Shown here: positions 1-64,000 of the stretch, piece by piece
Layout: each line of letters begins with the position of its first letter
How positions within the stretch are numbered: the first letter of the stretch is position 1
Assembly: GCA_905236645.1 (NCBI GenBank)
Contig: CAJOMZ010000013.1
Span: 3,315-67,314 of the forward strand
DNA from: an uncultured Bacteroidales bacterium
Lineage (GTDB): Bacteria > Bacteroidota > Bacteroidia > Bacteroidales > P3
Direction of reading: 5' to 3'
Length of the DNA: 64,000 nucleotides
Made by a program: the position numbers and the translations under genes
The notes under the pieces: model-generated
The model's database searches: none
Told to the model about the DNA's origin: nothing
The model's input: the letters and a program-made list of their open reading frames with translations, nothing else

Positions 1-1
1 C

Positions 2-619
2 CGCTTTGGCGGCGTGTCGGTAGGCGTCGTTGCCAACCAGCCCAAGTCGATGGCCGGCGTTCTGGACTGCAACAGCAGCCGCAAGGGAGCGCGCTTTGTG
101 CGTTTCTGCGACGCTTTCAACATTCCTATCGTCACTTTGGTCGACGTTCCGGGCTTCCTGCCTGGCACGGGTCAGGAGTATGCAGGCGTTATCGCTCACG
201 GTGCCAAGTTCCTCTTCGCCTATGGCGAGGCCACGGTGCCCAAGGTTACGGTTACTCTGCGCAAGTCGTATGGCGGTGCCCATATCGTTATGTCGTGCAA
301 GCAGTTGCGCAGCGATATCAACTACGCCTGGCCGACGGCTCAGATTGCAGTTATGGGCGCCAGCGGTGCCACCGAGGTGCTGCAGGGCCGCGCTCTCAAA
401 GAGATCACCGATCCTGAGGAGAAGGCCAAGTTTATGGCCGAGAAGGAGAAGGAGTACAACGACCAGTTCGCCAATCCCTACAACGCCGCCAAGTACGGCT
501 ATATCGATGATGTCATCGAGCCTCGCAACACGCGCTTCCGCGTGATCCGCGCTCTCCAGGCCCTTGCCACCAAGAAGGACAGCCTGCCGTTGAAGAAGCA
601 CTGCAACATACCGCTGTAA
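2..619 (+). CDS. mmdA: Methylmalonyl-CoA decarboxylase alpha subunit / acyl-CoA carboxyltransferase, C-terminal part (5' end outside the window)
   Basis: The ORF is open to the window edge. It has carboxyltransferase-type motifs ([28 protein letters not shown]). OadG-like, biotinyl-carrier and OadB-like genes follow it. Confidence 0.85.
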
Positions 620-680
620 TGGTTTGTGCCGGAATAATTTGACAGAAACTTTTTTTAAATTATTAAATATTTATCAAACA

Positions 681-1034
681 ATGAAAAAAGCTTTTATGAC
701 TGGATTCCTCGGAATCGCTTTCGCATTCGCAATGGTTGCTTGCAACGGCAATGCTACAACGGAAGACACCACTGCAAACGAACCCTGCGAGATGGAGCAG
801 GCTGACGATGCTTGTATGCATCATTGCCAGATGACTTGCCCCGACAGCGTTTGCCTTGCTGCCAACTGCGAGAACTGCGCTTGCCCCGAAACCAGCCCGT
901 GCAAACAGAAACCTGAGTGCAAGGGCGACGGCCAGTGCTGCAAGAAAGCTGAAGGCGAAGGCTGCCAGAAGGCTAACAGCGAGTGCTGCAAGCAGAAAGA
1001 GGAATGCAAGAAAGAATGCGAGAACCACAAATAA
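681..1034 (+). CDS. Small cysteine-rich lipoprotein (metallothionein-like composition)
   Basis: An internal ATG at 681 gives MKKAFMTGFLGIAFAFAMVAC, a signal peptide plus lipobox. The roughly 96 mature residues contain 17 further Cys, with CC, CxC and CxxxC spacings. Confidence 0.6.
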   Translation: MKKAFMTGFLGIAFAFAMVACNGNATTEDTTANEPCEMEQADDACMHHCQMTCPDSVCLAANCENCACPETSPCKQKPECKGDGQCCKKAEGEGCQKANSECCKQKEECKKECENHK

Positions 1035-1134
1035 GATGTGTTTCTCCTGAATGTTGAAAGGCGAGAGTGGGTACCTCGTGCACCGCACTCTCTCCGTTCA
1101 GCAGTCATAAAACTCTTAAATCAAGCAGAAAACA

Positions 1135-2121
1135 ATGAATATCATAAGTAAAATTCTATCAGCTGGCATACTTGTTCTGGCATTGAGCGCCTCTCCGTCG
1201 TGGGCTCAGACAGCAGAACCCGTGGCCGAAGATACTGCGTTGACACACTTTGAGATGAACAATCCTCACAGTGCAATAGGGGTGGATGTGACAGACTTCC
1301 AGTCTGTCCTGGCCTGCTATGCTGCCAATCAGGATATGTTTGTCATCATCGACAGTATCGACAACGCCGTTGACATTGTCTATCGTCGTGAGAAGATGAT
1401 GTTCGACACGACGATACGTATAGTCGCCGACGAGTCGCGTGGCCGTCACGACCTTGCCAACGTGTTGCGCCCCAAGAGTGTGGGCTTCTACGACGGTTAT
1501 GTGCTCTTCCTGGCTTCGTCCAAGAAGGACAGTTCTTATCTTGCTGTTGTCGACCTCGATGGCAATATCGTCAACAGGGTCGACTTCGGCTGCTGCAGCT
1601 ACGCTTTCAAGGTATACCCCGACGAACTTATTGTTGTTGGCCGCAATCCGCTGGGCTATGACATCAACGTCCTCGACCTGACCGACGGCATTGCCAACAT
1701 CGGCCTTGGCGAGGGCAAGTCCACCAACCACCACTACCACGTGCCGAAACAGGCCGACCGTATCCGCGAGTCGGACCCTGTCGGTATTGGTCTGACGGTT
1801 GTGGCTGTGTCGGTAGTGTTCCTGGCCCTGCTGTGCATCTCGCTGATACTGAAAGGCTATGGCAAGCTTATTATAAAGATGCAGGACCGCAAGGCCAACA
1901 AGGTTGCCGCCAAGTCGAGCGAGGTCGCTGCAACGCCTTCTGCTTCCGAGACTTCAGGCGAGATTTACGCTGCCATCGCAGCTGCAATCTACCTTTACGA
2001 CGAGGAGATGCACGACGAGGAAAACACCGTCATCACCATTCAGAAGGTGGAACGTGCCTGGACCCCCTGGAACGCCAAGTTCTATAATATGAATCATTAT
2101 TTCAACAATAATAAGAGATAG
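1135..2121 (+). CDS. OadG-domain membrane protein (small subunit of the Na+-translocating decarboxylase) with a large N-terminal exported domain
   Basis: It has an N-terminal signal peptide (ALSASPSWAQ) and a TM segment (VGIGLTVVAVSVVFLALLCISLIL). The C-terminal segment SGEIYAAIAAAIYLYDEE...TIQKVERAWTPW is typical of OadG-like subunits. Operon position also fits. Confidence 0.65.
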   Translation: MNIISKILSAGILVLALSASPSWAQTAEPVAEDTALTHFEMNNPHSAIGVDVTDFQSVLACYAANQDMFVIIDSIDNAVDIVYRREKMMFDTTIRIVADESRGRHDLANVLRPKSVGFYDGYVLFLASSKKDSSYLAVVDLDGNIVNRVDFGCCSYAFKVYPDELIVVGRNPLGYDINVLDLTDGIANIGLGEGKSTNHHYHVPKQADRIRESDPVGIGLTVVAVSVVFLALLCISLILKGYGKLIIKMQDRKANKVAAKSSEVAATPSASETSGEIYAAIAAAIYLYDEEMHDEENTVITIQKVERAWTPWNAKFYNMNHYFNNNKR

Positions 2122-2125
2122 CAAG

Positions 2126-2563
2126 ATGAAAAACTTTAAATTCAAAATAAATGGCACGGAATACTCGGTGGATATCAACGAGGTTGAAGGCCAAGAGATT
2201 AAACTGGATGTCAACGGCACGCCCTATAAAGTGACTGTCGACAAGGAATTGAAACAGAAACAGGTTGTTATGACTACCCGCACGGCTCCGCGCGTCAGTG
2301 CGGCTCCTGGTGGCGCCGTCCAGAAGTCGGCACCCGCCGCGGCCTCGAAGGGCTCGAAGGTTACCACTCCTCTTCCGGGCACGATTCTTGACGTATTCGT
2401 CAACGTGGGCGACAAGGTGAAGGCTGGCCAGACCGTTGTTCTGCTTGAAGCTATGAAGATGGAGAACAACATCGAGGCTGATGTTGAAGGCACTGTCACC
2501 GAGGTTAAGGTCCGCAAAGGCGACTCTGTCCTCGAAGGCGACGTGATGGTAGTTATCGGATAA
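2126..2563 (+). CDS. mmdC: Biotin carboxyl carrier subunit of methylmalonyl-CoA decarboxylase
   Basis: It has the biotinyl-lysine motif LEAMKMEN and an Ala/Pro-rich linker. It sits between the OadG-like and OadB-like genes. Confidence 0.85.
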   Translation: MKNFKFKINGTEYSVDINEVEGQEIKLDVNGTPYKVTVDKELKQKQVVMTTRTAPRVSAAPGGAVQKSAPAAASKGSKVTTPLPGTILDVFVNVGDKVKAGQTVVLLEAMKMENNIEADVEGTVTEVKVRKGDSVLEGDVMVVIG

Positions 2564-2567
2564 GTTT

Positions 2568-2685
2568 GTAGTTAAAGGGTTAAAAAGGTTGGAAAGGTTC
2601 GCTCCCTACGGTCGTTGAAAGGCTGATAAGAACCAACCCACTTTAAACCTTTATAACCTTAAAACCTTTTAAACTTTAAAAAATA
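2568..2685. repeat. Imperfect inverted array of AAGGTT / AACCTT words in the mmdC-mmdB spacer
   Basis: The left half is gttaaagggttaaaaaggttggaaaggtt. The right half is aaccaacccactttaaacctttataaccttaaaaccttttaaac, approximately its reverse complement. Confidence 0.6.
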
Positions 2686-2690
2686 CAACA

Positions 2691-3860
2691 ATGAACATAT
2701 TAGCTTCAGGTGGCTTTATGGACTTTATGTCGACGCAGCTGGTGCAGTTCCTGCATTACACCGGTTTCGCCAACGTAGAGTGGGGCCACATTATAATGAT
2801 TTTTATAGGCTTGATATTCATCTTTTTGGGTATCAAGAAGGAGTTTGAGCCTCTGCTCCTCGTTCCTATCGGATTCGGTATGATTGTCGGTAACATTCCT
2901 TTCTATCCTGGATTGAAGATAGGTATCTATGAGGATGGCTCGGTGCTGCATATCCTGTACCACGGTGTGCAGAACGGCTGGTACCCGCCGCTGATATTCC
3001 TCGGCATCGGTGCAATGACCGATTTCTCGGCAATGCTCAGCAATCCTAAGCTGATGCTTATCGGCGCTGCCGCCCAGGTCGGTATCTTCGCTGCCTATAT
3101 GGGTGCCCTGGCTCTGGGCTTTGCTCCCAACGAGGCTGGCGCTATCGGCATCATCGGCGGTGCCGACGGCCCGACGGCTATCTTCCTGTCGTCGCAGCTG
3201 GCTCCCGACCTGATGGGTGCAATCGCAGTGTCGGCATACTCTTATATGGCTTTGGTGCCTGTGATTCAGCCTCCTATTATGCGTCTGCTCACCACCAAGA
3301 AAGAACGTACCATCCGTATGCGTCCGCCGCGTCAGGTGACGAAGCTCGAGAAGATCTCGTTCCCCATCCTGGGCCTCATCTTCTGTGCTTTCATCGTCCC
3401 CTCGGGTCTGCCGCTGCTGGGTATGCTGTTCTTCGGCAACCTGCTGAAAGAGTGCGGCGTTACCAAGCGCTTGTCGGAGGTGGCCTCCAACGCCATCGTC
3501 AATATCTGCACGCTGCTTATCGGCATCACTGTGGGTGCCTCGACCCAGGCAACGACCTTCCTTACAGGTCGTTCGGTGCTGATTTTCGCCCTTGGTGCCG
3601 GTTCGTTTATCGTTGCCACGTTCTTTGGCGTTCTTTTCGTCAAGTTTATGAACCTCTTCCTGAAAGAAGGCAACAAGATCAACCCGCTTATTGGTAACTC
3701 CGGTGTGTCGGCAGTGCCCGACGCCGCACGTGTTTCTAACAACGTCGGACTTGAGTACGACAAGACCAACTATCTGCTCCAGCACGCTATGGGTCCCAAT
3801 GTGGCCGGCGTGGTGGGTTCGGCAGTGGCCGCAGGTATCCTGCTGGCATTCCTGCACTAA
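2691..3860 (+). CDS. mmdB: Na+-translocating decarboxylase beta subunit (OadB/MmdB family)
   Basis: A polytopic membrane protein of 389 aa with OadB-like segments (GIGAMTDF, IIGGADGPTAIF, NPLIGNSGVSAVP). It is the last gene of the mmd cluster. Confidence 0.9.
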   Translation: MNILASGGFMDFMSTQLVQFLHYTGFANVEWGHIIMIFIGLIFIFLGIKKEFEPLLLVPIGFGMIVGNIPFYPGLKIGIYEDGSVLHILYHGVQNGWYPPLIFLGIGAMTDFSAMLSNPKLMLIGAAAQVGIFAAYMGALALGFAPNEAGAIGIIGGADGPTAIFLSSQLAPDLMGAIAVSAYSYMALVPVIQPPIMRLLTTKKERTIRMRPPRQVTKLEKISFPILGLIFCAFIVPSGLPLLGMLFFGNLLKECGVTKRLSEVASNAIVNICTLLIGITVGASTQATTFLTGRSVLIFALGAGSFIVATFFGVLFVKFMNLFLKEGNKINPLIGNSGVSAVPDAARVSNNVGLEYDKTNYLLQHAMGPNVAGVVGSAVAAGILLAFLH

Positions 3861-3890
3861 TAAATGCCGATTCCGGAATTTAATACCAAA

Positions 3891-3917
3891 GTCCCGACCT
3901 CGGTCGGGACTTTGTTG
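3891..3917 (+). terminator. Rho-independent terminator of the mmd operon
   Basis: The stem is gtcccgac-ctcg-gtcgggac, followed by tttgttgt, 30 nt after the mmdB stop. Confidence 0.7.
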
Positions 3918-4190
3918 TATAAGGCCATTGGAAAAATATTTTGCCGTATCGGGAAAAGTTGTAATAATATTTGTGATGCAGTATCGGTTGCGACGGATTT
4001 GTAATCCGTCGCAATTATTTATAAGTATTTGCAATCTGTAAGGTCGGCACTTGGTTATTTTTGCGGATTGCAAATCCGAGACAACAGACACCCTTTTTGT
4101 TTAAACGTCTGAAAACCAATAAAATGATAAAATATTAGCGTCGTATCATAACTGCTTGTTCTTTAGGTCTTTACAGGGTCATCTTCGTTC

Positions 4191-4278
4191 GTTGTCCAGT
4201 TGTTGTCCAGTTGTTGTCCAGTTGTTGTCCAGTCATTGACTGGACAACAACTGGACAACAACTGGACAACGACTGGAC
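4191..4278. repeat. Long near-perfect palindrome made of 11-nt tandem units (GTTGTCCAGTT x4, then inverted x4)
   Basis: Hand pairing around centre T4236 shows 4194-4235 complementary to 4237-4278, with 41 Watson-Crick pairs and 1 G-T. Confidence 0.9.
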
Positions 4279-4491
4279 GGTGTTGGTACGGTGGAATTAG
4301 CTGGATGGTATTTGTGGGTTGGCGTGATGGTGTTTGGGAATTGGCGGGGTTGTGTTTGGGAATTAGCTGGGTGGTGTTTGGGGATCGGTGAGGAGGGGCG
4401 ACGGGCGTGCGGCACCATTTTCTGTGAACAGTGTGGTTGAAAAAAGAGCGGTGTTTGTGGCGATAAGTTGTGTTATTTAATTTTTATTTCG

Positions 4492-4499
4492 TATTTTTG
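4492..4499 (+). promoter_or_regulatory. Bacteroidetes-type -7 promoter box upstream of valS
   Basis: TATTTTTG matches the TAnnTTTG consensus, 90 nt upstream of the valS ATG. Confidence 0.5.
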
Positions 4500-4588
4500 C
4501 AGTTTGAACCGATGGACCCTTTGGGGTTTCTGTTGGTGTATTGAATTGAATAGTAATTGATTGAGTAGAATAATAATATTTATATATA

Positions 4589-7291
4589 ATGGAAATTGCA
4601 TCGAAATACAATCCTCGTGCCGTTGAAGAGAAGTGGTACGAATTTTGGTTGGAGAAAAAGTTGTTTCATTCCGAGCCCGACCGCCGTCGCCCTTACACGG
4701 TGGTTATTCCGCCGCCCAATGTGACGGGCGTGCTGCATATGGGCCATATGCTGAACAATACGATACAGGATGTGTTGGTGCGCCGCGCGCGAATGATGGG
4801 CAAGAATGCCTGCTGGGTTCCGGGAACGGACCACGCCAGCATCTCGACCGAGGCAAAGGTGGTGAAGATGCTTGCCGAGCGCGGTATCAACAAGCGCGAC
4901 CTGAGCCGCGACGAGTATATGAAGTATGCCTGGGAGTGGAAGGAGAAGTATGGCGGCATCATCCTGAAGCAGTTGCGCAAGCTTGGCGCCAGCTGCGACT
5001 GGGACCGCACGGCCTTTACGATGGACGACATCCGCTATGAGAGTGTGATTCAGGTGTTTGTCGATCTCTACAACAAGGGCTTGATTTATCGCGGCGCCCG
5101 TATGGTGAACTGGGACCCGCAGGCGCTGACGGCGGTGAGCGACGAGGAGGTGATATACAAGGAGAGCCACGGCAAGCTGTTCTATTTGAAGTACTTCGTT
5201 GAGAACGCAGAACGGGGGACGGAGAACGGAGAGCTGGGCAAGGACTATATCGTCGTGGCCACCACGCGCCCCGAGACCATTATGGGCGACACGGCGGTGT
5301 GCGTGCATCCCGAGGACGAGCGCTACCAGTGGCTGAAGGGCAAAAGGGTCGTTGTGCCCGGCGTAGGCCGCGTGGTGCCCATCATTATGGACGAGTATGT
5401 AGACCGCGAGTTCGGTACGGGTGCCCTCAAGATTACGCCTGCCCACGACATCAACGACTACAATCTGGGTATGAAATACAGCCTTGACAGCATCGATATC
5501 TTCAACGACAACGGCACTCTCAACGACAACGGCGGCAAGTATGCCGGTATGGACCGCTTTGCCTGCCGCAAGGCCATTATGAAGGACCTTGAGGAGGCTG
5601 GCCTTGTCGAGAAGATTGAGGACTATGTGAACAAGGTGGGCCACTCGGAGCGTACCGACGCCGTGATTGAGCCCAAGCTCAGCACGCAGTGGTTTGTGAA
5701 GATGAGCGACATCGCCAAGAAAGCGCTCGAGGTCGTTGAGGACGGCAAGATCAAGTTCCATCCCGACAAGTTCAGAAACACCTACCGCCACTGGCTTGAG
5801 AACATCAAGGACTGGTGCATCAGCCGTCAGCTGTGGTGGGGCCACCGCATTCCGGCGTGGTATTTTGAACGGATAACGGAAAGCGGAGAACGGAGAACGG
5901 AGGTGGTTGTGGCACTCAACGAGGAGGAGGCCCGCAAGCTGGCCGCCGAGAAGTACGGCTACACCGGCGAACTGCGTCAGGACGAGGATGTGCTCGACAC
6001 CTGGTTCAGCAGCTGGCTGTGGCCTATCAGCCTCTTCGACGGCATCCGCAACCCCGACAACGAGGAGATAAAGTATTACTATCCCACCGACGACTTGATT
6101 ACGGCTCCCGACATCATCTTCTTCTGGGTGGCTCGTATGATTATGGCCGGCGAGGAATACAGAGGCGAGGTGCCTTTCAAGAACGTCTACTTCACCGGTA
6201 TAGTGCGCGACAAGCTGGGCCGCAAGATGAGCAAGAGCCTCGGCAATTCGCCCGACCCCATCGAGCTGATAGAGAAATACGGCGCCGACGGCGTGCGTAT
6301 GGGTATGCTGCTGACGGCTCCCGCAGGCAACGACCTGCCGTTTGACGAGAGCATCTGCGAGCAGGGCCGCAATTTCGCCAACAAGATTTGGAACGCCCTG
6401 CGCCTGGTGAAAGGCTGGACGGTGGAAACGGAGAACGGAGAACGGAGACCCGAGAACGAGGTGGCAGTGGAATGGATGGAGCAGAGGATGGCCTGCGTGC
6501 TGGAGCAGATAGAGAAAGACTTTGACCAGTACCGCCTGAGCGAGGCACTGATGAATACCTACAAACTGGTGTGGGACGACTTCTGCTCGTGGTATCTGGA
6601 GATGGTGAAGCCCGCCTACGGCACGCCTATCGACAAGGAGACCTACGACGCGACCATCAGCATCTTCGAGCGTCTGATGTGTATGCTGCATCCGTTTATG
6701 CCTTTTGTCACCGAGGAAATATGGCACCTGCTGCAGGATGCCGACAGCGAGGCCAAGGCAGAGATGATTGCCCAGAGCAGCATTATGATGCAGCGTATGC
6801 CGGCAAGCGTGTTCTACGACCAGCGTATGCTCGACGACTGCACGACGGCCCGCGACGTCATTGCCGGAGTGCGCAACCTGCGCAACAGCCGGGGCCTGTC
6901 GCCCAAAGAGGCGTTGGAGCTCTTCGTGGTGTGCGGCGACGGCAAGCGTATGAACAGCCGCTTTGACGGTATTGTCAAGAAACTGGCCAACGTGAGCGAC
7001 ATCAAGTATGTCGACACCAAGGTTGAGGGTGCCGTGAGCTTTATGATCGGCACGACAGAGTTCTTTGTGCCTATGAGCCAGAATGTCGACGTGGAGGCCG
7101 AGAAGAAGAAACTGGAGGAGGAACTGCGGTATGCCGAGGGTTTCCTGGCCAGCGTGATGAAGAAGCTTGGCAACGAGAAGTTTGTCAACGGTGCGCCCGA
7201 GAAAGTGGTCGCCGTCGAGCGTCAGAAGAAAGCCGACGCCGAGCAGAAGATAGCGGCGCTGAAGGCACAGATTGAGAATCTGAAGGCTTAA
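4589..7291 (+). CDS. valS: Valine--tRNA ligase
   Basis: It has the class I HIGH-type motif [18 protein letters not shown], the [10 protein letters not shown] editing-domain signature and a C-terminal coiled coil. Length is 900 aa. Confidence 0.97.
5203..5234 (+). repeat. Heptamer array 1 inside valS (gaacgca gaacggg ggacgga gaacgga ...)
   Basis: Tandem imperfect GAACGGA units that encode [11 protein letters not shown]. Confidence 0.7.
5867..5901 (+). repeat. Heptamer array 2 inside valS (gaacgga taacgga aagcgga gaacgga gaacgga)
   Basis: Five contiguous 7-nt units (35 nt) that encode [12 protein letters not shown]. Confidence 0.8.
6425..6460 (+). repeat. Heptamer array 3 inside valS (gaaacgga gaacgga gaacgga gacccga gaacgag)
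   Basis: Five units (36 nt) that encode [12 protein letters not shown]. Confidence 0.8.
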
Positions 7292-7324
7292 ACGAGTCAA
7301 TGTTTGAATAATAAAAGTCTTGAT

Positions 7325-8806
7325 ATGAAAAAGAGAAGTGTTTTTCTGACAATTGTATGCCTGACGGTGATGTCGGTCGCCGACGTGAAGGCGCAAGAGG
7401 CCTCGCTCGACACGCTGTTGAGCCACATCAGGGAGCTGTCGTCGTCGAAGTATGAGGGCCGCTTGGCCGGCACAGAGTCCTATATGGACGCAGCCGACTA
7501 TGTCATATCCGCCCTTGAGCGCTATGGCGTTAAGCCTTACAAGGGCGAATGGGCGCAGTACTTTGAGACAGAGTGCAACGAGATAGAGAACTGCACGTTC
7601 AACAGCTATCTTGGCAACAACAAGGATGCCAGCCAGGTGTATGTGCTGGGCCGTGACTTCTGCTGCTCGGGAATGACCGGCAGAGGCTATGCCGACGCAC
7701 CGGTGGTGTTTTGTGGATATGGTATCGACAACGGGGCTTTCGACGAGTATGCCAATGTCGACGCCAAGGGCAAGGTCGTTATGGTGCTGAGCGGTGTGCC
7801 TGGTTTTCTGCCCTCAAGCGTGACAAGCAAATACCAGCAGCTGAGGGACAAGGCACGGGTTGCAAGAAAGCACGGCGCCTGTGCCTTGGTGGTTGTCAAT
7901 ATGGCTGCGAACTGCTCGCCCTACGAGGTGCAGGGTGCTGTCTATTCGGGCGAACTGCCGCATCTGGCGACATTCCCTGTGATACAGCCCACACGCGATT
8001 GCGGCGACAGGCTGTTGCAGAACGAGGCGATGACGCTCGAAGAGGCTGTGCAGAAGATCAACGAGACGCACAACCCTCAGTCGTTTCATTTGAAGAAGAA
8101 ATTTGAGATTGAGGTCAATGCCAAATATCATCCGGCAGCGCTGACAGCCAATGTGATAGGCATCTATCCCGGCTCGGACCTCAAGATGAACAACGAGTAT
8201 GTCGTTGTGGGGGCCAATCTGGACCACGTGGGTATGCAAGGCACTACCTGCCTGTTCCCCGGTGCCGACGACAATGCGTCGGGGGTCGCTGCCCTGCTCG
8301 AGACGGCCCGAATGCTGCAATACTCTGACGACCAGCCGTCGAGGAGCATTATATTTGTGCTCTTCTCGGCAGGCGAGCAGCAACGCTTGGGCTCGCAGAT
8401 CTTTGTGTCGAACTTTACGCCGCTGAAGCGCATCGAGGCTTTCGTCAATGTCGCTTCGGTTGGCTGTGGCGACAGTATCGCTGTGATGGGCAACAAGAGG
8501 TATCCGCAACTGTGGAGCGTTGCCAAGCGTGTCGACACGGTGTATTGCACAAACGACGTTGCAGTTGGAATGAAGACTTTGCCCAAGGGCGACGCTGTGG
8601 CGTTTGACCACGTGGACATTCCGTCGATAACCATCACCAACTTCAAGGGTTCCCGCTACAATCACGTGCCGAGTGACATAGTGGAGAATATCGACCGCCG
8701 CTTCATTGTCAAGGCCACGCAGCTCTTGTTCGAGACGGTGCTCGACCTGTCGTTCGGTGAATACCAGGGCCGCTCCAATGCCTCGAAGCGTATCAAGTTT
8801 GAGTGA
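7325..8806 (+). CDS. M28-family metallopeptidase with PA domain (secreted)
   Basis: The ATG at 7325 gives a signal peptide (MKKRSVFLTIVCLTVMSVADVKAQ). M28 motifs are NLDHVG and GADDNASGVAALLE. Confidence 0.8.
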   Translation: MKKRSVFLTIVCLTVMSVADVKAQEASLDTLLSHIRELSSSKYEGRLAGTESYMDAADYVISALERYGVKPYKGEWAQYFETECNEIENCTFNSYLGNNKDASQVYVLGRDFCCSGMTGRGYADAPVVFCGYGIDNGAFDEYANVDAKGKVVMVLSGVPGFLPSSVTSKYQQLRDKARVARKHGACALVVVNMAANCSPYEVQGAVYSGELPHLATFPVIQPTRDCGDRLLQNEAMTLEEAVQKINETHNPQSFHLKKKFEIEVNAKYHPAALTANVIGIYPGSDLKMNNEYVVVGANLDHVGMQGTTCLFPGADDNASGVAALLETARMLQYSDDQPSRSIIFVLFSAGEQQRLGSQIFVSNFTPLKRIEAFVNVASVGCGDSIAVMGNKRYPQLWSVAKRVDTVYCTNDVAVGMKTLPKGDAVAFDHVDIPSITITNFKGSRYNHVPSDIVENIDRRFIVKATQLLFETVLDLSFGEYQGRSNASKRIKFE

Positions 8807-8834
8807 TGAGTAGGAAGGGTTTAAATAGATAGAG

Positions 8835-9584
8835 ATGTTTGCCTTATATAAGAAAGAGTTGTCGTCGTTCTTCTCGTCGTTGATGGGATATCTGACGATA
8901 GTGGTGTTTTTGGTCTTCACGGGGCTGATGCTGTGGGTGTTCAAGTCGAGTTTCAACATTCTCGACTACAAGTATGCCGGTCTTGACGGCCTGTTTCTGT
9001 TAGGACCGTTCCTGTACCTGTTCCTGATACCTGCGCTGACGATGCGTATGCTTGCCGAAGAGAAGCGCAACGGCACGCTGGAACTGCTGTTGACCAAGCC
9101 TTTGTCGGAGTTCACCGTGGTTATGGCCAAGTTCCTGGCTGGTTTTACGCTGGTGGTTATATCGCTGTTGCCGACGCTGGTCTATTATTGGAGCGTTTAC
9201 CGACTGGGCGACCCGATGGGCAATATCGACACCGGCAGCGTTGTGGGCTCGTATATCGGACTGCTTTTCCTCGGCGGTGCATTTGTGTCGATAGGTCTGT
9301 TTGCATCGTCGCTGACAAGCAATCAGATAGTGGCGTTTATCATAGCCGCGCTTCTGTGCGCATTCTGCTATCTGGGCTTCGAGTCGCTGTATCAGCTGAT
9401 GAGCGGCAAGGTGGCGCTGGCGTTGCGCGGATTCGGCTTGCAGGCACACTATGAGTCTATTTCGCGTGGCGTGATAGATACACGCGATGTGGTGTATTTC
9501 CTGTCTATTATTACGCTGTTCATAATGCTTACGCGGCTTGTCCTGCAGTCGCGCAAATGGACGGGAAGAGTTAAGAAGAATTAA
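8835..9584 (+). CDS. gldF: ABC-2 type transporter permease, GldF-like
   Basis: A six-TM permease with N-terminus MFALYKKELSSFFSSLMGY. A GldG-like gene follows directly. Confidence 0.7.
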   Translation: MFALYKKELSSFFSSLMGYLTIVVFLVFTGLMLWVFKSSFNILDYKYAGLDGLFLLGPFLYLFLIPALTMRMLAEEKRNGTLELLLTKPLSEFTVVMAKFLAGFTLVVISLLPTLVYYWSVYRLGDPMGNIDTGSVVGSYIGLLFLGGAFVSIGLFASSLTSNQIVAFIIAALLCAFCYLGFESLYQLMSGKVALALRGFGLQAHYESISRGVIDTRDVVYFLSIITLFIMLTRLVLQSRKWTGRVKKN

Positions 9585-9596
9585 AGATTAAAGAGA

Positions 9597-11333
9597 ATGA
9601 GAAATATTCGCCGTCAAAATATTCTGGGAATAATAGCTGTGGTGCTGGTGCTGGTCTTTGCCAACGTCATCAGCAGCTACTTGTTCAGGCGATTTGATTT
9701 GACATCGGAGAAGCGCTATACGCTGTCGGAGTCTACCAAGGAGGTTTTGAAGGAACTGGATGAGCAGGTCCTGTTCCGCGTGTACCTTGAGGGCGACGAC
9801 TTGCCGGCCGAATACCGTCGTTTCCGCAACGATATCAAAAATATGCTCGACCAGTTCAGGGCATATAGCAGCAATGTTGAGTATGAGTTCATCAACCCCA
9901 ACGCCTTCAAGACGGAAGAGGAGAAGATGCAGCTGTATCAGACACTTGTCAAGAAAGGACTGGTGCCGATACCAATAACGACAGAGGAGGAAGGTGTGCA
10001 GAAGCAGCAGGTGGTCTATCCTGCAATGGAGGTGACCTACAAAGGCAGGGAAACGGCATTGCAGCTGCAGTCGGCAGGCTTGAGCAGCCGTTCTACCGAG
10101 GAGGTGATAAACACTTCTGTAGAGAACCTTGAGTACAATTTTGTCACAGCAATTCACCGCCTTACGCGTCCTGTCCAGGCTCGGGTGGGGTTCCTCACCG
10201 GGCACAGCGAGTTGGATAAGATTGATATATATGACATCCAGATGTCGCTCGTGGACGACTACAAGGTGGAAAATGTGTTTCTGAATCAAAATATCAATGC
10301 CTTGACCGGCCGCATACAGAATGTCACCGACTCAAGTGTGACGGTAAACAACAAGTATGACGTGCTTGTCATACCCAAGCCGTTGGAGACATTTAGCGAC
10401 AAGGACTTGTATGTCATAGACCAGTTTGTAATGTATGGTGGCAAGATTCTGTGGCTTGTCGACGCACTTGATGCCGATTTGGACAGCCTGCAAGGGAAAG
10501 ATCAGACCTTTGCCACACGTCTCCCGACCAATCTCGAGGAGATGTTCTTCAACTACGGCGTGCGCATCAATCCCGACCTGATTATGGATTACCGCTGCCG
10601 CGGCATACCGATGATGGGCAACGACAACCGTATGCAGCTGGTTCCGTGGTATTATTTCCCGACACTGGTTCCTAATTCAGACCATCCCATTGTCCGTAAC
10701 CTTGACGTGCTGAGGACTGATTTCATCAGCAGCATCGACCTTATCGACAACAATATAAATAAGACCGTTCTGCTTACCACATCCGATCACGTCCATATCA
10801 AGAACGCTCCTGTCAATATCCAGCTTGCCGATGCGCGTATTCCTGTCAACGAACAGCTGTTCAACCGTAGCAACCTTCCGGTGGCTGTGCTGCTTGAGGG
10901 TTCTTTCCAGTCTCTGTTCAGGAACCGGCTGGCAACGGCATTTATGGAGCTGTCGGAGATAGGCTACAAGCCGATGTGTGACAAACCCACACAGATGATT
11001 GTCGTTTCGGACGGTGACATTATCCGTAACAGTGTCCAGAGTAGCGAGCAAGGCTTGTATCCCTTGCCGCTTGGGTATGATAAGTATACTGATGTGATGT
11101 TTGCCAACAAGACGTTTATCCTCAACGCTATCAACTTCCTGGCTGGCGACGAGGCTATGATCGACGCCCGTCCCAGAAATATTGCAATACGACGTCTTGA
11201 TGTTGCAAAGGTCAAGTCGCAGCGTGGCTACTACCAGTTTGCCAACATTGTCTATCCTGTTGTGCTGGTGCTGCTGCTTGCCGCCGTGGTGTTGTGCGTC
11301 AGGGCACTGAGATACAGAAGAAAACAGATGTAA
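9597..11333 (+). CDS. gldG: GldG-like ABC-transporter auxiliary component
   Basis: 578 aa with N- and C-terminal TM anchors and a large periplasmic domain. It shows the classic gldF-gldG-DUF4340 gene order. Confidence 0.7.
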   Translation: MRNIRRQNILGIIAVVLVLVFANVISSYLFRRFDLTSEKRYTLSESTKEVLKELDEQVLFRVYLEGDDLPAEYRRFRNDIKNMLDQFRAYSSNVEYEFINPNAFKTEEEKMQLYQTLVKKGLVPIPITTEEEGVQKQQVVYPAMEVTYKGRETALQLQSAGLSSRSTEEVINTSVENLEYNFVTAIHRLTRPVQARVGFLTGHSELDKIDIYDIQMSLVDDYKVENVFLNQNINALTGRIQNVTDSSVTVNNKYDVLVIPKPLETFSDKDLYVIDQFVMYGGKILWLVDALDADLDSLQGKDQTFATRLPTNLEEMFFNYGVRINPDLIMDYRCRGIPMMGNDNRMQLVPWYYFPTLVPNSDHPIVRNLDVLRTDFISSIDLIDNNINKTVLLTTSDHVHIKNAPVNIQLADARIPVNEQLFNRSNLPVAVLLEGSFQSLFRNRLATAFMELSEIGYKPMCDKPTQMIVVSDGDIIRNSVQSSEQGLYPLPLGYDKYTDVMFANKTFILNAINFLAGDEAMIDARPRNIAIRRLDVAKVKSQRGYYQFANIVYPVVLVLLLAAVVLCVRALRYRRKQM

Positions 11334-11352
11334 TATCCTTTTTAATACTACA

Positions 11353-12438
11353 ATGAAAACTAAGAAAAACCTCATAATAGCATTGTCGATTGTCCTGCTG
11401 GGCGTTGTCACTCTTGTCGTTGTGCTGTCGCGCAGCCGCAACCATACCTTCAAGCAGGATTTTCAGATAGAGGCCGCCGGCTACCCCGGTGCTGTCAGCA
11501 AAATATTTATGGCCGACAAAGAGAACCATCAGGTTCTGTTGTCCAGTGAGAACGATTCGCTCTGGCTCGTTGACGGGAAATACCCTGCCAGCGAACCGAT
11601 GATAGAGCTGTTGCTGCAGACGCTTTCGGATATGCGAATCCGCAGCCAGGTCAGCAGTGCCGCGGCAGAGAACGTTACCAAGCAACTCGCCGCCAAGAGT
11701 GTCAAGGTGGAAGTGTATTATAAGGATTACCGCATCAATTGGTTCAATGGCAAGTTGCGCCTGTTCCTGTATACCAACCGCAGTGTAATCTATGTGGGAC
11801 ACGACACGCAGGACAATATGGCCACCTATATGTACCGCGAAGGCGACAAGTATCCATACGTCATCAATATCCCAGGTTTCAGAGGCTGCCTCTCGCCGCG
11901 TTTCGTTGTCGACCATTATGCTTGGCGTAGCCATTCCATTGTCAGCCTGCCTGTTCAGCAGATTGCCAAAGTGGAGTTGCAGATTCCCTCCAAGCCAGAG
12001 GAGTCGTTCTCTGTCGAAAGGGCAGGGGATGGCTTTGTGTTCAATATGCTTAACCCGCCCCAGCGCGTTGAGGGTTTCGACACAGCTCGTGTAGCACAGC
12101 TGCTGTCGTCGTTTGTCAATCTTAACTTTGACGAGTTTGCAAAGGCGGTGCCTAAGATTGAACTCGACACTACATTCTCCGGCGCCCCGAGGACCATTCT
12201 CACGGTGACAGACGTAAACGGCAACGCCCGCACGCTGAAGACCTACATAAAATACACCAATCCCGACGACCTGCGTTCTATGCCCGACACCTCAATGTAC
12301 GAGGTTTTTGACATAAACCGTCTCTATGCAATTCTGGACAACAAGGACACAGTGCTGATCCAATACTACATTTTTGACAATATCCTCCAGCCTGCATCAT
12401 TCTTCTTGGGCCTCGAACACTCCTACTTTGCCAGATAA
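11353..12438 (+). CDS. DUF4340-like protein
   Basis: It has an N-terminal TM anchor and sits directly after gldG, as is typical in Bacteroidota. Confidence 0.55.
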   Translation: MKTKKNLIIALSIVLLGVVTLVVVLSRSRNHTFKQDFQIEAAGYPGAVSKIFMADKENHQVLLSSENDSLWLVDGKYPASEPMIELLLQTLSDMRIRSQVSSAAAENVTKQLAAKSVKVEVYYKDYRINWFNGKLRLFLYTNRSVIYVGHDTQDNMATYMYREGDKYPYVINIPGFRGCLSPRFVVDHYAWRSHSIVSLPVQQIAKVELQIPSKPEESFSVERAGDGFVFNMLNPPQRVEGFDTARVAQLLSSFVNLNFDEFAKAVPKIELDTTFSGAPRTILTVTDVNGNARTLKTYIKYTNPDDLRSMPDTSMYEVFDINRLYAILDNKDTVLIQYYIFDNILQPASFFLGLEHSYFAR

Positions 12439-12446
12439 TACAAGCT

Positions 12447-13208
12447 ATGAGACCACTATTCCTTATAACCAACGACGACGGATACGGTGCAAAGGGCATA
12501 CAAACCCTGATACGCGTAGCCCGCGAATTGGGCGACATCGTCGTTGTGGCTCCTGAACGCAACGCCTCAGCGCTGTCGCATTCGCTTACAAGCAGTCGCC
12601 CTTTGCGTGTACACACAATCTCGGAGATAGAGGACTGCAAGGTGTATCTGTGCGACGGCACACCGGTCGACTGTGTGAAGCTGGGCGCCGAAAACTTCTG
12701 TCCCCGCCGTCCCGACCTTGTGCTCTCGGGCATCAACCACGGCAGCAACTCGTCAATCAATGTGCTTTATTCAGCCACTATGGGTGCCGCGTTGGAGGCA
12801 GCCGTAAGCGGCTTGCCGGCAATCGGTTTCTCTCTGCTTGATTTCTCGCCCGATGCCGATTTCGAGCCGTCGGTGCCTTTTGTCAGGGATATTATAAAAA
12901 AATCCCTTGAAAAAGAGCTGCCGGGCAAATATGCGCTCAATGTAAACATTCCGGTGCCGACAGACGGCAAAATAAAAGGAGTCAGAGTCTGCCGCCAGTC
13001 GCAGGCCAGATGGGTCGAAAGCTATGAGAGACGTGTCGACCCGCACGGACGTCCATACTACTGGCTCACAGGAAATTTCGAGTGCGACGATATTGCAGAA
13101 GACACCGACCAGTGGGCATTGCAGAACGGCTACGTTTCCATAGTGCCTACAACCACCGACTTTACGGCTATGAACTTGATTGAAAAGATAAAAAAGGATT
13201 ATGAGTGA
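12447..13208 (+). CDS. surE: 5'/3'-nucleotidase SurE
   Basis: N-terminal ITNDDGYGAKGI and the GINHGSN motif. Confidence 0.92.
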   Translation: MRPLFLITNDDGYGAKGIQTLIRVARELGDIVVVAPERNASALSHSLTSSRPLRVHTISEIEDCKVYLCDGTPVDCVKLGAENFCPRRPDLVLSGINHGSNSSINVLYSATMGAALEAAVSGLPAIGFSLLDFSPDADFEPSVPFVRDIIKKSLEKELPGKYALNVNIPVPTDGKIKGVRVCRQSQARWVESYERRVDPHGRPYYWLTGNFECDDIAEDTDQWALQNGYVSIVPTTTDFTAMNLIEKIKKDYE

Positions 13209-13491
13209 TTTGCTGAAACAAAACAGAGTGTTGGCAGGCTTGTTGCTGTCGCTTGGCTCCGAATTGGTTACAGGCGCCCTGCTTTGGCTCGGACTTTTCA
13301 TAGCTCACCAACCGGTCGAAAGCCACATCAGATGGTTTGGAATATGCTTCGTGCCGCCGCTGCTCATACTGCACCGTTTCGCTAAAAAGAAACAGGACAC
13401 GCAGATAGTCAAGACGTTGATTATTGCGCTGTTCGTTACGTTTATAATCTTTCTGTATATTTTGTTCAAGACTAAAGCTATCGCGCTGTGA
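13201..13491 (+). CDS. Small membrane protein (3 predicted TM segments)
   Basis: A hydrophobic 96-aa ORF whose ends overlap the surE stop and the lpxB start. Confidence 0.5.
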   Translation: MSDLLKQNRVLAGLLLSLGSELVTGALLWLGLFIAHQPVESHIRWFGICFVPPLLILHRFAKKKQDTQIVKTLIIALFVTFIIFLYILFKTKAIAL

Positions 13492-14627
13492 AATACTATA
13501 TTATATCAGGAGAGGCCTCTGGCGACCTGCACGGTTCCAACCTGATGCGGGCACTTGTCGAGCGTCAGCCCGATGCCCGGATCCGTTTCTGGGGCGGCGA
13601 TCGTATGGCCGAGGTCGCTGCCGGACACAAGGCAGATGCAGTCCAGGTGCGTCACATACGCGATTTGGCTTTTATGGGCATTTTCGAGGTGCTCTCACAT
13701 CTCAAAACCATCTTTGGCAACATCAGCTTTTGTAAGAAAGATATAACGGAGTTCAACCCCGATGTTGTCGTCTTTATCGATTATCCGGGATTTAATCTCA
13801 AGATAGCCAAGTACACCCACAAACACGGCTTCCGCAACGTCTATTACATATCGCCCCAGATATGGGCCTGGAAGAAGAACCGCATACGCCCTATGCGACG
13901 CGACCTCGACAAGCTGTGCTATATCCTCCCGTCCGAGCAGAAGTTCTATGCCGAAAACACTTTCCCGCAGGCAGTATATGTCGGACACCCTCTGCTTGAC
14001 GAGATTGCACGCTTCAAAGCTGAAAAACAAGCTTCGCAGCCTTCGCATCCGGTTCCCCGGCTGGTGGCCCTGCTGCCCGGCAGCCGCAAGCAGGAACTCA
14101 AGCGGATGCTCCCTATGATGATGCAACTTGCCGCTAAGCATCCCGAATGCCGCTTTTCCATTGCCGGAATGACCCTTATCGGCGAAGAGTACTACCGCAA
14201 GTTCATACCAGCCGGTATCTCCAATGTGGACATACGCTTTGACGGCACATACCAGCTTCTTTCAGAGGCCGATTCCGCCGTTGTATGCTCTGGCACAGCC
14301 ACGCTTGAGACGGCCCTGTTTCGCGTGCCACAGGTGGTATGCTACCAGTGCAACAGACTCTCTGCCGCTGTCGCCCGAGTGCTTATAGGCAACAGTATCA
14401 AATATATATCGCTTGTAAACCTTATCGCCGACCGCCCTGTTGTGCGCGAACTGATTCAGGGAGAATTCAATATCAAGACACTCGACAGCGAGTTCTGCTT
14501 GATAACATCCAACGACGAGCGCCGTTCAGCAATAATGGCCGAATACGACCGGCTCATTGCCATACTGGGTGGCCCTGGAGCCTCGGCCCGTACAGCTGAC
14601 GAAATAATAAGCATTGTCAAACAATAA
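13488..14627 (+). CDS. lpxB: Lipid-A-disaccharide synthase
   Basis: N-terminal YYIISGEASGDLHGSNLMRAL and the GT19 pattern LLPGSR. It has a GTG start overlapping the previous stop. Confidence 0.92.
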   Translation: MKYYIISGEASGDLHGSNLMRALVERQPDARIRFWGGDRMAEVAAGHKADAVQVRHIRDLAFMGIFEVLSHLKTIFGNISFCKKDITEFNPDVVVFIDYPGFNLKIAKYTHKHGFRNVYYISPQIWAWKKNRIRPMRRDLDKLCYILPSEQKFYAENTFPQAVYVGHPLLDEIARFKAEKQASQPSHPVPRLVALLPGSRKQELKRMLPMMMQLAAKHPECRFSIAGMTLIGEEYYRKFIPAGISNVDIRFDGTYQLLSEADSAVVCSGTATLETALFRVPQVVCYQCNRLSAAVARVLIGNSIKYISLVNLIADRPVVRELIQGEFNIKTLDSEFCLITSNDERRSAIMAEYDRLIAILGGPGASARTADEIISIVKQ

Positions 14628-14651
14628 CCAGCAGTCTCACCACGATTCCAT

Positions 14652-15980
14652 ATGAAACGCGCCGCAACCATACTACTCCTTCTGCTTTCTGCATTCCCGG
14701 CCTCAGCCGACAAAGTCAAGGTGCGCCTGTTCTCAAACAGCAACATCGAAGCCATCAATGTCTCGTTCGACCTCGGGCTTTATGACCTCTATGCCAACGA
14801 CACGCTGTTGCTTGAACCCTCGCTCGGCGAAGGTATGTCGGTAGAATTGCTCCCGACGGCGACCGGTGTCAAGATATCCGTCAACGGCTACGAATACGGT
14901 GTTTACAAGCAGGCCTGCATTATGGCTACCGATACCGCCTGCATAATGTGCCTCAACCCCACCGGTGTCAAGCAGCGCACCTACGAGGGCGACCTGCTTG
15001 TCTCTGCCTACGACAAGTCTAACTTGCGCATAATCAACAGCGTCGAATTCGAGACCTACCTTGCAGGCGTGGTGCAGTCGGAAATCTACGGCCAGCAGAG
15101 CGACATTTTCCGCATTCAGGCCGTGATATCACGCACCTGGGCCCTGCGCAATATGAAAAAGCACCGTGCCGACGGATTCAACTTCTGCGACTACGTACAC
15201 TGCCAGGCCTACCAGAACCGCTGTGTCAGGCCCGACATAATGCTCGGCACTATGCAGTCGTCGGGCGAGACCATTGTCGATGCCGACGGCAACTTGATCG
15301 ACACGCCGTTCCACTCCAATTCGGGCGGACAGACAGCCAACTCGGAAGACGTGTGGCGTACAGCCTTGCCTTATCTGCGCTCGGTGCAGGACACCTTCTC
15401 CTTCCGTATGCGCCAATCCAACTGGACCAAAGTGATATCCAGGGACAAGTGGCTCAACTACTTCTCCAAAACCCATAAACTCAACACGCAGGATGCCGAG
15501 GTGCGCAACACACTGCTCACCTTCTCGCAGCCGCAGCGCCAGGCTCGCATCCTCGGCGTGCCGCTGACAAGGGTGCGCACCGATTTCGGCCTCAAATCCA
15601 CCTTCTTCTCTGTCTCAACCGATGCGAAGACCGGCGATGTGATCCTTAGCGGCCACGGCTACGGCCACGGCGTGGGCCTCAGCCAGGAGGGTACAATACG
15701 TATGGTGTCGCTGGGCATCGCCTACGATTCCATAATAAGGCACTATTACACAGGCGCACAGATTCACCACGACGAGAACACTTCCGAAAAATACGTAGAG
15801 CATTTTGTCACCGAGATAACCAAGATAATAGACGAAGACAACGCCAATCCCGGCCAGAAGAAGTCGAAGAAGGACGACTGGCTCGGCAAGTTGTTCCGCG
15901 TCCGCGACCGTATGGACCGCGAAGAGGAATACGACCCGACTAAAGACGAAAAGGAGTCGGACTGGAAAATAGAATGGTGA
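14652..15980 (+). CDS. SpoIID/LytB domain protein
   Basis: It has a signal peptide, motifs FHSNSGGQT and GHGYGHGVGLSQEG, and an acidic C-terminal tail. Confidence 0.8.
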   Translation: MKRAATILLLLLSAFPASADKVKVRLFSNSNIEAINVSFDLGLYDLYANDTLLLEPSLGEGMSVELLPTATGVKISVNGYEYGVYKQACIMATDTACIMCLNPTGVKQRTYEGDLLVSAYDKSNLRIINSVEFETYLAGVVQSEIYGQQSDIFRIQAVISRTWALRNMKKHRADGFNFCDYVHCQAYQNRCVRPDIMLGTMQSSGETIVDADGNLIDTPFHSNSGGQTANSEDVWRTALPYLRSVQDTFSFRMRQSNWTKVISRDKWLNYFSKTHKLNTQDAEVRNTLLTFSQPQRQARILGVPLTRVRTDFGLKSTFFSVSTDAKTGDVILSGHGYGHGVGLSQEGTIRMVSLGIAYDSIIRHYYTGAQIHHDENTSEKYVEHFVTEITKIIDEDNANPGQKKSKKDDWLGKLFRVRDRMDREEEYDPTKDEKESDWKIEW

Positions 15981-16085
15981 TTTTAAGTTTATTTAAGACA
16001 ATCAATATAATAAAACACATTAAATGCAGTTATATTCTTTCTGTTGAACGATACAAACCGATAATAATCCGAAAACAATAAAAAA

Positions 16086-16649
16086 ATGATGAAAAAAATA
16101 ATACCCTTTTTGTTCCTCGCCGCTCTGACGGTATGCAACCTGCAAGCCCAGGTACAGTGGCGCACAATGGAACAAGCATCACAGGTGGATATTAAGTCAA
16201 ACAAAAAGCTTTTCTTCGTAGACTTCTCGACCTCGTGGTGCGGATGGTGCAAGAAGATGGACAAGGATACTTTCTCCGACCCCGTTGTCGCTGCCATACT
16301 TAACAAATACTTCATTCCGGTAAAGTTCGACGCTGAAGGCAACTCCTCTTTCACCTGGAACGGTGTCAAATACAGCAACACCCAGGCTCCGGGCCAGCGT
16401 CCCCAAACCCACCCCTTTGCGCGTGCCATACTTGGCCAGAAGATAGGCTTCCCCTCGTTCGCCGTGTTCAACAGGGAGAAAGGCCTCTCGCAGATACTGC
16501 AAGGCTATCAGAACGCCTACGACTTCTCTATGCAGCTGTGGTACATCTGCAACGGCGACAGTCAGCGATACACCTACGAGGAATACCAGAAAATCTTTCC
16601 TACCGAAATCAAGCCTGATATGATGAAGCGACTGGGGCTCGACAAGTAG
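16086..16649 (+). CDS. Thioredoxin-fold protein (secreted)
   Basis: It has a signal peptide and the redox motif STSWCGWCKKMD. Confidence 0.75.
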   Translation: MMKKIIPFLFLAALTVCNLQAQVQWRTMEQASQVDIKSNKKLFFVDFSTSWCGWCKKMDKDTFSDPVVAAILNKYFIPVKFDAEGNSSFTWNGVKYSNTQAPGQRPQTHPFARAILGQKIGFPSFAVFNREKGLSQILQGYQNAYDFSMQLWYICNGDSQRYTYEEYQKIFPTEIKPDMMKRLGLDK

Positions 16650-16706
16650 CACTCAGGCTACCGGCCCGACACAACGCTTGGACAATTACATAGATTTTAC
16701 TGATTG

Positions 16707-16736
16707 ATAGCCGACATTTGTCGGCTATTTCTTTTT
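16707..16736 (+). terminator. Rho-independent terminator after the thioredoxin-fold gene
   Basis: The stem atagccgac/gtcggctat is followed by ttcttttta. Confidence 0.65.
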
Positions 16737-16878
16737 ATGCCCACTCCTGCCCGAAACGCATAACACAGGGAATGGGCAGCTGTCGGTATACTCCATCCTC
16801 TCATTTGGCGACCAAAAAAGTTGGTCTGTCACTCTGCATCCGATGCACTAAATTCCACCCGACTTTTTGCTAAATTCT

Positions 16879-16952
16879 TACCAAAGTTTACTGGAGTGAA
16901 CTTTGGTAGAACTTTGGTAAAACTTTGAGTAAACTTTGGTAGGAATTTGGTA
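16879..16952. repeat. 11-nt phased array: one inverted copy (taccaaagtt), then five direct copies of (g/a)aactttggta
   Basis: The units lie at 16898, 16909, 16920, 16931 and 16942, exactly 11 nt apart. The inverted copy is at 16879-16888. Confidence 0.85.
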
Positions 16953-17138
16953 TATGGAAATCAGGGAGTTGTAAAAGGGCAAAATCGGCCCTTTTACGAG
17001 TTCTTGCAACTTTTTTGACAAGCCTCGTAATAAGTTGGTTTTAAGTATGATAGGTGTAAAAAAGCCCTGTTTTCGGTGGATTTTGCAATTTCACCGATTT
17101 TTGCCTGGTTTCAGGGACTTTGAAAATGTGGATTCGGG

Positions 17139-18218
17139 TTAGTTGAGACGCACTCGCGGGTCGAGGATGCCGTAAAGTATGTCCACGATGATGTTGATCA
17201 GCACCAGCAGGATGCAGATGAAGAGTATGGCGCCCATCACTACGGGGAAGTCGTACTTCTCCAAGCCGTCGACAATCACTACGCCCATTCCTTTCCAGTC
17301 GAACACGTATTCGACAAATACGGCTCCGGCCAGCAATCCGGCCAGCCAGCCCGACGCGGATGTCACGATAGGATTCAGTGCATTGCGCAGGGCGTGCTTG
17401 AAGATGAGCCTGTTTCTCGACATACCTTTGGCGCGGGCGGTCCTTATGTAGTCTTGCGACAGCGCTTCGAGCATCGAGCTCTTTGTCAGCTCGACCAGCA
17501 CGGCCAGGGGCCTGATGCCCAGTGTCAGGGCCGGCAGGATGAGGTTGCGCAGGTCTACATACTCGCCGCAGCCGTAGTCGTCTACGGTGTACAGGTTGCC
17601 GAACATATTGAGGTGCGTCACATCGGACAGGACGTAGGCGAAGAACCACGCAATGAGTATGGCGGCAAAGAACGATGGCAACGACATTCCGAGCGTGGAG
17701 AGCAGCAGCGTCAGGCGGTCGATCCACGAGCCTTTGTGCAAGGCCGCCACGATGCCGAGCAGTATGCCCACCGCGACGGCAAAGAGCATCGCCGTGAGCG
17801 CAAGCACAGCCGTTTGCGGAAAGGCGGTGGCAATAATCTCGGTCACTTTCCTTTTGGACTGGTACGACCTGCGAAGGTAGGGCATCTTTGCCACTACCGA
17901 GGTCGTTCCCAGTTTGACTATCGTGCCGTAGGGCTCATACTTCTCTGGGTCTAAATACCAATAGCTGTCTGTGTCGCAATTGTTGTGTAACGAGATGGGG
18001 GAGAGGTCGTTCAAGTAGCCGGCAAACTGCACTCCGACGGGCTTGTCGCGGCCCAGGTCGCGGTTTATCATTTCCACGCTCTCTGCGTCGGCGCGCTGGC
18101 CCAGCATCATTCGGGCCGGGTCGCCGGGCAGTATGTTGAACAGGAAGAACACCAGCGTGACGACTCCCAGTATCACCAAGAGGCCGTAGAGCAGACGTTT
18201 TCCTATATATTTAAGCAT
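17139..18218 (-). CDS. ABC transporter permease, OppB/DppB family
   Basis: N-terminal MLKYIGKRLLYGLLVILGVVTLVFFLFNILPGDPA and the EAA-type loop SQDYIRTARAKG. Confidence 0.85.
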   Translation of the reverse strand: MLKYIGKRLLYGLLVILGVVTLVFFLFNILPGDPARMMLGQRADAESVEMINRDLGRDKPVGVQFAGYLNDLSPISLHNNCDTDSYWYLDPEKYEPYGTIVKLGTTSVVAKMPYLRRSYQSKRKVTEIIATAFPQTAVLALTAMLFAVAVGILLGIVAALHKGSWIDRLTLLLSTLGMSLPSFFAAILIAWFFAYVLSDVTHLNMFGNLYTVDDYGCGEYVDLRNLILPALTLGIRPLAVLVELTKSSMLEALSQDYIRTARAKGMSRNRLIFKHALRNALNPIVTSASGWLAGLLAGAVFVEYVFDWKGMGVVIVDGLEKYDFPVVMGAILFICILLVLINIIVDILYGILDPRVRLN

Positions 18219-18240
18219 CGTGGGAGTGTTTTATGAGTTG

Positions 18241-18930
18241 TTACCGCAGGCCGTGCACTACCGATTTCTTTGCGACGAAGTCTTTCAGATAGTATGGTTC
18301 AAAATAGGCCACATCCTCTTTCTCGCCCTTGCGCAGCTTTTCTTCAGCCTTTGCCACCATACCTTCGGCCGAGATGGTGAAGCCTGTGTCGTAGCGGGCG
18401 TTGGGATGGACGGAGAGCAGCCGGCGTGTCTTTTCGGCGCCGTCGCCTATGAATGTCACCGGCCCTTTGTCGAGCCACTGGTCGTAGAGGCCGGCCTCGA
18501 TTACTTCGGCTTGCGTGTCCCTTACAATGCCGTTTCTGCTGTAAAGGGCTGTGTAGCATTCCATTCTTCGGGCGTCGATCATAGGGCATACCAGTCCGTC
18601 ATAGTCTTTGTGGCGGGCAAAATACAGGTCGGCCATATTCTCCAAGGTGGGCACTGAGAGCAGCGGGATGCCCAGTGCGTAGCAGATGCCCTTGGCACTG
18701 CTGACGCCTATACGGAGGCCTGTGTAGGAGCCTGGCCCGGAGGAGACGCAAACGGCCTCAAGCTCTTGGGGCTCAAGTCCGTTTCCTTTCAGCAGTTTGT
18801 CGATGAACACTGCCAGTTTTGACGAGTGGGCATTGGGCTCGTCGCTGTGTATTTCGGCAATGATTCCGCCCTCTTTCTCGAGGGCGGCGGAGCATATCTG
18901 TGTTGCTGTTTCAAGCAGTAGTATGGCCAT
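18241..18930 (-). CDS. tsaB: tRNA threonylcarbamoyladenosine biosynthesis protein TsaB (YeaZ)
   Basis: N-terminal ILLLETATQICSAAL and GPGSYTGLRIG. Confidence 0.85.
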   Translation of the reverse strand: MAILLLETATQICSAALEKEGGIIAEIHSDEPNAHSSKLAVFIDKLLKGNGLEPQELEAVCVSSGPGSYTGLRIGVSSAKGICYALGIPLLSVPTLENMADLYFARHKDYDGLVCPMIDARRMECYTALYSRNGIVRDTQAEVIEAGLYDQWLDKGPVTFIGDGAEKTRRLLSVHPNARYDTGFTISAEGMVAKAEEKLRKGEKEDVAYFEPYYLKDFVAKKSVVHGLR

Positions 18931-18969
18931 AACGGAGTGGAAGCTGTTGAATTATAGTTGATGGGAAGG

Positions 18970-19620
18970 TTATCTCATATCGATCACCTCGACGTCTGGA
19001 TTCTCTTTCCGAGGGAAGACGAATGTGTTTGCATTGACTTTTGCCGTGGTGAACTTGCTGACGTCATACTCGGCGGAAGAGGAGTCGTAGTTGTGCATTT
19101 CCATTCGCCGTATGACGTTGTTGCTGTTTATGATGAAGCGTATCTTGTAGTAGCTCTTGCTTTGCTTGGGCGTGAGGTCGATGACGGCATCGCCGTTGCT
19201 CTCTTTACGGATGTACTTGGCTTTGAAGTTTTTGGTGTAGTTGGCCAGCAACGCGCCGGGGTTCATCAGGTCGTCTTGGGCATCGCTCAGGTTGTTGATC
19301 ACGACCTCTTTGGTGCCCTTGTTCCAGTGCCAGGTGGCGATGCCGTCGCAGTAGATTATATTGCCGTCGAAACTGACGCAGTATTTGCCGCGCTGGTAGG
19401 TGACATTGGCTGTCTGCTTTGCGGTGGCTTTCTTGTTGCTGTCTTTGTTGGTCATTGTAACGGTGAAGGTTACTCCGCTGGCGTTGTCTATTTTCTTGTA
19501 GGCTTTTTTCAGTATCTCGTCGGCATTTTTGTCATAGTTGCCTTGCGGAGTGTGGGTTATTTGTGCCGTCAGGGTTGTGGCGCAGAAGAGCAGCAGCAGT
19601 ATCAGGATTGTTCTTTTCAT
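18970..19620 (-). CDS. LolA-like outer-membrane lipoprotein carrier family protein
   Basis: A signal peptide followed by an all-beta pattern of about 200 aa, as in LolA-like proteins. This is pattern-level recognition only. Confidence 0.6.
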   Translation of the reverse strand: MKRTILILLLLFCATTLTAQITHTPQGNYDKNADEILKKAYKKIDNASGVTFTVTMTNKDSNKKATAKQTANVTYQRGKYCVSFDGNIIYCDGIATWHWNKGTKEVVINNLSDAQDDLMNPGALLANYTKNFKAKYIRKESNGDAVIDLTPKQSKSYYKIRFIINSNNVIRRMEMHNYDSSSAEYDVSKFTTAKVNANTFVFPRKENPDVEVIDMR

Positions 19621-19717
19621 TGTTTTATTTTTTGCAAAAACGTCGAATGGCGTTTTATATTGCGTCGTTTAGACAAATAAATGACCTTTTGCAGGATTGC
19701 TGCCGTGCGGGAGGCTG

Positions 19718-19987
19718 TTATTCATAATAAGTGATTTTACGAATGATGAAATTGTTGTCTCTTCGACGTGTAACCCAGTTGTCGTAATTGTCGTATGTGT
19801 ATTCGTAGTGTATGGTATTCTCTTCTCCTGTAAAGTTTTCGATATAGGTGTACACAACCCCTTTCTCGTTATAGATGTATTCTTTGTCGCCATTTGAATA
19901 CCGATGTCTGCTTTGCTCTTTGACAAGAAGGCCCTGACTGTTCTCATATACTTGGTGTCTGACTATTTCTCGAAGCTCCGCAGCCAT
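19718..19987 (-). CDS. Short hypothetical ORF, possibly the C-terminal remnant of a larger protein
   Basis: An 89-aa ORF with no signal peptide. It overlaps the nfo 3' end by 25 nt and has Y/N/D-rich repeats ([11 protein letters not shown]). Confidence 0.25.
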
Positions 19988-20808
19988 TTTATCTCGTCAG
20001 CCCAACGCATCGGGTCGGGAGTTTCGAGGATGATGGGCATATCGTTGAAGCGCGGGTCGTTCATAAAACGCTCAAAGAATGCCTTGCCCAAGAATCCTTC
20101 GCCCAGCACCTCGTGGCGGTCTACGTGCGATGATGCTGCTTTCTTGCTGTCGTTGAGGTGGATGGCGCGCAGATACTTTTGACCTATGAGTCTGTCGAAC
20201 TCCTCGAAGCAGAACTGGTAGCCCATCTCGGTCGACAGGTCGTAGCCGGCGGCCAGCGTGTGGCAGGTGTCGATACAGACTCCCACGCGGCTCTTGTCGT
20301 CGATGCCGGCGATGATGCGGGCTATATGCTCGAACTTCCAGCCCAGGTTGGTACCCTGTCCGGCGGTGTTCTCGATGACGGCCGTCACGCCCTCGGTCTT
20401 GCTGAGGGCCAGGTTCACCTCGCGGGCTATCTGGTCCAGGCATTCCTCCTCGCTAACCTTGTTCAAATGGCTGCCGGGGTGGAAGTTGAGCATCGTCAGG
20501 CCGAGCTGCTGCGCCCTGTGCATTTCGTCGTAGAAGGCCGCGCGGCTTTTCTGCAACGTCTCCTCGTCGGGCGAGCCGAGGTTGATAAGGTAGCTGTCGT
20601 GCGGCAGCACATACTTTGGGCTGAAGCCACGGTCGGCAAGCAATGCCTTGAATCCGTCGATTTCAAGCTGCGACAGCGGCTTGCTGACCCAGCTGCGCTG
20701 GTTGCGTGTGAACAAGGCAAATGCGTTGGCCCCAATGGCCTCGGCATTCAGTATGGCGTTCCCAACGCCACCCGATGCGCTTACGTGCGCTCCGATATAT
20801 TTCGTCAT
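19963..20808 (-). CDS. nfo: Endonuclease IV
   Basis: [10 protein letters not shown], the HDSYLINL motif and the TIM-barrel AP endonuclease 2 pattern. Length is 281 aa. Confidence 0.93.
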
Positions 20809-20863
20809 ATTATTGCTGTTTATGAGTTTATCAAGTGTGATTGTATTTTTTCATTTTGCAACA

Positions 20864-20871
20864 CAAAAGTA
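20864..20871 (-). promoter_or_regulatory. Candidate -7 box for nfo
   Basis: The minus strand reads TACTTTTG (TAnnTTTG), 56 nt upstream of the ATG. Confidence 0.4.
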
Positions 20872-20948
20872 GTCATTTTACCTGAGAGTGCCAAATTTTG
20901 GCGCTCTTTTTTTCTACTCGGTGTTGCACTTGTAATTGTAACTGGAAT

Positions 20949-21440
20949 TTAAGGTTTGCTTCCTGCAAATTTTTTCAGTGCTTCCTCGTCGAGGCGCTGG
21001 ATGGTCCAGTCGCTCATTGGGATGGCACCGATGGAGCGGTAGGTCTTGAGGGCGTTCTCGTTCCAGTCGAGGCAAATCCATTCCATACGGCCGCAGTTGC
21101 GCTCGACGGCCAGGCGTGCCAGGTGCTGCAGCAGCTGGCGTCCGTATCCTCGGCCACGCTTCTCGGGGATGATGAATAGGTCCTCCAAATACAATCCTTT
21201 GCGGCCGACAAACGTCGAGAAATTATGGAAAAACAGTGCAAAGCCTACGATGGTGCCATCCTGTTCTTCGGCGAAAACCACTTCGGCACTCCGTTCCACA
21301 AAGAGCGACTGGTGCAGCGTCTTCTCATCGGCAACCACCTCGTCGGCGCACTTCTCGTATTCCGCCAGACGTTTAATAAAGTCCAGCACGAGAGGCGTTT
21401 CCTCCTCCCGTGCTGGACGGATTGAAAGTGTGCTGTTCAT
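20949..21440 (-). CDS. GNAT family N-acetyltransferase
   Basis: The start is taken at internal ATG 21440 (MNSTLSIRPAREEE). The acetyl-CoA motif is RGRGYGRQLL. Confidence 0.8.
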   Translation of the reverse strand: MNSTLSIRPAREEETPLVLDFIKRLAEYEKCADEVVADEKTLHQSLFVERSAEVVFAEEQDGTIVGFALFFHNFSTFVGRKGLYLEDLFIIPEKRGRGYGRQLLQHLARLAVERNCGRMEWICLDWNENALKTYRSIGAIPMSDWTIQRLDEEALKKFAGSKP

Positions 21441-21450
21441 AAAACAAGGA

Positions 21451-22113
21451 TCAATAGTTCTCGGCCAGCACCTGGAAGTAGGCCTGCGGATGGTTGCAGA
21501 CGGGGCATACCTCGGGGGCTGTCTTGCCGATGACGATATGGCCGCAGTTGGAGCACTGCCAAATGGCGTCACCGTCCTTCGAGAACACCTTTTTGTCGTT
21601 CAGGTTCTTGAGCAGCTTGCGGTAGCGTTCCTCGTGGTGTTTCTCTATGGCGCCGACCATCTCGAACTTTTCGGCAATCTCTTCAAAGCCCTCTTCGCGG
21701 GCCTCGCGAGCCATACGTTCGTACATATCGGTCCATTCAAAGTTCTCGCCCTCGGCGGCGGCAAGCAGGTTCTCGGCAGTCGAAGCCACCTCGCCGCCGT
21801 GCAGGTATTTGAACCACAGTTTTGCGTGCTCGCGCTCGTTGACAGCGGTCTCCTCAAAGAGGGCTGCAATCTGCACATAGCCTTCTTTCTTGGCTTTGGA
21901 GGCGAAATAGGTGTATTTGTTGCGGGCCATCGACTCGCCGGCGAAGGCCTCTTCGAGGTTCTTCTCGGTCTTGGTGCCTTTCAGCGGCTTGGGCGCGTTG
22001 TCGGTTATCTCTACAAACTTTTCTTTAGGCTGTTTGCATTTGGGGCACACGGCGGGAGCCTCGTCGCCCTCGTGTATGTAACCGCAAACAGTGCATTTGA
22101 ATTTCTTGCTCAT
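21451..22113 (-). CDS. rbr: Rubrerythrin-family protein with N- and C-terminal rubredoxin-like CxxC pairs
   Basis: CTVCGY...CPKC at the N-terminus, a ferritin-like core with ExxH motifs, and CSNCGH...CPVC at the C-terminus. Confidence 0.9.
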
Positions 22114-22142
22114 AATCGGTTGTGTTGGATTGATAATACCTG

Positions 22143-22886
22143 TTAAAGTAAAAAACTTAAATCGTCTTTCAGACCGTACTCCTTGGTGTTCTCCATTTTG
22201 GTCTTGAAGACCTTCATCTTGTTTGGCTTGCCTATGAGTTTGAGCTTGCCGTCCTCAAGCAGCAGGGCGGTTGCCTCGCGGATGGCTGCAACGGTAGCCT
22301 TGGGGTTGACCATAATATACTCCTTCAGGCGGTCGTCGCGGGTCTCGCCGCCGTGCTTCGGGTCGAAGAAGTCGGTGTAGTGCGGGTTGATCTGGAACGG
22401 CACGATGCCCATACAGTCGAACGAGGCGGGCATAACGATGGGCATATCGTTGGTGGTGCATAGGGTGGGGCCGGCCACATTGCTGCCTGCGCTCCAGCCC
22501 ATATAGGGCATTCCGTCGAAGGCGCGCTGGCGGATGGCCTGCATCAAGCCTGTACGCTGCAGCTCGCGGACAAGGTGGAAGGTGTTGCCGCCACCTACCG
22601 CCACGCAATCTGTGTCATACACTGCGTTGATGGGCAGGGCTTTGTGGTGTACCGATTGAAGTTTTACTCCAAATTCGGCATACACTGCCGCCACTTTTTT
22701 TTCGTATGCATCATAGCTCTTGGTCAAGCCGCCTTCAGCCAGGCTCACACCTGCATAGGGGATGAAGAGCACGCGTTTCACATTGTGCCGCTTGCAGAAA
22801 TCGGCAATCATATCCTTGCACCAGCCGAGGTAAGCCTCGCCGCGCATAGTGCTGTTGCTGATAAGCAGTAAATTCCTTTTATCCAT
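22143..22886 (-). CDS. pepE: Peptidase S51 (dipeptidase E-like)
   Basis: LLISNST...FIPYA and the GGNTF motif. Length is 247 aa. Confidence 0.8.
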
Positions 22887-22906
22887 TTTGTGGTTATGTT
22901 TTTGGT

Positions 22907-24886
<1,980 letters not shown>

Positions 24887-24894
24887 TTAGTTTG

Positions 24895-24902
24895 CAAAAT
24901 TA
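24895..24902 (-). promoter_or_regulatory. Candidate -7 box for gyrB
   Basis: The minus strand reads TAATTTTG, 30 nt upstream of the ATG. Confidence 0.5.
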
Positions 24903-25104
24903 CTAAAAAAACTTCGTTTTTGCCCCTTTTCGGCTGCCAATTTTTATCAACATTTTGTGGAAAAATAATATTCCGGGTCTATTGTGTTGAACTACAGATG
25001 CTTGGTGCGCTTTGCGCAGGCTCTGTCGCCCCCTGTTTGCACCCCGGAAACGGCGTTGCGGAAGCCCCGTTTCCTAACCGCTTCATCCTCAGTCCTTCAA
25101 GGGA

Positions 25105-25214
25105 CCAACTCCGTCCGTTGTACAATATATGTACAATAGTTGTACAATACTTGTACAATTGGTAAACGTACAAATATTGTACAAGTATTGTACATATATT
25201 GCGGACGGAGTTGG
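25105..25214. repeat. 110-nt hairpin element: 13-bp GC clamp enclosing 4 + 3 inverted 11-nt TTGTACAATAN units
   Basis: The clamp is ccaactccgtccg (25105-25117) against cggacggagttgg (25202-25214). Units lie at 25118, 25129, 25140 and 25151, with inverted units at 25169, 25180 and 25191. Confidence 0.85.
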
Positions 25215-25302
25215 TAGGGCGAAATCGTGGCGAAAAAACGGTCCGTCGACGGTCGGTGGACAATATTTTCGGTGCAAGGGACGTTATATTGAAAATTTTT
25301 TG

Positions 25303-25310
25303 TAACTTTG
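25303..25310 (+). promoter_or_regulatory. Candidate -7 box for the PorD-like gene
   Basis: TAACTTTG, 22 nt upstream of ATG 25333. Confidence 0.55.
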
Positions 25311-25332
25311 CAGACTGAAAATATGGCTTGAA

Positions 25333-26265
25333 ATGTTGAAGAAGCTGTCGATGTTGCTGATATTGAGTGCTTTCTTCGCAACGGCTCTGGGTCAGGAGTT
25401 CCGTTGCGGTGTTGTTGTTAACTATCAGAAACTGCAGAACACAACGCAGCAGTATGAGTCGGGCGACGTCAAAATCTTTGAGACGATGAAGCGCACTATC
25501 GAGGATTTTATCAACAACCGCCATTGGACAAACCTTGAGTTTGAGCAGGTTGAGCGCATCGACTGCTCCATCAACCTCATCCTCACGCAGCGCTCGTCGG
25601 CCACCGACTTCACCGCCCAGCTGTCGATCCAGTTGCGCCGGCCTGTCTACAATTCCAACTACACCACCGGCCTCTTCAACTATATGGAGGGCGCCAACGA
25701 CCTGGTGTTCTCGTTCAATGAGAGCCAGCCGCTCGAGTTCGACCCGAACTCTTACTTCGACAATCTCTCGTCGACTCTGGCCTACTACTGCTACATTATG
25801 CTGGGTCTCTACTTCGACTCGTACGGCCCCAACGGAGGCGAACCGTTCTTTGAAATGGCACGCACCATTGCACAGACCACCAAGGCTGCCAACAGCAACC
25901 TAAAAGGCTGGGGGCCAAGCGATAGCCAGAAGGCGCGCTACTGGTTTATGGAGAACCACACCAACTCGGCATACGAGGCGCTGCACAGCGTCTACTATTA
26001 CTACTACCGCCTTGGGCTCGATATGATGACCAAGGACCAGCCCACGGCGCGCCGCAACATCATCGAAGCGATGCGCTATCTGCTGCAACTGCACAAGAAA
26101 CGTTCCAACCTGCTGTCGGTCACCCAGTTCCTCGACGTTAACATTGCGGAGATAGTCTCTATCTTCACTCCGGCGCCGGCTGACGAGCAGAAGGAGATTT
26201 ACGACATCATCAAGGAGATTAGTCCTATCAATGTTACAAAACTGAAGGACTGGAATGTTAAATAG
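25333..26265 (+). CDS. DUF4835 / PorD-like protein (type IX secretion associated)
   Basis: It has a signal peptide and an N-terminal pattern (EFRCGVVVNYQKLQ...IFETMKRTIEDFINNRHWT) that I recognise as DUF4835-like. Called from memory only. Confidence 0.55.
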   Translation: MLKKLSMLLILSAFFATALGQEFRCGVVVNYQKLQNTTQQYESGDVKIFETMKRTIEDFINNRHWTNLEFEQVERIDCSINLILTQRSSATDFTAQLSIQLRRPVYNSNYTTGLFNYMEGANDLVFSFNESQPLEFDPNSYFDNLSSTLAYYCYIMLGLYFDSYGPNGGEPFFEMARTIAQTTKAANSNLKGWGPSDSQKARYWFMENHTNSAYEALHSVYYYYYRLGLDMMTKDQPTARRNIIEAMRYLLQLHKKRSNLLSVTQFLDVNIAEIVSIFTPAPADEQKEIYDIIKEISPINVTKLKDWNVK

Positions 26266-26309
26266 GAACTTTAAATTGAGATATACAATTAACTTTAAAA
26301 TAAAATATT

Positions 26310-27626
26310 ATGACCCAAATACCAATTCAGAAAGAGGTGATTGACCGCATCGCCGCAAACAATAAGATAAGCAACCCGGGCAAAGCCAGCATCCGCGAAA
26401 TGCGCAAAATGATACAAGACGTTGAGCGCGAGACCGATGTGCGCTTTGTCAAGATGGAGATGGGCATTCCCGGCCTGCCCGCGCCCAAGGTGGGCGTCGA
26501 GGCCCAGATCGAGGCCCTGCGCAGCGGTGTGGCAAGCATCTATCCCGAGATTTACGGTACTGCCGATTTCAAGCAGGAGGCCGCCCGTTTCGTCAAGAAT
26601 TTCCTCGACATCGACGTCACGCCCGAATGCTGCGTGCCTACCGTGGGCTCGATGCAGGCCGGCTTTGCCAGCTTCCTTACGTTGACCCGCTATGACGCTC
26701 GGAAGACCAAGGTGCTTTTCATCGACCCCGGCTTCCCCGTTCAGAAGCAGCAGTGCCGCGTGCTGGGCATCCCGATGAAGACCTTTGACGTGTATGAATA
26801 CCGTGGCGACAAGCTGCGCGACAAGCTTGAAGAAGAACTTAAAGACGGCGATGTTGCTTGCCTGATTTACAGCAGTCCTAACAATCCGGCTTGGTTCTGC
26901 TTTACCGACCACGAACTGAAGATTATCGGTGATATGGCCAACAAGTACGGTGTGGTTGTGCTTGAGGACGACGCTTACTTCCTGATGGATTTCCGCAAGG
27001 ACTACAGTGTGCCTGGCAAGGCTCCGTTCCAGCCCACCGTCGCCAAGTACACCGACCGCTATGTGCTGATGATTTCGGGTTCTAAATCATTTAGTTACGC
27101 TGGCGAGCGTATTGCTATGATGGTTTGCAGCCCCACGCTGTTCAATATGGAGTGCCCCGACCTGGCTCGCTTCTACAGCCAGACGCAGTTGGGCCGCGCA
27201 TTGATTTTCGGTACATTGTACTGCCTCAGCTCGGGTACCGCCCACAGCGTGCAATATGCTATGGCTGCGATGCTTAAGGGCGCCAACGACGGTACTTTCA
27301 ACTTTGTCAAGGACATCAAGGAGTATGGCGAGAAGGCCGAGGTGATGAAGAAACTCTTTACCGACAACGGCTTCTTCATTGTCTACGACAAGGATATGGG
27401 CGAGGATATCGGCGACGGTTTCTATTTCACTTTCTGCTATCCTGGTTTCGGCGGCGTGGATCTGCTTAATGAGTTGATTCGCTATGGCATCAGCGCCATC
27501 GCCCTCGATATCACCGGCAGTCACAAGCAGGGCATCCGCGCCTGCGTTGCCCTCGTTCAGCGCGATCAGTTCCCCGACCTCAAGGCCCGTCTGGAACAGT
27601 TCCACAAGGACCATCCGGTCAAGTAA
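26310..27626 (+). CDS. PLP-dependent aminotransferase, class I/II
   Basis: 438 aa with a SGSKSFSYAGERIA lysine motif and the fold-type I pattern. Confidence 0.8.
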   Translation: MTQIPIQKEVIDRIAANNKISNPGKASIREMRKMIQDVERETDVRFVKMEMGIPGLPAPKVGVEAQIEALRSGVASIYPEIYGTADFKQEAARFVKNFLDIDVTPECCVPTVGSMQAGFASFLTLTRYDARKTKVLFIDPGFPVQKQQCRVLGIPMKTFDVYEYRGDKLRDKLEEELKDGDVACLIYSSPNNPAWFCFTDHELKIIGDMANKYGVVVLEDDAYFLMDFRKDYSVPGKAPFQPTVAKYTDRYVLMISGSKSFSYAGERIAMMVCSPTLFNMECPDLARFYSQTQLGRALIFGTLYCLSSGTAHSVQYAMAAMLKGANDGTFNFVKDIKEYGEKAEVMKKLFTDNGFFIVYDKDMGEDIGDGFYFTFCYPGFGGVDLLNELIRYGISAIALDITGSHKQGIRACVALVQRDQFPDLKARLEQFHKDHPVK

Positions 27627-27651
27627 TCAGAGGATGTTTGGGTATAAATGA

Positions 27652-27683
27652 AAGGCGGCGGATTCGATAGAATCCGCCGCCTT
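27652..27683. terminator. Bidirectional terminator between convergent genes
   Basis: A 14-bp stem aaggcggcggattc-gata-gaatccgccgcctt, flanked by A and T runs. Confidence 0.75.
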
Positions 27684-27718
27684 GATTGTTCATTGGTGTT
27701 TTTAGAGGCTTGTGGTTG

Positions 27719-28765
27719 TCAAGCCTTTCTGGACTTTTTGTTGTCTGCGGGGCCTTTGCTTTTCCGGCATAAGAGTCTGTGCGCGAGCTCGGAAAGTGCT
27801 ATTGGCAGAGCAATGGCCAGTGCCGTCGTGACGATAAAGAATGGGATGAATGTTATTGTTCCGGCTTGGACGGACGAATGGACCAAGCGTGCGCAGCCCC
27901 AGATGATGAACATCTGCAGCAGGTAAATCCAATAGCAGTTGCGTGATATTGAAGACAATGTGGCTTTTACGGGAGGCATTTTCTCAAATGCCATTGCCAG
28001 CAGGTAGAAGCAGGGCAGGGCGGCGGTGCCTGTCACGAGGCTCCACCAGCCTAACTGCGGGAATTCAAAGCCAATGGCTTCGCCTTGGCTGAATAGCCAG
28101 GCGCTGAATGCGACGAATGGAACGGCCAAAAGACCCCACATCCAGACTTTTACACCTCTAATCTCGTCGATCCATTCGGCACAAAGCACCCCGAGGCAGT
28201 AGAAGAACGTCAGGCTGCAGAAGTCGCTGGTGGCCAGAAATGCAGTGCCGTCGAGCATTGCAAGGAACATCGCCCCGATGCAGCACAACACACGTCCCCA
28301 TTGGGGCAGTCGGAAAAAGAGCGGCGATATAAGGTAGTAGCCAAAGAGGATGTAGATGTACCAGAGGAAGGAGGCTTCGCTCCAACGAGGGTAGAGTAGG
28401 AGTGTCTTTGCGGATTGGCCTATATAGCTCCAGCTGAGCTCTCGCCCTTTGATGTGGCAGGCTATCACGGCAACGGCAAGACCTATCACAAGAAACCAGA
28501 GGAAGAACTTCTTGAATTTGCGCCAGATATACAAGCCGTATTCCTTCAGGCCGCTGGTCCCTTTATGGGTGTAGCGGATGAGGAATGCCGAGAGGAATAG
28601 GAACATCTGCATATGGAATGAGTATATCCAGTTGTGCAGGCTGTGGTACCATTGCGGCTCGAAACCGACGCTGAAATGCCCCATCACCACCATCAGCATA
28701 GCCACTCCAATCATCATATCGATACGCACAAGACGAATATGCTTATCTTGTTTTTTCGTGTTCAT
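27719..28765 (-). CDS. Acyltransferase family 3 membrane protein
   Basis: About ten TM segments and N-terminal RIDMMIGVAMLMVVMGHF. Confidence 0.8.
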   Translation of the reverse strand: MNTKKQDKHIRLVRIDMMIGVAMLMVVMGHFSVGFEPQWYHSLHNWIYSFHMQMFLFLSAFLIRYTHKGTSGLKEYGLYIWRKFKKFFLWFLVIGLAVAVIACHIKGRELSWSYIGQSAKTLLLYPRWSEASFLWYIYILFGYYLISPLFFRLPQWGRVLCCIGAMFLAMLDGTAFLATSDFCSLTFFYCLGVLCAEWIDEIRGVKVWMWGLLAVPFVAFSAWLFSQGEAIGFEFPQLGWWSLVTGTAALPCFYLLAMAFEKMPPVKATLSSISRNCYWIYLLQMFIIWGCARLVHSSVQAGTITFIPFFIVTTALAIALPIALSELAHRLLCRKSKGPADNKKSRKA

Positions 28766-28906
28766 TATATCCTGTTTTTTTATCGCCTTCGGCGCGAAAT
28801 TTTACAGATTTGATTCAAGTTTTACAAGGTTTTATCTTGTCAATTTCTCCACTTTTTTCATTGCACTCGTATCAGTTTGGAAAATTTCCACGCTTTGGTG
28901 TGCGTA

Positions 28907-29770
28907 TTAAACCGTGTCGATGAAGTTGCGTTCGGCTTTGCTGAACAGCAGCAGGCCGAGGAACATCGTCACCACGAGACATCCGGCGCAGTAGAGCAGT
29001 CCCATCCAATCCATCTGGCCTATGCCAGTGATGGAGTAGCGCCACGATTCAAAAACGCCGCTCAGAGGGTTGAGTTTCAGCACCCAGCCATAGCTCTTGT
29101 CGGCGGCGATGCTCATCGGGTAGATGATAGGCGTGGCGTACATCAGCAGGCTCATACCGAAGCCTACAAGCATATTCAGGTCGCGGTATTTCACTGTCAT
29201 AGAGCTCACTATCATTCCCCACGACATAGCTGTGAACGCCAGCAGCAACATATAGACCGGGAACATCAGCAGTTCCCAGCGCGGGCAAAGCGGGGCGCCG
29301 GTGACAACGTAATAGACATACACCACTATAAGTAGCAGCAGCTGAATGCCGAAGGTTACGAGCGACGAGGTCATACCCGCCAGTGGAATGATAAGCCTTG
29401 GGAAATAGACCTTGCCGAATATTCCGGCGTTGGCGGCCAGCACATTGCTGTTCTGCCCGAAGCAGGCGTTGAAGTAGTTCCACATCAGGATGCCGCTCAG
29501 GTAGAAGACGGCCTGCGGCACGCCGCCAGTGGATATGCCCGCCAGTCCGCCGAACACGAACATATACATAATAGTCGTGAAAATGGGGCTGATAAAGAAC
29601 CACGCCAGGCCCAGCACCGTCTGCTTATAAACAGTCACGATGTTGCGGCGCACATAGATGCTGAACAGATCGCGGTAGTCCCACATTTCCTTGAGGTTGA
29701 ACTGCATAAACTTTTTCCTTGGTTCCAGTATGGCAGTCCATTGTTCTTGATTTGGGTTGTTGTCAGTCAT
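28907..29770 (-). CDS. wzm: ABC-2 type polysaccharide exporter permease (Wzm/TagG/KpsM-like)
   Basis: 287 aa with 6 TM segments and N-terminal DYRDLFSIYVRRNIVTVYKQTVLGLAWFFISP. Confidence 0.85.
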   Translation of the reverse strand: MTDNNPNQEQWTAILEPRKKFMQFNLKEMWDYRDLFSIYVRRNIVTVYKQTVLGLAWFFISPIFTTIMYMFVFGGLAGISTGGVPQAVFYLSGILMWNYFNACFGQNSNVLAANAGIFGKVYFPRLIIPLAGMTSSLVTFGIQLLLLIVVYVYYVVTGAPLCPRWELLMFPVYMLLLAFTAMSWGMIVSSMTVKYRDLNMLVGFGMSLLMYATPIIYPMSIAADKSYGWVLKLNPLSGVFESWRYSITGIGQMDWMGLLYCAGCLVVTMFLGLLLFSKAERNFIDTV

Positions 29771-29785
29771 TAAAGTTATTTGTTG

Positions 29786-30775
29786 TTAATTTTTCAAAAT
29801 GAAATCTTTCAGCTCATTGCCTACGATTTTTGATGTTTTAGGCGTCCAATGGGTGTCGTCGGCATAGTAGATGTCTTTCTCTCCATTTTCGTCAAGTTGA
29901 CGCAGTATTTTTATGGGATTGAAAAAGCAAGGCAAAGTGTCGAAAGCCGGTGTGTCTTCAATTGTGAAGTATCTGTTCCTATTGTCGGTATAAGGAGCGT
30001 AAATTGTTGATTTATTTGGCGCTACAACATAGATAAGTTTCACGTTCCTGTCTTTGGCGAATTGATATAATTGGAGCAGTTTTTGTGAAGCGCTGTCGCA
30101 AAACTGATTGGAATAATGAATGGTGTCCTCGTAATAGCTATATAATTCGTTTTCATTGCCTTTAGAGGTAAAACACGCCTTGTTCAGCTTTGCGAACACC
30201 GTGCCGTCGTCTTTTACAAGACGATACTGGTAAAAGAGGGTAATTTCCTTGTCGATAGATTTCTTTTGGGTGCTGGTTTTGTGCTTCTTGCCTTTTTGCA
30301 GTTGTTCCAACGGGAAAGGCGTCGAAGTGTCAATCCAGAAAAGTCGTGCCACACAACAGCGTTCGACAGATTCAACTATCAATATTTTTGGCAATTTCGA
30401 CGTTGAAGCATTAGCCAAGAATCCCAATGCAGCCTCCTCTGGCGCATTATCGACATTGTACAGAACATTGGTAACAGTAATGTTGCAGTATTCTCCGAGC
30501 GGCTGCAGGTAAGGATAGGGTCGCTGGCTTGAAAAAGAATCTCCAAAACACAGTATTGTTGAACTGTCGGGTATATCTTGTATTTCAAGGTTTTGTACGA
30601 AAAGGGAATCGGGCATTATATCCAAACCATCGTGATATCCCTTTTCAAAAAATATTTTTGCCATCCGGCCAATATCGCCAGAGCATTCCCTTGTTGTGGA
30701 GAGTACAATGTAAATGACTACAGGAATGAGTATCGGAAAGAAGAAAATCAGTAGTTTGAATAAGAATTTCTTCAT
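29786..30775 (-). CDS. AlgX/AlgJ-like SGNH-fold protein (O-acylation accessory)
   Basis: It has an N-terminal anchor and the motif YADDTHWT. It lies directly downstream of the MBOAT gene. Confidence 0.6.
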   Translation of the reverse strand: MKKFLFKLLIFFFPILIPVVIYIVLSTTRECSGDIGRMAKIFFEKGYHDGLDIMPDSLFVQNLEIQDIPDSSTILCFGDSFSSQRPYPYLQPLGEYCNITVTNVLYNVDNAPEEAALGFLANASTSKLPKILIVESVERCCVARLFWIDTSTPFPLEQLQKGKKHKTSTQKKSIDKEITLFYQYRLVKDDGTVFAKLNKACFTSKGNENELYSYYEDTIHYSNQFCDSASQKLLQLYQFAKDRNVKLIYVVAPNKSTIYAPYTDNRNRYFTIEDTPAFDTLPCFFNPIKILRQLDENGEKDIYYADDTHWTPKTSKIVGNELKDFILKN

Positions 30776-30778
30776 TGC

Positions 30779-32242
30779 TTAGAATTGAAAATAGATGAAC
30801 GCCTCGCTTTCGGAAGAGTATAATACTATACAGAATATCAATAGATAATAGATTGCTATGCGCAACCATTTGTACTTTATTCCGTCAATGGAAAGTCCGT
30901 GTTCTTTTGTCCGGGTAAACCATTCGGTTACAAGCATTGCCAGAACGAAAAACAGCGTCAATCCTGGTGCCTGTGGCTTCGTGAAAAGGTCGCGTCTGAA
31001 AATGTTTGATATGAATTCAAACGCCTGGCTGATGTTTTCCGACCTGAATATGATCCATCCGAACATTGCCGTAATGAAAGTCAGCAGCATCTGCAGAACC
31101 TCGCGCAGCGACGGAAACACTTTGCCTTCGGCCACGATGCCTGTGTATCTGCGGTTTTTGCCAAGCAATATCAGCGGCAGGAACAGCAGTGCGTGGTAGG
31201 CACCCCAGGCGATGAATGTCCAGTTTGCACCGTGCCACAGTCCGCTGACGAGGAAGATAATGAAAGTGTTGCGTATAATCTTAGCCTTGCCGACGCGGCT
31301 GCCGCCAAGCGGTATGTAGAGGTAGTCGCGGAACCAGGTGGTCAGCGAGATGTGCCAGCGGCGCCAGAACTCGGCGATGTCACGACTTAAATAGGGTACA
31401 TTGAAGTTGCGCATCAGCTTGATGCCGAACAGCTTTGCTGTGCCGATGGCAATGTTGGAGTAGCCAGAGAAGTCGCCGTAGATTTGGAAAGTGAAACAGA
31501 TGGCTGCCATCAGCAGCGTGCTGCCGCTTTGCGATGCGTAGTCGTTCCACACGGTGTCAACAAACGAGGCGCAACGGTCTGCAACAACCATTTTCGCAAA
31601 AAAGCCCCACAGTATCTGGCGGCAGCCGTCGACGGCAGTGGCATAGTCGAATTCGCGTTTTTGGCTGAACTGCGGTAACAAGTTTGTGGCGCGTTCGATG
31701 GGACCGGCCACAAGCTGCGGGAAGAAACTGACGTATGCAAAGAAAGCCACAATGTCGTGTGTGGGTTCCAGTTTGCGACGGAAGACATCGATGCTGTAGC
31801 TCAGTGCCTGGAAAGTGTAGAACGATATACCCACAGGCAGGATGATGTTCAGCAGCAGTCGGTCGGCGTTGAGGGCAGGGAAGAGGGCTGCAAACGATTC
31901 AACAAAGAAGTTGTAGTATTTGAAAACACCGAGAATCAGCAGATTGACAACGATATTCGCCGCCGTAATCCACCGAGCTTTCTTTTCGCATCTTTTGATA
32001 AAGTTTTCGTCATCGTTTTCGTTCCCGTTAATCCTTACCCTTTCGATCCACAGTCCGGAAGCATAGCTACATAGCGAAGTGAAAGCGATGAGTATCAGAA
32101 AACGCCAGTCCCACCAGCCATAGAAGAAATAGGAGGCCACAACGACAAAGGCATTCTGCAGTTTCAGCCTATCCTTCAACAGCCAATAAATGGCGAAAAC
32201 CACAGGAAGAAATATCAGAAATTCTATTGAGTTGAAGAGCAT
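30779..32242 (-). CDS. MBOAT family O-acyltransferase (AlgI/DltB-like)
   Basis: N-terminal MLFNSIEFLIFLPVVF, the WRRWHISL histidine motif and LWHG. Length is 487 aa. Confidence 0.9.
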   Translation of the reverse strand: MLFNSIEFLIFLPVVFAIYWLLKDRLKLQNAFVVVASYFFYGWWDWRFLILIAFTSLCSYASGLWIERVRINGNENDDENFIKRCEKKARWITAANIVVNLLILGVFKYYNFFVESFAALFPALNADRLLLNIILPVGISFYTFQALSYSIDVFRRKLEPTHDIVAFFAYVSFFPQLVAGPIERATNLLPQFSQKREFDYATAVDGCRQILWGFFAKMVVADRCASFVDTVWNDYASQSGSTLLMAAICFTFQIYGDFSGYSNIAIGTAKLFGIKLMRNFNVPYLSRDIAEFWRRWHISLTTWFRDYLYIPLGGSRVGKAKIIRNTFIIFLVSGLWHGANWTFIAWGAYHALLFLPLILLGKNRRYTGIVAEGKVFPSLREVLQMLLTFITAMFGWIIFRSENISQAFEFISNIFRRDLFTKPQAPGLTLFFVLAMLVTEWFTRTKEHGLSIDGIKYKWLRIAIYYLLIFCIVLYSSESEAFIYFQF

Positions 32243-32251
32243 AGATTGTAA

Positions 32252-33196
32252 TTAAAACTTTTGTTTTTTTGTGGAATGTATAATTGTTAGGTATCCAAGG
32301 CTATCTAAGTCGTGAGCGAGAATTCGGGAGAATTTTTCAGCTCCTTTCCGGTTCAGGTGTTGGGCATTGTAAAAATATGCAGTGTCATAGCATATAGGGT
32401 TGTGCGTGTAGTCAAGAATTTGTGCATCACATATCGAGGCCATATTGCGATACATAGCCCACATTGCGGCTGTGTCGTCAATTTTGTTTGTGGCCTATAT
32501 ATATATTGGGGAATGGACAAAGATTACACTCACACCGTCTTGCTTGCATTTTTCAAGCCATTGTTCTGTTTGTTTTATGACAGAGGAATCGTGGCTGTAG
32601 TGTATCGTGTCGATGTGTTCAAGTTGGCTGCCGTCCCAATTCCTGTCATTTCCATAATAACCTTTGTATATTATGTTGGTGTTTTTTAATGAATTAAGAA
32701 TGCTCTTAACTGAACCTCTGTATTTCAACATAGGTATAAGTCTGTCGGATTGACGTATTCTATGTGTTTCGTGGATGTTTTTATAGATTTCTTTTTTGAA
32801 AAGATATGGGTAGAATTGTTGTTTGTGGTAAGGGTTACTTTTTTCTACGGACAGAGAATGGATGTCAACAATTACAAGTCTGGGCGCAGGATTGTGTTCT
32901 GTGTAGATATCGTAGGTCAGGAGGCTGATGTCTATTTTTTTGCCGTTTCTGCCTAAATTATAGCAGTTTGTTGAAAGGGCGCTGTCTATGATTCTGGGGT
33001 CGTAATGCAAATACGCACGTGAACTGCCCAAAATCAGCAGGTCGTAGTCCATTTTTCCAGAATAGATCCTGTCCCATACATTCCCGTCATCGAGTGTGGA
33101 GTGTTTTATTTTGTTGGTCAGTATTGTATCAGGGACGGCAAGCAATAGATACGCACTCCCCAAAAACAATATCACTTTTAGAATGAATTTTTTCAT
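32252..33196 (-). pseudogene. DltD/SGNH-like O-acylation accessory gene interrupted by one in-frame TAG
   Basis: ORFs 32495..33196 and 32252..32464 share a frame. The sequence reads ...VHSPIYI-TAG-ATNKIDDTAAMWAMYRN..., with the stop at 32495-32497. Confidence 0.6.
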
Positions 33197-33381
33197 TTTC
33201 TAAAATCCAGTTAGCAATGAAAGTATGGCGGAAAAAAGTTGAAGCGTCGGCCTGTTTCGAGTTGCCAGTGCTAACCTATGAAGTTTTTCAGCAGTTTTTC
33301 ATTGCGTTCTGTCTTGATTTTGTTTATCAGACGATATTGAAGCGCGTAAAACGCCACTGCAAACAGATAAACCAATACGTA

Positions 33382-34266
33382 TTACAGCGCCCAGTTGTCA
33401 AGCAGATGGTTCGCGATTGTCACAAAAACAATGTGCCAGATATATATCCAGGTCGTATTCTGCCCGATGAAGACAAAAGTCTTTGATTTTGTCAGAAAGT
33501 TCAGTTGGTTACGCAGTTTCCATAGAATTGCAGATGCAAACAGTCCGTAGATAATGAAATATGATTGTGGCGGATACTTGTAAAATGGTGTCGGCTCGAC
33601 CATAGCACGGTGGTTTATGTAGTAAAGGCCGAAGGACGTGACAAACAATGCGGTTGTTATCAGCAAAGTGATGTTCTCTTGTCTTTTGTCGGAATTCCGC
33701 AATCGCAGACCAAGCAGGAAGGGGATGGCATAACCTGTCAGGTAGGGCAAGGTTTCTCTGTAGATTGCGTCCCAAGGGGCAGTCGTGACAAACTGCATAA
33801 TCCATATAAGTACCCCTTGCAACAGAAACAGGAAAAACATCAGGACAAGAAATGACACATACGACATCCGTCTGTTGATTTTTGTCAGTATCGGGGTGAC
33901 CAGCATTATTAGTAGGAACACCTTGAATATCCAGATGCATCCAACGGCACCGTCATCGCACAAAAACAGCGTTTTCAGCAAGATGCTTGTCTCCGGCAAT
34001 CTGTTTGTGAATGCGAAAGCGGCCAAATCGCAAAAAACAAACAAGTAGGCAGGAATAAGCAGCTTTTTGATTCGGGGAAGATAGAACTTGCGCCACGACG
34101 CTGTTGTTTCCCTGTTTCCATAGGCCAATCCCGAAACAAACAGCATAAGTGGCACATCGAAACAACGTATCTGCATTATGGTGTATGGCGCGTGTACGTG
34201 GGCCAAAATAATCAAAGACAAACCGATAAAGCGCAGTATGTCAATATCTTTGTTTCTGTTGTTCAT
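33382..34266 (-). CDS. Acyltransferase family 3 membrane protein
   Basis: A polytopic protein with N-terminal DIDILRFIGLSLIILAHVHAP. Confidence 0.8.
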   Translation of the reverse strand: MNNRNKDIDILRFIGLSLIILAHVHAPYTIMQIRCFDVPLMLFVSGLAYGNRETTASWRKFYLPRIKKLLIPAYLFVFCDLAAFAFTNRLPETSILLKTLFLCDDGAVGCIWIFKVFLLIMLVTPILTKINRRMSYVSFLVLMFFLFLLQGVLIWIMQFVTTAPWDAIYRETLPYLTGYAIPFLLGLRLRNSDKRQENITLLITTALFVTSFGLYYINHRAMVEPTPFYKYPPQSYFIIYGLFASAILWKLRNQLNFLTKSKTFVFIGQNTTWIYIWHIVFVTIANHLLDNWAL

Positions 34267-34324
34267 GACGTGAAAATCCGATAGGCGAATCCTATGATGT
34301 ATAATTCCTAAAAGGCAGCCAAAG

Positions 34325-35131
34325 CTATGGCAGCGGAGCTATATAATTTTCCCAAAACGTTTCGTACTCATACTTCCGCCAGGCGTGGCAGCCGAAGGGC
34401 AACTTCCCGTTTTTCGAGTAAAGCAGCGATGGGTGCTTCTCGAATGCAAAACGGCTGGCCTCTTCGGGGCTCGGCATCTTGGCACGCAATTTTGTGTCTG
34501 AAAGAAAAATGCTGAGGAAAATGTCCTCGTACAGTGTCTCATCCTTCTTGTAATACGCAACGGTGTTCTGGTAGCCAATAGAATAAAAGAGTCTGTATAT
34601 GCAGTTTTTGAGCGAAGACTTCAGGTCCAGCTGGCTACCTTTCCTCACCGGTCCACGATAGCTCAACACATCGATGAAATGCTGTATGCGACGCAGCGAA
34701 AAACCCCCGTTGCCGACACTGGCCGGCTTCAGCTCGCCGTTCACTTCTTCTATCCACGGAGCCCCGATATAGTCGTATCCCTTGCCGCACCATTCGTCCA
34801 GCTCGTCGCGAAACACCCACGCATCAAGCTGGTAGATAAGCATATATCCGTAAGCATTGAAGCGACGGTAGAAATCCGCGTCCAGCATCAGCAGATTGTA
34901 CCCCTTGATGCCGTCGAAAAACCTTGCCGCAAACCTCTCAACAAACCATTCCGCACCGCATTCCGACAGTACTCTGACGTATTCATCCACATTCAAGCTG
35001 TCAGGACACACGATGCAAACCCGGTGCTGTTTCAGCACCGACGCACCTTGCCTGAGCGACAGTCGCTCGTCGGCAGTCGGCATCTCTTTGTGGACGGGGA
35101 TGACTATAATGTTGTTTTTTTGGGTGGGCAT
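34325..35131 (-). CDS. DUF5672-like putative glycosyltransferase
   Basis: A soluble 268-aa protein in a GT cluster. The N-terminal IVIPVHKE...CPDSL pattern is recalled as DUF5672-like. Low certainty. Confidence 0.45.
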   Translation of the reverse strand: MPTQKNNIIVIPVHKEMPTADERLSLRQGASVLKQHRVCIVCPDSLNVDEYVRVLSECGAEWFVERFAARFFDGIKGYNLLMLDADFYRRFNAYGYMLIYQLDAWVFRDELDEWCGKGYDYIGAPWIEEVNGELKPASVGNGGFSLRRIQHFIDVLSYRGPVRKGSQLDLKSSLKNCIYRLFYSIGYQNTVAYYKKDETLYEDIFLSIFLSDTKLRAKMPSPEEASRFAFEKHPSLLYSKNGKLPFGCHAWRKYEYETFWENYIAPLP

Positions 35132-35187
35132 CTAATAAAAATTACACTTTGTTGTTTGAAATCCAGGAGAACGGTTTCAGCAGGAAT

Positions 35188-36036
35188 CTACCTGTCATTC
35201 TGCCGGCGCAGATGCCCTTTGATCCATTGCCACGGATGCAAAATGGCATTGCCTATGCGATACGGCTTTGAGGCTTCAGCTCTTTTCCGGGTATTTATAA
35301 TAGTGTCTTGGAATACTTTATAGCTGTATTTTTCTGGATCCAACCCGCGGCGTATGCAGGCCTGGTGATAAACCACAATATTCCAATAAAGGCAAATGTA
35401 GTTGTCTGTGCCGTGGCTTACAGATTTGTCAGAAATGCGGTATTTGTACAAAAATCTGTCCAATACAATCCAATCCCCGACTTCCTCCATCAATAGCAAC
35501 AGCTCCTGGTCGTCCCCATAGGGATTGTTCTTGTTCAAGCCTTGTGTTTTTCTGTAAAAGGAGGTCTTGAATGTGACGAATGCCTCTGGCTGAAAGTCTC
35601 CGTAAGTTAAATAGCTTTCACCCTCAGGGATTTGAAGCAGCCGGCTTTCGTAACGGATATTCATACTCTCGTCGCAGTGGTAGTGGCGTGACGAGACAAT
35701 GGCGGCATCGGGATTGGACTGATGAGCTGCGACCATCGTTTCAAGTGCATCAGGCAAAAGCGTGTCGTCGGCATCGAGAAATCCGAACAATTCGCCGTGG
35801 CATTCCTCTATTGCTCTCCATTTGGAATATGTGCAGCCTCGGTTGCGGCCGTTGTGGACTATTCGGAATCTGCCGTCATCAGCATATTTTTCATAAACCT
35901 TATATGAATCGTCAGACGACCCGTCATCAACAATGACGACTTCCCAATCATTGTATGTTTGGGCCAATACGCTGTCGATAGCCTCTTGCAGATACTGGCC
36001 GTTGTTATAGTTGGCGATAAGAATCGAAAACAACAT
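35188..36036 (-). CDS. Glycosyltransferase family 2
   Basis: FSILIANYNNGQYL, VIVDDGSSDDS and FLDADD (DXD). Confidence 0.9.
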   Translation of the reverse strand: MLFSILIANYNNGQYLQEAIDSVLAQTYNDWEVVIVDDGSSDDSYKVYEKYADDGRFRIVHNGRNRGCTYSKWRAIEECHGELFGFLDADDTLLPDALETMVAAHQSNPDAAIVSSRHYHCDESMNIRYESRLLQIPEGESYLTYGDFQPEAFVTFKTSFYRKTQGLNKNNPYGDDQELLLLMEEVGDWIVLDRFLYKYRISDKSVSHGTDNYICLYWNIVVYHQACIRRGLDPEKYSYKVFQDTIINTRKRAEASKPYRIGNAILHPWQWIKGHLRRQNDR

Positions 36037-36049
36037 ATGAAAGAACGAA

Positions 36050-36931
36050 TCAATGCTTGAAAGGCTTTTTTAGAATTTTCATCAAGTGATAAAAAGGGCT
36101 TAGCAGGAAGTGTCCCAAGCGGTAAGAAAATGTCTCTTTTGTAGTCAAAGCCCCTTTTGCTATCATAACCTGTCTATAGTATGTCATTAATGGGAAAGCG
36201 TTTCTTTCTATCGAAATGCCTCTACGGATGCAGGCACATACGGTTGCGTAGAATTCCCAATAAAAAGCATTGTCGGTATTGTCGCCAAGCGAAATGTTAT
36301 TGTTTGTCCCTTGTCTGTAATAGTATAGACATTCGGGGAAATATATAATACTCCCGACTTCTTCCATCTTATAGTAAATGTCAACATCTTCAGCACATTT
36401 TAATAAAGGGTTGACACCTTCTGTTTTGTTGTAAAAAGAACGTTTGAATGTGACAAAATGTGTTATATTTTTTTTATTTATATCTGACGAATTAGAGTCG
36501 AAGTGTTTTTCTCCACCCGTGTTACCTTCTTTTATTATTTGCAAGTCTTTGTCGCAAATGTATAGATTGGAATAAATCATACCGGCTCGAGGCTCTTTTA
36601 TATGATATTGAACCATATGTTCAATAGCATTTTTGTCTAAAGCGTCGTCGGCGTCCAAAAATCCAAAATAATCACCTTTGGACAATTCCACTAACTTTTT
36701 TTTTGTGAATCCGCATCCTTTGTTGATGTCGTTATGATATATCCTGATAGTGTCGTATGTTTCGTATTGCTTTAAAATGGATTCAGAATTGTCTGTAGAA
36801 CAATCATCGACAATGACGATTTCCCAATTGGTATATGTCTGTTGGAAAATGCTTTGGATTGCATTTTGGATATAAGCACCGTCATTGTAATTGGCAATCA
36901 GTACGGAAAAAAGTGGGGCGTTTTCTGACAT
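36050..36931 (-). CDS. Glycosyltransferase family 2 (paralogue of the preceding gene)
   Basis: FSVLIANYNDGAYI, VIVDDCSTDNS and FLDADD. ATG 36931 is preferred over GTG 36940. Confidence 0.9.
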   Translation of the reverse strand: MSENAPLFSVLIANYNDGAYIQNAIQSIFQQTYTNWEIVIVDDCSTDNSESILKQYETYDTIRIYHNDINKGCGFTKKKLVELSKGDYFGFLDADDALDKNAIEHMVQYHIKEPRAGMIYSNLYICDKDLQIIKEGNTGGEKHFDSNSSDINKKNITHFVTFKRSFYNKTEGVNPLLKCAEDVDIYYKMEEVGSIIYFPECLYYYRQGTNNNISLGDNTDNAFYWEFYATVCACIRRGISIERNAFPLMTYYRQVMIAKGALTTKETFSYRLGHFLLSPFYHLMKILKKPFKH

Positions 36932-36932
36932 A

Positions 36933-37769
36933 TTAATCACCGTTTTGTGTTTTTCTATAGAATATCCTGTTTATGGTTTTCATCAATATGAGATTCATTG
37001 TAACACATTGATGGAAAAATTTGTTTTTTTTCCGGAGTGTGTCAATTGCAGGAATTTGTTCATCGGCTACCAAATCATAATATTTTTGAATTATATCCAC
37101 ATCTTTTAAAATACACGGGGAAACAATTTCTTTTTTTATTGTCATCCTTTCTTCCTCGTTTTTATCTGTATTTGTGGAACTTATCCCGTAGGCATCATAA
37201 TAGGCGATTGTCTCGTTGATGTGTTTGAAACAAAGGCCTTTCAAAGCGGATTTTAAAAAGAATTCCCAATCAGACGCTATCTGGTAGTTCTCGTTGTATG
37301 GGCTGTTCCTCAAAAGGTTTATTCTGACAAATGTAGCTTGGTGTGAAAAGTTTGAATTCATCAACCAATAAAAAGAAAAATTGTCAGGATATGTAATATT
37401 TTGAAGTGTATCTTCTTTTACAATGCAGACATTGCCATACAAAATATCCGCCTCGTGTTCTTTTGCAAACACCTTCTCCAGCGTCGTATCCTCATACAGC
37501 CAGTCCCCGCTGTTCAGGAACAGCAGCCACTCGCCGCGGGCGTGGGCGATGCCCTTGTTCATAGCGTTGTATATGCCCTTGTCGGGCTCGCAGCACCAGT
37601 AGGCAAAGCGGTCCTGATATTGCTCGATCAGTTCGCGGCTGCCGTCGGTGCTGCCGCCGTCGATGACAATCCACTCATAGTCGGCAAACGTCTGGCCGGC
37701 CACGCTGTCGATGGTCCGCTGCAGCCCCTCGCGGTTGTTGAGGTTGACGGTGATTATAGATAAAGTCAC
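36933..37769 (-). CDS. Glycosyltransferase family 2 (compositionally chimeric)
   Basis: LSIITVNLNN, VIDGGSTDGS and the DKGIYNAMNKG motif. It has a GTG start. The 5' third is GC-rich and the rest AT-rich. Confidence 0.9.
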   Translation of the reverse strand: MTLSIITVNLNNREGLQRTIDSVAGQTFADYEWIVIDGGSTDGSRELIEQYQDRFAYWCCEPDKGIYNAMNKGIAHARGEWLLFLNSGDWLYEDTTLEKVFAKEHEADILYGNVCIVKEDTLQNITYPDNFSFYWLMNSNFSHQATFVRINLLRNSPYNENYQIASDWEFFLKSALKGLCFKHINETIAYYDAYGISSTNTDKNEEERMTIKKEIVSPCILKDVDIIQKYYDLVADEQIPAIDTLRKKNKFFHQCVTMNLILMKTINRIFYRKTQNGD

Positions 37770-37793
37770 TTTTTTCAGTCTTTATTAGAAAAT

Positions 37794-38978
37794 TTAGAAG
37801 AACTTCACTATGTCTGAAGACAAGAATTCTTCAGCACTTATGCCTCCATCGCCTACAATGAAAGCATCTTTGGGTTTGAACCGTTCTTTAAAAGCACTTA
37901 GTCCGTTTGTTTCTCTCTCGGCATTGCTCTTGACTTCAATAGCAATCACAATTCCTTTTTTTCGAAGAACAAAATCAACCTCGTCGTTGCGTTCACGCCA
38001 ATAAAACACCTCAAATCGACGTGCAAAGGCTTGGCTTACAATGTATGCTCCAATAGATGACTCGAAGACGTGTCCCCATATTCTACGGTCAATAATGGCC
38101 TGCTCAAAAGAAACAGGGGTATAGATTGATTTCAGAGCGTTGTTGTATACCTGAAACTTAGGAATGCTTGATTTGATACGGGCAAAATCAAGAGCATATT
38201 TTTGCAGTCCACACAGCAGGCCGCTTTCGTCAAGCAAATGTATATATCCGGCAAGTGTTGAAGTGTTGCCGGCATCTTGTAGCGACCCAATCATTTTGTT
38301 CAGCGAAAGCAACTGTCCCGAATAAGCAGCTGCAAGCTCAAATGTCTGTCGAAGCAGTGCCGGTTTGTTTACAGGTGTACCCAACAGGATGTCTTTGTTT
38401 ATAGAGGCTTCGACAATAGAAGATTGTATGTATTGTTCCCACCTGTCAGGGTCGTCTATCATAGTTGCAGCACCGGGGTAACCACCAAAAAAAACATATT
38501 GATCCATTGTGTATCCAAAACAATCCCTCATCTCGTTGAAACTCCAGTGGGTCATACGTATTTCCTCAAAACGACCTGCAAGAGATTCTGACAGCCCCTT
38601 TTCAAGAAGTACACGACTGCTCCCAAGCAGTAGCACGCGGATGTCAATGTTGTTGAACGTGTCGTTGTCCCATTCTTTTTTTACAGCCTCACTCCAATTC
38701 TGTATTTTCTGTATTTCGTCGATGACCAGAATGATAGTGCTGTACTGTTTTTGATCTTTGACGCTTCGTGTTGCCGCCCAGCAGTCGGATACCCACGAAT
38801 TATTGGTGCCCGACACTTTGTCTGCAGAATAGAACTGGAATGGTAAATCTATGTCGTTCAACACCTGTGTAACCACGGTGGATTTTCCCACCTGACGGGG
38901 ACCCATAACGACCTGAATGAACTTTCGTGGCTCATTCAAACGTTGCATAATGATTTTATATTCAGGCTTTTTATACAT
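37794..38978 (-). CDS. AAA+ ATPase with C-terminal DUF4143 / PD-(D/E)XK-like domain
   Basis: Walker A GPRQVGKST, Walker B ILVIDEIQ, and C-terminal EVDFVL...AIEVKS. Confidence 0.85.
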   Translation of the reverse strand: MYKKPEYKIIMQRLNEPRKFIQVVMGPRQVGKSTVVTQVLNDIDLPFQFYSADKVSGTNNSWVSDCWAATRSVKDQKQYSTIILVIDEIQKIQNWSEAVKKEWDNDTFNNIDIRVLLLGSSRVLLEKGLSESLAGRFEEIRMTHWSFNEMRDCFGYTMDQYVFFGGYPGAATMIDDPDRWEQYIQSSIVEASINKDILLGTPVNKPALLRQTFELAAAYSGQLLSLNKMIGSLQDAGNTSTLAGYIHLLDESGLLCGLQKYALDFARIKSSIPKFQVYNNALKSIYTPVSFEQAIIDRRIWGHVFESSIGAYIVSQAFARRFEVFYWRERNDEVDFVLRKKGIVIAIEVKSNAERETNGLSAFKERFKPKDAFIVGDGGISAEEFLSSDIVKFF

Positions 38979-38990
38979 TTTCTTACATTT

Positions 38991-39030
38991 TACGCAATGG
39001 ACTGCGTATTTTTACGCAATGCGCTGCGTA
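38991..39030. promoter_or_regulatory. Two tandem 18-bp palindromes TACGCA-N6-TGCGTA, 22 bp apart, just upstream of the ATPase gene
   Basis: The palindromes lie at 38991-39008 and 39013-39030, inside a 22-nt direct repeat ttttacgcaatgNNctgcgta. The nearer one is 13 nt from the start codon. Confidence 0.4.
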
Positions 39031-39067
39031 AAGTTTCGTTTCGTATGTTGTTCAGACTGTTGTGGAT

Positions 39068-39182
39068 GTGCTGCCGCCGTCGATGACGATCCACTCATAG
39101 TCGGCAAACGTCTGGCCGACAACGCTGTCTATGGTCCGCCGCAAGCCCTCGCGGTTGTTGAGGTTTGCGGTGATTATAGATA
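39068..39182 (-). pseudogene. Orphan 5' fragment of a GT2 gene (copy of 37648-37762)
   Basis: 115 nt that match with about 10 mismatches. It would encode SIITANLNNREGLRRTIDSVVGQTFADYEWIVIDGGST, has no start codon, and stops after 4 more codons. Confidence 0.8.
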
Positions 39183-39373
39183 GGGGTGGGGTGTCTTTCT
39201 TGTCCGTCAATATGTCAGTCCGAATGCCCATAAAGGAATTTTGGTGTCAGAATTGAAAGCGCATAGTCCAGGTTTGTATTGTCCAGATATATTTTCTCTA
39301 CTTTGCCGAGACTGCGTATTCCGCCGACATCGTTTCGCAGTTTTTCTTTGTAAACGACAAATCGGCAGTGTTA

Positions 39374-39424
39374 TTGCACTGCGGAAGTGCAATATTTTAA
39401 ATAAAATGCACTTTGGGAGTGCAA
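39374..39424. promoter_or_regulatory. Two copies of palindrome TGCACT-N5-AGTGCA, 32 bp apart; the proximal one may terminate the 242-aa gene
   Basis: The copies lie at 39374-39392 and 39407-39424. On the minus strand the proximal copy is followed by TTTTATTT. Confidence 0.4.
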
Positions 39425-39444
39425 GCCGGCTGCGTTGTCGTTTT

Positions 39445-40173
39445 TTAGAATACATCCCTTGTAAGGCCGCCGTACGATTTTGCCGCCTCTTCAAGGGCTT
39501 CTTCGGTTGTGTAGCGCTGGTAGTAGGTGCAGTGAGTGACTGCAGTCTGGCTCGAGCAGCGTTCGCCGCTGACGTGGACCAAAGCCCAGCCTGTCATATT
39601 GTCGGTAAAGCCGTCGTCAACCAATGCCAGTCCATTGCCGGTGTCTGCCATTTCATTTACATTCACATCACGTCGCGAAACGAGCACCTTGGGTCGCTCA
39701 CCCTCGACGATTTGTTTCAGCGTGTATAGCAATAGTTTGTCGCCGCGTTTCAAATCATCGCGTTTAAGGCTGGTAATCAGAGCCGCCGAGCCGCCCACTT
39801 CGCCAAGGTGTTGTTCTATTACAGGCAATACACCTTCGCTCAAAGGCATATCAGGCAACAGCAGCGTTCCATCACTGACAGGACCGTTTTTGGGCAGAAA
39901 AACCACCTGCGTCCGGCGCATTAGACTGAGAAACTGTGCGTAGCCTGTTGGCTTGGCAGGGAACAACGGCACGCCAGCGTATTTGAGCCTTGACCATATC
40001 CGGCAACTGTGCGATAGTTGTTGACGGGCCACGAATTGCTTGCGCGTCCTCCGTTTGGGTTGATAACTTGAGGCGCTTCGAGCAACAGTTTTCCCGTTAC
40101 GGATGTAGAGCGTTATTCCGCTCTTTTTCAATCGTCCAGTGATTGTCAGGCCTTTAATCTTGTCGTTTGCCAT
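39445..40173 (-). CDS. Hypothetical protein with a basic N-terminus and no motif I can assign
   Basis: A 242-aa ORF with clean coding appearance. It has no signal peptide, TM segment or catalytic motif that I recognise. Confidence 0.55.
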   Translation of the reverse strand: MANDKIKGLTITGRLKKSGITLYIRNGKTVARSASSYQPKRRTRKQFVARQQLSHSCRIWSRLKYAGVPLFPAKPTGYAQFLSLMRRTQVVFLPKNGPVSDGTLLLPDMPLSEGVLPVIEQHLGEVGGSAALITSLKRDDLKRGDKLLLYTLKQIVEGERPKVLVSRRDVNVNEMADTGNGLALVDDGFTDNMTGWALVHVSGERCSSQTAVTHCTYYQRYTTEEALEEAAKSYGGLTRDVF

Positions 40174-40323
40174 ATTGTATAAAGGTTATGGTTTAAAAAA
40201 ACAATACTTTCTTGTTGTTGATTGGTTGACAATAGGTTGCGGTGGTATGTGCTTTGAAAAATTATCTTAAAGGGGTCTTTCTTATACTTCTCCAAGCTTA
40301 ACAAACCAAACCCGAGTCATCAT

Positions 40324-40405
40324 TTCAACGATACTTCAACGATACTTCGACCATATTTCAACGATTATATATCGTTGAAATATAGTCGAAGTATCGTTGC
40401 AATGT
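40324..40405. repeat. Hairpin element built from 11-nt TTCAACGATAC units (4 direct, about 3 inverted)
   Basis: Units lie at 40324, 40335, 40346 and 40357. 40337-40365 pairs with 40371-40399 with one mismatch around the loop tatat. Confidence 0.85.
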
Positions 40406-40454
40406 GGTTGATGTATATTTGAAGGGGCCAGGTTGGTATATTCCTTCAGTATGT

Positions 40455-41999
40455 TTAAGCGGAGCAATCTGTTTTTAAATATTTATAGATGAATTTGTCA
40501 ATGTCATAGAAGTGCTTTTCGACATCGGACAGGTGCTCTTCGTCAAAGTCCCACCATTTTATTTTCAGAAGAGCTTCAATTTGTTCAGGTGTAAACCTGT
40601 AACGAATGATTCTTATGGGGCATCCCACGGCGATGGCGTATGGAGGAATGTCTTTAGACACAACGGCACCAGCTCCGATTATGGCTCCGTCGCCGATGGT
40701 TACGCCGTCGAGAATGGTTACATTGGCACCAATAAACACATCGTTGCCTATTGTGATTCGTTTCCTTTCCTCAACCTTGTCTTTTGTCGAAAGTGTCATT
40801 CCGTTTTGTCTCATTGTGGAGTAAAACATAGGAGCTGTACTGATGCCATTGGTGGGATGAACACCCCATCCGCAAACCAAATTCGGTCCGATTGAACAGA
40901 ATTTGCCGATGGTGGTCTTTGAAATAATAGAATTCTGTGCAATGTAGGTGTAGTCACCAATAGTAATGTCCGAGATATTGTAAATTGAGTTCAGTTTAAC
41001 ATTTTTACCAATGGTGAAATTAGACTGACCATCGGATAATGAATCCCAATGAAGATTTCTCCTCAAGATTGATAATTCAGGAACACTGTCCCTAACAATA
41101 CGCCGAACAACTTTTCTGAAAAAAGATAACATTGGTTTGTTATTGTGAGGCTTGCCAAATTCCTTTAGCAGGGCAACTGCCCGTTTGTTGATTTTGATTT
41201 TTTGTTTCTTTACTTTTATATGATTAGCCAGTCTTGGACAACGAAATAGTTCTGTGCTATTACAATGTTCTCCACTGCCGTCAAAACCTATATTCTGTAC
41301 GAGTGAAGTATTAGGGTAAAGCGAGTAGCCATTGCATAAAATAACGGAAGCATTCCATTTGATAAACCACGTATTTAGTTTACCTGTTATATTGTCGATT
41401 AACTGTTGCTCGAATCCGTGTATGGTATTTATGTTCAGTGTTTTCAGCAATTCCCTGTTTTTGATTTCCTGGTAAAGTTGTTTGGCGTTGGAATTGAAGT
41501 GTTTCCACGCTCTTTCCCATGTGGCCCATCCCCAACACGATGTGGCTGGATAGAAAAAAGTTGATGAAAGTCGATGACGCCTTACAGGATACATATAGCC
41601 CGAAATATGCATAACTTGAGGTTCATCTTTATATATCTGTAGTGCATCATTCATATACCGGAGGAAACCAGGGGATGTCACAATGTCATCTTCAAGAACA
41701 ATGACTGTTCCATGCTTATCTATCACCTTACTTACGCCATTTATCACCGAGTTGGCCAGTCCTTTGTTTGCGGTAGCTTCCTCGATATGTATGGTCTTAA
41801 ATCCGGTGATAGTGTGTATATATGTTCGTACTTCATCAATATTGGCTATACATTCTTCTGTCGCGTTGACTGTTGGACCGTCGGCAAAGATGTATAGTTC
41901 GCTATCGTTTGAAAGTTCGCAGTGCTGCAAGGCTTCAACCGTCTGGCGGGTGTGCCATGGACGGTTGTATACGACGAGGACAATGGGGGCAAGTGTCAT
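40455..41999 (-). CDS. Fusion protein: GNT-I/GT2-like glycosyltransferase (N) + left-handed beta-helix hexapeptide acetyltransferase (C)
   Basis: The N-terminal IVLVVYNRP...VLEDD resembles gene 59341..60264. The C-terminal part has hexapeptide repeats (IGNDVFIGANVTILDGVTIGDGAIIGAGAVV). ATG 41999 overlaps the upstream stop as ATGA. Confidence 0.8.
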   Translation of the reverse strand: MTLAPIVLVVYNRPWHTRQTVEALQHCELSNDSELYIFADGPTVNATEECIANIDEVRTYIHTITGFKTIHIEEATANKGLANSVINGVSKVIDKHGTVIVLEDDIVTSPGFLRYMNDALQIYKDEPQVMHISGYMYPVRRHRLSSTFFYPATSCWGWATWERAWKHFNSNAKQLYQEIKNRELLKTLNINTIHGFEQQLIDNITGKLNTWFIKWNASVILCNGYSLYPNTSLVQNIGFDGSGEHCNSTELFRCPRLANHIKVKKQKIKINKRAVALLKEFGKPHNNKPMLSFFRKVVRRIVRDSVPELSILRRNLHWDSLSDGQSNFTIGKNVKLNSIYNISDITIGDYTYIAQNSIISKTTIGKFCSIGPNLVCGWGVHPTNGISTAPMFYSTMRQNGMTLSTKDKVEERKRITIGNDVFIGANVTILDGVTIGDGAIIGAGAVVSKDIPPYAIAVGCPIRIIRYRFTPEQIEALLKIKWWDFDEEHLSDVEKHFYDIDKFIYKYLKTDCSA

Positions 42000-42739
42000 A
42001 ATTTGTGGCAAATGAAGATGTTTTCGTCTTTGTTTAGTCCGCGTTTTTTCGAGTATTTCTTCGTAATGTTTTCAATATCCACATAAAATCCAGCCTCTTT
42101 TAGTCTTTTAGGATAGTCCATACCATAGAGTCTGACATGATCGTTTTGCCCATAAGCCTTGAAACGAGCCTCAGGTGTTGTGATTGTTGGATTATCAATT
42201 GTTTTTTGTAGTTTTAATGCATAGGGTACTTGCAAAATAGCAGTTCCTTTGTATTTGATTATACGGCGAAGTTCTTTCATTGCTGTTATGTCGTTGGGTA
42301 CGTGTTCCAGAACATGGTTGCAGATGACGAGGTCGTATGTGTTGTCTGGTATCTCGGGCATGGACATGATGTCTATATCCTGTACGTTGTCAGGATAATA
42401 ATAACCTTCGGCGCGTTTGTCGCTAGCATTATACTCGATGTTTGTTTGCCTAGAAAGAAAAAATGAGAGTTGTCTCTCAGGAGCAATGTGAAGACATTTG
42501 ATGTGCTCTTTTTTCTGTTTTGGCAGGAAATAGTCTTTAAGATAAAGATAAACCAATCGCTCTCTGTCGCTACTACCACATTGAGGACACGTAGATGGTC
42601 TCCGTCCAGCTCCTACACCATGTAATTCTATCCACACAGGAGCATCGGTGCCTCCATCTAAATATTTTTTGAAGCGGGATCCGCAAATGGGACAGTGGCT
42701 CCAAAAGAGACGATGATATAACTCACGAATAAGACTCAT
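41996..42739 (-). CDS. Class I SAM-dependent methyltransferase with N-terminal CxxC...CxxC zinc ribbon
   Basis: CPICGS...CPQCGS, followed by an MT core (DLVICNHVLEHV). Confidence 0.75.
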   Translation of the reverse strand: MSLIRELYHRLFWSHCPICGSRFKKYLDGGTDAPVWIELHGVGAGRRPSTCPQCGSSDRERLVYLYLKDYFLPKQKKEHIKCLHIAPERQLSFFLSRQTNIEYNASDKRAEGYYYPDNVQDIDIMSMPEIPDNTYDLVICNHVLEHVPNDITAMKELRRIIKYKGTAILQVPYALKLQKTIDNPTITTPEARFKAYGQNDHVRLYGMDYPKRLKEAGFYVDIENITKKYSKKRGLNKDENIFICHKL

Positions 42740-42743
42740 ATGC

Positions 42744-43496
42744 TCATAGTAGTTGTTTGTTGGAAATAAGGATGTCTAGTCCTTCATCAATATTATCTGT
42801 TGTAATATAGAAATCTTTGGTTGAATAGTAATCCAAATAGTTCGATCTCCTGTAAACATAGTGGAATTCTTTGGCGTTGTAGTCGTACCTTTGAGGACGG
42901 CAACGTTCCTTCTCGATGTTGACAATTTCAGGATTTGCTGATATGGAGTATACATGACTTTGCGGATAATGCTGTTTTAGGATTGTTTTAATTCCAGTTT
43001 CATTATATTCTGTTATGTGATATTGATTCCAAGGTTTTTGCCCGCTGGTCAATCTATATGTTCTATTTGGGGTTGTAATTAATACTAGTCCATCATGTTT
43101 TACGAGCCGCTTAATATTTTGAAAGTACACATCCAAATTGGTAACATGTTCTATTACCTGAAAAGAAATGATAATATCGAAACTATGTTCGGGTAAGTCG
43201 ATTATATTTCCATTGTATGGTAAAAATGTCAAGTTGTCTTTTGAATATTTTCTTTGAGCATAGTTTATAGTGTCTATGTTTATGTCCATTGCTGTGATTT
43301 TCGCACCAGTTTCAGAAAGTATTCTTGCGCCATATCCATCTCCACAGCCAATTTCAAGGACGCTGTTACTTGGTTTTATATTCATATGCGTATTTATGTT
43401 TAAGAAATAGTATCCATTGTTCTTCGGTTTCTTGGTATAGTTCGGGAATAAGCCGTTCTGCGTTTGGAGCAGCAATGTCAAATGAATACTGGTCAA
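42744..43496 (-). CDS. Class I SAM-dependent methyltransferase
   Basis: Motif I is VLEIGCGDGYG and motif II-like is FDIIISFQVIEHV. The start is uncertain (TTG 43496 or ATG 43385). Confidence 0.75.
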   Translation of the reverse strand: MTSIHLTLLLQTQNGLFPNYTKKPKNNGYYFLNINTHMNIKPSNSVLEIGCGDGYGARILSETGAKITAMDINIDTINYAQRKYSKDNLTFLPYNGNIIDLPEHSFDIIISFQVIEHVTNLDVYFQNIKRLVKHDGLVLITTPNRTYRLTSGQKPWNQYHITEYNETGIKTILKQHYPQSHVYSISANPEIVNIEKERCRPQRYDYNAKEFHYVYRRSNYLDYYSTKDFYITTDNIDEGLDILISNKQLL

Positions 43497-44418
43497 GATT
43501 GTAGTGTTTTAGCAGGTTTTCTAACTGAATATTGTTATAGTGTACATTATTTGTATTGAGCATTTGGTCGTATTTCCCATTAGTTGTTGTTATCCATTCA
43601 AGAGTCTCTTCGTATAATGGTGCAGTCCGGCAAGAGACATTGTTAAGTATTGCCATAATTTTAAACCAAATGTCATCTGCAGTTGGAGAGAGAGTCATAA
43701 ACAAATCCTTTCGGAATACGTCTGGATGTAAACTGTGAGGAGGATAGAGGATGCCGCCAAATCCTACAGGCAAGTAAGATAGGGATGCTCTACTTGTATT
43801 TTTGGGAGGATCACTCCATTCAATATATGGCTTTATATGACCTGTAGAATCAAATTCAATAATGTGGGCGTGGGAGCAAATAATGTCCGCTGGATTTTTT
43901 GTGTGCTGAGAATAAAGTACGTCAATTAAATTAGCTGGATATATACAGTCGTCATCAACAGTGATAATAATATCATCAGGAAATAAGAGAAGAGAGGGAA
44001 TTAATTTCTTGTATGATTTAATATCTTCGGTATAATGTATTTCAATACCTCTTTTCTCAAGAATCTTCAGTGAAGCAGGAATTGTTTCGTAAGAAAACTC
44101 TTTTTCATCAAGCCATAGTATTATTTTATTTGGTTTCTGCGTTTGCCTCAAGAGACTTTCTAATGTGAGGTAAACTTTATGAATCCGTTGTCCATACGTG
44201 GTTAGAGAAACTATTAATTGTTTGTCTTCATACTTTTGGTTTGTTATGCCGCTGTTACCACCTTGTAGAAAAAGTAATTCGTAATGTTGCAGTATGATAT
44301 TTTTTCTTAGTTCACGCATTGTGAATTTTATATATTCATGGTTGCTTTCAACCATTCTGTCAAGTTGGAGACAATTTCTAAATATACGTTTTAATTTGTC
44401 AATACTTCTTTCAAACAT
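43366..44418 (-). CDS. Putative glycosyltransferase (GT-A-like)
   Basis: VSLTTYGQRIHKVYLTLESLLRQTQKPNKIILWLDE and TVDDD (DXD-like). Confidence 0.55.
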   Translation of the reverse strand: MFERSIDKLKRIFRNCLQLDRMVESNHEYIKFTMRELRKNIILQHYELLFLQGGNSGITNQKYEDKQLIVSLTTYGQRIHKVYLTLESLLRQTQKPNKIILWLDEKEFSYETIPASLKILEKRGIEIHYTEDIKSYKKLIPSLLLFPDDIIITVDDDCIYPANLIDVLYSQHTKNPADIICSHAHIIEFDSTGHIKPYIEWSDPPKNTSRASLSYLPVGFGGILYPPHSLHPDVFRKDLFMTLSPTADDIWFKIMAILNNVSCRTAPLYEETLEWITTTNGKYDQMLNTNNVHYNNIQLENLLKHYNLDQYSFDIAAPNAERLIPELYQETEEQWILFLKHKYAYEYKTK

Positions 44419-44435
44419 ACATCCAAAACATTACG

Positions 44436-45110
44436 TTAATCAATACATTTTTTATAGAAATAAAAATCTGACCAAGAAGACTCCGCTTCCATTGGATTAT
44501 AAGGATATTTATTTGGTATGTATTTGATTAGTTTCCATTCTGTAATATTCATCTCTATCCAATCCGTAAAGCGACGGTGTTTTACGTGATTGGCTTCAAT
44601 AGTATCTTCATCGTTGCAAGAATATATGCAAACATATTTAGTTGAGGAGGAGAATAACCGATGCATATATGTGTTGAAGACAGAATCTTCAACTAAATGA
44701 TATATTACATCAAGAGACAATGATAGTTCTGCTTTTTGATTAGATTTAAAATCTTCTCCGCCACAGTATATAAAACTCTTTGTAATGTCGTCCTCGAATA
44801 ATTCTATACACATCTGAATAGATTTCTTAGATACATCATATCCAACATATTTGGGATAATCAGCTAATTGTAGTTGGCGTCCATCGCCGCATCCCCATTC
44901 TATTATAGACTTGATGTCGTGTTCTTTGACAAACTTGTTGAGGATTTCGGCTTTGAATTCTGCCAGTCTGCCATATGAACCAGCGCCAGAATTGCCACCT
45001 GATTGATATCTCATTTCCCAATATAGAGCACTTCCATTCCATCCGTCTATATTCAGTTTCGTTTTTGGGAAAGAAATGCTTTCCTTTATTTTTCTTAATA
45101 GTCTTTTCAT
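44436..45110 (-). CDS. Class I SAM-dependent methyltransferase
   Basis: Motif I is IIEWGCGDGRQL, followed by LSLDVIYHL. Confidence 0.75.
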   Translation of the reverse strand: MKRLLRKIKESISFPKTKLNIDGWNGSALYWEMRYQSGGNSGAGSYGRLAEFKAEILNKFVKEHDIKSIIEWGCGDGRQLQLADYPKYVGYDVSKKSIQMCIELFEDDITKSFIYCGGEDFKSNQKAELSLSLDVIYHLVEDSVFNTYMHRLFSSSTKYVCIYSCNDEDTIEANHVKHRRFTDWIEMNITEWKLIKYIPNKYPYNPMEAESSWSDFYFYKKCID

Positions 45111-46405
45111 TATTTTTCGGATAAATATTTACCAGGAAGGAGAGCGGTATAGCCACGATTGGGGCGAATATTAACTCCTTTTAGAAAATAATTGTCTATT
45201 AGCACGTTTAGAATAAAAGCAGAATGGATAGCATCGCAAAAGTCCTCGGGTGCTGTTGTTCCAAGTGATAATTGTACGTACATATGGTATGAATTTGGAC
45301 GCATATTAAGTTCGGGAATTTCAAGAAAGAAACTGCCCTTATTTATTCCAGAGAAATCGTGTTCCATCTCGTCAGATGCCCATTGCATAACAAGGTTGCC
45401 ATAAGGATCGTATAGCAAGCAACCAACAATCAGTTTAGACGGATCGATGTATTCTGTTGAAGTTACCTTAAATTCTAATTTCGCATATTGACCGACAAAA
45501 GCTTCCGAAACAATTTGGTTATTGGAATTTCGTAATAAAATACCGGTAACTTTGATTTTCCCATTTCCAATGCGGTCCGTTCTAACCGATATGGGTAAAT
45601 CTGCATCTTGTGGTGTAATGTTCAAGTATTTCTCAATGGTTTCTTCCGCAGTGCCGAAATAGGTTGTCTCCCCATTTTTTAATAGAATTCCAGAATGACA
45701 TAGTTGTTTTACGGCAGTCATATTATGACTGACAAACAGCACGGTGCGGCCTTGGCCTTTGCTGACGTCTTGCATCTTGCCGATGGCTTTCTTCTGGAAT
45801 TCGGCGTCGCCGACGGCGAGGACTTCGTCAACGACGAGGATTTCGGGGTCGAGGTGGGCGGCGACGGCAAAGCCGAGGCGGACCATCATTCCGCTGCTGT
45901 AGCGTTTGACGGGGGTGTCGATGTAGCGTTCGCAGCCGCTGAAGTCGACGATTTCATCGAGTTTGCGGTCGATTTCCCATTTCTTCATTCCGAGGATGCA
46001 GCCGTTCATATAGATGTTTTCGCGGCCGGTCAGTTCTGGGTGGAAGCCGGTGCCGACTTCGAGCAGCGAGGCTATGCGGCCTCGGGTGTATATCTTGCCT
46101 GTGGTGGGGGCGGTGACGCGGCTGAGGAGCTTGAGCAGGGTGCTTTTGCCGGCACCGTTCTTGCCGATGATGCCGAGGACGTCGCCTTCCAGGACTTCGA
46201 GGTTGATATCTTTGAGGGCATAGACGTAGTCGGAGTGGCCCTTGGTGCTGCGGTCGTTGGTCTCACCGATCATAAGGTAGGGGTCTTCCTTGCGCATCAC
46301 GCTGGTAATCCACCAGCGGCGCAGGTCGTGGCTCAATGTGCCGGTGCCGACAGTGCCGAGCCGGTAGAGTTTGCCGACGTTTTCAAATCGTATTACGGGT
46401 TGCAT
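45110..46405 (-). CDS. wzt: Polysaccharide ABC exporter ATP-binding protein with C-terminal glycan-binding (Wzt_C-like) extension
   Basis: Walker A GKNGAGKST, signature YSSGMMVRL, Walker B ILVVDE and the H-loop FVSHN, plus about 190 extra C-terminal residues. The start is taken at ATG 46405. Confidence 0.9.
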   Translation of the reverse strand: MQPVIRFENVGKLYRLGTVGTGTLSHDLRRWWITSVMRKEDPYLMIGETNDRSTKGHSDYVYALKDINLEVLEGDVLGIIGKNGAGKSTLLKLLSRVTAPTTGKIYTRGRIASLLEVGTGFHPELTGRENIYMNGCILGMKKWEIDRKLDEIVDFSGCERYIDTPVKRYSSGMMVRLGFAVAAHLDPEILVVDEVLAVGDAEFQKKAIGKMQDVSKGQGRTVLFVSHNMTAVKQLCHSGILLKNGETTYFGTAEETIEKYLNITPQDADLPISVRTDRIGNGKIKVTGILLRNSNNQIVSEAFVGQYAKLEFKVTSTEYIDPSKLIVGCLLYDPYGNLVMQWASDEMEHDFSGINKGSFFLEIPELNMRPNSYHMYVQLSLGTTAPEDFCDAIHSAFILNVLIDNYFLKGVNIRPNRGYTALLPGKYLSEK

Positions 46406-46453
46406 TAAAAGAGATTGTATATTAAATGCTTCGAGGTACTCAAAAGACACAGG

Positions 46454-47362
46454 TCAGTTGAGTTCTTTGAGTTTTTCGATGGGAATGTCAAGACTTTTAG
46501 CTATTATTTCAAGCGGAACGCCGTTTTCTTTAAGACTTCGGGCATTGTTCATTTTTTCTTCGGCTCGTCCTTCAGCCCGTCCTTCAGCTCGTCCTTCAGC
46601 CCGTCCTTCTTTCAGCCCCTCCATTCGTCCTTCATATCGGCCGGTTTTCAGTACGCTGCGTTGGTAACGAATGTTTTCCATGTCGTAGTTGTAGCGTTTG
46701 CGATCTTCTTCAGAAAGGGAAGCCACGTGAAGCCTTTCTCGCGCCTCGGGCAATCCGGGGGCGGTAGCTGTTTGTGGTATCTCGCCCGTTTTGAGGAAAC
46801 TGATCCATTCGTCAAGTGGCGTAGTGGCAACTTTGTCGAACTCGTCAACGCGAAGCAGATAGTATTCCGGCATTATGTCCGCCGGGGTGTCGCAGCGGAA
46901 CGCGTCGCGTTGGCCTTCGGAAAGGTGGAGTATGTCGTCGGGCTGATGCAGCCCCCTGAATTCGGTGCGTCCACGATACACATAGTCATTGCCTTGCCCA
47001 AGGTCGAAATAGACGATGTTGATGGAATAAACCTTGCGGATGTGGTCGTAGGTCTGCCCGGACTTGATGTATTCGGTGATTGCTTTGGAAACTCCGTATG
47101 TCATACGGTGGAAATAGTCCAACTCGCGGTCGTTCTGGATTTCGAATATCATCAGCTCGCCTTCGTCGTTCTCGGCCAGCAAATCAACGCGGTTGAATTT
47201 GTCTTCTGCATATTCTTTGTTGCCTTCACTCTCCAGAAGGCTTATTATATGTATAGGCTTTTCGAGAAGAGCCGTCAAGAGGCCTTCTACAATCACATAG
47301 TTGGCTTTGTCGCGCAACAGGCGCTTCATCGCCCAGTCGAATCTGACGAGTTCATTTTTCAT
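46454..47362 (-). mobile_element. Rpn-family recombination-promoting nuclease / putative transposase (PD-(D/E)XK)
   Basis: N-terminal VRFDWAMKRLLRDKAN and RVDLLAENDEGELMIFEIQ. The C-terminal (EGRA)n repeat plus helix are typical of the family. Confidence 0.8.
46566..46610. repeat. 12-nt in-frame tandem repeat (cgtccttcagcy x about 4) encoding (EGRA)n in the Rpn gene
   Basis: Read directly from the sequence. The protein reads KEGRAEGRAEGRAEGRAEE. Confidence 0.85.
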
Positions 47363-47441
47363 AATTTATTTGTTTTTATTTTTTAACGGGATAATGATTG
47401 TTGTATTGTGTCTGATTTGTTTTTTGTGAAATAATCGTGTC

Positions 47442-48914
47442 TTAAAATGTTTTTTTCCAGCACCAGATGGGGTCGAATTCGCCACCGGGTATGCTGTCGG
47501 CAAGGGTGTAGTTGGCGTCCAGGTATTCGTCTGCCGGTTCCGGCCGAGGACCTTGCGTGAGAACCCAAACTGGATGGAGTTCCTTGATGCCGTGGGTTTT
47601 CTCATACTCTTGCAGACGAGGCGATATGGCGACGTGGCCGCCATAAATAATACGGTTGCATTGGTAGATGTTTTCGTCGGCAAAAAGGCCGGCGCCGATA
47701 TGGTTTAAACCTGCATTGTAGATAGATTTCTGCTCTTCTTGCGGCAAATTGCTGACAAAGCGATGGAAACCGTCGTTTATTTCAGTATTGGCGGTTTTGC
47801 CGCGAAGACGGAAAAGAAGCAAATCTGCGGCATCGTAGCTAATGAAACAGGAGAAAAAGATTGCGCCTGCTAATGCTATATTCCCAAAAATGTTTTTCTC
47901 TGTAATTGAGAGTGCAGAAGTTATGACAAAAAGAGGTATGAAGATCATCGTATAGTGCCAAAAATCAAAAGACCCAATGGCCAATATGCTGGCAACTATA
48001 GAAATGAAACATGGGACACTAATAGATGCTTCTGTATTGTGTTTTGCATACAGTAATAGAAGTGTCAATAAAAATACAACAGGTAGAATGTAGTGTTGAG
48101 CCAATGATAGAAATGGAAGAGCGTTTTTGTTTCCAAAGTACAGGAAATTAAACGCAAAAGTACCATATATCATTTCATAGACACCTGTCCAACCTGCTTT
48201 TGCAAGATAGAACAGGGAGCATAGGACAAACACGATTGCCATTCCGCCGCACATTATCGCAATGTCTTTCCAGAGGCGTTTGAAATCTTTGGCTTGGATG
48301 CATTTTATTAAATGCCACAATACAAAACCAATTATTGGTGCAGTATTGTTCAGGCGAATCATAGCTATTATACCGACGCAAAGACCAATAATAAATGAAT
48401 CTGTATGTGAATATAATGGACTATTGTTGTTTTTTCCTTTGGCATTGCGGATATATAAATATATGGGAAGGCTTATAAACGGCAGACACCATTCTTCGCA
48501 GAGATTGCCTCTTTGATAAAAGGCGAGCAGGAACAATAATCCTGAAAGAGAAATAAGGACAGACGGTATTGGCTTCCTGACAATCAGAACTATTGTTTTA
48601 TACCAAATGATTAGAGTACAGAATAAGGAAAGAATCTGCAGCGCCATTATTCCCCACTTGGGGCTGATGGTCATTCCCAAAGCCTGGATGAACCACAGCA
48701 CAGGCCCTTTGTGGTCGAAAAGGTCGACGTAGGGGGTGCCGCCCTGCGACAGGCACACGCCCATCTCCTGGAAGATGCCGCTGTCGCCGTGGAACCAGAA
48801 CGGGTAATGCTCATAGAGCGGCGATGTGGTGCAGGAGAAGAGGAACACGAAGAGGAATGCCGCGACGAACAGTATCCCGTATATTAGCCAAGTTGGAATA
48901 TTGACGGTCTTCAT
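47442..48914 (-). CDS. Polytopic membrane protein, GT-C (ArnT/PMT-like) glycosyltransferase candidate
   Basis: About 12 TM segments, a first-loop acidic motif (GDSGIFQEMG...PYVDLFDHKGP) and a soluble C-terminal domain. Confidence 0.5.
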   Translation of the reverse strand: MKTVNIPTWLIYGILFVAAFLFVFLFSCTTSPLYEHYPFWFHGDSGIFQEMGVCLSQGGTPYVDLFDHKGPVLWFIQALGMTISPKWGIMALQILSLFCTLIIWYKTIVLIVRKPIPSVLISLSGLLFLLAFYQRGNLCEEWCLPFISLPIYLYIRNAKGKNNNSPLYSHTDSFIIGLCVGIIAMIRLNNTAPIIGFVLWHLIKCIQAKDFKRLWKDIAIMCGGMAIVFVLCSLFYLAKAGWTGVYEMIYGTFAFNFLYFGNKNALPFLSLAQHYILPVVFLLTLLLLYAKHNTEASISVPCFISIVASILAIGSFDFWHYTMIFIPLFVITSALSITEKNIFGNIALAGAIFFSCFISYDAADLLLFRLRGKTANTEINDGFHRFVSNLPQEEQKSIYNAGLNHIGAGLFADENIYQCNRIIYGGHVAISPRLQEYEKTHGIKELHPVWVLTQGPRPEPADEYLDANYTLADSIPGGEFDPIWCWKKTF

Positions 48915-49720
48915 TATTTGCGTTTGGATTCTTTGCGTGATAGTTTTTTGTCAAGCAACTGGCAGAAGCAGATGGCGTGGTCCATAATCCAGCGGGTTGA
49001 TTTGCGGTGGCGCGAGAAGTGGTAGTTCTGCTCGTAGTGGGCCAGGTCTATCTTGATTTGCTGCGGCACATACTTGTCGAAAGCTGCGGTCCGTTCTATA
49101 TGGTGCTTGTGGTCGGATGCCGAGCTGCGGCCTTGGTTGTCGTAATAGACAACAAATAGGTCCAGATGCTTGAACGTGCGTCCTTCGAACAACAGTTTCA
49201 GGTTCATAGCCCAGTCGGAGACGATGCTGAAGGACTCGTCGTAGGGGTTGTTGTCGAACAGCGAACGGCGATAAAATGTGGCCTGGTGGCAGATGTTGTT
49301 GTAGGGGAAGAAAAGAAACCCTAACTCGTCGGGGTAGGTGATTTTTTTTGTCTTTCCGCCGTCGTTGACGTGGATGATGTCGCCATAGCAGATGTCATAT
49401 CGGCCGTCGATTTGTGCGAAGACTTTTTCTAATGTGGTATTCTCGTACAGCCAGTCGCCGCTGTTGAGGAACTGCACATAATCGCCAGTGGCGTGCGCCA
49501 ACCCTTTGTTGATGGCGTTATAGATACCTTTGTCGGGTTCGCTGCACCAAAAGGCAAAACGGTCTTGGTGCTGCCCGATCAGTTCGCGGCTACCGTCGGT
49601 GCTGCCACCATCAACAACAATCCATTCATAGTCTTTGAACGATTGTTGCAAAACGTTGCCGATGGTCTTTTTCAGACCAGACAGGTTATTGTAGTTGATG
49701 GTGACGATGGAGAGTTTCAT
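48914..49720 (-). CDS. Glycosyltransferase family 2 (paralogue of 36933..37769)
   Basis: LSIVTINYNN, VVDGGSTDGS and DKGIYNAINKG. Confidence 0.9.
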   Translation of the reverse strand: MKLSIVTINYNNLSGLKKTIGNVLQQSFKDYEWIVVDGGSTDGSRELIGQHQDRFAFWCSEPDKGIYNAINKGLAHATGDYVQFLNSGDWLYENTTLEKVFAQIDGRYDICYGDIIHVNDGGKTKKITYPDELGFLFFPYNNICHQATFYRRSLFDNNPYDESFSIVSDWAMNLKLLFEGRTFKHLDLFVVYYDNQGRSSASDHKHHIERTAAFDKYVPQQIKIDLAHYEQNYHFSRHRKSTRWIMDHAICFCQLLDKKLSRKESKRK

Positions 49721-49727
49721 TCGAAGT

Positions 49728-50717
49728 TTACTTGTATATAATTTTGAATATTTTTTCCAAAATACGCACGCTTGTTTTGTGTTGCTTTGCTTGGGTGTTT
49801 ATGAGCCAGCGGTTGACAGCTTTTTCCCATTTGCGGCGTGGGTCTTTGAACGACTTGTCGTGTTTTATTCCCAAAGCGTTGGCTTTTTCTTCCCAATTGA
49901 CATCCCAAATGTTAAGGTGACGGAAGTGAGAGGCTCCGTATTGAATCATATAATCAATCACCTGCTTGTCCCACATCGGATTGAATTGGTGGAGAATGGA
50001 AGTGATTTCAATGCCATATTTTGCATAATCTTCGATCCATTGTTTTTCCCAAGGACGCCACTGGCTGGCAGGAATAGTGTCAATCTGATGATATCGACGA
50101 TAGATGCTGACAGGGTAGCTTAAGTCATATACTTTTTCAAAGCACATATACCACCGATTTCGGTTTAACATCCGTTCCCAGTCCATAAATTTATAGTGTA
50201 GAATACATATATCGCGACACAGCAATACATCGTGGCCTTGAGGTGCAATTGTCCTTGGCGCGTGAATCACTCCTTTTCTGAATGGTTCTCCGTCGTCGAC
50301 ATAGCCGGTATAGGCATCTCCAAATTTCCAATAGGTGCCATTCGGGTGTAGATTGTGCAAGGTGAATGACAATATGGTGCCAGGTTTCGCATTACGAATG
50401 GTGTCCCATTCCTTGGAATCAAAATTTGGTGTCAGAATTTCGTCTGCATCAAGTGTTATAAGTATTTTAGGCCCTTCAATTTGGCGTGCTCTTTCAAACA
50501 AAGGTGTTCGATATTCACCTTCGTTCATTTCGCCTGTACGTTTATTGTCAATAAAGATTACTTTATTGTATCTCTGAGCTATTTCAACAGATCCGTCTGT
50601 CGAACCTTGGTCACCAATTATGATATGGTCAGCCCACAAAGATGCGCATTGCAGGAAGCGGTCTAAAAACCAAGCTTCATTTAGGACTGAAGTAAGACAA
50701 ATAAGTTTTGGTGTCAT
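49728..50717 (-). CDS. Glycosyltransferase family 2-like
   Basis: IIIGDQGSTDGS and TLDADE. Confidence 0.7.
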   Translation of the reverse strand: MTPKLICLTSVLNEAWFLDRFLQCASLWADHIIIGDQGSTDGSVEIAQRYNKVIFIDNKRTGEMNEGEYRTPLFERARQIEGPKILITLDADEILTPNFDSKEWDTIRNAKPGTILSFTLHNLHPNGTYWKFGDAYTGYVDDGEPFRKGVIHAPRTIAPQGHDVLLCRDICILHYKFMDWERMLNRNRWYMCFEKVYDLSYPVSIYRRYHQIDTIPASQWRPWEKQWIEDYAKYGIEITSILHQFNPMWDKQVIDYMIQYGASHFRHLNIWDVNWEEKANALGIKHDKSFKDPRRKWEKAVNRWLINTQAKQHKTSVRILEKIFKIIYK

Positions 50718-51613
50718 TGCGTATTCAATTGTTTATATGGTTCTTGGGGAACGGGGAAGATTTTCCGTTTGATGTTAACAATGTCAAACAGTCGAAGTGA
50801 ATAACCCGTTATTTTGAAAGTAAAGTCATTTCTGCGATGTTTGACTATCCAATGGTTCAGCCAGTGGTGGTAGCGATGGAATGGCAACAGGTAACGAAGA
50901 CAGTATCGCATCGTATAGTCATACCAGGCTTCACGGAGTGATTCGGCAAATGAAAAATCAGAATGTGAGATACTGTCGCCATAAATACGCCATTGCACAA
51001 GGGGTTCATTGACAATACCTATTTTCCAACCATTTGTGGCATATCGTATGGCGATAGGCCAATCTTCAATCATAGGATATTTTTCTTCGAAACCACCTGT
51101 TTCTATCAGATGATTGCGTTCAAGAAATACTGTGGGCCCGTTAATACCATATAGGTATCTTAACATATATCGCGCCTGTTTCCAGGCTGTTTTGTCTGGA
51201 ATGCGAGTGCTGTATAGTGAAGTTTCGCAAGTCTCGTTGTAAAGATGTTTTGTGATACAGGTATATAGATATATATTTGGCTTTATATTAGCCACAAATC
51301 GTTCAATACAATTGTATTCCAAAATGTCGTCGCCGGCTATGTATTTAATCCAATCGCCGCAGGAATATTTCAAAGCAAAATTGTAGTTTCCGCAGATTCC
51401 GCAATTTTTCGCAGTTTGAATAACGGAGGCGTTTACAAATCTATTTTTGTTTTTTTCAACCCATTGATGACAGAGGTCAAGCGTGTTGTCTTTAGAACAA
51501 TCGTCACTGACAATGAGTTGTAATTCGGAATAAGTCTGCCGATAAATACTTTCCAGTGTATCCAATACATATTTGGATGAATTGTATGTGACAACGATTA
51601 CCGAAACGAGCAT
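50714..51613 (-). CDS. Glycosyltransferase family 2
   Basis: VSVIVVTYNSSKYV and IVSDDCSKDNT. Confidence 0.9.
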   Translation of the reverse strand: MLVSVIVVTYNSSKYVLDTLESIYRQTYSELQLIVSDDCSKDNTLDLCHQWVEKNKNRFVNASVIQTAKNCGICGNYNFALKYSCGDWIKYIAGDDILEYNCIERFVANIKPNIYLYTCITKHLYNETCETSLYSTRIPDKTAWKQARYMLRYLYGINGPTVFLERNHLIETGGFEEKYPMIEDWPIAIRYATNGWKIGIVNEPLVQWRIYGDSISHSDFSFAESLREAWYDYTMRYCLRYLLPFHRYHHWLNHWIVKHRRNDFTFKITGYSLRLFDIVNIKRKIFPVPQEPYKQLNTQ

Positions 51614-52473
51614 ATTCTTTTGTGTATGTTTATTAAATCAAAACAGCGAAGAAAATAGCCAAAAGTTTTTACGGTCATTCGATTGGAATCGTGAGTGCTC
51701 AGAAAATGCGTAACCCAAGCATTGTAATAATGTAGTGGCATCCCATAACGTAAATAATAGCGTGTATAATAGAAGTGGCAGTCCCGAATGTTTTGTACCA
51801 TCACAGGGTTTGCAGTATGCATTAGGCTTTTGGGGTTTTCTCTTTTAAGAAGTGTTACGTTATCTAACACACCAATAGGATGTCTGTTTGCTAATGACTG
51901 AAGAAACGGACTTCCATCTTGATACATAGGGTATTTCTCGTTAAACATTCCCTGTGAGACAAATGTTTTCCGATGAATGAAGTTTGTCGCAGTGCATATC
52001 CCTAACAGCCTATTATTTAATAGGTAAACCATTTGCCTGCGAACTGATGCAGACGGCAGAGTGGAATAATGTACGTCTCCTAATCCCTGATCGTTGAATG
52101 ATTGTTCGTTTGAATACCATACTGTATATTGTGGCTTTGTTAAGCAACAATGGACATAACAATCAATTGCATTCTCTGTCAGTAAATCGTCACCATCCAG
52201 ACATTTAACCCATTCTCCAGAGGCTTTCTTGAAACCATTGTTGTAATTGGCAGTGACGCCACTGTTAATGTTTGTTTTTGTCTGTATAACGTTGACAAAA
52301 CGCGCCCTATGTTCCTCGATCCATTGTGTCGTCATATAAACCGAGTTGTCATTGGAGCAATCGTCGGTTATTATCAGTTCTATATCTTTATATGTTTGTC
52401 GGTACACGCTGTCAAGGGTGTCTTTGACATATTTTGCGCAGTTGTATGTTGCAACGATGACTGAGACTAACAT
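51598..52473 (-). CDS. Glycosyltransferase family 2 (tandem paralogue)
   Basis: VSVIVATYNCAKYV and IITDDCSNDNS. Confidence 0.9.
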   Translation of the reverse strand: MLVSVIVATYNCAKYVKDTLDSVYRQTYKDIELIITDDCSNDNSVYMTTQWIEEHRARFVNVIQTKTNINSGVTANYNNGFKKASGEWVKCLDGDDLLTENAIDCYVHCCLTKPQYTVWYSNEQSFNDQGLGDVHYSTLPSASVRRQMVYLLNNRLLGICTATNFIHRKTFVSQGMFNEKYPMYQDGSPFLQSLANRHPIGVLDNVTLLKRENPKSLMHTANPVMVQNIRDCHFYYTRYYLRYGMPLHYYNAWVTHFLSTHDSNRMTVKTFGYFLRCFDLINIHKRICSFR

Positions 52474-53531
52474 ATTTCTTCGATTCTATTCAAAGCGTCG
52501 GTTATCCTTTCGCATTCAATATCTTGCAATCTTATAGAAGGAATGGTTTGGTATGATTGCAATTCTTTGTTTTCATATAATTTCTGCAGTTCTTTGTTAA
52601 AGACAACAACTTGTTTAGCAGCATCTAATTTAACGGATTCATACTCGTTTGCACTTATCACCACACAGGGCTTTCTGAGTTGAATGGCCAAATGATAAAT
52701 GAAAGTGTTCACAGTGACAACATATTGGCATTGTGACACTAAATAAGGGTAATCTGACAAACTATAATCGTATCCATCAAATATTTGTGCCTTGAAATTT
52801 ATAATTATTGATGGATGTTCTGAAACAAACTTTTTATAGTCGCCATTGAACAGAATATTAAATCCTTTTGAAGCAAGATGATTCATTATGGCTGTAGTTT
52901 GTTTGTCTGAAAGTTTTCCTTGAGTGTTGCCGCCTTCGACAAATACTACATATGGATTTGTCAAGTTTTTTTTATGTGGCGATTCGGCAAGGGGACGCAG
53001 GGGTGGGTGATGTTTGAAATTATCAGGTAGTGTAAACCATTGATTAATTACTGCATTATTGGCAGTTTCATAATATTGTTTTGTCTTTCGAAATCCAAGG
53101 CCATAATAACGACTCTTAGCTTTAACCAAATTATTTAAATATTTGACTCGAAAATTTACGTATACATCTGCTTTGAATAGTTTGAAAAATAGCGATTCTA
53201 TCTTTAATGGATTATCAGGACTCTCAAGAGAACGATATAAGTCGAAATGGTTCGTGTGTTTTTCTGAATCCCACTCCCTTGCCAATGATTCCCATTGGCT
53301 CATACCGATAACTATTATTCGGCAATTCACAGGTGAATAATGCTCGCGAATAGCACTGTAATAGCTTCTAAACCAAAGATAATCGCCTAACCCACCACTT
53401 TCTGTAGAAAGCACTACAATTGGTTTTTTACAGATACGCCACCACCATATCTTGCATAATTCACAGATAAACTTACCGATATAATGTGGATGTTGTCTTA
53501 AATATTTATGCAATGCGGATGTGCTAAACAT
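52467..53531 (-). CDS. Putative glycosyltransferase, GT9 (heptosyltransferase)-like
   Basis: The N-terminal VVLSTESGGLGDYL pattern and its size suggest a GT-B fold. Weak call. Confidence 0.4.
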   Translation of the reverse strand: MFSTSALHKYLRQHPHYIGKFICELCKIWWWRICKKPIVVLSTESGGLGDYLWFRSYYSAIREHYSPVNCRIIVIGMSQWESLAREWDSEKHTNHFDLYRSLESPDNPLKIESLFFKLFKADVYVNFRVKYLNNLVKAKSRYYGLGFRKTKQYYETANNAVINQWFTLPDNFKHHPPLRPLAESPHKKNLTNPYVVFVEGGNTQGKLSDKQTTAIMNHLASKGFNILFNGDYKKFVSEHPSIIINFKAQIFDGYDYSLSDYPYLVSQCQYVVTVNTFIYHLAIQLRKPCVVISANEYESVKLDAAKQVVVFNKELQKLYENKELQSYQTIPSIRLQDIECERITDALNRIEEIC

Positions 53532-54786
53532 TTTTTGTTGCTTCTTGAAATAGACGAATCAGGTCGCTTGTATGTTCATTTATACTACGAATCTTTCTAT
53601 TTGGATTATGTGGACTTGTAAGATATTTTTTTATTGCATTGGCTAATTCATCTATTTTGTTTGGCTCAACCAATATTCCATCAGCCTCGCTGTGTATCTG
53701 CATTTCGGCTCCGCCGCAGCGTGTGGCGATGACGTATTTGTGCTGTGCAATGGCCTCGCCGATGGTGAGGCCGAAAACCTCAAGGTAGATTGCGGGATGG
53801 ACAAGGCAGTGGAACTCTTTTACAAGTCCGCCGACTTGTTCCGCAGGCATTTTGCCGTGCCAGACGATGCGGCTGTCTTTGCGGTATTTGCGTTTCAGCC
53901 TGTCGGCGTAGCGGCGCTCGCCCTTGGTGGCGGCGTCTCCGACCAGGTGCAGTCTGGTGTTCGGATTGTCGATGCCGGAGAAGGCTTCCAGCAGGATGTG
54001 TATGCCTTTCACGTAATTGATGCGGCCGACGTAGTAGAAATGGATAATCGGAGAACGGGGAACGTGGAACGGAGAACTTGATTGTGAATTGTTTTGCGGT
54101 ATGCCGTGAGGGATTATCGATATCTTTTCCGCTGGGCAGCCGTTGCGTTGCAGGGCCTCGGCCATTGCGTCGGACGGGGCAATGAAGTGTGTGGCGAGTT
54201 GGCGGAGTTCTTTCCAGTCGTTGAGTTTTTGGGTGACTATGAGTCCTGTTCGTCCGATAGGGGTGAGGAACGGTATTGTTGGCAGCTTTTCAAGTCGTTT
54301 GCCGGTTTGGCAGTAATGCTTTTGGCTGTAATGTTTCAGCAACGGGTACCAGAACAGGCCTGTGGGCGTGTTGCGCAGGTAGCATTTCAAGCAATGGCTG
54401 TAGTCGGCCGGGATGCGGCAAATTTCATCTTCGGTATTCAATAATGTGCCGGCCGGGCAGACAAGACCGCCGTGATGGGCGGTGACGATGCAGGGAATGC
54501 CCGTCTCTTTGCACAGACGGGCTGCCACGAGCTTTTCGCCGTTGGCGTGGACGATGTCTGGCTGAATCTGCATCAAGGCATCGCGGAACGAATCTTCGTC
54601 GTTCACTTGATATACATTGATGCCGTTATAATCTTTGATTGCGGCTATTGCGCTTTTGCTGAATGATATGACGCTTGCCGTCACATCGTTTCTTTTGGCC
54701 AATTCGTCAACTATGTTGCGTACATACACCTGTCCGCCGCCATAGTCGGAAAAGAAATCGCCTGAAGCAACAACCGCCAATTTCAT
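53524..54786 (-). CDS. Glycosyltransferase family 4 (GT-B, Pfam Glycos_transf_1)
   Basis: N-terminal KLAVVASGDFFSDYGGGQVY and the E-x7-E region EVFGLTIGEAIA. Confidence 0.85.
   Translation of the reverse strand: MKLAVVASGDFFSDYGGGQVYVRNIVDELAKRNDVTASVISFSKSAIAAIKDYNGINVYQVNDEDSFRDALMQIQPDIVHANGEKLVAARLCKETGIPCIVTAHHGGLVCPAGTLLNTEDEICRIPADYSHCLKCYLRNTPTGLFWYPLLKHYSQKHYCQTGKRLEKLPTIPFLTPIGRTGLIVTQKLNDWKELRQLATHFIAPSDAMAEALQRNGCPAEKISIIPHGIPQNNSQSSSPFHVPRSPIIHFYYVGRINYVKGIHILLEAFSGIDNPNTRLHLVGDAATKGERRYADRLKRKYRKDSRIVWHGKMPAEQVGGLVKEFHCLVHPAIYLEVFGLTIGEAIAQHKYVIATRCGGAEMQIHSEADGILVEPNKIDELANAIKKYLTSPHNPNRKIRSINEHTSDLIRLFQEATKNV
54046..54080 (+). repeat. Heptamer array 4 (aatcgga gaacggg gaacgtg gaacgga gaacttg) inside the minus-strand GT4 gene
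   Basis: It has the same DNA orientation as the three valS arrays but is read antisense, encoding SSSPFHVPRSP. Confidence 0.75.
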
Positions 54787-55037
54787 AAAACAATTATTTC
54801 AAGCATATAAAAAAAACTACATATCTTCGAGTGAGAGAAGCCCAGATGTGATGGCCATATTCTTTATTTGGGGACAATTTTGTTTCTCTCTGTCGTAGAA
54901 TTTCATCGTGTAATATTTTGGGGGATTAAGACTTTAAAATACTTGATGGCGTTATTGTATTTTGTATTACGGTAATTTAAATTACTATTATTGGAGTTTG
55001 AGTGTACGGTGTTGATTTTTAGTCTTTTTTGTTTGTG

Positions 55038-55748
55038 TCATTTTCGTGTTCCTCTTATCCGTTCCAGCCAGTGGTAGAAGCCCATCAGTCCGTTGCGGCA
55101 GCAGAAGTAGTAGAGGCGACTTTTTTCGGGATAGTCCAGCCAAGAGCCTTGGCACCAGTGGATGGCGCTTTTGTCGTAGAAGCAGTATTTGTCGTGTATG
55201 TGGTCGAGAGGGTAGATGGTTACGTTGTTAGAGAGGCTGTAATGTTTGTTTTCGGAGGTGTAGCCGTATTGTTCAAGGATGGGTACCAGTGCGTGGCAGA
55301 TGGTGAGCGGGTTGTCCTGGTCGAAATGCATTGTGTTGTACAATTCGAGGGCTTCCTTCAGGAATGGATGCCCTTTTTCGGAACCCATAATGGCGCATTC
55401 CAAGTCGTAGTATATCTCGTTGTCAATGATGTACGGTTCTGTACCGGTAAAGAATGCGTTGTCGAGGAACGAATCGAACGGTTTGAAGACTTCGACATCC
55501 GAATCCAGATAGACACCCCCTTCGGTATATAAAGCATATAGCCTGACATAGTCGGCAGCGAAGGCGTATTTTTTTGCATCCATAGCCTCTTTGACGAACG
55601 GTACGCTGCCGAAGTCGAAACTGTTGCCGTCCCATAGCTGCAGTTTGAAGTCGGGCAGCATCTGCTTCCAGCTTCGCAGGCAACGCTTGATGAGGTCGGG
55701 ATAGGGATCGCCGCTGAACCAGCAGTAGTGTATCGTTTTGGGAATCAT
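55038..55748 (-). CDS. GT32-like glycosyltransferase (DXD sugar-binding region family)
   Basis: IPKTIHYCWFSG...SWKQMLPDFKLQLWD and YLDSDVEV. Confidence 0.8.
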   Translation of the reverse strand: MIPKTIHYCWFSGDPYPDLIKRCLRSWKQMLPDFKLQLWDGNSFDFGSVPFVKEAMDAKKYAFAADYVRLYALYTEGGVYLDSDVEVFKPFDSFLDNAFFTGTEPYIIDNEIYYDLECAIMGSEKGHPFLKEALELYNTMHFDQDNPLTICHALVPILEQYGYTSENKHYSLSNNVTIYPLDHIHDKYCFYDKSAIHWCQGSWLDYPEKSRLYYFCCRNGLMGFYHWLERIRGTRK

Positions 55749-56488
55749 TTCCTTTTTGTTTCAATCCAATGGTATAACTTCATCAGATTCATTTTCCAGC
55801 AAATTTTGTAGAAAAGCCCTCGCGGTTTGGGTTTGAACCACGACATCTCCCCCCAGTGGTAGGTGTATGCATCAGGGCTTGGGACCGGAGCAAGACGGTC
55901 GGCAAATACAGTTGATGGATAAACAGTAATGCCATCTTTCAGCTCTTGGCTTTTGTCTTCGACAACGAAACCATATTTCTCTTGCAGGATTGCTGACATT
56001 GAGTAGTTTGTCACTTTCGTATCTATACTGCCGTCGCTTTTGACAATATTGGATTGCTCCAATGCCCGCATACAATCTTTTATGTAAGGATGTTGTGGTT
56101 CCGAACCGATCACACCCATAGAAAGGTTTGTGACAATTTTTTTCTCTTTTTTGCTAATATCGACTGGAAAAACCTGAGTGCCGATGAAAAGTCTGTGATT
56201 CAGAAATCCGTCAAGGGGCTTCAAGACCTCGGTGTCCGTGTCAAGGTATAATCCACCATAACGGTACAAAGCCCAAAGGCGGACATAGTCCGAGGCAAAT
56301 GCCCATTTGCCTGCATTGTAAGCGGTTTTGACAAAAGAAGGAGCCTCGTTAATATTATAGGTGTCTTCATTCCACAGCATTACCTTAAAGTCGGGCAAAT
56401 GCTTCTTCCAGCTTTCTATGCATTGTTTGATGGTGTCGGATTGTTCTTCTCCGCCCAGCCACACATAATGGATTATCTTCGGAATCAT
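55745..56488 (-). CDS. GT32-like glycosyltransferase (tandem paralogue)
   Basis: IPKIIHYVWLGG...SWKKHLPDFKVMLWNE and YLDTDTEV. Confidence 0.8.
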   Translation of the reverse strand: MIPKIIHYVWLGGEEQSDTIKQCIESWKKHLPDFKVMLWNEDTYNINEAPSFVKTAYNAGKWAFASDYVRLWALYRYGGLYLDTDTEVLKPLDGFLNHRLFIGTQVFPVDISKKEKKIVTNLSMGVIGSEPQHPYIKDCMRALEQSNIVKSDGSIDTKVTNYSMSAILQEKYGFVVEDKSQELKDGITVYPSTVFADRLAPVPSPDAYTYHWGEMSWFKPKPRGLFYKICWKMNLMKLYHWIETKRK

Positions 56489-56489
56489 A

Positions 56490-57482
56490 CTATCGCATTT
56501 TCAAAAGGTTAATGCCAGTCAGTCGCCAAAAACGTATGAAAGAAACGCCGTGTTTTTTCTGCCTGCCACAATATTTATATAGCTCTTTGTCAGTCTCCTT
56601 CAACCAATTGTCGTATCTTTTCAGCTCCTTTTTTGCATCATCAAGCTTGCCGGCATAAACAGGCGACATCATAAGGTAATACGCCTTTGCAACCGTTCCA
56701 CGTACGGTTTCTTCGATAAAATTATATAGGTTCGGTTGCATTGTGCGTGGCGCGTCGGTAAGGAACTGCGTTATCCGCTGGCTCATAGCGGCATAGTCTT
56801 TGTAGTGCTTGGCGTAGCCGACGGTGCTTGTGCTTTGGCCGTCGCTGCCGCGGAAATAGACGGTGACGTTGTATGGCAGTACGCAGATGGTCTGCACGTG
56901 GGGCAGGGGATAGAGGTTGTACTCAATGTCGCCATAGTAGCGTTCGCCTACCTTGATGCCAGCATCCTGAAGCATCTGTGTGCGGTAGGTAATGGCGTGG
57001 ATGGGGAAGTCCCAGGCGGTAGGGTGATGCTCCCAGAAGTCGTTCAGCGATATCTGCTTGTCGTAGATTTCCTCTTTGTAGGAATGCCTGATGTGCTTGT
57101 CGTCGGCCTTGAAATATTCTGTGTATTCTGTTGCGATGTAATCGATGTCATTCTCTTTAAGAAAGGCGATATAGGCAGGTAGTTCCTCGCTGCAGACCCA
57201 GTCGTCGGCATCGACCTCTTTGATGTACTTGCCTTTGGCTTCGCGTATGCCGATGTTGATGGCCGTACCCCAACCGCCGTTTGCCTTGTCAATGACGCGG
57301 ACTACTGTGGGGTATCGCCTCTCGTAGTCCTGTAACACAGCCAGAGTGTCGTCCGTCGAGCCGTCATTGATCAACAATATCTCAATGTCGTTGACTATAT
57401 CGTCATCAAGCATCGAATCCATACAGCGGCCGACGCAATCCGACACATTGTAACAAGGAACAAGAAATGTAAGTGTTTTCAT
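56490..57482 (-). CDS. Glycosyltransferase family 2
   Basis: FLVPCYNVSDCV, LINDGSTDDT and VDADDW. Confidence 0.9.
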   Translation of the reverse strand: MKTLTFLVPCYNVSDCVGRCMDSMLDDDIVNDIEILLINDGSTDDTLAVLQDYERRYPTVVRVIDKANGGWGTAINIGIREAKGKYIKEVDADDWVCSEELPAYIAFLKENDIDYIATEYTEYFKADDKHIRHSYKEEIYDKQISLNDFWEHHPTAWDFPIHAITYRTQMLQDAGIKVGERYYGDIEYNLYPLPHVQTICVLPYNVTVYFRGSDGQSTSTVGYAKHYKDYAAMSQRITQFLTDAPRTMQPNLYNFIEETVRGTVAKAYYLMMSPVYAGKLDDAKKELKRYDNWLKETDKELYKYCGRQKKHGVSFIRFWRLTGINLLKMR

Positions 57483-57487
57483 ATTCG

Positions 57488-58534
57488 TTATTGCCTCCTA
57501 TTCCAAAGGCGTTCAATACGAAACAGTTTTATTATCCTGTCCGTAACCCAGGCCAGACAGAACGATGCCAGCAATTCCAAGGGTATTATAGCAAAGAAAT
57601 ACAATCCAAATTGACTTTGTGTGGTATAAAATTTCATAAAAAAGGGATATAACACCATATCACACATTGCGCAGTAAAGATACATTTCAAGCGTCAGGGT
57701 CGAAACGGACTTCATCATTTTGCGAAGCCATTCTTTGCTTGTTTCCCAGTTGTAAAACAAGGCAAAGAATGCCGCCATTGCCGGAACAATAAACAAATAT
57801 ACGCCTATTACAAATCTGTATGGTTGCCCTTTGAAAAAGAATAGGTTGCTTACAGGCTCAACAAGAATGGCAAAAAATAAAAACAATACGAGTTTACGTT
57901 TGGCAATATTCACGCCAAACTTACGGATGTGACACCCAATGAAGTAGCAGGTCAAAGGTGAAATGCTTGTCCAATAGTTTGGCAATATCTGAAAACCTTC
58001 CCTGTTCAGTGTCATAGTCACGTATGTCATAACATACAGGGTCAGTATTAAAGCAAAACTTGTTTTCTCGGTTTCAATCCCCCTGTACATTAAATTCAGA
58101 AACGGAGCAAGAAAATAAAGTCCAATCCACATCTCTACATACCAGGCATATTGTATGGCGTTGAAATGCAGAATCATATCTGCACCTGTAAGTAGCGTGA
58201 TTTCTTCATCAAGAATATATCTGCGAAAAACAAGATATAAAATTGAAATCAGAAAATACGGAACAATTACTTTCAAACTCTTTCTATAGTAGCTCCACGT
58301 AGGTTTGTCTTGACTGTTCAGAAAACCTGTTACTGCTATGAATAGAGGGACTCCCATCAAGAAAAATTCCATACCGATGCTTTGTATGAACATCGACAAT
58401 GAGTTGAATGTTTCTTGACGGAAGTGGGTGTTAAGTGTGAAAAAATGCTGTGCAGGTATGGCGAAAATTGCCACGCATTTCAAGAAATCTATTCCCTGTA
58501 CTCGCTTCGTCGATTCTGTCACAATAGAAATCAA
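57488..58534 (-). CDS. Acyltransferase family 3 membrane protein
   Basis: A polytopic protein with N-terminal GIDFLKCVAIFAIPAQHF. Confidence 0.8.
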   Translation of the reverse strand: MISIVTESTKRVQGIDFLKCVAIFAIPAQHFFTLNTHFRQETFNSLSMFIQSIGMEFFLMGVPLFIAVTGFLNSQDKPTWSYYRKSLKVIVPYFLISILYLVFRRYILDEEITLLTGADMILHFNAIQYAWYVEMWIGLYFLAPFLNLMYRGIETEKTSFALILTLYVMTYVTMTLNREGFQILPNYWTSISPLTCYFIGCHIRKFGVNIAKRKLVLFLFFAILVEPVSNLFFFKGQPYRFVIGVYLFIVPAMAAFFALFYNWETSKEWLRKMMKSVSTLTLEMYLYCAMCDMVLYPFFMKFYTTQSQFGLYFFAIIPLELLASFCLAWVTDRIIKLFRIERLWNRRQ

Positions 58535-58568
58535 TTAAATGTACACAAGCGTCGCGCCTGCAAAAAAA

Positions 58569-59336
58569 TCAGTATCCGACTATCTTGTAAATAACCCCGC
58601 CAACCCATTCGTTTATAAGCTCTTTCCAGTCGGTAAGTGGCTTCCATTGTGGCAGGAACTGATAGGCTTTGGGGTGGGGCTTAGGGTAAATGTTTGTGGC
58701 ATAGCCGTCCACCTGCCAGCCCTCGGCATCGAAACAGGCGAGACTGCGTTTCAGGTGTGTGGCCGAGGTGATGACAATGCATTGCTCGGGCGTGTAGCCC
58801 AGCGAATCGAGAACGGCGATGCTGTAAGTGGCATTCTCGCGGGTGTTGCGGGCATATTGCTCAAAAATAAGATCGTCGCTATGCAGGCCAAAATCACTAA
58901 GGTATGTCTTGAAGTATTGGTCGGTGCTGCGGCCGTCGTGCGATTTGGATATCGTCGCATCGCCCGAAATCATTATTTTTTCGGCAACGCCGCTTTCATA
59001 CAGCCTGATGGCCTCCCACAGCCGCGTACCACGGTCGTCAATAAATACAGGCTGCATTGTGGCGGTGTCAAAACCGTCGCTGAAACCGCCCATAACGATG
59101 GCTACATTGTAGTATTGCTTTGGCAGCTTTTGGTGGCTGTAATGCCGTGTGGTCATATACTGCGACCACTGCAGCAGCGGCTTGTTGGTGAAGAGCAGCA
59201 ACACCGACAAGGCGGCAATGAAAAAGCCTCGCCGCCACTTTTTGTTCTGCACCAGATAGGCAAGAACGAAAAGCAGCACCACCCAGGTAAGTGGCTGTAA
59301 AAAGACTTTCAGTATTTTGGAAATGTAAAAGAACAT
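58569..59336 (-). CDS. YdcF/DUF218 family protein
   Basis: It has an N-terminal TM segment. AIVMGG and IMISGD are typical of DUF218. Confidence 0.65.
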   Translation of the reverse strand: MFFYISKILKVFLQPLTWVVLLFVLAYLVQNKKWRRGFFIAALSVLLLFTNKPLLQWSQYMTTRHYSHQKLPKQYYNVAIVMGGFSDGFDTATMQPVFIDDRGTRLWEAIRLYESGVAEKIMISGDATISKSHDGRSTDQYFKTYLSDFGLHSDDLIFEQYARNTRENATYSIAVLDSLGYTPEQCIVITSATHLKRSLACFDAEGWQVDGYATNIYPKPHPKAYQFLPQWKPLTDWKELINEWVGGVIYKIVGY

Positions 59337-59340
59337 CCTG

Positions 59341-60264
59341 CTATCTGCGAAACAGGGATTTCACAAAATCGTAGCCCAGATTGTGCAGCCGCATAAAGTA
59401 ACCTATCTTGCTGACAATGCTGAGGTCGTGATGTTTCTTGAAAGCTTGAACCAGTGTGTCGTCGGGCTGCACATTTGGGTCGAGTGTACTGCTGTTGCCA
59501 TAAAGCTCGACATTGTGTCGCTCGTCGTGCCAGCCTACGTGACTCTCCGAACTCTTCAACCCGATGTTCTGCACCTTTGACTGCATTGGATTGACAGTCC
59601 ATTTCTTTTGCTTCGAAGCGGAATAGGCCCAGCGGACTGCCCACGACTCGATGCGCTCGCAGCGCTCCATCTCAAGGGTGCGGAACAGGTCGTTGCCACC
59701 CTGGTCAAACTGTCTGCGCAGGTCTTTACTGCGTGCCAGGCGGTTGAAATCGCTGACTTCCCAATCAACGGTCTCCCAGCGGTCGCGCCAAGTGGCCCAT
59801 CCCCAGCATTGGGCGCGGGGTACGAGGAAGACACCGCATTTGTCGTCGCCTTCCAACGCTTTCAGTTCGGGCGTGTAGCCTGATATGCTCCAGATGTCAT
59901 TGCGATCTTTGTATATGCGCAAAGCCTCGTTCATAAATGTAAGGAAATCAGGCGACACAACCAAATCGTCTTCCAAAACAATGACATCCTCGTTTGTTTC
60001 CAGAACTTTCGTTACTCCGTCAATGACCGAATTGGCCATTCCTTTGTTCATTCTGGCTGGGAATGGGTGTATCTTTTTGAAGCCTTGCAGGTTGTCGAAC
60101 AAGGCCCGCACTTTCTCCACGTCGTCAGCCTCTGAATCGTTACGGGCTTCGTCCATAAAGACATACAGCTCGCTATCCTTGCATTCGGGGCAGGCCAGCA
60201 ACGATTCGAGCATCAGCTTCGTGGTGTCGTATCTTTTGTATACAAACAGGCAGATTGGGGACAT
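59341..60264 (-). CDS. GNT-I/GT2-like glycosyltransferase (paralogue of the N-domain of 40455..41999)
   Basis: ICLFVYKRYDTT and VLEDDLVVSPDFL. ATG 60264 is preferred over TTG 60282. Confidence 0.7.
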   Translation of the reverse strand: MSPICLFVYKRYDTTKLMLESLLACPECKDSELYVFMDEARNDSEADDVEKVRALFDNLQGFKKIHPFPARMNKGMANSVIDGVTKVLETNEDVIVLEDDLVVSPDFLTFMNEALRIYKDRNDIWSISGYTPELKALEGDDKCGVFLVPRAQCWGWATWRDRWETVDWEVSDFNRLARSKDLRRQFDQGGNDLFRTLEMERCERIESWAVRWAYSASKQKKWTVNPMQSKVQNIGLKSSESHVGWHDERHNVELYGNSSTLDPNVQPDDTLVQAFKKHHDLSIVSKIGYFMRLHNLGYDFVKSLFRR

Positions 60265-60283
60265 ATAAGGTTTGATGGTCAAA

Positions 60284-60330
60284 GGGGTTAAAGGTTTTAG
60301 GGTTAAAAGGGTTTAGGGTTTAAGGGATGG
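60284..60330 (+). repeat. G-tract word repeat (GGGGTTAAAGG TTTTAGGG TTAAAAGGG TTTAGGG TTTAAGGG)
   Basis: Read directly from an 84-nt intergenic spacer. It has four GGG runs with loops of 6, 4 and 5 nt. Confidence 0.7.
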
Positions 60331-60366
60331 TTTTCGTCTTAGTTAGAGTATAGGTTAAAGAGGTGA

Positions 60367-61305
60367 TCAGGACAGTCTTTTTAAGAGTTTCATCCTCAGG
60401 GCGTAGGGTATAAATGCTAATATACTGTAAAGATATAACTTCTTGTTGCGGTGCCAGTGCTGAGACTTGTGTATCTCGCTTCTGCACTTGCGGCCTTGGT
60501 GTGGCAGGCGTAGATAGATCGACGCCCGCATTTTGTACCATTTGGCTATGTATTGGTCAAGGTATGGCAGTGGTTTGTCGTTGTAGATTCTTTCCAGCTC
60601 GCGGCCCACCATATCGTCGTCTGCAGGTGTGCGTTTTGGACGGTCCATAGCCGACTGCTCGCCAGTGTAGAATACACTTTGTGGCACAGGGCAATAGGCA
60701 ATCGTTCCCGTTGCCGCCAAGCGAGCCCACGTCAACAGGTCCTCGCCCTGATGTACACCCTCGGGAAATCCTCCGACGGCTTCAAGTGACGCTTTCCTCA
60801 CCATAACGCTTATGGAACAGAAAGGCGGCTCGGACAAAGCGGCGACTTCGAAATAGTTGTCCAGAAGCAGTGCCGGAATACCGTTGAATGTCTCCATTCT
60901 GCTTTGTGACAGCCGGTTGAGCTTGATATCCTGAATATTGCCTTTGCCGTCACAACGTTGATAGGCAGTGGCATAAACCGAGCAATCGGGATAGCGCTCT
61001 TTAAGTGCCAATACAGTCTCAAGGAACGTCGGTCTCCACTCGTCGTCAGCGTCAAGAAAAGCCACCCAGTCGGCAGAGGCTTCGTCAACGCCTCGGTTGC
61101 GGGCCATAGACACCCCCTTGTTGTCCTGCTCCACAAGCCGCAGCCGTTCGTCGTGTATCCGCTTTACTACCTCTTCTCCGCCGTCGGTAGAGCCGTTGTT
61201 GACAACAATCAGTTCGAAGTCTTGAACCGTCTGGTTCAGAACCGATTGCACGGCGCGCCCGACGGTGGCCGCCTTGTTGTAAAGAGGTATGACGACGGAA
61301 ACCAT
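60367..61305 (-). CDS. Glycosyltransferase family 2
   Basis: VSVVIPLYNKAATV, VVNNGSTDGG and FLDADDEW. Confidence 0.9.
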   Translation of the reverse strand: MVSVVIPLYNKAATVGRAVQSVLNQTVQDFELIVVNNGSTDGGEEVVKRIHDERLRLVEQDNKGVSMARNRGVDEASADWVAFLDADDEWRPTFLETVLALKERYPDCSVYATAYQRCDGKGNIQDIKLNRLSQSRMETFNGIPALLLDNYFEVAALSEPPFCSISVMVRKASLEAVGGFPEGVHQGEDLLTWARLAATGTIAYCPVPQSVFYTGEQSAMDRPKRTPADDDMVGRELERIYNDKPLPYLDQYIAKWYKMRASIYLRLPHQGRKCRSEIHKSQHWHRNKKLYLYSILAFIPYALRMKLLKRLS

Positions 61306-62657
61306 CAGAAATTAAATCCTCGTTCTGAATATTGATAATCAGGCTTCTGTACCTTATTGAGCATTCCAAGCATCATTCCGTACAGTGCAAACGGAAATCC
61401 TGTCGACGCCATTGTGTAGGTTACCACATTTTCGCTGTACATTGCTGCAAAACATCCAGCAATGCCTCCGGCGGCAATCATCGCGCAGCATTTTATATAA
61501 TCCGGAATATACGATCTGCTGCAGACAATAAAACAATGAATTACAACCACTATGCCTACAGCCATATACAGCCAGAAGCCAATCAAGCCCGTGTCGCACC
61601 GCATCTGCACAAAGTCGCCGTGGGTCTGCTTTACGCCGGCAGGATTGTCGTATAGGAACTTCTGGCAACTGCCAATACCGCTGCCTTTCAGCTCGTGACC
61701 TATGTAGAATTCTCTCTCCAACGTCTTCCAGATTGCCTCTCGTCCGTTGTTGCGAATCTCGTCTTCCGAGATGTTTCCTTCGCGAAGGTCCTGGATTGTC
61801 AGCTCGTTTTCAGTGTCTTTCCAGAACATTTTGTCGTGGAATGCGGGCACATAGAACACAATGGCCAGTCCTATACCAAGCACGCCGGCAATGTAAGGCA
61901 ATGATACCCATTTGTGTTTCAGGAACATAAACACGGCCAATCCGCTGAACATTCCCAAAAGTCCGCTGCGATGCACCATCAAGATGCAAGGCAAAACGAA
62001 CAATATTGCCAGGATTAGATCTTTCTTGTCCTTGCCGTAGTAATAGTAGAGTGCAAAGGATGTGATTGATATGGTTACATAGTTCAGATTCAACGCAGTG
62101 GCATACCAGAATGTTCCGCCAAAGAATCTGGCGATAAATGGGAAATAACCAATCAATGCGCTGATTATGGCCACCCGTCGGGCCCACACGCAGCAGGCAA
62201 GGAATATCTGCTCGTCGCGCACTATGGCAGAGGCTGTTATCATTATTATCATTGGGTACAGATACTTAAGTATGTATCTAAACCCATATTCGAATGAGCT
62301 GGCATAGGTCAGTGTGTAGACACACCACAGGATGTATATCAGATAAACCACCGTGCCGGGGCCCCATTGGGGCTTTTCGACGCACACAAACAGCGACATA
62401 AGCAGTGCCACCTCCAACAGCAACAGTCGTATGGCCTGCAGGTTTAATCCTCCGCCGGTGCCGTGGCCGCCTCCTGACGACGACAGGGCCAGCGTGCCGG
62501 TGGCAAAGAGCAGGATAAAGAACATCTCGGTGCCCTCGATGAGCAGATACTTGCTGCTGTTCAAGGGATCCTTGATGCGGGCGCTGTAACGGAACATAAA
62601 GACGAAGAAGTAGGCGTTCAGCACCAGGAATAGGATGAGGTTTATTATTCCGTTCAT
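61305..62657 (-). CDS. O-antigen ligase / polymerase family membrane protein (WaaL/Wzy-like)
   Basis: The start is taken at ATG 62657 (MNGIINLILF). It has 10 or more TM segments and a large loop with a HRSGLL...R motif region. Confidence 0.7.
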   Translation of the reverse strand: MNGIINLILFLVLNAYFFVFMFRYSARIKDPLNSSKYLLIEGTEMFFILLFATGTLALSSSGGGHGTGGGLNLQAIRLLLLEVALLMSLFVCVEKPQWGPGTVVYLIYILWCVYTLTYASSFEYGFRYILKYLYPMIIMITASAIVRDEQIFLACCVWARRVAIISALIGYFPFIARFFGGTFWYATALNLNYVTISITSFALYYYYGKDKKDLILAILFVLPCILMVHRSGLLGMFSGLAVFMFLKHKWVSLPYIAGVLGIGLAIVFYVPAFHDKMFWKDTENELTIQDLREGNISEDEIRNNGREAIWKTLEREFYIGHELKGSGIGSCQKFLYDNPAGVKQTHGDFVQMRCDTGLIGFWLYMAVGIVVVIHCFIVCSRSYIPDYIKCCAMIAAGGIAGCFAAMYSENVVTYTMASTGFPFALYGMMLGMLNKVQKPDYQYSERGFNF

Positions 62658-62726
62658 TTGTTTCCTTTTGCTGTTCTGACGTCGCTCTTCCGCCCTGTTT
62701 TCCAGCCATCGACACTGGTTCCGGTC

Positions 62727-62760
62727 CGTTCGTTGTCCAGTTGTTGTCCAGTTGTTGTTA
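62727..62760. repeat. Partial copy (about 2.5 units) of the GTTGTCCAGTT array, including its left flank
   Basis: 62727-62758 is identical to 4186-4217 (32 of 32 nt). It lies 70-100 nt upstream of the WaaL/Wzy-like start codon. Confidence 0.9.
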
Positions 62761-62921
62761 AATAATTGTATATTTGAAATTCCTTTTCTTTTTTGTATAA
62801 ATAAAGTATTACTTCTTGAAACTCTCCTCATTTTTTAATGGTCCGTTGCGGATACGGTGTTGTATCGGCTATGTGCGGTGGTTGTCGTCATTGGTTTACA
62901 AGCTGAAAAAGGACTGTGTTT

Positions 62922-64000
62922 TCAGTCAAGTTTGGCGTAAAGGTTCAGTATGTTGTCGCGATAGCGGTCGAAGGTGTACTGGTGTGCTGTGGCTTGGGCG
63001 TTGGTTCTCAGCTGGTTCAGTTGCTCGGGGTTCGACAGCAGGCGTGCCGTTTTGTCGGCAAGGTCGTCGGTGTCGCCGCTTTTGAATAGCAGGCCGTCGG
63101 TGCCGTCGTTTACGATTTCGGTCAAACCGCCTGTGGCCGATGCAATCACTGCGCAGCCGCAGGCCATAGCCTCTATTGCCGACAGCCCGAAGCCCTCGCT
63201 GCGCGACGGCACCCATACGATGTCCATACTGCTGTAGAGTTCAGGCAGTTTGTGGTATTCCACGCGGCCAATCCATTCAATCCGGCTCTCATCAATGCCC
63301 AGCTCCTGTTGCTGGCGGTCCATCATTTCGCGCAGTTTGCCGTCGCCTACTATTCTGAGCCGGCAATCGGGGTTGGCTTTCAGCACTTTGGCAAAGGCGG
63401 GGAGCGCAAAGTCGGCTCCCTTGATGCTCTCGAGGCGCGCCACGAGGCCTATGGTTGTGTCGTGATGCGCGTCTGCCGGTTGTTCCGCTTTGCGGGTTGT
63501 TGTGCTGCCCAGTGCCGGCGGCAGACAGTTGTGGATGGTGAAATGGTTGTGGTGTTTCAGTGCCAAGTCCTTGTCGTACAGCGAACTGCTGCCGAAGAAA
63601 CTGCGCTCGGCCTTTTCGGTGACGCAGGTGAAGGCCACGGTGTGGCGCCGCTGCAGGCAGTGTATGAGCCGCAGGCTTTTGTAGATGTCGGCATCGGTGT
63701 GCAGTGTGGCAATGATCTTTTTGATTCCCAATCGTTTCAGAATTGCGATGGGCATTGCGCCGGGGGCCATATATTGCACGTGTGCAATCTTGGGGCGGTA
63801 TTCGTCGACCACGCGTCGCAGGCCTTCTTTGAGGAAGCGGTATACCTTGCGGTTGCCTTCGGGCCTGCGGCCGTATGCCGACAGGCAGACAACGCGCGAG
63901 CCGGCCTTCTCGAACCGTTGTACCATCGTGTAGTCGTACTCGAAGTAGCAGACCGTAACGCAGTGATAGCCGCCTGCCGACAGCGCCTCGACCAGACGCA
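62922..64000 (-). CDS. Glycosyltransferase family 4 (5' end outside the window)
   Basis: The GT-B C-domain has SRSEGFGLSAIEAMACG. The reading frame stays open upstream of M63926 to the window edge (…LVEALSAGGYHCVTVCYFEYDYT). Confidence 0.85.
   Translation of the reverse strand, partial: RLVEALSAGGYHCVTVCYFEYDYTMVQRFEKAGSRVVCLSAYGRRPEGNRKVYRFLKEGLRRVVDEYRPKIAHVQYMAPGAMPIAILKRLGIKKIIATLHTDADIYKSLRLIHCLQRRHTVAFTCVTEKAERSFFGSSSLYDKDLALKHHNHFTIHNCLPPALGSTTTRKAEQPADAHHDTTIGLVARLESIKGADFALPAFAKVLKANPDCRLRIVGDGKLREMMDRQQQELGIDESRIEWIGRVEYHKLPELYSSMDIVWVPSRSEGFGLSAIEAMACGCAVIASATGGLTEIVNDGTDGLLFKSGDTDDLADKTARLLSNPEQLNQLRTNAQATAHQYTFDRYRDNILNLYAKLD

What the first reader, a model, noticed from the sequence alone, without database searches (positions are those of the whole stretch)
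2568..62760. Recurrent architecture: unrelated intergenic elements all built from about 11-nt words in inverted tandem arrays
Four loci use different words but the same plan: 3-5 head-to-tail copies of an 11-nt unit facing inverted copies.
- 4191-4278: GTTGTCCAGTT
- 16879-16952: AACTTTGGTAN
- 25105-25214: TTGTACAATAN
- 40324-40405: TTCAACGATAC

Looser AAGGTT and GGGTTTA word arrays occur at 2568-2685 and 60284-60330.

The genomic contexts all differ: between co-directional genes, between convergent genes, between divergent genes, and inside an operon. A single trivial role such as termination therefore does not explain them.

Sharing a structure without sharing a sequence suggests a common generating mechanism or a structure-reading factor. 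I know of no described element class that matches this.
Basis: seen in the sequence. Interest (0 to 1): 0.65.

Follow-up and report, generated by a model that had tools for sequence, protein, structure and literature searches.

The report
Dispersed hairpin repeats built from 11-mers
The four "unrelated" hairpin arrays are copies of one abundant family of small palindromic repeats scattered through the genomes of an uncultured herbivore-gut Bacteroidales lineage; they share end sequences, but their inner 11-base words have diverged in step.

Summary
**Observation: real.** Window 4189-4278, 25104-25215, 40321-40411 and 16872-16952 are long hairpins or arrays made of 11-nt tandem units. No comparable hairpin appeared in 30 shuffles, and fold z-scores are -6 to -14.

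**Interpretation: only partly right.** The loci are not unrelated.
- **Multi-copy:** each is a copy of a dispersed repeat. Word depth is 600-14,000 against 14-40 for the flanks. I found 30 distinct genomic sites for the GTTGTCCAGTT form alone.
- **Shared ends:** the forms share terminal stems (ACCAACxCCGxxCG ... CGxxCGGxGTTGGTA) and short flanking extensions. Only the inner word differs.
- **Truncated copy:** a fifth, truncated copy lies at 62710-62759.
- **Unit number:** it is nearly fixed, at 4+4 in 26 of 30 sites.
- **Related genomes:** in the same intergenic spacer some carry a different word variant, a flipped loop, a one-sided array or nothing.

**Best reading:** a lineage-specific superfamily of non-autonomous, foldback-type (MITE/REP-like) repeats. 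The shared plan comes from common descent plus concerted evolution of the units. The mobilising enzyme is unknown, and no target-site duplication was found.

**Separate features:** the looser arrays at 2568-2685 and 60284-60330 are G-poor leaders and spacers, not members.

I found no published description. This is a new variant of a known kind, of moderate interest.

The parts
4150..4291 (.). Family A element (unit GTTGTCCAGTT). Layout:
- one-sided extension, about 4150-4175
- outer stem, 4176-4190
- left arm of 4 units, 4191-4234
- centre, 4235-4238
- right arm of 3.6 units, 4239-4278; the outermost unit has lost 7 nt
- end GGTGTTGGTACGG, 4279-4291
   Evidence: - Structure.
- Word depth 837-5,579 over 4164-4283 against 14-31 in the flanks, with many contigs carrying other flanks.
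- 30 distinct sites elsewhere.
- The extension matches L089/L090.
16872..16971 (.). Family C element (unit AACTTTGGTAn). Layout:
- one inverted unit, 16872-16892
- five direct units, 16898-16952
- shared end TTTGGTATATGGAAATCAGGGAGTTG, 16946-16971
   Evidence: - Structure.
- Depth up to 5,371 against 19-20.
- Other copies carry inverted left arms, seen as loose ends.
- The 16831-17130 block is absent from relative L002.
25067..25232 (.). Family B element (unit TTGTACAATAn). Layout:
- extension, 25067-25103
- outer stem ACCAACTCCGTCCG, 25104-25117
- left arm, 25118-25156
- 11-nt loop AATTGGTAAAC, 25157-25167
- right arm, 25168-25201
- outer stem, 25202-25215
- extension AGGGCGAAA..., 25216-25232
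   Evidence: - Structure.
- Depth 1,000-14,269 against 14-15.
- 7 further copies with the same ends.
- Orthologous copies and variants.
40300..40446 (.). Locus-4 element (unit TTCAACGATAC) with degenerate ends: CCAAACCCGAGTC on the left and CCAGGTTGGTATAT on the right. The hairpin core is 40321-40411.
   Evidence: - Structure.
- About one further copy in the source run, with ends ACCCAACGCCGTC ... GATATGGCG.
- Depth up to 604 in a sheep-gut run.
- The unit matches family B at 8 of 11 positions, read directly from the sequences.
62710..62759 (.). Truncated family A copy: a terminal stem-like sequence, then GTTGTCCAGTT x2.5, then an abrupt AT-rich junction. There is no right arm.

Best explanation
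The four loci, plus a fifth truncated one, are members of one lineage-specific superfamily of short, non-coding, dispersed palindromic repeats. They are foldback-type, MITE/REP-like elements.

**Anatomy (shown).** A full element is about 112 nt of hairpin:
- a 13-14-bp outer stem with a conserved sequence;
- two arms of four 11-nt tandem units;
- a short loop;
- 20-45 nt of loosely conserved sequence outside the stem.

**Also shown**
- Multi-copy dispersal into many different intergenic sites.
- Shared ends across forms with different words.
- A nearly fixed unit number.
- Turnover among relatives.

**How the shared plan arises (inferred)**
- The 11-nt plan is inherited from a common ancestor element.
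- The words diverge because a change in one unit spreads along its arm by slippage or unequal exchange.
- It spreads to the other arm by recombination or template switching between the arms.
- The new form then spreads to other sites, either by an unknown trans-acting mobilising enzyme or by gene conversion through the conserved ends.

**Likely biological role (inferred).** The elements are mainly selfish or neutral passengers. They are tolerated in spacers, typically about 90-130 nt upstream of the -7 promoter box. Side effects could include cruciform formation, recombination and broken assemblies.
For: **Dispersal**
- Depth spikes of 20- to 900-fold are confined to the elements, and many contigs with unrelated flanks enter them.
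- 55 metagenome hits for two A units gave 37 full copies at 30 distinct sites.
- 7 further B copies turned up in those loci.

**Shared ends**
- A and B carry identical outer stems.
- C and locus 4 carry the same end motif.

**Related words**
- B against locus 4: 8 of 11 positions.
- A against B: 7 of 11 positions.

**Fixed plan**
- 26 of 30 A sites are 4+4 units.

**Concerted change**
- The B' form in another genome has an A-to-G change in every unit of both arms, at two separate loci.
- Spacer variants are often uniform within one arm.
- The spacers of the two arms match more often than in randomly paired copies: 53 of 78 against 41.2 +/- 2.9; 1 of 2,000 shuffles reached the observed 53 (highest 54).

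**Arm recombination**
- The 11-nt loop of B is inverted between the window and its 97%-identical ortholog.

**Lineage specificity**
- Period-11 arrays: 11 in 268 kb of close relatives against 2 in 1.33 Mb of other Bacteroidales.
- Long hairpins: 5 against 4 in the same two sets.

**Presence and absence**
- The gyrB|DUF4835 spacer holds B, flipped B, B', a one-sided array, or nothing (165-240 nt) in relatives.
- The valS spacer differs likewise.
Against: - No target-site duplication or sharp insertion boundary could be defined.
- No clean empty site was found in a near-identical strain.
- No autonomous partner or transposase was found. The end motif occurs almost only next to arrays.
- Mobility is therefore inferred from dispersal alone.
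- The same spacers are occupied in different genomes by different forms. That could mean in-place replacement rather than transposition.
- The A-family census is biased: the regular expression required the GTTGT[CT]C core, and the metagenome loci were selected by the A word.
- No complete genome of the lineage was available, so copy number per genome is an estimate.
Confidence: 0.72

Rival explanations
1. Phased protein-binding arrays. The 11-bp units would be iterated sites for a DNA-binding protein, such as a transposase with subterminal sites, a nucleoid protein or a regulator. The sites would sit on one face of the helix, four per arm, just upstream of promoters.
For: - The period is about one helical turn, with a fixed 4+4 unit number.
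- 22 of 76 distinct flanks have an outward TAnnTTTG box 80-140 nt from the array end.
- All 5 B copies with both neighbouring genes called (including the window's) lie between divergent genes.
- From my own knowledge, ParR/parC-type arrays use 11-bp iterons.
Against: - At least four different words coexist in one genome. Word-specific binding would need several proteins.
- Words turn over quickly at orthologous sites.
- Related genomes build analogous dispersed repeats from 8-nt units, which weakens the helical-phase argument.
- Promoter proximity may only reflect where insertions are tolerated.
Confidence: 0.13
2. Functional RNA hairpins. Transcribed elements would act as terminators, insulators, mRNA stabilisers or RNase III sites.
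For: - Predicted RNA hairpins are very stable: -83 and -68 kcal/mol, z about -13.
- Whole B elements occur in contigs of four RNA libraries.
- A second class of purine/pyrimidine-arm hairpins sits directly after stop codons in relatives.
Against: - There is no U-tract.
- Many copies lie between divergent promoters, where no transcript is expected.
- The RNA-library depth is only 2.5-4, and DNA carry-over is not excluded.
- Spacer mismatches between arms are tolerated in several copies.
- No Rfam family matches.
Confidence: 0.08
3. Independent local origin. Each locus would have arisen in place by slippage of an arbitrary 11-mer plus template switching.
For: - Unit variants are uniform within an arm, unit number occasionally changes, and one-sided arrays exist.
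Against: - The same words with the same ends occur at dozens of unrelated sites.
- Forms with different words share terminal stems and extensions.
- The unit number is fixed at 4+4.
Confidence: 0.05
4. Assembly or library artefact, such as fold-back chimeras in a MEGAHIT contig.
For: The window comes from a short-read metagenome assembly.
Against: - The same elements occur inside long contigs of independent assemblies: JGI Ga0129306, NCBI JAEEG*, other ENA samples and Logan contigs.
- The arrays are shorter than the assembly k-mer.
Confidence: 0.02

Closest known systems
BrickBuilt and MITEPgRS/MITE464 of Porphyromonas gingivalis (PMC4596501)
   Same: - Bacteroidales host.
- Strictly intergenic, dispersed, non-coding elements.
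- The body is a run of short tandem repeats between conserved flanking parts.
- Variable among strains.
   Different: - BrickBuilt has 23-nt (MITEPgRS 41-nt) direct repeats in one orientation, with 1 to 23 copies.
[quoted passage not shown]
- It has IS5-type 12-nt terminal repeats (GAGACC...) matching resident ISPg elements, and about 19 copies per genome.
- Here the units are 11 nt, in two facing arrays of fixed number.
- The ends are different, and no IS partner is known.
REP/BIME elements mobilised by RAYT transposases; also the ERIC and Correia palindromic MITEs
   Same: - High-copy intergenic imperfect palindromes.
- Able to form hairpins.
- Lineage-specific.
- Sometimes lack target-site duplications (REP).
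   Different: - REPs are 20-40 nt with a GTAG or CGTC head (PMC3733652). Neither feature is present here.
- ERIC and Correia arms are unique sequence, not tandem units.
- Correia has a TA duplication and 26-bp terminal repeats (my own knowledge, and PMC10969869).
Foldback (FB) transposons of Drosophila and related eukaryotic foldback/MULE elements (my own knowledge)
   Same: - Long inverted arms that are themselves built from short tandem subrepeats of about 10-31 bp.
- The element folds back on itself.
- Copy-to-copy variation in subrepeats.
   Different: - Eukaryotic and kilobase-scale.
- Variable arm length.
- Some copies carry coding sequence.
- No relation by sequence. This is an architectural analogy only.
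Iteron or centromere arrays bound by ribbon-helix-helix proteins, such as the R1 parC 11-bp repeats (my own knowledge)
   Same: Contiguous 11-bp units in arrays flanking a central point.
   Different: - Those are single plasmid loci with one word and a cognate protein.
- Here there are many chromosomal copies, several words per genome, and facing (inverted) arrays.

Membership tests
MITE (miniature inverted-repeat transposable element) | Small, non-coding, many dispersed copies in different genomic contexts | tested here: met
   - About 112-180 nt, with no ORF.
- 30 distinct A sites and at least 8 B sites.
- Depth spikes of 20- to 900-fold.
MITE (miniature inverted-repeat transposable element) | Conserved terminal inverted repeats | tested here: met
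   ACCAAC(A/T)C(C/T)GxT(C/T)G ... CGxxCGG(A/T)GTTGGT is shared by A and B, and in degenerate form by C and locus 4.
MITE (miniature inverted-repeat transposable element) | Target-site duplication at the insertion boundaries | tested here: inconclusive
   - Flanks often read xGG on both sides (e.g. ACGGT/ACGGT in the L125 copy), but not consistently.
- No clean empty site was available.
MITE (miniature inverted-repeat transposable element) | Ends match an autonomous IS or transposase in the same genomes | not testable with these tools
   - The end motif was found almost only next to arrays in about 0.9 Mb of lineage DNA.
- No whole genome of the lineage could be scanned.
REP/BIME (RAYT-associated) | 20-40-nt imperfect palindrome with a conserved GTAG or CGTC head | tested here: not met
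   The hairpins are about 112 nt, and the ends read (G/T)ACCAAC. The family definition is from PMC3733652.
BrickBuilt-type MITE | 23-nt direct repeats between leader and tail, with IS5-type terminal repeats (GAGACCTTTGCA) | tested here: not met
   Units are 11 nt in facing arrays, and the ends are different.
Intrinsic terminator | Short G+C-rich hairpin followed by a T-tract, at 3' ends of genes | tested here: not met
   - No T-tract.
- The stems are 40-57 bp.
- Many copies lie between divergent genes.
- Ordinary terminators sit beside them, at 3890-3915 and 16970-16995.
CRISPR array | Direct repeats separated by unique spacers | tested here: not met
   The units are contiguous, with no spacers.
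Known structured RNA families (Rfam 15) | A match at the gathering score | tested here: not met
   0 matches in the window.

The most novel reading that the evidence does not exclude
The elements are not just passive repeats. They would form a genome-wide system of cruciform-forming, helically phased arrays placed about 100 nt upstream of promoters. An unidentified lineage-specific factor, either a structure-specific nuclease or transposase or a nucleoid protein, would read or move them. The inner word cassette would be exchanged between sites through the conserved ends. That would be a bacterial counterpart of eukaryotic foldback elements with a regulatory or topological role.
Probability: 0.15. 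Interest if true: 0.8.

Novelty: new variant of a known kind. Interest (0 to 1): 0.52.

Why it matters
- **Concerted evolution.** The work shows a compact bacterial example in which short dispersed repeats keep one architecture while their inner sequence changes in step, across eight units and across copies. It is a tractable model for molecular drive in small palindromes.
- **Practical effects.**
  - The elements break short-read assemblies. The closest relatives' contigs end inside them.
  - They mark sites of rearrangement: the valS spacer and a truncated copy at 62.7 kb.
  - They could serve as strain markers for an abundant but uncultured rumen lineage.
- **Possible regulatory role.** If the promoter-proximal placement proves functional, the elements would bear on how Bacteroidales organise regulatory DNA.

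Tried and rejected
- **Known RNA or tRNA features:** Rfam at the gathering threshold and the tRNA scan found nothing in the window.
- **Phage origin:** three viral-collection scans gave no elements. The single hit was two chance units with no ends.
- **Literature:** word and topic searches found only primers and unrelated repeats.
- **Target-site duplication:** flanks were inspected by eye and by alignment, and no consistent duplication emerged.
- **Transposase between paired copies:** the two A copies 2.8 kb apart in L135 flank a secreted protein and a lipoprotein, not a transposase.
- **Larger element with the same ends:** the end motif occurs almost only next to arrays.
- **The one-sided extension as a separate repeat or promoter:** it occurs only next to elements and has no TAnnTTTG box.
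- **Strand bias relative to replication:** a GC-skew test gave 12 against 3, but the data are not independent, so it is inconclusive.
- **RNA evidence:** only assembled contigs at depth 2.5-4, with no strand information.
- **"Invariant 7-nt core":** dropped, because my search pattern required that core.
- **Special role for 11 nt as one helical turn:** weakened, because related genomes carry analogous dispersed repeats with 8-nt units.


Full report
**Source and setting.** The window is part of an 81-kb ENA metagenome contig. It belongs to an uncultured Bacteroidales lineage.
- Its ValRS has relatives at 97% down to 75% identity, mostly labelled only 'Bacteroidales bacterium'. Several are MAGs from ruminants (RUG isolates, red deer), and the runs holding the window sequence are sheep, goat and bovine gut metagenomes.
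- Genes around the loci were named with Pfam: a methylmalonyl-CoA/oxaloacetate decarboxylase operon, valS, gldF/G-like genes, surE, lpxB, gyrB, DUF4835 and a long low-GC glycan-synthesis cluster.

- Nothing similar appears in shuffled sequence: 4 hairpins scoring at least 16 against 0 in 30 shuffles.
- As single strands they fold far better than shuffles, with z from -6.3 to -13.9.
- TRF also finds the locus-1 word again at 62732-62758.
- The two looser arrays do not share the plan. 2565-2690 is not significantly structured. The 60.3-kb array is a G-poor stretch with no predicted structure, lying immediately 5' of a minus-strand start codon.

**They are copies of dispersed repeats.**
- Logan contigs of the source run were laid on locus 1. 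Word depth was 837-5,579 over 4164-4283 against 14-31 beside it, and many contigs with unrelated flanks ran into the array.
- The same holds for:
  - locus 3, up to 14,269 against 14-15;
  - locus 2, up to 5,371 against 19-20;
  - locus 4 in other runs, up to 604, with about one extra copy in the source run.
- A metagenome scan for two A units returned 55 stretches.
  - About 45 are full hairpins in rumen-type assemblies.
  - 37 have both flanks, representing 30 distinct sites.
- Those loci also contain seven family-B copies.

**One superfamily.**
- *Consensus A:* (G/T)ACCAACACCG(C/T)TC, then GTTGTCCAGTC-GTTGTCCAGTT-GTTGTCCAGTT-GTTGTCCAGTC, a central base, the mirror image, then GA(G/A)CGGTGTTGGTA.
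- *Consensus B:* ACCAACTCCGGTCG, then TTGTACAATAT-ATGTACAATAC-TTGTACAATAT-TTGTAC, loop GTTTACCAATT, the mirror image, then CGACCGGAGTTGGTA.
- *Outer stems:* they are the same in A and B. The window's B copy and A copy L094 both read ACCAACTCCGTCCG.
- *Extensions outside the stem:*
  - On one side many copies continue with (T/G)GG(C/T)GAAAA....
  - On the other side many continue with a 40-45-nt extension, CTTGTAA..CTGGTAATGAAT..GTTTTT or variants. This extension is found only next to elements.
- *Locus 2:* it ends in TTTGGTATATGGAAATCAGGGAG, against GTTGGTATATGGAAAACAGCG in A copy L120. Other C copies have inverted left arms.
- *Locus 4:* together with its second copy it carries CCAAAC/CCCAACGCCGTC and GGTTGGTATAT/GATATGGCG.
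- *Related words:* TTGTACAATAC against TTCAACGATAC is 8 of 11, and TTGTCCAGTTG against TTGTACAATAT is 7 of 11.
- The shared architecture is therefore inherited.

**Dynamics.**
- *Unit number:* 4+4 at 26 of 30 A sites.
- *Spacer variants:* the last four bases of the unit vary (AGTT, AGTC, GCTC, GATT, GTTT, GTTC). They are often uniform along one arm while differing from the other arm, for example in L094.
- *Arm matching:* even so, arms of the same element match better than randomly paired arms, 53 of 78 against 41.2 +/- 2.9.
- *The gyrB|DUF4835 spacer in different genomes:*
  - The window has B.
  - Contigs with 97%-identical DUF4835 have B with the 11-nt loop inverted.
  - Another genome has B': ATGTACAGTAT in every unit of both arms, a different loop and TACCTTCTCCG ends.
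  - Another has only a one-sided CAGAATTGACC x4 array.
  - Three more distant genomes have a short spacer of 165-240 nt with no element.
- *Other spacers:*
  - B' occurs again upstream of dnaA in its genome.
  - In the same position another genome has an A-like TTTTTGTCCGn hairpin.
  - Upstream of valS the window has A. A 97% relative has 7.8 kb of other genes plus an AGTAAGAGGGA array. A 93% relative has a C-like ACTTTGGTAA array.
- *What this fits:* these patterns fit units homogenised within arms, arms recombining with each other, and forms replacing one another at favoured spacers. The replacement could be by insertion or by conversion through the conserved ends. These last steps are inference.

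**Position.**
- The elements are intergenic in every orientation class, and divergent spacers are well represented (with crude gene calls).
- Of 76 distinct flanks, 37 have an outward-facing Bacteroidetes -7 box (TAnnTTTG) within 300 nt. In 22 of them the box lies 80-140 nt from the array end.
- In the window, B lies 88 nt from the DUF4835 box and about 200 nt from the gyrB box.
- I could not build a proper null, so this is reported as an observation only.

**Lineage specificity.**
- Period-11 arrays: 11 in 268 kb of the window plus close valS loci, against 2 in 1.33 Mb of valS loci from other Bacteroidales.
- Long hairpins: 5 against 4 in the same sets. All five in the lineage have period 10-11.
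- Relatives at 75-82% ValRS identity carry further forms:
  - TTCTCATATnn;
  - a purine/pyrimidine-arm class, (GGAGTGAAAG)n-GGACAATA...TTTGTCC-(CTTTCACTCC)n, directly after stop codons.
- Some related genomes carry analogous dispersed repeats with 8-nt units. The 11-nt length is therefore a family trait, not a universal rule.
- Other Bacteroidales often have 21-23-nt tandem units with internal dyads.

**What it is not.**
- It is not a terminator: there is no T-tract, and copies sit between divergent genes.
- It is not CRISPR.
- It is not a known Rfam family.
- It is not phage-borne.
- It is not an artefact: independent assemblies agree.

**Comparison with known classes.**
- *BrickBuilt/MITEPgRS of P. 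gingivalis:* the closest published relative in kind. These are intergenic MITEs with internal tandem repeats, but with 23- or 41-nt direct repeats, IS5-type ends and about 19 copies.
- *REP/BIME:* these share abundance and hairpins, but not size or the GTAG/CGTC head.
- *Eukaryotic Foldback elements:* the architecture, with inverted arms built of tandem subrepeats, is most like these. That comparison rests on my own knowledge and is an analogy only.
- *MITE membership:* the criteria of size, dispersal and terminal repeats are met. Target duplication is inconclusive, and an autonomous partner could not be sought.

**Limits.**
- No whole genome of the lineage was available.
- The metagenome loci were selected by the A word, and my pattern required the GTTGT[CT]C core.
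- RNA evidence is weak: whole B elements appear in four RNA-library contigs at depth 2.5-4.
- The mobilising mechanism is unknown.

**Verdict.** It is explained by a dispersed repeat superfamily, not by unrelated elements converging on one structure.

Noticed in passing
window 4293-4382: A 22-nt G/T-rich unit repeated four times lies directly to the right of the family-A element. G-rich or C-rich tracts also abut elements in relatives (L095, L100 12667-12790, L010 13584-13630).
   Followed up: no
window 3990-4080: The 730-nt OAD-beta|valS spacer has no ORF. It holds two palindromes, ACGGATTTGTAATCCGT and GCGGATTGCAAATCCG, plus a TAnnTTTG box at 4056 on the plus strand. The same GGATTGCAAATCC motif flanks an element in L100. 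This could be a small transcription unit or an operator.
   Followed up: no
window 60283-60366 (minus strand) and 2640-2690 (plus strand); L111/L118 8650-8736: G-poor AAACCCU/AAACCUU word arrays lie directly 5' of start codons. The 60.3-kb one folds to 0 kcal/mol. They look like unstructured translation leaders typical of Bacteroidetes, expanded by slippage.
   Followed up: partly
window 27700-62700, compared with L143 and L146: After the aminotransferase gene, relatives continue with a C10 peptidase and then dnaA. The window instead has a roughly 35-kb low-GC (37-47%) glycan-synthesis cluster. Its far side is close to the truncated family-A copy at 62710-62759.
   Followed up: partly
L010 1682-1806; L079 6313-6394; L100 12568-12790; L120 9679-9900; L122 10631-10700: A second dispersed hairpin class has the form (GGAGTGAAAG)n - GGACAATA...TTTGTCC - (CTTTCACTCC)n. 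It starts at or just after stop codons and in L010 ends 28 nt before the next start codon. Window 2568-2685 loosely resembles it.
   Followed up: partly
L090 14174-14271; L109 598-850; L138 939-1058, 3659-3790, 8588-8725: The same lineage has another, unrelated dispersed palindromic repeat: CGACACACCCCGGCCTTCGGCCACCCCTCTCCGAGAGGGGATGG....
   Followed up: no
L150 3399-3436, 7823-7885, 16238-16275, 20279-20316; L152 10944-11077: Related genomes carry dispersed repeats built from 8-nt units (TGTTGATA, TCGAAACA) next to a G+C-rich palindrome. The unit TGTTGATA resembles the end motif GTGTTGGTA/GTGTTGATA of the 11-mer elements.
   Followed up: no
valS loci of other Bacteroidales (L021, L026, L031, L033, L045, L053, L064, L076 and others): Intergenic tandem repeats of 21-23 nt, each unit holding a small dyad, are common in Bacteroides, Phocaeicola and Segatella loci.
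   Followed up: no
window 40411-40425 and 62766-62780: The same 12-mer, TGTATATTTGAA, contains a TAnnTTTG box. It follows both the locus-4 hairpin and the truncated A copy.
   Followed up: no
window 38988-39030: A 22-nt unit, TTTTACGCAATGCACTGCGTAT, is repeated twice just upstream of the AAA_14/DUF4143 ATPase gene.
   Followed up: no

Follow-up and report, generated by a model that had tools for sequence, protein, structure and literature searches.

Palindromes built from phased 11-bp units form a dispersed repeat family in uncultured rumen Bacteroidales

Between the mmd operon and valS, the gene for valine-tRNA ligase, the genome of an uncultured Bacteroidales bacterium carries a nearly perfect palindrome whose two arms are themselves arrays of an 11-nt tandem unit. 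Is this structure a component of the locus at which it was noticed, for instance a terminator, a regulatory site or the source of a hairpin RNA, or is it one copy of a repeat that also occurs elsewhere? The question was approached by analysis of the 64,000-nt stretch of DNA that contains it (hereafter the window) and by comparison with related contigs, metagenome-assembled genomes and viral sequences. The palindrome is a dispersed extragenic palindrome or non-autonomous element of unusual, iteron-built design; the phenomenon is broader than the mmd/valS locus, and the element is no special regulator there.

The palindrome and its surroundings at the mmdB-valS locus

A repeat search of the window recovered an inverted repeat with arms of 42 nt each (4194-4235 and 4237-4278), 98% complementary and separated by 1 nt, with 41 Watson-Crick pairs and one G-T pair over the 42 positions. 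Tandem Repeats Finder resolved the left arm (4191-4233) into 3.9 copies of GTTGTCCAGTT with 100% matches, and the right arm (4239-4278) into 3.6 copies of the complement of this unit with 96% matches. The arms, their pairing and their four-unit build, which the first-pass annotation had read from the letters of the sequence, are thus confirmed by both kinds of search. Folded as single-stranded DNA, the palindrome reaches -50.8 kcal/mol (z = -12.9; 0 of 200 shuffled sequences were equally stable). With up to one mismatch allowed, the window contains 11 occurrences of the GTTGTCCAGTT 11-mer, where 1.2 would be expected.

The palindrome is no assembly artefact, since L031, an independent ENA assembly for the same strain, carries it as well. 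The whole 728-nt mmdB-valS spacer of L031 is identical to that of the window except for a single indel, 7 nt (ACAACGA) that are present in L031 and missing from the window at 4276/4277. With these 7 nt, the palindrome of L031 has the full complement of 4+4 units and arms of 49 nt, and the window copy is the carrier of a small internal deletion relative to it. The layout of the locus, together with related arrays elsewhere in the window, is given in Table 1.

Table 1. Features of the mmdB-valS locus and of related 11-nt-unit arrays in the window
Feature	Position	Strand	Remarks
mmdB-like gene (sodium-translocating decarboxylase beta subunit)	2691..3860	+	ORF; Pfam OAD_beta on the identical L031 protein; upstream context
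Intrinsic terminator of the mmd operon	3887..3921	+	inverted repeat with 13-nt arms and T-rich tail; kept in empty-site relatives
Left part of strain-variable insertion	3922..4085	.	missing from empty-site contigs; also present in the terminal parts of the 2.5-kb L047 insertion
Promoter-like cassette remnant	about 3936-3975		within left part of insertion
Small hairpins	3988-4014, 4027-4075		inverted repeats within left part of insertion
Left flank module	4086..4185	+	long form of the A-module, with ...TTTACAGGGTCATCTTCG as its end; aligned to A-modules from other copies
Palindrome	4186..4281	.	left arm of four T-Y-GTTGTCC-R-N units, 4191-4234
Palindrome centre			AGTCATTGACT in the window copy
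Palindrome right arm	4238-4278		three full inverted units and a truncated fourth
Right foot leading into G/T-rich array	4279..4395	+	foot GGTGTTGGTA; period 11/22 nt; Tandem Repeats Finder 4293-4382, 22 nt x 4.1
Right-terminal segment of insertion	4396..4453	+	B-module-like end GGTTGAAAAAAGAGCGGTG at 4435-4453; alignment
valS promoter and leader	4454..4588	+	kept in relatives with and without insertion; -7 box TATTTTTG at 4492-4499
valS (valine-tRNA ligase)	4589..7291	+	downstream context
Partly palindromic 11-nt-unit array	16870-16955		
Sibling element with TGTACA-core 11-nt units	25060..25241	+	palindrome 25105-25215; same outer frame
Palindrome of 11-nt units with TTCAACG core	40321..40411	.	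TTCAACGATAC x4 / TATATA / about 3 inverted units
Truncated second copy	62727..62758	+	left foot CCGTTC as in the palindrome; 2.5 units of GTTGTCCAGTT; no inverted arm

Relatives in which the same locus could be compared were found through homologues of ValS (97% identical protein); homologues of MmdB gave no answer as a route to an empty site, as the genes downstream of mmdB differ between those genomes. In six contigs (L044-L046 and L048-L050) mmdB is followed by valS with a spacer of 251 nt that contains neither the palindrome nor the 22-nt array. These spacers feature the same terminator, conserved with changes in loop and stem, and the same valS promoter and leader as the window, and homology to the window restarts at about position 4454. 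A further contig, L047, encodes a ValS protein identical to that of four of the six empty-site contigs (L046 and L048-L050), yet it has a spacer of 2.5 kb with small ORFs. A variant element lies at the right end of this insertion (TTGTTGTCCGC x4 / TTTAAAA / GCGGACAACAA x4), with GCTT spacers, a different centre and one GATGTCC unit that is mirrored by GGACATC in the opposite arm. The 22-nt unit to the right of the element is present in about 1.5 copies in L047 and in L051 compared to 4.1 in the window, and its copy number thus varies between strains; in both contigs it is followed by an 11-nt array (AGTAAGAGGGA x5-6). The insertion of L047 ends in ...GGTTGAAAAAAGAGCGGTG as in the window, where it joins the valS promoter, so that the window shares both ends of the L047 insertion, its ORF-bearing interior being missing.

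This comparison indicates that the window element is part of a strain-variable intergenic island whose right-hand boundary lies some 35 nt before the valS -7 box, and that it is dispensable for mmd termination and valS expression at this locus, because the empty-site relatives keep terminator, promoter and leader without the element. No clean empty site for the element alone was found among these relatives, the sole empty site differing from the window by a composite region of at least 530 nt.

The first-pass annotation had also placed a canonical terminator upstream of the palindrome, concluding that the palindrome is not needed for termination, and had put the distance from the palindrome to the valS -7 box at 214 nt. 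The distance is correct, a terminator hairpin (3887-3914) with its T-run is present, and this terminator is kept in the relatives that lack the palindrome. TAnnTTTG is the -7 motif of Bacteroidetes promoters. A role as bidirectional terminator, or as an insulator separating valS from the mmd operon, could still be imagined from the presence of a long GC-containing hairpin between two same-strand genes, and some copies of the element elsewhere do lie just after gene-specific terminators (e.g. L018 and L027). Such a role is nevertheless highly improbable: the conserved terminator already stands 270 nt upstream, no T-run follows the palindrome after 4281 and the terminator scan did not call it, the relatives manage without it, and seven copies at other loci lie between divergent genes.

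Dispersal, sibling elements and internal change

An exact scan for two units (22 nt), with one genome per species, returned 30 loci. One rumen MAG (RUG13410, "uncultured Bacteroidetes") accounts for 23 of these, spread over many of its contigs, and the remainder are in six further rumen MAGs assigned to Bacteroidales or Prevotellaceae. A relaxed scan for three GTTGTCC cores at 11-nt spacing yielded additional copies in rumen metagenomes. The clade-wide search for unit arrays that the first-pass annotation had proposed therefore gave a positive result, and its implicit picture of an element specific to the mmd-valS interval has to be replaced by that of a dispersed family that occurs in all gene contexts and is absent from the locus itself in six close contigs.

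Palindromic copies with 4+4 units account for 39 of the 47 collected, the others having 3+4 or 4+3 units (seven copies) or 3+5 (one copy); an extra copy with an internal partial duplication (L028) was missed by the collecting pattern and lies outside the 47. Unit number, which was to be compared between related strains, is thus constant in most copies, and slightly variable when the 3+4, 4+3 and 3+5 variants and the 7-nt indel between the window and L031 are considered. Such slight variability would be expected of a one-off slippage product or an assembly artefact, but this explanation is refuted and retains practically no probability, given independent assemblies and dozens of loci with the same architecture and flanks; more copies exist both in the window itself and in relatives.

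All copies are intergenic. Rough gene calls place five between convergent and ten between tandem genes, in addition to the seven between divergent genes mentioned above. An all-against-all comparison of neighbouring ORFs revealed no recurrent neighbouring protein family, only spurious ORFs running through the element. The ends of several contigs (L019, L051, L060, L082 and L332-L334) fall within the element, which is what a repeat that disrupts assembly should produce. No match to the element was obtained by blastn against plasmid and cultured-phage collections, and in none of the loci examined was an IS or transposase with the same ends as the element detected, as the terminal inverted repeats of a MITE would require. 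Six-frame translations of the window and of L001-L171 (~1 Mb, about 8 kb per copy) contain no Y1-HUH motif (HUH...Y). Target-site duplications were not evident either, no 3-9-nt direct repeat being enriched at any offset pair within 110 nt of the arrays, where the element boundaries are approximate. One orthologous group of copies is located upstream of a cobalamin riboswitch, an association that looks incidental.

Copies of the family have reached numerous intergenic sites that are unrelated to one another, and they persist where loci are orthologous: the element is retained in all seven orthologous locus groups. Within such sites the copies change internally, by concerted change, by gain or loss of units and by swapping of variants between arms. 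Copies L018 and L086, for example, have flanks that are 92-98% identical and differ in most unit spacers and in the centre, and L024 differs from L155 in one whole spacer (GCTC vs AGTT). The same odd spacer occurs in opposite arms of L001 and L012, which suggests inversion or template switching within the palindrome. Other repeats may be found alongside: in L124, a 600-nt composite palindrome of a second kind, with roughly 43-nt tandem units around a CCCCTCTCCGAGAGGGG hairpin, adjoins the element and is missing from the orthologue L006, and the same kind flanks the element in L028.

Other palindromes in the window are built in the same manner from different 11-nt units (Table 1). The sibling with TGTACA-core units sits in the divergent promoter region between a gyrB-like gene and a DUF4835 gene. 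Its frame is made up of an A-like module that resembles the A-module of the GTTGTCC copy L006, a foot (ACCAACTCCGTCCG / CGGACGGAGTTGGT), and then GGTAGGGCG...GAAAAAACGG. In relatives at 97% identity, contigs break at this sibling. Where the DUF4835 protein is 82% identical (L335-L337), the sibling is found at the same place with every unit of both arms changed from TGTACAATA to TGTACAGTA and with a different centre, and in relatives at 65% identity no element of this type is present at the site. Because of this same frame, concerted unit change at 82% and absence at 65%, the elements are considered a clade-specific superfamily with a conserved frame and interchangeable unit families. The TGTACA units were also compared to LexA operators of Bacteroidetes, a candidate ruled out by the published motifs GGA-N5-TCC and CTAA-N5-TTAG (PMC8565304).

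Sequence constraint and candidate functions of the units

A full copy of the element comprises short flank modules, complementary feet, two inverted arrays of four 11-bp T-Y-GTTGTCC-R-N units and an 11-nt centre. The A-module, often present on one side, is conserved over roughly 45-100 nt (e.g. CCCGAAAAACAGGCATTCATTACCAGCAAGTTACAAGACC); the A-module of the window copy and the flank of copy L017 share 75% identity across 97 nt. The B-module, on the opposite side, reads GGTG..GTGAAAAACGG or its complement. The feet extend the palindrome outward (CAACACCG/CGGTGTTG, CTTCGG/CCGAAG or CTCCG/CGGAG), and conservation ends about 30 nt past the right foot. Free-standing A-modules were not found, A-modules occurring only beside palindromes. 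Two motifs in these modules were considered as traces of transposition and ruled out: the conserved TTAC of the A-module as an IS608-type cleavage site, since it is not conserved in the sibling elements, and the TA beside some feet as a mariner-type duplication, since it is part of the conserved B-module and missing in many copies.

Mean pairwise identity between copies is highest in the palindrome (91%); it falls to 61% for the A-module and 55% for the B-module, and to 31% farther out. In a logo of 176 units from 22 non-redundant copies, 8 of the 11 positions never or almost never vary and all variation is found at three positions; the 7-mer core GTTGTCC features no change in 1232 core positions. 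Complementarity of the arms was evaluated in 32 distinct copies, in which 93.9% of cells are paired and 19 of 52 pairs have changes on both sides, a result reached by none of 500 shuffles. The second spacer is unpaired in 12-17 of these 32 copies. In some copies the arms are of different spacer type (AGTT vs GATT or GTTT), which leads to a two-base mismatch in every unit, so that perfect hairpin complementarity is not strictly required.

Several functions had been envisaged in the first-pass annotation, and of these, phased protein-binding sites on one face of the DNA fit the data best, judging from the 8 of 11 invariant positions, the 11-nt phase and the prevalence of the 4+4 arrangement (39/47). 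The invariant 7-mer, which recurs once per helical turn, is probably recognised by a DNA-binding protein acting in trans. The likeliest candidate would be the transposase or recombinase by which the element is copied; this might be a HUH-Y1 enzyme of the REP-associated type that works on the extruded hairpin. In that case the element would be a selfish repeat and not a regulator of mmd or valS. Positions 4186-4281 are the core of a single copy within a multi-copy, non-coding repeat family that is specific to a lineage of uncultured rumen Bacteroidales, and we consider it probable that this family is a selfish repeat resembling REPINs or foldback MITEs, in which the phased 7-mers are putative recognition sites of a trans-acting protein.

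Some observations do not sit easily with this reading. Divergence in the flank modules greatly exceeds that in the palindrome, which is unexpected if whole elements were recently copied from one master; it would also fit a palindrome that inserts preferentially at targets of a certain kind, or selection that acts only on the core. No partner protein gene recurs beside the copies and no target-site duplication is apparent, arms of unlike spacer type leave the hairpins of some copies imperfect, and the sibling at 25105 persists at 82% identity of the flanking protein, as an element useful to the host would.

A host protein, for instance a global regulator, a nucleoid-organising factor or a topology factor, could instead use the units as operators or as a scaffold; the element would then be retained for its usefulness, a mobile-element route having only spread the sites. 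The invariance of the core while the flanks diverge, the fixed unit copy number and helical phase, the retention of copies in seven orthologous locus groups and the maintenance of the gyrB-like/DUF4835 sibling, with its units changed in concert on both arms, would all be in keeping with a host-functional binding array. We hold this to be unlikely, however, as the copies show no association with a gene class or orientation, the copy at the valS locus is missing in six close contigs, and orthologous copies swap spacers, centres and arm types freely. Moreover, unit families differ between loci of one genome, so that several cognate proteins would be needed, and relatives at 65% identity do not have the sibling at that site.

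A transcribed hairpin RNA, i.e. 45-50 bp of double-stranded RNA acting as a small RNA or RNase III substrate, with the 11-nt unit matching the helical repeat of A-form RNA, is a very unlikely explanation. The fold is very stable, the arms covary, and some copies feature a TTTG-containing -7-like motif ~15-20 nt outside the foot (e.g. TATTTTTG in L004). These promoter-like motifs are inconsistent between copies, however, and no strand asymmetry is seen between G-T and A-C mismatches (46 vs 33). In Rfam 15 the palindrome gave only sub-threshold matches to microRNA precursors (generic hairpins), with nothing relevant at gathering thresholds in the entire window, and no conserved secondary structure was found outside the palindrome. 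The 7-mer core itself is devoid of compensatory change, although a purely structural constraint would permit such change.

Arrays of similar design are known from replication origins, and were also retrieved from viral genomes. In IMG/VR, the relaxed scan identified 90 contigs with GTTGTCC-core 11-nt arrays; many non-rumen metagenome contigs also matched. The phage arrays are unidirectional and nearly all located inside ORFs of 230-340 aa. Four representative ORFs of this type match the PHROG families DnaD-like helicase loader and replication initiation O-like, and one also matches replisome organizer; none of the representative ORFs matches Pfam. The location of iterons inside an initiator gene is a classic origin arrangement. 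Some 11-mers are identical in phage-type arrays and host palindromes (GTTGTCCGCTT x4, GTTGTCCGTTT x3), and arrays of TTCAACG, the core of the palindrome at 40321, are also found as phage iterons (48 contigs). By analogy, the phage arrays show that units of 11 bp with a ~7-bp core, in four to five copies, are bound by sequence-specific proteins of the initiator type.

A direct phage link, in which the host arrays mimic phage origin iterons, either as decoys titrating replisome organisers or as relics or hijackers of origins, has to our mind only a slight chance of being correct. The 90 viral contigs with intragenic arrays, the PHROG matches, the identical 11-mers and the TTCAACG iterons would speak for it. 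The search was conditioned on the 7-mer, however, and the shared 7-mer is thus no evidence of a direct link. Scans with comparison cores gave 6 viral matches for TTGTACA and still 17 iteron-like matches for a permuted control 7-mer, so that 11-nt iterons are generic and the shared spacers may be due to chance; the iteron likeness was therefore rejected as evidence of a link. Furthermore, the phage arrays are unidirectional, intragenic and located beside AT-rich repeats, whereas the host elements are inverted, intergenic and without an AT-rich unwinding region.

It is tempting to speculate on a superfamily of "phased-iteron palindromes" in this clade of rumen Bacteroidales, defined by its frame and by 4+4 inverted 11-bp units of the families GTTGTCC, TGTACA, TTCAACG and others, in which each unit family would be cognate to a different DNA-binding protein, and the arrays would form a host- or element-encoded system of origin decoys or hijackers directed at phage replication initiators, or else a genome-wide nucleoprotein scaffold. 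This broader scheme appears quite unlikely at present. Capture of phage initiators is conceivable in so far as the units match phage origin iterons in period, core-plus-spacer design, copy number and sometimes the exact 11-mer.

Comparison with known repeat families and significance

To our knowledge, repeat families of Bacteroidales are poorly catalogued, and the biology of REP and REPIN sequences is known almost only from Proteobacteria. The REPIN-RAYT system is the closest working analogue. Like REP sequences and REPINs, which are non-coding, strictly extragenic and present in tens of copies per genome, the window family has many extragenic copies in which two inverted halves form a long hairpin, compensatory changes keep the arms paired, no target-site duplication was observed at the offsets scanned, and copies persist vertically over long times at orthologous sites. 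Bacteroidetes carry TnpA(REP)-like Y1 subclasses associated with atypical secondary structures (PMC6006769; PMC3116915). The halves of the elements are nevertheless different: a REP sequence is an imperfect palindrome of 20-40 nt with a 5' tag (GT[AG]G or CGTC), whereas each half of the window family consists of four 11-bp units with an invariant 7-mer. The arms are tandem 11-mers over 44-49 nt, and the feet (CCGTTCG, CTTCGGTCG or CACTGGTCG) contain no GTAG or CGTC tag. In addition, no RAYT gene was found beside any copy of the window family in the ~8 kb analysed around each, and siblings keep the frame and change the units.

The BrickBuilt/MITEPgRS elements of Porphyromonas gingivalis (PMC4596501) are similar in their Bacteroidales host, in having 10-20 or more intergenic copies without coding capacity, in nesting and clustering with other repeats, and in featuring short tandem repeats (22-23 nt) of variable number, as does the 22-nt x 4 array of the window, which is about x1.5 in L047. 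As in MITEs generally, the element is small, non-coding and multi-copy, with insertion polymorphism between strains, the polymorphism at mmdB-valS being part of a larger indel. In BrickBuilt elements, however, the tandem repeats lie between IS5-like terminal inverted repeats, whereas here the tandem units are the inverted repeat; IS-like terminal repeats, a parent IS or target-site duplications were not found in the window family. Foldback (FB) and Galileo-type transposons (PMC3573991) share the long inverted arms of short tandem repeats with little between them and a high structural dynamism. They are eukaryotic and far larger, with target-site duplications and known transposases, and the likeness is architectural only.

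The resemblance to iterons concerns the 11-bp period of one helical turn, the ~7-bp core with a variable spacer of ~4 bp and the four to five contiguous copies; other 11-bp repeats of this kind occur in parC of plasmid R1 and in the bind locus of pMV158 RepB. Iterons, unlike the present units, are direct repeats beside or inside an initiator gene, with one or few sets per replicon. The window family is inverted, intergenic and multi-copy (23 or more sites per genome), with no adjacent rep/par or other initiator gene and no AT-rich block; the phage arrays described above share its GTTGTCC core and do qualify as iterons. In CRISPR arrays, direct repeats alternate with unique spacers of similar length; the units here instead adjoin one another, have 4-nt spacers that come in only a few versions, and are inverted about a centre. 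Membership in the REPIN, foldback or MITE families is not established, because no GTAG/CGTC tag, RAYT, IS-like terminal repeats or target-site duplication were found.

The window palindrome thus introduces a bacterial dispersed repeat of foldback-like design, whose arms are arrays of helically phased, sequence-invariant units. The finding would carry more weight if cognate proteins or a phage connection were demonstrated; from a frame that is conserved while its unit families are interchangeable, a set of cognate proteins that bind or mobilise the DNA may be predicted. In metagenome data the elements interrupt assemblies and mark intergenic islands that vary between strains; as they also undergo concerted change, they may be useful for strain typing of rumen Bacteroidales.

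Arrays of 11-nt units in the window and in phage genomes

The TGTACA-core palindrome, a sibling of the dispersed GTTGTCC element, is flanked by a gyrB-like gene on the minus strand (22907-24865) and by a DUF4835 gene (25333-26265). At the orthologous site, relatives with 82% protein identity retain the palindrome, all of its units having been altered in concert, whereas 65%-identity relatives lack it. Another palindrome, with a TATATA centre, separates two minus-strand genes, and its 7-mer core (TTCAACG) is that of the origin iterons in 48 phage contigs (IMG/VR). In many phage replisome-organiser or DnaD-like genes (IMG/VR loci L172-L261 and L268-L315) the origin iterons lie within the linker-coding part; they consist of four to six 11-nt units preceded or followed by AT-rich repeats of 8-11 nt. 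Such intragenic iterons give rise to low-complexity peptide repeats in the encoded proteins, e.g. DNQRTTNGQP. The array with inverted units ahead of it shares this kind of 11-nt architecture, of which it is an asymmetric member. The degenerate G/T-rich repeat is found directly downstream of a glycosyltransferase-like gene.

Repeat features in the window and at loci of other genomes and metagenomes
Feature	Location	Structure
Palindrome	window 40321-40411	TTCAACGATAC x4, TATATA, then ~3 inverted units
Array	window 16870-16955	GAACTTTGGTA x5; 1-2 inverted units (TACCAAAGTT) ahead of array
Sibling palindrome	window 25060-25241	TGTACA-core 11-nt units; outer frame shared with GTTGTCC element
Degenerate G/T-rich tandem repeat	window 60267-60326	AAGGTTTGAGGGTCAAAAGGGTTA, 24 nt x 2.5; sub-periods 7 and 16 nt
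GTTGTCC element copies, orthologous group in three MAGs	L001 3037-3266; L012 3591-3823; L023 4292-4524	
Composite palindromes, second and larger class	L028 3126-3470 and 3780-4103; L124 about 8850-9430	
Promoter-like cassette	window 3936-3975; L047 about 600-650 and 1000-1050; L038 about 3900	TTTTTGCCATATYGGGAAAAAGTTTGTATTTTTGCA

GTTGTCC element copies and composite palindromes at other loci

A cobalamin riboswitch follows each of the three orthologous copies of the GTTGTCC element at a distance of ~115 nt downstream. The flanks of these copies are 96-99.5% identical across the MAGs, each of which is a separate species representative. The composite palindromes, which adjoin GTTGTCC elements, have tandem units of 34-43 nt (TTGATGGTGCGACACACCCC...) that face inverted units across a central CCCCTCTCCGAGAGGGG hairpin. 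They are polymorphic among orthologous loci, being present at L124 and absent from L006, and a fragment (GGGGTGTGTCGCAC) also occurs inside the insertion of L047, a relative's contig at the valS locus.

The variable island between mmdB and valS

The promoter-like cassette, bearing TTTG and TAnnTTTG motifs, recurs at several unrelated sites of these genomes, one of which is the left end of the strain-variable island at the valS locus. A 22-nt G/T-rich repeat is present there in 4.1 copies in the window (4293-4382), compared to ~1.5 in L047 and in a further contig, L051; in these two contigs an 11-nt array, AGTAAGAGGGA x5-6, comes after it. The palindrome-adjacent arrays of the valS locus behave like minisatellites that evolve fast.

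Follow-up and report, generated by a model that had tools for sequence, protein, structure and literature searches.

The window, that is, the whole 64-kb stretch of DNA analysed here, comes from a Bacteroidales bacterium of the ruminant gut and contains an open reading frame of 900 amino acids whose homologues are named valine--tRNA ligase and that matches the ValRS of Thermus thermophilus (1GAX) with E = 6e-184. This gene, valS, is essential. Three tandem arrays of a heptamer related to GAACGGA lie within it, and a fourth lies antisense in a glycosyltransferase gene:

4589-7291, + strand: valS, valine-tRNA ligase, 900 amino acids, carrying arrays 1-3
5201-5235, + strand: array 1, five degenerate units in the GAGAACG register (GAGAACG CAGAACG GGGGACG GAGAACG GAGAGCT)
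5867-5901, + strand: array 2, GAACGGA TAACGGA AAGCGGA GAACGGA GAACGGA; amino acids 427-438
6424-6458, + strand: array 3, GGAAACG GAGAACG GAGAACG GAGACCC GAGAACG; amino acids 612-624
54050-54077, + strand: array 4, GGAGAAC GGGGAAC GTGGAAC GGAGAAC; antisense in the GT4 glycosyltransferase gene at 53524-54786 (- strand)

Three of the four arrays of the 64-kb window are thus concentrated in a single gene of 2.7 kb. Heptamer arrays in valS had been described in an earlier note made from the sequence alone, and both Tandem Repeats Finder (three period-7 arrays, 5201-5232, 5867-5902 and 6427-6458, of 4.6-5.1 copies each, matching at 76-84%) and direct reading of the units place them within 1-3 nt of the coordinates given there; all three are in frame, and the peptides and conserved flanking blocks quoted, including the positions after HRIPAWY and after RLVKGW, were correct. 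Array 1, together with the junction codons CTG GGC AAG GAC that follow it (to position 5245), corresponds to amino acids 205-219 and replaces an ancestral GEDK.

Each valS array spans only 32-36 nt, short enough for chance low-complexity sequence or an artefact of assembly to come to mind. That explanation is refuted: GAACGGAGAACGGA has 10 matches with at most two mismatches in the 64-kb window, nine of them inside the three valS arrays, where dinucleotide-preserving shuffles of the window average 0.39 matches and never give more than 2; two independent assemblies carry the same gene with 0 and 1 nucleotide differences; and homologous arrays are present in dozens of orthologues. The arrays are confirmed as real, and the motif is over-represented, as had been supposed, recurring in frame in other genes of related genomes. 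Contigs from four runs, which cannot reveal rare variants, showed no indels at the arrays, and the peaks of depth at the arrays in these contigs are confounded by the conserved ValRS blocks.

The similarity among the arrays was held from the outset to be primarily one of DNA, and codon usage bears this out. All six arginines encoded by the arrays use CGG or AGA (9% and 13% usage), and none uses CGC (41% usage) or CGT, which together account for 60% of usage, and every one of the four glycines uses GGA or GGG. As the codons follow the heptamer and not the preference of the genome, the signal lies at the DNA level. Furthermore, relatives carry four to five perfect units although their genes are only 78-85% identical in nucleotides. 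Array 1 consists of five perfect units out of five in locus L209 and of five units with one mismatch in L205, array 2 has four perfect units out of four in L121, and array 3 has five near-perfect units in L203. Variant units have been homogenised in tandem as well, as in (GAGAACA)x3 in L208 and two copies of GAACTGA in L205 and L207. Within the clade of 97% identity, the rate of evolution of the arrays exceeds that of the remaining protein by a factor of roughly 4 to 30. The arrays are purine-rich direct repeats, and neither strand of (GAACGGA)n contains a stop codon, whatever the frame; since 7 is coprime to 3, each of the three sense frames yields the peptide (ERRTENG)n, and the antisense reading gives (SVLRSPF)n.

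For the evolutionary context we compared 120 ValRS homologues, all full length (878-917 amino acids), with valS single-copy in every locus examined. The arrays are patchily distributed among lineages: array 1 occurs in 28 of 121 homologues, with at least five changes on the tree, array 2 in 62 of 121 (at least five changes) and array 3 in 27 of 121 (at least two). Its wider distribution makes array 2 probably the oldest of the three. In relatives with 91-95% identity, one array or all of them are missing and short ancestral loops persist; one such relative, GCA_016283175 (91% identical), lacks all three in valS, yet has arrays in its locus L051. A metagenome search for further relatives of valS yielded, among the matches listed, mostly genes 60-65% identical, usable as outgroups only.

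Comparison with the ancestral alleles only partly upholds the earlier description of the three segments as lineage-specific insertions. Segments 1 and 2 are such insertions, at variable positions between conserved blocks (+10/+8 and +5 amino acids), but segment 3 overwrites an ancestral SDELQQSPEN at near-equal length, with a net gain of one amino acid. The net changes in DNA, +30 or +24 nt for array 1, +15 nt for array 2 and +3 nt for array 3, include no multiple of 7. At the array-1 site, the allele GAGGGCGAGGACAAG was found in P25, P26, P27, P34, P100, L121 and L122, and we take this short state as ancestral because GEDK is widespread among the homologues and the Thermus ValRS has no insert at this site. 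Array 2 replaces an ancestral DVNGKVE, the DNA of which, GACGTGAACGGCAAGGTGGAG, already holds the near-unit GAACGGC. The array-less gene of P27 has only two exact units in 2652 nt, one of them at the array-3 site, and the last unit of array 3 (6452-6458) appears to be the ancestral seed.

One lineage has gained an array recently: P28 and L121 share 96% nucleotide identity and differ in array 1, and the sequence flanking the array in P28 belongs to its own lineage. Transfer into P28 on a long recombination tract was rejected on account of these flanks, which match L121, so that any tract would have to be shorter than about 80 nt. A non-repeat junction (CTG/CTT/TTG GGC AAG GAC) is common to three array-1 alleles on separate branches. 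Neither terminal inverted repeats nor target-site duplications were found at the valS array junctions when these were set against empty alleles, and the footprint of a MITE or other transposon was rejected for this reason.

In the protein, the arrays lie near domain junctions, at gap or variable positions relative to 1GAX and at loops or hairpin turns of a low-confidence AlphaFold2 model (mean pLDDT 56, pTM 0.41), of which only the secondary structure around the arrays was used; the model is poor because its alignment contained only homologues of at least 80% identity. The siting in surface loops that the earlier note had proposed is tentatively in line with this. It could be imagined that such loops are selected, charged and flexible ERRTENG segments being favoured in ValRS for contacts with the tRNA backbone, for solubility or for partner binding, and the periodicity being a relic of their origin. 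Judging by how class Ia synthetases are generally built, arginine-rich loops near the hinge of the editing domain or the anticodon-binding domain could touch tRNA. In homologues with 81-97% identity to the query, the GERRTE half of array 2 has stayed fairly constant, which could reflect constraint on the peptide. We nevertheless consider a selected protein feature improbable, given that close relatives (91-95% identical) do without one or all arrays, that the arrays outpace the remaining protein 4- to 30-fold, that their non-preferred codons track the heptamer, and that the unit also occurs antisense, where it encodes the unrelated SVLRSPF, in unrelated proteins and in intergenic DNA.

A function in RNA, for which we see very little room, would place the selected signal in the valS mRNA, where GGAG or GGA recurs every 7 nt and might offer sites to S1-, Csp- or CsrA-like proteins or to the anti-Shine-Dalgarno sequence, thereby tuning translation or causing pauses at the boundaries of domains. 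The clustering of arrays in one gene, the position of all three near domain junctions, and the post-transcriptional role proposed for TAACTGA heptamer repeats (PMC4679880) would suit it. However, the presence of the arrays varies patchily from one close relative to the next, point mutations erode them, the GT4 mRNA contains its array in antisense orientation, no inverted, complementary partner array lies anywhere in the 64-kb window, and an Rfam scan of the window and of L207 at the gathering threshold returned no families.

With array 4 in a second gene, the GAACGGA motif is not specific to valS. There it encodes SSPFHVPRSP within the linker between PHGIP and FYYVGRINYV, and the orthologous linkers are SVLRSPF-type, ERRTENG-type (the opposite orientation) or other peptides with a period of seven amino acids. 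The underlying DNA is (TCCGTTC)n, (GGAGAAC)n or (ATCAACT)n depending on the lineage, as confirmed in L212 and L213, a pattern that suggests turnover of arrays at one and the same site.

The same unit is found well beyond this genome. A pattern search of a genome collection gave at least 120 matches, the source genome being absent among the matches listed. Among these listed matches, GAACGGA occurs in many phyla (Bacteroidota, Gemmatimonadota, Planctomycetota, Acidobacteriota, Verrucomicrobiota and Spirochaetota), in arrays that comprise 3-30 units and are frequently paired in inverted orientation. At least eight Bacteroidales MAGs contain several loci each, and 30% of the other heptamer arrays in these loci differ from the unit by a single mismatch, where the null gives 1.7%. 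Long arrays (8-30 units) in other MAGs are intergenic and short ones (4-9 units) coding. Genes carrying the unit, in both orientations, include rho, rsmH/MraW and those for an ABC ATPase, a P-type ATPase, a DUF3857/transglutaminase protein, an alpha-2-macroglobulin, a GH2 and an MBOAT protein; in rumen Bacteroidales it is in frame in rho, rsmH and the ABC ATPase, P-type ATPase and GH2 genes. A literature search for the repeat sequence retrieved only unrelated primer sequences, and we know of no description of the GAACGGA family or of its occurrence in rumen Bacteroidales.

Some copies are built as hairpins. An intergenic one in a close relative (L207:22348-22504) comprises about ten units, the loop ATGCCATAATGCGGCAG and about ten inverted units; the loop sequence GCCATAATGCGGCAGCCAG is shared with L114, a locus of another Bacteroidales MAG, and a similar one is present in L051, and in both L051 and L114 entire hairpins are read through in frame within open reading frames. 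Inverted pairs of arrays number 24 among the loci examined, and array copies have common flanks within several MAGs (L005/L101, L036/L111 and L029/L046). On such grounds, the valS arrays might be fragments of mobile or ectopically copied hairpin elements with GAACGGA/GAACTGA arms and a conserved loop, having entered by transposition, illegitimate recombination or ectopic gene conversion, an idea close to that of Rickettsia palindromic elements (RPEs), and having then passed between lineages by short-patch homologous recombination. The opposite orientations at the orthologous GT4 site and the length changes that are no multiples of 7 speak for this, as does the array-1 junction GGAGA(A/G)CTGG, which resembles the arm-loop junction of the hairpin, GGAGAACTGG, although the resemblance amounts to only about four non-repeat bases. 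We regard this origin as possible but doubtful: the valS arrays have no inverted partner and none of the terminal features looked for above, no transposase or other candidate enzyme was found, array 3 grew beside a pre-existing exact unit with its loop length kept, array 1 of P28 sits in the flanks of its own lineage and would have needed the very short tract mentioned, and viral contigs gave only 7 matches in 2.9 million, so that there is no obvious vector. Phage in particular are, by that count, an unlikely vehicle.

Weighing these lines of evidence, we think it reasonably probable that the valS and GT4 arrays belong to a family of heptanucleotide simple sequence repeats (SSRs; units GAACGGA, GAACTGA and GAAAACG) dispersed throughout the genome, made and remodelled by a process acting on DNA and tolerated in loops, with no selected protein motif. 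Replication slippage and short template switches, or else ectopic conversion, involving array-like sequences would create and remodel the arrays wherever a gene already contains a near-unit, and arrays 1 and 3 may have been seeded in this way from the older array 2. A coding array would survive only in a permissive loop or linker, with a net change in length that is a multiple of 3, and free of stop codons; to the last of these demands (GAACGGA)n answers unusually well. Tolerance would come from its being stop-free on either strand and from the hydrophilic nature of ERRTENG loops, and the arrays are presumably neutral. Once fixed, arrays would be re-homogenised in some lineages and would decay by point mutation in others, as they appear to do in this window. 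In an essential gene, adding or losing one or two units would shift the frame with lethal effect, and the arrays are thus better seen as a tolerated hazard than as a switch.

Because no net change is a multiple of 7, slippage of units from a seed is not the whole story, and further indels or inexact template switching must have contributed. The shared junction of array 1 points, from a comparison of its alleles, to spread by short-patch recombination or import over independent local growth, and import accounts for the opposite orientations at the GT4 site more readily than expansion of a local seed does. The concentration of three of the four arrays in valS and the conservation of GERRTE also tell somewhat against the preferred reading. 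The recurrence of the unit across phyla could reflect a sequence-specific mechanism. We hold it to be unlikely, if conceivable, that GAACGGA arrays are written or spread by such a mechanism, common across phyla, distinct from generic slippage and perhaps able to insert into the loops of essential genes and to replace earlier arrays; candidates would be a mobile hairpin element whose arms are heptamer arrays around a conserved loop, or an enzyme that copies a short template repeatedly. If the cross-phylum recurrence did stem from a dedicated mechanism, it would be new biology, an undescribed system operating at the DNA level.

On the SSR-family reading that we prefer, a non-triplet SSR is able to colonise essential and highly conserved genes repeatedly and in frame, and valS offers a natural example of how repeat dynamics in DNA create, replace and erase protein loops. 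The principle is general, in that any stop-free heptamer array encodes the same peptide of seven amino acids in all three frames. In practical terms, these arrays are fast strain markers in rumen Bacteroidales and probably give rise to broken contigs and false indels when metagenomes are assembled. With orthologous sites that are empty, perfect or decayed, in either orientation and with different units, they also provide a test bed for the origin of heptamer repeats in bacteria.

Among known systems, the low-complexity inserts of Plasmodium falciparum are hydrophilic, fast-evolving loops in housekeeping proteins, aminoacyl-tRNA synthetases included. There too, repeat expansion in DNA gives rise to such loops between conserved blocks, but it goes with extreme AT bias and codon-scale (trinucleotide) repeats, whereas here a specific 7-mer is shared with intergenic arrays. 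Phase-variable contingency loci likewise have an in-frame tandem repeat whose unit is not a multiple of 3, so that slippage by one unit shifts the frame, and they lie in dispensable, usually surface-related genes; valS, by contrast, is essential, all 120 homologues are full length, and its arrays are short and interrupted. Since an 'off' state of valS would be lethal, the arrays are no phase-variation switch, and with no frameshifted alleles found this candidate was rejected.

RPEs are palindromic elements of about 100-150 bp with a conserved family sequence. The resemblance that the earlier note saw holds for the outcome, small non-autonomous repeats inserted in frame at permissive sites of conserved genes, lineage-specific and patchy among orthologues, but not for the kind of element, for the valS arrays are direct tandem repeats of 32-36 nt with no palindromic structure, terminal inverted repeats, target-site duplication or family sequence of RPE length. 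Palindromic structure is confined to the related intergenic hairpins whose arms are arrays (L207, L114 and L051).

The heptanucleotide SSRs of bacteria appear to be the better fit. According to the papers that cite Mrazek 2007 (PMC4679880 and PMC4692102), many bacteria have heptanucleotide repeats as their most abundant class of long SSRs, and an origin by polymerase slippage has been suggested. TAACTGA repeats, which occur within open reading frames too, are found in Beggiatoaceae, Cyanobacteria and Bacteroidetes (MacGregor 2015, PMC4679880), and GGGAATC / GGGGA(C/T)T repeats in Xanthomonas and Nostoc (Rehm 2015, PMC4692102). Like these and the cyanobacterial STRR, the arrays described here are tandem 7-nt units (typically 2-30 copies in the known families), with one or a few related units dominating each genome in many dispersed copies, some of them inverted pairs able to form hairpins; the distribution is sporadic, length and sequence vary between close relatives, and occasional copies within open reading frames, in stop-free orientation, encode repeats of a 7-amino-acid peptide (LSVISYQ for TAACTGA). 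The TAACTGA unit is itself similar to GAACTGA/GAACGGA. They differ in that the described families are mostly intergenic, a typical and not a defining trait, whereas all four copies of the window are coding, three of them in one essential housekeeping gene; in that GAACGGA is stop-free on either strand, so that both orientations can code; and in that at least one array here replaced ancestral codons instead of merely adding to them. With head-to-tail 7-nt units beyond chance expectation and a unit dispersed through the window and related genomes, the valS arrays are, as far as their sequences indicate, best placed in the known class of heptanucleotide SSRs of the STRR, TAACTGA and GGGAATC types.

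The essential gene valS is identified in the window by its open reading frame, by a match to Thermus thermophilus ValRS (1GAX; E = 6e-184) and by homologues annotated as valine--tRNA ligase. Tandem Repeats Finder detects three arrays of period 7 within it (4.6-5.1 copies each, 76-84% matches), with the heptamer GAACGGA as their unit. When the window is queried with two units, allowing at most 2 mismatches, 10 matches are found, whereas shuffles give 0.39 on average and never more than 2; valS takes 9 of the 10, and the tenth marks a fourth array:

4589-7291, + strand, valS, valine-tRNA ligase, 900 aa
5201-5232, array 1, period 7, in valS
5867-5902, array 2, period 7, in valS
6427-6458, array 3, period 7, in valS
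53524-54786, − strand, GT4 glycosyltransferase gene
54050-54077, array 4, antisense in the GT4 gene

The same valS gene is present in two independent assemblies, with 0 and 1 nucleotide differences. The heptamer feature is genuine and has solid statistical backing: the period-7 arrays described in the earlier note are borne out by both Tandem Repeats Finder and the excess of matches, and the array peptides and flanking ValRS blocks quoted there are correct.

A (GAACGGA)n array is free of stop codons in all six frames. Because 7 and 3 are coprime, its three sense frames share one cyclic peptide, ERRTENG; the antisense peptide is SVLRSPF. The proposal that the signal resides in the DNA and not in the peptide is upheld by codon usage, by the perfection of arrays in relatives and by tandem variant units. 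Arginine codons in the arrays are CGG or AGA in 6/6 cases, codons with shares of 9% and 13% in 42 long ORFs from the window (CGC has 41%), and glycine codons are GGA or GGG in 4/4. The valS genes of array-bearing relatives are only 78-85% nucleotide-identical, yet their arrays are perfect or near-perfect (site 1 of locus L209 has five perfect units, site 2 of L121 has four, and site 3 of L203 has five near-perfect ones), and variant units are themselves duplicated in tandem ((GAGAACA)x3 in L208; GAACTGA x2 in L205 and L207). Within the 97%-identity clade, array columns differ ~4 to 30x more than the remaining ValRS protein.

We aligned 120 ValRS homologues (80-97% identity). At site 1, the ancestral VE-GEDK-YIVVAT is widespread and Thermus is without an insert; GEDK is replaced by NGERRTENGE(L/Q/R)GKD (14 aa, the window's form) or NGERRTENGERD (12 aa), a net gain of 10 or 8 aa. 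At site 2, the ancestral DVNGKVE gives way to ER.TE.GERRTE in the window (net +5 aa). The expectation of lineage-specific insertions thus holds for these two net gains but not for site 3, where an 11-residue array peptide overwrites the ancestral SDELQQSPEN (net +3 nt). The ancestral site 3 DNA ends in an exact unit, GAGAACG, and ancestral site 2 contains GAACGGC, a 6/7 match; the array-less allele of homologue P27 holds only two exact units in 2652 nt.

Arrays are present at sites 1, 2 and 3 in 28, 62 and 27 of 121 sequences, respectively, and on a neighbour-joining tree of valS, built with the three array segments left out, they need at least 5, at least 5 and at least 2 changes. The site 2 array has the widest distribution and is for that reason probably the oldest; that sites 1 and 3 were seeded from it is our guess. 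P27 (91% identical; genome GCA_016283175) lacks all three arrays, and locus L051 of the same genome has arrays; P25 (95% identical) is without array 1 only. P28 and L121 are 96% nucleotide-identical and differ by array 1, the flanks of which belong to P28's own lineage. The net length changes (+30 or +24, +15 and +3 nt) are never divisible by 7, so the mechanism must involve more than simple slippage of units from a seed. The non-repeat junction at site 1, (C/T)T(G/T) GGC AA(G/A) GAC, is common to three branches, which suggests spread by short-patch transfer or an older common origin.

Relative to 1GAX, site 1 coincides with an 11-residue gap in the Thermus protein, and sites 2 and 3 with variable stretches. 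In a poor AlphaFold2 model (shallow alignment, mean pLDDT 56), strands 194-204 and 220-225 are joined by a turn that contains site 1, strands 423-429 and 435-441 form a hairpin with site 2 at its tip, and helices 587-608 and 621-646 flank site 3; this hints weakly at the permissive loops proposed in the earlier note. Different inserts in other lineages occupy the same sites. Site 3 holds a different array, (CTCCGAA)x4.6, in L139 (1282-1313) and a 9-nt SDK repeat in P0079 (L209), and a small in-frame insert with the palindromic core CTCCCC(N3-7)GGNGAGGAGAG, encoding ...LPT..GEES..., lies in two different loops in two lineages (site 1, L123:10625-10644; site 2, L191:2578-2598). The three sites are thus general insertion hot spots.

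The GT4 linker is a second hot spot. Array 4 encodes SSPFHVPRSP, and orthologues carry SVLRSPF-type, ERRTENG-type or other 7-aa-period peptides, including the GAACGGA unit in opposite orientation (ERRTENG-type, L212) and (ATCAACT)x8-9 (L213:340-1605); since unit and orientation differ, arrays replace one another at a single site. The GT4 gene lies in a part of the window (32001-56000) with G+C of 0.41-0.44 against 0.50-0.53 elsewhere, which may be a horizontally acquired polysaccharide-synthesis island. The purine-rich strand is the + strand in 4/4 window arrays (5201-6458, 54050-54077) and cumulative GC skew along the window is positive for this strand, as would fit the leading strand, although a sample of four arrays is too small to bear this out.

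Beyond valS, a 19-mer of the repeat is found at at least 120 loci in a species-representative genome collection. The loci listed come from Bacteroidales (many of them rumen MAGs), Gemmatimonadales, Planctomycetota, Kiritimatiellota, Acidobacteriota, Verrucomicrobiota, Treponema and others, with many loci apiece from several genomes and arrays of 3-30 units. Among them, tandem repeats most often have period 7 (339 rows; periods 6 and 8 have 71 and 92), and of the remaining heptamer arrays 30% differ from GAACGGA by a single mismatch, compared with 1.7% in a composition-matched null. The source material is contigs from ruminant gut metagenomes, and phage carriage of the repeat appears minor. Short in-frame arrays occur in real genes of rumen Bacteroidales: in sense in rho (between the N-terminal and RNA-binding domains), rsmH/MraW and genes for an ABC ATPase, a P-type ATPase, a DUF3857/transglutaminase protein and an alpha-2-macroglobulin, and in antisense in genes for a GH2 beta-galactosidase and an MBOAT protein. 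A selected function of the arrays, whether in the protein or at the RNA level, would be unlikely because they are patchily distributed, fast-evolving, written in non-preferred codons and present in antisense.

The loci listed also include 24 inverted array pairs predicted to form long hairpins. One such element begins directly 3' of a stop codon in a close relative (L207:22348-22504), and others of the same type lie at L114:582-689 and L051:6763-6856. Their arms are GAACGGA/GAACTGA arrays and their loop, GCCATAATGCGGCAGCCAG, is conserved between different Bacteroidales MAGs, that of L207 being common to L114 from another MAG; these elements have no match in Rfam. The main rival to an origin as simple sequence repeats (SSRs), namely that the arrays were imported as fragments of a mobile hairpin element whose arms are arrays, seems to us less likely, if still worth weighing.

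The source genome has a second repeat class, of period 11, and further G/T-rich repeats:

4191-4278, GTTGTCCAGTT x3.9, then at once the reverse-complement array ACTGGACAACA x3.6; intergenic, upstream of valS, would fold as a long perfect hairpin of tandem units
62732-62758, the 11-bp unit of 4191-4278 again
16898-16952, GAACTTTGGTA x5
25118-25201, TTGTACAATAC x3.8, then GTACAAATATT x3.1
40324-40365, TTCAACGATAC x3.8
4293-4382, G/T-rich 22-bp repeat x4.1, within the repeat-rich oadB-valS spacer of ~730 bp
60267-60326, G/T-rich 24-bp repeat x2.5

Relatives L203 and L206 have extra small genes in the oadB-valS spacer instead. In Bacteroides/Prevotella-like valS loci (L131, L134, L140-L162), many of them from the human gut, inverted heptamer-array pairs such as (AATGTTA)x4 ... 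(TTAACAT)x4.3 or (ATGTTGA)x4.4 ... (TCAACAT)x3.7 lie ~25-140 nt past the valS stop and look like terminator hairpins of heptamer units. Two close relatives of the window carry a nucleotidyltransferase/HepT-like toxin-antitoxin pair (L201:310-961, L205:3360-4011) upstream of a methylmalonyl-CoA decarboxylase-like operon.

Taken together, the valS arrays are best read as members of the known bacterial heptanucleotide SSR class. Slippage, acting together with template switches or with ectopic conversion among array-like sequences, would make and remodel them, and selection would filter only frame, absence of stop codons and permissive location. As cited in PMC4679880 and PMC4692102, Mrazek et al. 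(2007) found that heptanucleotides outnumber the other long-SSR classes in many genomes, and proposed polymerase slippage as the cause. Described families include cyanobacterial STRR, GGGAATC in Xanthomonas and TAACTGA in Beggiatoaceae, Cyanobacteria and Bacteroidetes (PMC4679880, PMC4692102), the last with inverted pairs and some copies within ORFs. In contrast to these families, GAACGGA is stop-free on both strands with a hydrophilic peptide, and would thus be readily tolerated in coding loops, and it occurs here three times in one essential gene. The likeness to Rickettsia palindromic elements raised in the earlier note extends to the outcome and no further; their closer formal analogue is the palindromic-core insert of L123 and L191.

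Follow-up and report, generated by a model that had tools for sequence, protein, structure and literature searches.

Gene content of the glycan-export locus

The window, i.e. the whole stretch of 64,000 nucleotides of Bacteroidales DNA that was analysed, encodes a Wzm/Wzt glycan exporter together with several glycosyltransferase (GT) and methyltransferase (MT) genes (Table 1). The positions originally given for wzt, the three methyltransferase ORFs, the GT and the GT-hexapeptide acetyltransferase agree with the ORFs and their Pfam matches.

Table 1. Features of the wzt locus, in positions of the window
Feature	Position	Strand	Description
Rpn-family gene	46454..47362	-	PD-(D/E)XK nuclease / putative transposase, inserted immediately 5' of wzt; PDDEXK_2, TIGR01784
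wzt	45110..46405	-	431 aa; ABC ATPase of Wzm/Wzt glycan exporter with C-terminal carbohydrate-binding domain; Pfam ABC_tran, Wzt_C
wzt codons 1-223	45737..46405	-	Walker A to D-loop; GC3-rich (0.79), host-like composition
Change-point support interval	45727..45742	-	between GRTVL and FVSHN in wzt; GC3 likelihood fit
wzt codons 224-431	45110..45736	-	H-loop, hinge helices, Wzt_C beta-sandwich; AT-rich (GC3 0.32), apparently imported
MT1	44436..45110	-	224-aa class-I SAM methyltransferase, motif IEWGCGDG; weak Pfam Methyltransf_31/25/11
GT::MT2	42744..44418	-	GT-A-like glycosyltransferase fused to SAM methyltransferase, 562 aa when intact; candidate chain terminator
Site of 14-bp deletion	43381..43382	-	ACTAGCAAAATCAC in L001; alignment A1, columns 1070-1083
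MT3	41996..42739	-	247-aa methyltransferase, N-terminal CxxC...CxxC motif; Methyltransf_11 38 bits; variable accessory gene
GT-acetyltransferase	40455..42011	-	518 aa; GNT-I-like N-terminus fused to hexapeptide acetyltransferase; variable accessory gene
DUF5672 gene	34325..35131	-	right-hand end of variable region; DUF5672 176 bits
wzm	28907..29770	-	ABC-2 permease partner of Wzt; ABC2_membrane 66 bits; GC3 0.74

The Wzt protein matches ABC_tran with 74 bits and Wzt_C with 36.8 bits, which is above the threshold (GA 30.4). Its residues 59-385 match A. aeolicus Wzt (8DKU/7K2T) in a phmmer search with an E value of 1e-64, and the AF2 model of the product, which is strand-rich in residues 280-400 (pLDDT ~90), superposes on the full-length A. 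aeolicus protein 8dku_A with a TMq of 0.68 and a TMt of 0.74. The Pfam match and the superposition support the proposal that the C-terminal extension is a Wzt carbohydrate-binding domain. Sequence similarity of this domain to solved carbohydrate-binding domains was not detectable, which precludes a comparison of cap-binding residues.

The original prediction counted three separate methyltransferases. The second one is in fact part of GT::MT2, which three further assemblies from this strain group (L001, L002 and L173) carry as a single 562-aa ORF. In the window this gene is split into a 350-aa GT ORF (43366-44418) and an MT ORF (42744..43496) by a 14-bp deletion, which causes a frameshift; at the junction an ATG remains in the frame of the MT part. 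The deletion is private to the window and is the sole difference to L001 and L173 over 6.9 kb and 20.8 kb. Therefore, the function of the candidate terminator may be impaired, or its two parts may be produced as separate polypeptides. The MT part scores 72-75 bits with Methyltransf_23/11, the match to GT2 is weak (22 bits), and the similarity to WbdD is generic (E about 5e-4). The AF2 model of the homologue P0122 (pLDDT 86) contains an N-terminal helix of residues 2-51.

The GT-acetyltransferase matches Hexapep with 58 bits and GNT-I weakly, and resembles WbbJ/Vat-like acetyltransferases. Its two halves have separate homologues in L048, L053 and L183; the fusion is not conserved. The Rpn-family gene (PDDEXK_2 88 bits, TIGR01784 89 bits) is missing at the equivalent position in L003, L007, L091 and L092. 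The wzm gene lies 15 kb downstream of wzt on the same strand and is 91% identical to the wzm gene at the far end of L091. Relatives differ over a stretch of ~10.6 kb that reaches the DUF5672 gene at 35131, which is the first gene to be conserved again; its homologues (57-64% identity) form the corresponding border in L003, L092, L091 and L183.

Genes accompanying the Wzt binding domain

The comparison sequences are metagenome assemblies throughout. The gene order Wzt (with a C-terminal identity of 73% or more), MT1 and GT::MT2 was found in six contexts, i.e. the window/L002, L003, L092, L088, L089 and L183. MT1 is conserved immediately after wzt in L003, L092, L088, L089, L183, L091, L093 and L095, and an MT3 homologue (65%) is present among the other contexts only in L092. 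Judged from gene order, the co-occurring core is therefore a stretch of ~3.0 kb consisting of the Wzt C-terminal domain, MT1 and the fused GT::MT2, while MT3 and the GT-acetyltransferase are strain-variable and lie outside the conserved module. The idea that the methyltransferases were exchanged together with the binding domain is supported for MT1 and GT::MT2, but not for MT3. A single cassette of roughly 5.3 kb, as it had been proposed, was not recovered: the core is smaller, whereas the variable region of this lineage extends further.

It could be argued that the methyltransferases are not cap writers at all and methylate repeat-unit sugars or nucleotide-sugar precursors, that their adjacency to wzt reflects the clustering of serotype genes, and that the binding domain reads another feature or the polymer backbone. 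MT1 would fit such a role, since its homologues (47-59%) occur widely in metagenomes of soil, marine and gut origin, mostly without a wzt gene within 8 kb. MT1 also stands beside very different Wzt C-termini (identity 53% in L091, 44% in L093 and none detectable in L095), and its closest NCBIfam model is TIGR03587, a pseudaminic-acid-associated methylase (E 1e-5, below the cut-off). The fold search with GT::MT2 likewise gave nothing beyond generic methyltransferases of small molecules and sugars. However, the fusion adjoins wzt in all seven contexts examined and was found beside none of roughly 80 other wzt genes examined; among about 90 wzt contexts it was seen only directly downstream of wzt. 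Its divergence also tracks that of the binding domain: a Wzt C-terminal identity of 73-75% goes with a GT identity of 51-69%, and one of 26% with 43%. In L179-182 a diverged GT::MT (43-47%) directly follows the diverged Wzt_C (26%), and this pair lies by itself amid defence and mobile genes, with no other glycan genes between the two. We therefore regard a function unrelated to capping as unlikely.

Composition break and recombination within wzt

The sliding GC content falls from 0.61 at 45800-46199 to 0.38-0.40 below 45600, and in 30-codon windows the GC3 of wzt is ~0.80 over codons 1-215 and ~0.30 from codon 226 on. The maximum likelihood change point lies after codon 223 (0.79 to 0.32; LLR 50.7; reached in 0/2000 permutations). 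The first base past the break is 45736, with a 2-lnL support interval of 45727-45742, in exact agreement with the break near 45735 that had been read by eye. The break is not situated just past the H-loop, as was assumed, but directly ahead of the FVSHN codons. The GC3-rich half of the gene resembles the housekeeping genes (0.62-0.81; gyrB 0.81) and wzm. The AT-rich character extends through the adjacent genes as predicted as far as MT2, with a GC3 of 0.29-0.32 for the Wzt C-terminal part, MT1, GT and MT2; beyond that the run is not uniform, as MT3 has 0.38 and the GT-acetyltransferase 0.42. A three-segment GC3 fit places a second break at ~42715, which is a soft boundary because GC3 rises there only from 0.30 to 0.38-0.42.

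The wzt change point recurs at the equivalent position in L002, L089, L088, L091, L003 and L007. The GC3 difference between the nucleotide-binding domain (NBD) and the C-terminal part exceeds 0.15 in 52 of 97 related loci.

Domain-wise identities to the wzt product of the window were computed among 120 homologues. One class of homologues shares 72-75% identity in the C-terminal segment, and others with a 93-94% identical NBD share 41-52% there. The NBD and C-terminal identities are 0.86 and 1.00 for P0001, 0.96 and 0.75 for P0002, 0.83 and 0.75 for P0007, 0.93 and 0.52 for P0014, and 0.94 and 0.41 for P0016. The NBD groups the window with L003 and L092, versus L088 and L089, while MT1, GT and MT2 group the window with L089 and L092 with L088, leaving L003 alone. 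The fine-scale signal of the Wzt C-terminal part is intermediate and does not clearly follow GT::MT2 (20+/15-, 11+/10-). Max-chi2 breakpoints fall into columns 258-320 of the Wzt alignment in five triplets, each with 0/300 permutations. In one of them, 35 NBD sites favour L003 and 1 favours L089, compared to 22 and 78 in the GT. These incongruent groupings and breakpoints bear out the predicted recombination within the conserved NBD. A recent event of that kind is found in sample ERZ27234816, in which two wzt 5' ends are joined to one downstream sequence: up to nucleotide 251 of wzt, contig L174 has the sequence of the window, and contig L002 has a different 5' end of 231 nucleotides and is identical from nucleotide 232 on, the blastn alignment over the 11 kb giving 99.4%.

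A GC3 drop could in principle also arise without recombination at codon 223, if selection on codon usage and accuracy acts on the conserved NBD and AT-biased drift on the fast-evolving C-terminus. This would explain a drop throughout the phylum, and indeed most relatives have it at a matching position and it coincides with the end of amino-acid conservation at alignment positions 221-241. However, the step spans about 5 codons and the two genes that follow are equally low in GC3, whereas the separate and less conserved wzm follows the GC3 of the NBD with r = 0.95. The high-GC loci L061, L063 and L075 show no drop, and the identities are incongruent beyond what differing rates would give (P0016 versus P0007), as are the max-chi2 results. 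Selection within the gene is thus very improbable. Least probable of all is a mis-assembly that joined two organisms at conserved NBD sequence, for although the window sits on a 67.6-kb MAG contig and each of the contigs L174, L175 and L002 stops or branches within the NBD, the junction is base-for-base the same in independent assemblies of three other samples (L001, ERZ1667847; L002, ERZ27234816; L173, ERZ28573638), its reading frame is unbroken, the AT-rich block is flanked on both sides by GC-rich host genes on one contig, and the pattern recurs in unrelated assemblies, e.g. L089 and L180. From its sequence, wzt of the window is a recombinant mosaic, in which a host-like NBD half is joined to an AT-rich, imported half.

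A proposed exchange module and its known counterparts

Taken together, we consider it likely that a mosaic wzt arose by NBD-anchored exchange and that a cap-writing and cap-reading module was inherited along with it, the functional roles being suggested by gene linkage and analogy. Codons 1-223 of wzt and wzm would represent the resident transporter core. From the H-loop codons on, the hinge, the carbohydrate-binding domain, MT1 and GT::MT2 would stem from a low-GC pool shared among Bacteroidales. The NBD is the probable anchor for homologous recombination because its nucleotides 232-669 are 84-86% identical to wzt genes of distant Bacteroidales lineages, compared to about 70% for the flanking genes. 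In the lineage of the window the right-hand anchor may be the stretch from DUF5672 toward wzm, past the serotype-specific genes. GT::MT2, perhaps with MT1, would add and O-methylate the non-reducing terminal sugar and thereby stop chain growth; the co-inherited binding domain would recognise the methyl cap and license export, on the model of E. coli O8, A. aeolicus and the P. syringae TET operon. For MT3 and the GT-acetyltransferase, a role as strain-variable decoration or assembly genes is proposed.

Export by means of a methyl cap and a carbohydrate-binding domain is described in PMC9445017. In E. coli O8/O9a Wzt has a conserved NBD and a serotype-specific C-terminal domain (PMC9445017, PMC11231755). 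Like this system (K. pneumoniae O5/O3) with Wzm-Wzt and WbdD, the window carries an ABC-transporter-dependent glycan locus, in which the type of the Wzt binding domain goes with a nearby encoded, here candidate, methyl-adding terminator. Unlike WbdD, that candidate is a GT-A-like::methyltransferase without kinase and long coiled-coil; moreover, wzm is distant from wzt, and the host is a Bacteroidales organism.

The best match for the whole Wzt in both sequence and structure is A. aeolicus WzmWzt, whose binding domain binds a 3-O-methyl-mannose or 3-O-methyl-rhamnose cap (PMC9445017). The overall identity is however only 31%, and a search with just the C-terminal domain yields no significant match in sequence, which precludes a comparison of the methyl pocket (Trp362 and neighbours).

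Terminators fused to one or more GT modules in one polypeptide are known from K. pneumoniae O7 ORF6 and O12 WbbB, in which a long coiled-coil molecular ruler lies between the terminator and the GT modules (PMC11231755). Such a ruler is typical of the characterised terminators (PMC11231755). The candidate of the window is likewise fused to a glycosyltransferase, but it is compact (about 560 aa) with the GT first and the MT second, and the only extended helix in the model is the 50-residue N-terminal one.

The P. syringae CPA 'TET operon' wzt-wbdD-wbdA comprises about 5.3 kb with genes for transport, termination and elongation, and swapping this block changes the LPS type (PMC7820976). Its phylogeny conflicts with those of the core genome and of the conserved flank on the wzm side, which the authors attribute to recombination or HGT (PMC7820976). 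As in the window, a contiguous block that starts at wzt is at odds with its flank. There, however, the boundary between conserved and variable sequence lies between wzm and wzt, and the block encodes a GT4 WbdA and a separate WbdD; in the window the boundary lies inside wzt at the H-loop, and an unrelated GT-A::MT fusion and MT1 follow. The intragenic GC3 drop in wzt is common across the phylum of the Bacteroidales and the pattern is already known from other bacteria, and the system of the window has its parallels in E. coli O8/O9a and in the TET operon of P. syringae.

The composition break inside wzt

The glycan-biosynthesis locus, on a contig of an uncultured Bacteroidales MAG, spans about 36 kb (about 27.7-64 kb) and lies on the minus strand throughout. 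Its wzt product belongs to the class of exporters which bear a binding domain. The N-terminal part is an ABC nucleotide-binding domain (NBD; Pfam ABC_tran, 1.8e-20), and the translation shows the Walker A, signature, Walker B and H-loop motifs (GKNGAGKST, YSSGM, ILVVDE and VSHN). The closest relatives in the PDB are Wzt, TagH and TarH. The C-terminal part is assigned to the Wzt_C beta-sandwich by PF14524 (36.8 bits, gathering score 30.4; residues 291-425 of the 446-aa ORF) and, as anticipated in the original prediction, by an AF2 model which is strand-rich in this part (pLDDT about 90 over residues 280-400, mean 77). The whole model aligns over 438 columns with full-length 8dku_A from A. aeolicus (TM 0.68/0.74, E 1.6e-34). 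A phmmer search of the PDB with the C-terminal 183 residues alone gave no meaningful match. The ABC-2 permease partner Wzm (ABC2_membrane, 66 bits) is encoded in the same locus and on the same strand but 15 kb off, unlike in most Bacteroidota relatives, where wzm is found directly upstream of wzt. In the window the two genes bracket the serotype-specific genes, and the comparison locus L091 is arranged alike.

Features of the locus and their composition (window coordinates)
Feature	Coordinates	Strand	GC3	Remarks
Housekeeping genes in the window			0.62-0.81	gyrB 0.81
490-aa membrane protein gene	47442-48914	-		polytopic
rpn gene	46454-47362	-		Rpn-family PD-(D/E)XK
Long ORFs	45704-46408, 46415-47386	+		over NBD and rpn gene
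wzt	46405..45110	-		431 aa; Pfam ABC_tran and Wzt_C, both above threshold
wzt, NBD segment	codons 1-223	-	0.79
wzt, Wzt-C segment	codons 224-431	-	0.29-0.32
MT1	44436..45110	-	0.29-0.32	224 aa
GT::MT2	42744..44418	-	0.29-0.32	range covers GT and MT2
MT3	41996..42739	-	0.38
GT-acetyltransferase	40455..42011	-	0.42
41-nt inverted repeat	40321-40411			88% complementary, 5-nt loop
242-aa protein gene (hyp39445)	39445-40173	-		GC 0.52, host-like
115-nt direct repeat	37648-37762, 39068-39182			92% identical
AAA_14/DUF4143 ATPase gene	37794-38978
GT2 gene	36933-37769
DUF5672 gene	34325..35131	-
wzm	28907-29770	-	0.74

The original prediction, read by eye, placed a composition break near 45735 in wzt, just past the H-loop. 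The computed profiles confirm a sharp break. Around 45700 the sliding GC drops from 0.61 to about 0.38, and in 30-codon windows of wzt the GC3 drops from about 0.80 to about 0.30. By likelihood the GC3 change point lies after codon 223, with 45736 as the first base past it (support interval 45727-45742, LLR 50.7, reached by 0/2000 permutations). The coordinate read by eye was therefore exact; its position relative to the H-loop has to be corrected, as the FVSHN codons already fall on the AT-rich side. Since the GC3 of the NBD matches that of the housekeeping genes and of wzm, the NBD has the composition of the host, unlike all of the sequence from codon 224 on. Fitting three segments between 46405 and 34000 sets breaks at 45735 and about 42715 (GC 0.59, 0.35 and 0.43), of which the second is soft. 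The two long plus-strand ORFs over the GC-rich NBD and the rpn gene are read as shadow ORFs caused by high GC3, not as genes. Promoter and terminator scans of 39000-47500 gave counts at or below the shuffled expectation.

The break in the window is one clear case of a general arrangement. GC3 change points at codons 215-241 were also found in the metagenomic loci L002, L003, L007, L088, L089 and L091. Over 97 loci the mean GC3 is 0.49 for the NBD and 0.30 for the C-terminal part; the difference exceeds 0.15 in 52 of the 97 and 0.30 in 23. The GC3 of wzm follows that of the NBD closely (r = 0.95), and in the subset with a large break the means are 0.68 for wzm, 0.71 for the NBD and 0.31 for the C-terminus. 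In this arrangement wzm and the wzt NBD make up a resident core, and an exchangeable pool of low GC includes the binding domain together with the genes downstream of it. Breaks stronger than that of the window are seen in L180 (4683-5972; NBD and C-terminal GC3 of 0.89 and 0.26), L095 (0.88 and 0.23) and a Fibrobacter MAG (0.87 and 0.31). The wzt gene of L179 is split into two ORFs.

Mosaic structure of wzt

To compare the two halves of the protein, 120 Wzt homologues were cut at residue 225 and the identity of each half to the window was determined. The two halves give incongruent values. The homologue P0001 has 0.86 in the NBD and 1.00 in the C-terminus, and the corresponding values are 0.96 and 0.75 for P0002, 0.83 and 0.75 for P0007, 0.93 and 0.52 for P0014, and 0.94 and 0.41 for P0016, while the bulk of the matches has 0.80 and 0.50.

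The alignment of wzt and its flanks with relatives, proposed along with the original prediction, also gave incongruent groupings. Four loci (L003, L092, L007, L091) have the upstream genes in common with the window and an NBD 93-96% identical to it, and their downstream genes differ. L088 and L089 carry an NBD of a different clade (81-83%) between flanks quite unlike those of the window. The identity matrix of the NBD separates the window, L003 and L092 from L088 and L089; the matrices of MT1, GT and MT2 pair the window with L089 and L092 with L088, leaving L003 alone. In concatenated alignments of Wzt, MT1 and GT::MT, max-chi2 gives significant breakpoints in five triplets, all within Wzt columns 258-320 and each reached by 0/300 permutations. 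When the window is compared with L003 and L089, 35 NBD sites favour L003 and 1 favours L089, the GT sites are divided 22 to 78, and the Wzt-C sites are intermediate (20 and 15). Because of this intermediate signal the ancient breakpoints are taken to be scattered from codon about 223 to about 320. Identity matrices, max-chi2 and composition agree that the phylogeny of the module is incongruent with the conserved flank, and that wzt has a mosaic structure.

Two contigs of the sample ERZ27234816 differ at the 5' end of wzt. L174 matches the window at 100% identity between 59720 and 46155 (wzt nt 251). In L002 the first 231 nt of wzt differ by 86 mismatches and are closest to the L052/L089 clade (71-74%); from nt 232 there is no further mismatch in wzt, and blastn to the window gives 99.4% over 11 kb. 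The differing ends were compared as L002 1-254, L174 13293-13566 and window 46155-46428. Two 5' contexts therefore join one downstream block near Walker A, which implies a very recent exchange with its breakpoint there or, alternatively, an assembly-graph bubble between co-resident strains. Another contig, L175 (sample ERR3525316), is 100% identical to the window and breaks off at 45833 (wzt nt 573), some 100 nt short of the composition break. The reason may be that strains branch at the junction, or simply that coverage drops.

NBD nt 232-669 retain 84-86% identity across distant lineages and the flanking genes about 70%, so that the NBD provides an extended homologous tract in which crossing over could occur. 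A scan of genome representatives for near relatives gave species representatives of only about 65% identity and none that is conspecific. Exact-protein look-ups with the upstream and Wzm proteins, aimed at conspecifics with another cassette, returned the same serotype only, together with contigs ending inside the NBD. A literature search for an intragenic wzt breakpoint gave nothing specific.

Genes linked to the binding domain

The glycosyltransferase (43366..44418) and the methyltransferase (42744..43496) that were annotated as separate genes in the original prediction form one fused gene of 562 aa in L001, L002 and L173, assemblies from three other samples which are otherwise near-identical to the window. 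A 14-bp deletion private to the window, between 43381 and 43382 (minus strand), splits this GT::MT2 gene. The lost sequence is ACTAGCAAAATCAC, flanked by short CATATGA/CATATAA repeats. The deletion cuts the GT short, and an ATG is left in the frame of the methyltransferase; as stop and ATG overlap at the junction, the methyltransferase part might, judging from the reading frames, still be made separately.

MT2 is a SAM-dependent methyltransferase (Methyltransf_23 75 bits, Methyltransf_11 72 bits) whose match to WbdD chains is weak and generic (E 4.5e-4 to 1e-3). The GT domain falls into a large family of GT-A-like proteins of about 300 aa, which is uncharacterised and in which about twenty members are fused to a methyltransferase. 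The AF2 model of the GT::MT homologue P0122 (pLDDT 86) consists of an N-terminal helix (residues 2-51), a GT-A-like domain and a class-I methyltransferase; judged from this model there is a single extended helix and no long coiled-coil. Foldseek found only generic class-I methyltransferases for the GT::MT model, and no informative match to the GT-A domain among the top matches. MT1 is a divergent class-I methyltransferase. None of MT1, MT3, GT::MT2, the 490-aa membrane protein and hyp39445 is named by NCBIfam at the equivalog level.

Wzt-C and GT::MT2 are linked. In the window (with L002), L003, L092, L088, L089 and L183, where Wzt-C is 73% or more identical to that of the window, wzt is followed by MT1 and then GT::MT2. 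In L179-182, where wzt and GT::MT stand among defence and mobile genes and Wzt-C has only 26% identity, GT::MT (GT 43%, MT 47%) comes directly after wzt, without MT1. The contiguous order of Wzt, optional MT1 and GT::MT, with the predicted terminator and the GT in one gene, is thereby found in seven contexts with differing flanks. About 80 further wzt genes were examined, and none has the fusion beside it. Where Wzt-C is of another type the gene content differs as well, as with the formyltransferase, aminotransferase and GT56 of L007; L091, L093 and L095 have MT1 and a stand-alone GT. Among the contexts compared MT3 recurs in L092 only and the GT-acetyltransferase fusion nowhere.

Due to this linkage, the conserved unit is Wzt-C with GT::MT2, usually with MT1. 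It extends from 45736 to 42744, about 3.0 kb, with its right end near the soft break. An obligate link of MT1 to wzt was rejected: in a scan of environmental metagenomes seeded with the MT1 alignment, homologues were common and most had no wzt nearby. MT1 is therefore a frequent companion and not a defining part. The proposed joint exchange of cap writers and cap reader stands as an idea; the 5.3-kb extent and the list of three methyltransferases do not, as MT3 and the GT-acetyltransferase are variable. In the lineage of the window the region differing among relatives reaches as far as the DUF5672 gene (35131), about 10.6 kb. Synteny gives no support to an edge at 40455, though an inverted repeat with TCAACGATACTT-like units lies just beyond it, in the intergenic gap downstream of the GT-acetyltransferase gene.

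Several other features were observed around the locus. The rpn gene, annotated as recombination-promoting nuclease / putative transposase, sits as an insertion exactly between wzt and the membrane-protein gene upstream of it, a position occupied in syntenic relatives only by an intergenic spacer or by other genes; it has an (EGRA)n-like tandem repeat close to its 3' end. The 115-nt direct repeat flanks the AAA_14/DUF4143 ATPase gene, and the GT2 gene has one of the two copies as its 5' end, which suggests insertion of the ATPase gene with duplication of the target sequence. The 242-aa protein has no match in Pfam and NCBIfam. Homologues (64-65%) follow GT::MT in L089/L090 and the acetyltransferase in L048, and the protein is a recurrent companion of such loci. 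The 490-aa membrane protein, kept upstream of wzt, received no assignment in the family scan and a weak PF27757 match in precomputed data. L091 and L092 (3683-8175) each contain three tandem paralogues of this protein, which may be a periplasmic glycosyltransferase of GT-C-like type.

Proposed function and relation to known systems

By analogy to WbdD-Wzt of E. coli O8/O9a, to A. aeolicus and to the TET operon of P. syringae, GT::MT2, with or without MT1, would cap the chain with an O-methyl sugar, and the Wzt binding domain would read this cap. In A. aeolicus the carbohydrate-binding domain binds a 3-O-methyl cap (PMC9445017).

A wider reading would make the wzt H-loop a recombination junction throughout the Bacteroidota (and in Fibrobacter), at which the resident wzm/NBD core accepts swappable modules of binding domain and terminator, with the compact GT-A::methyltransferase fusion lacking a coiled-coil ruler as a new class of terminators, and with the transporter genes now placed on either side of the entire serotype-specific region in the lineage of the window. 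Taken together, these propositions are tentative and rather unlikely to hold jointly.

The surface glycans of gut and rumen Bacteroidales vary extensively, and their ABC-transporter-dependent pathway is essentially uncharacterised; a literature search found no paper combining Bacteroidales with wzm and wzt. The locus can serve as a base-resolved example of the way in which export specificity and predicted chain termination can be swapped jointly without replacing the ATPase engine. In metagenomic loci the boundary between core and variable genes has a simple signature, a GC3 drop at the wzt H-loop together with a wzm GC3 that matches that of the NBD, and the GT-A::MT fusions are a candidate terminator family.

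In the TET operon of P. syringae wzt-wbdD-wbdA were exchanged via recombination or horizontal gene transfer (PMC7820976). The junction of the window differs in that it lies inside wzt and not between wzm and wzt. Known terminators have a long coiled-coil ruler (PMC11231755), in contrast to the candidate described here, which is modelled as a compact GT-A::MT fusion without one. Further differences from the known systems are the position of wzm and wzt on either side of the variable region, and the host, a Bacteroidales organism. The principle itself was established earlier, in Enterobacteria, Aquifex and Pseudomonas, and the finding accordingly extends rather than overturns known biology.
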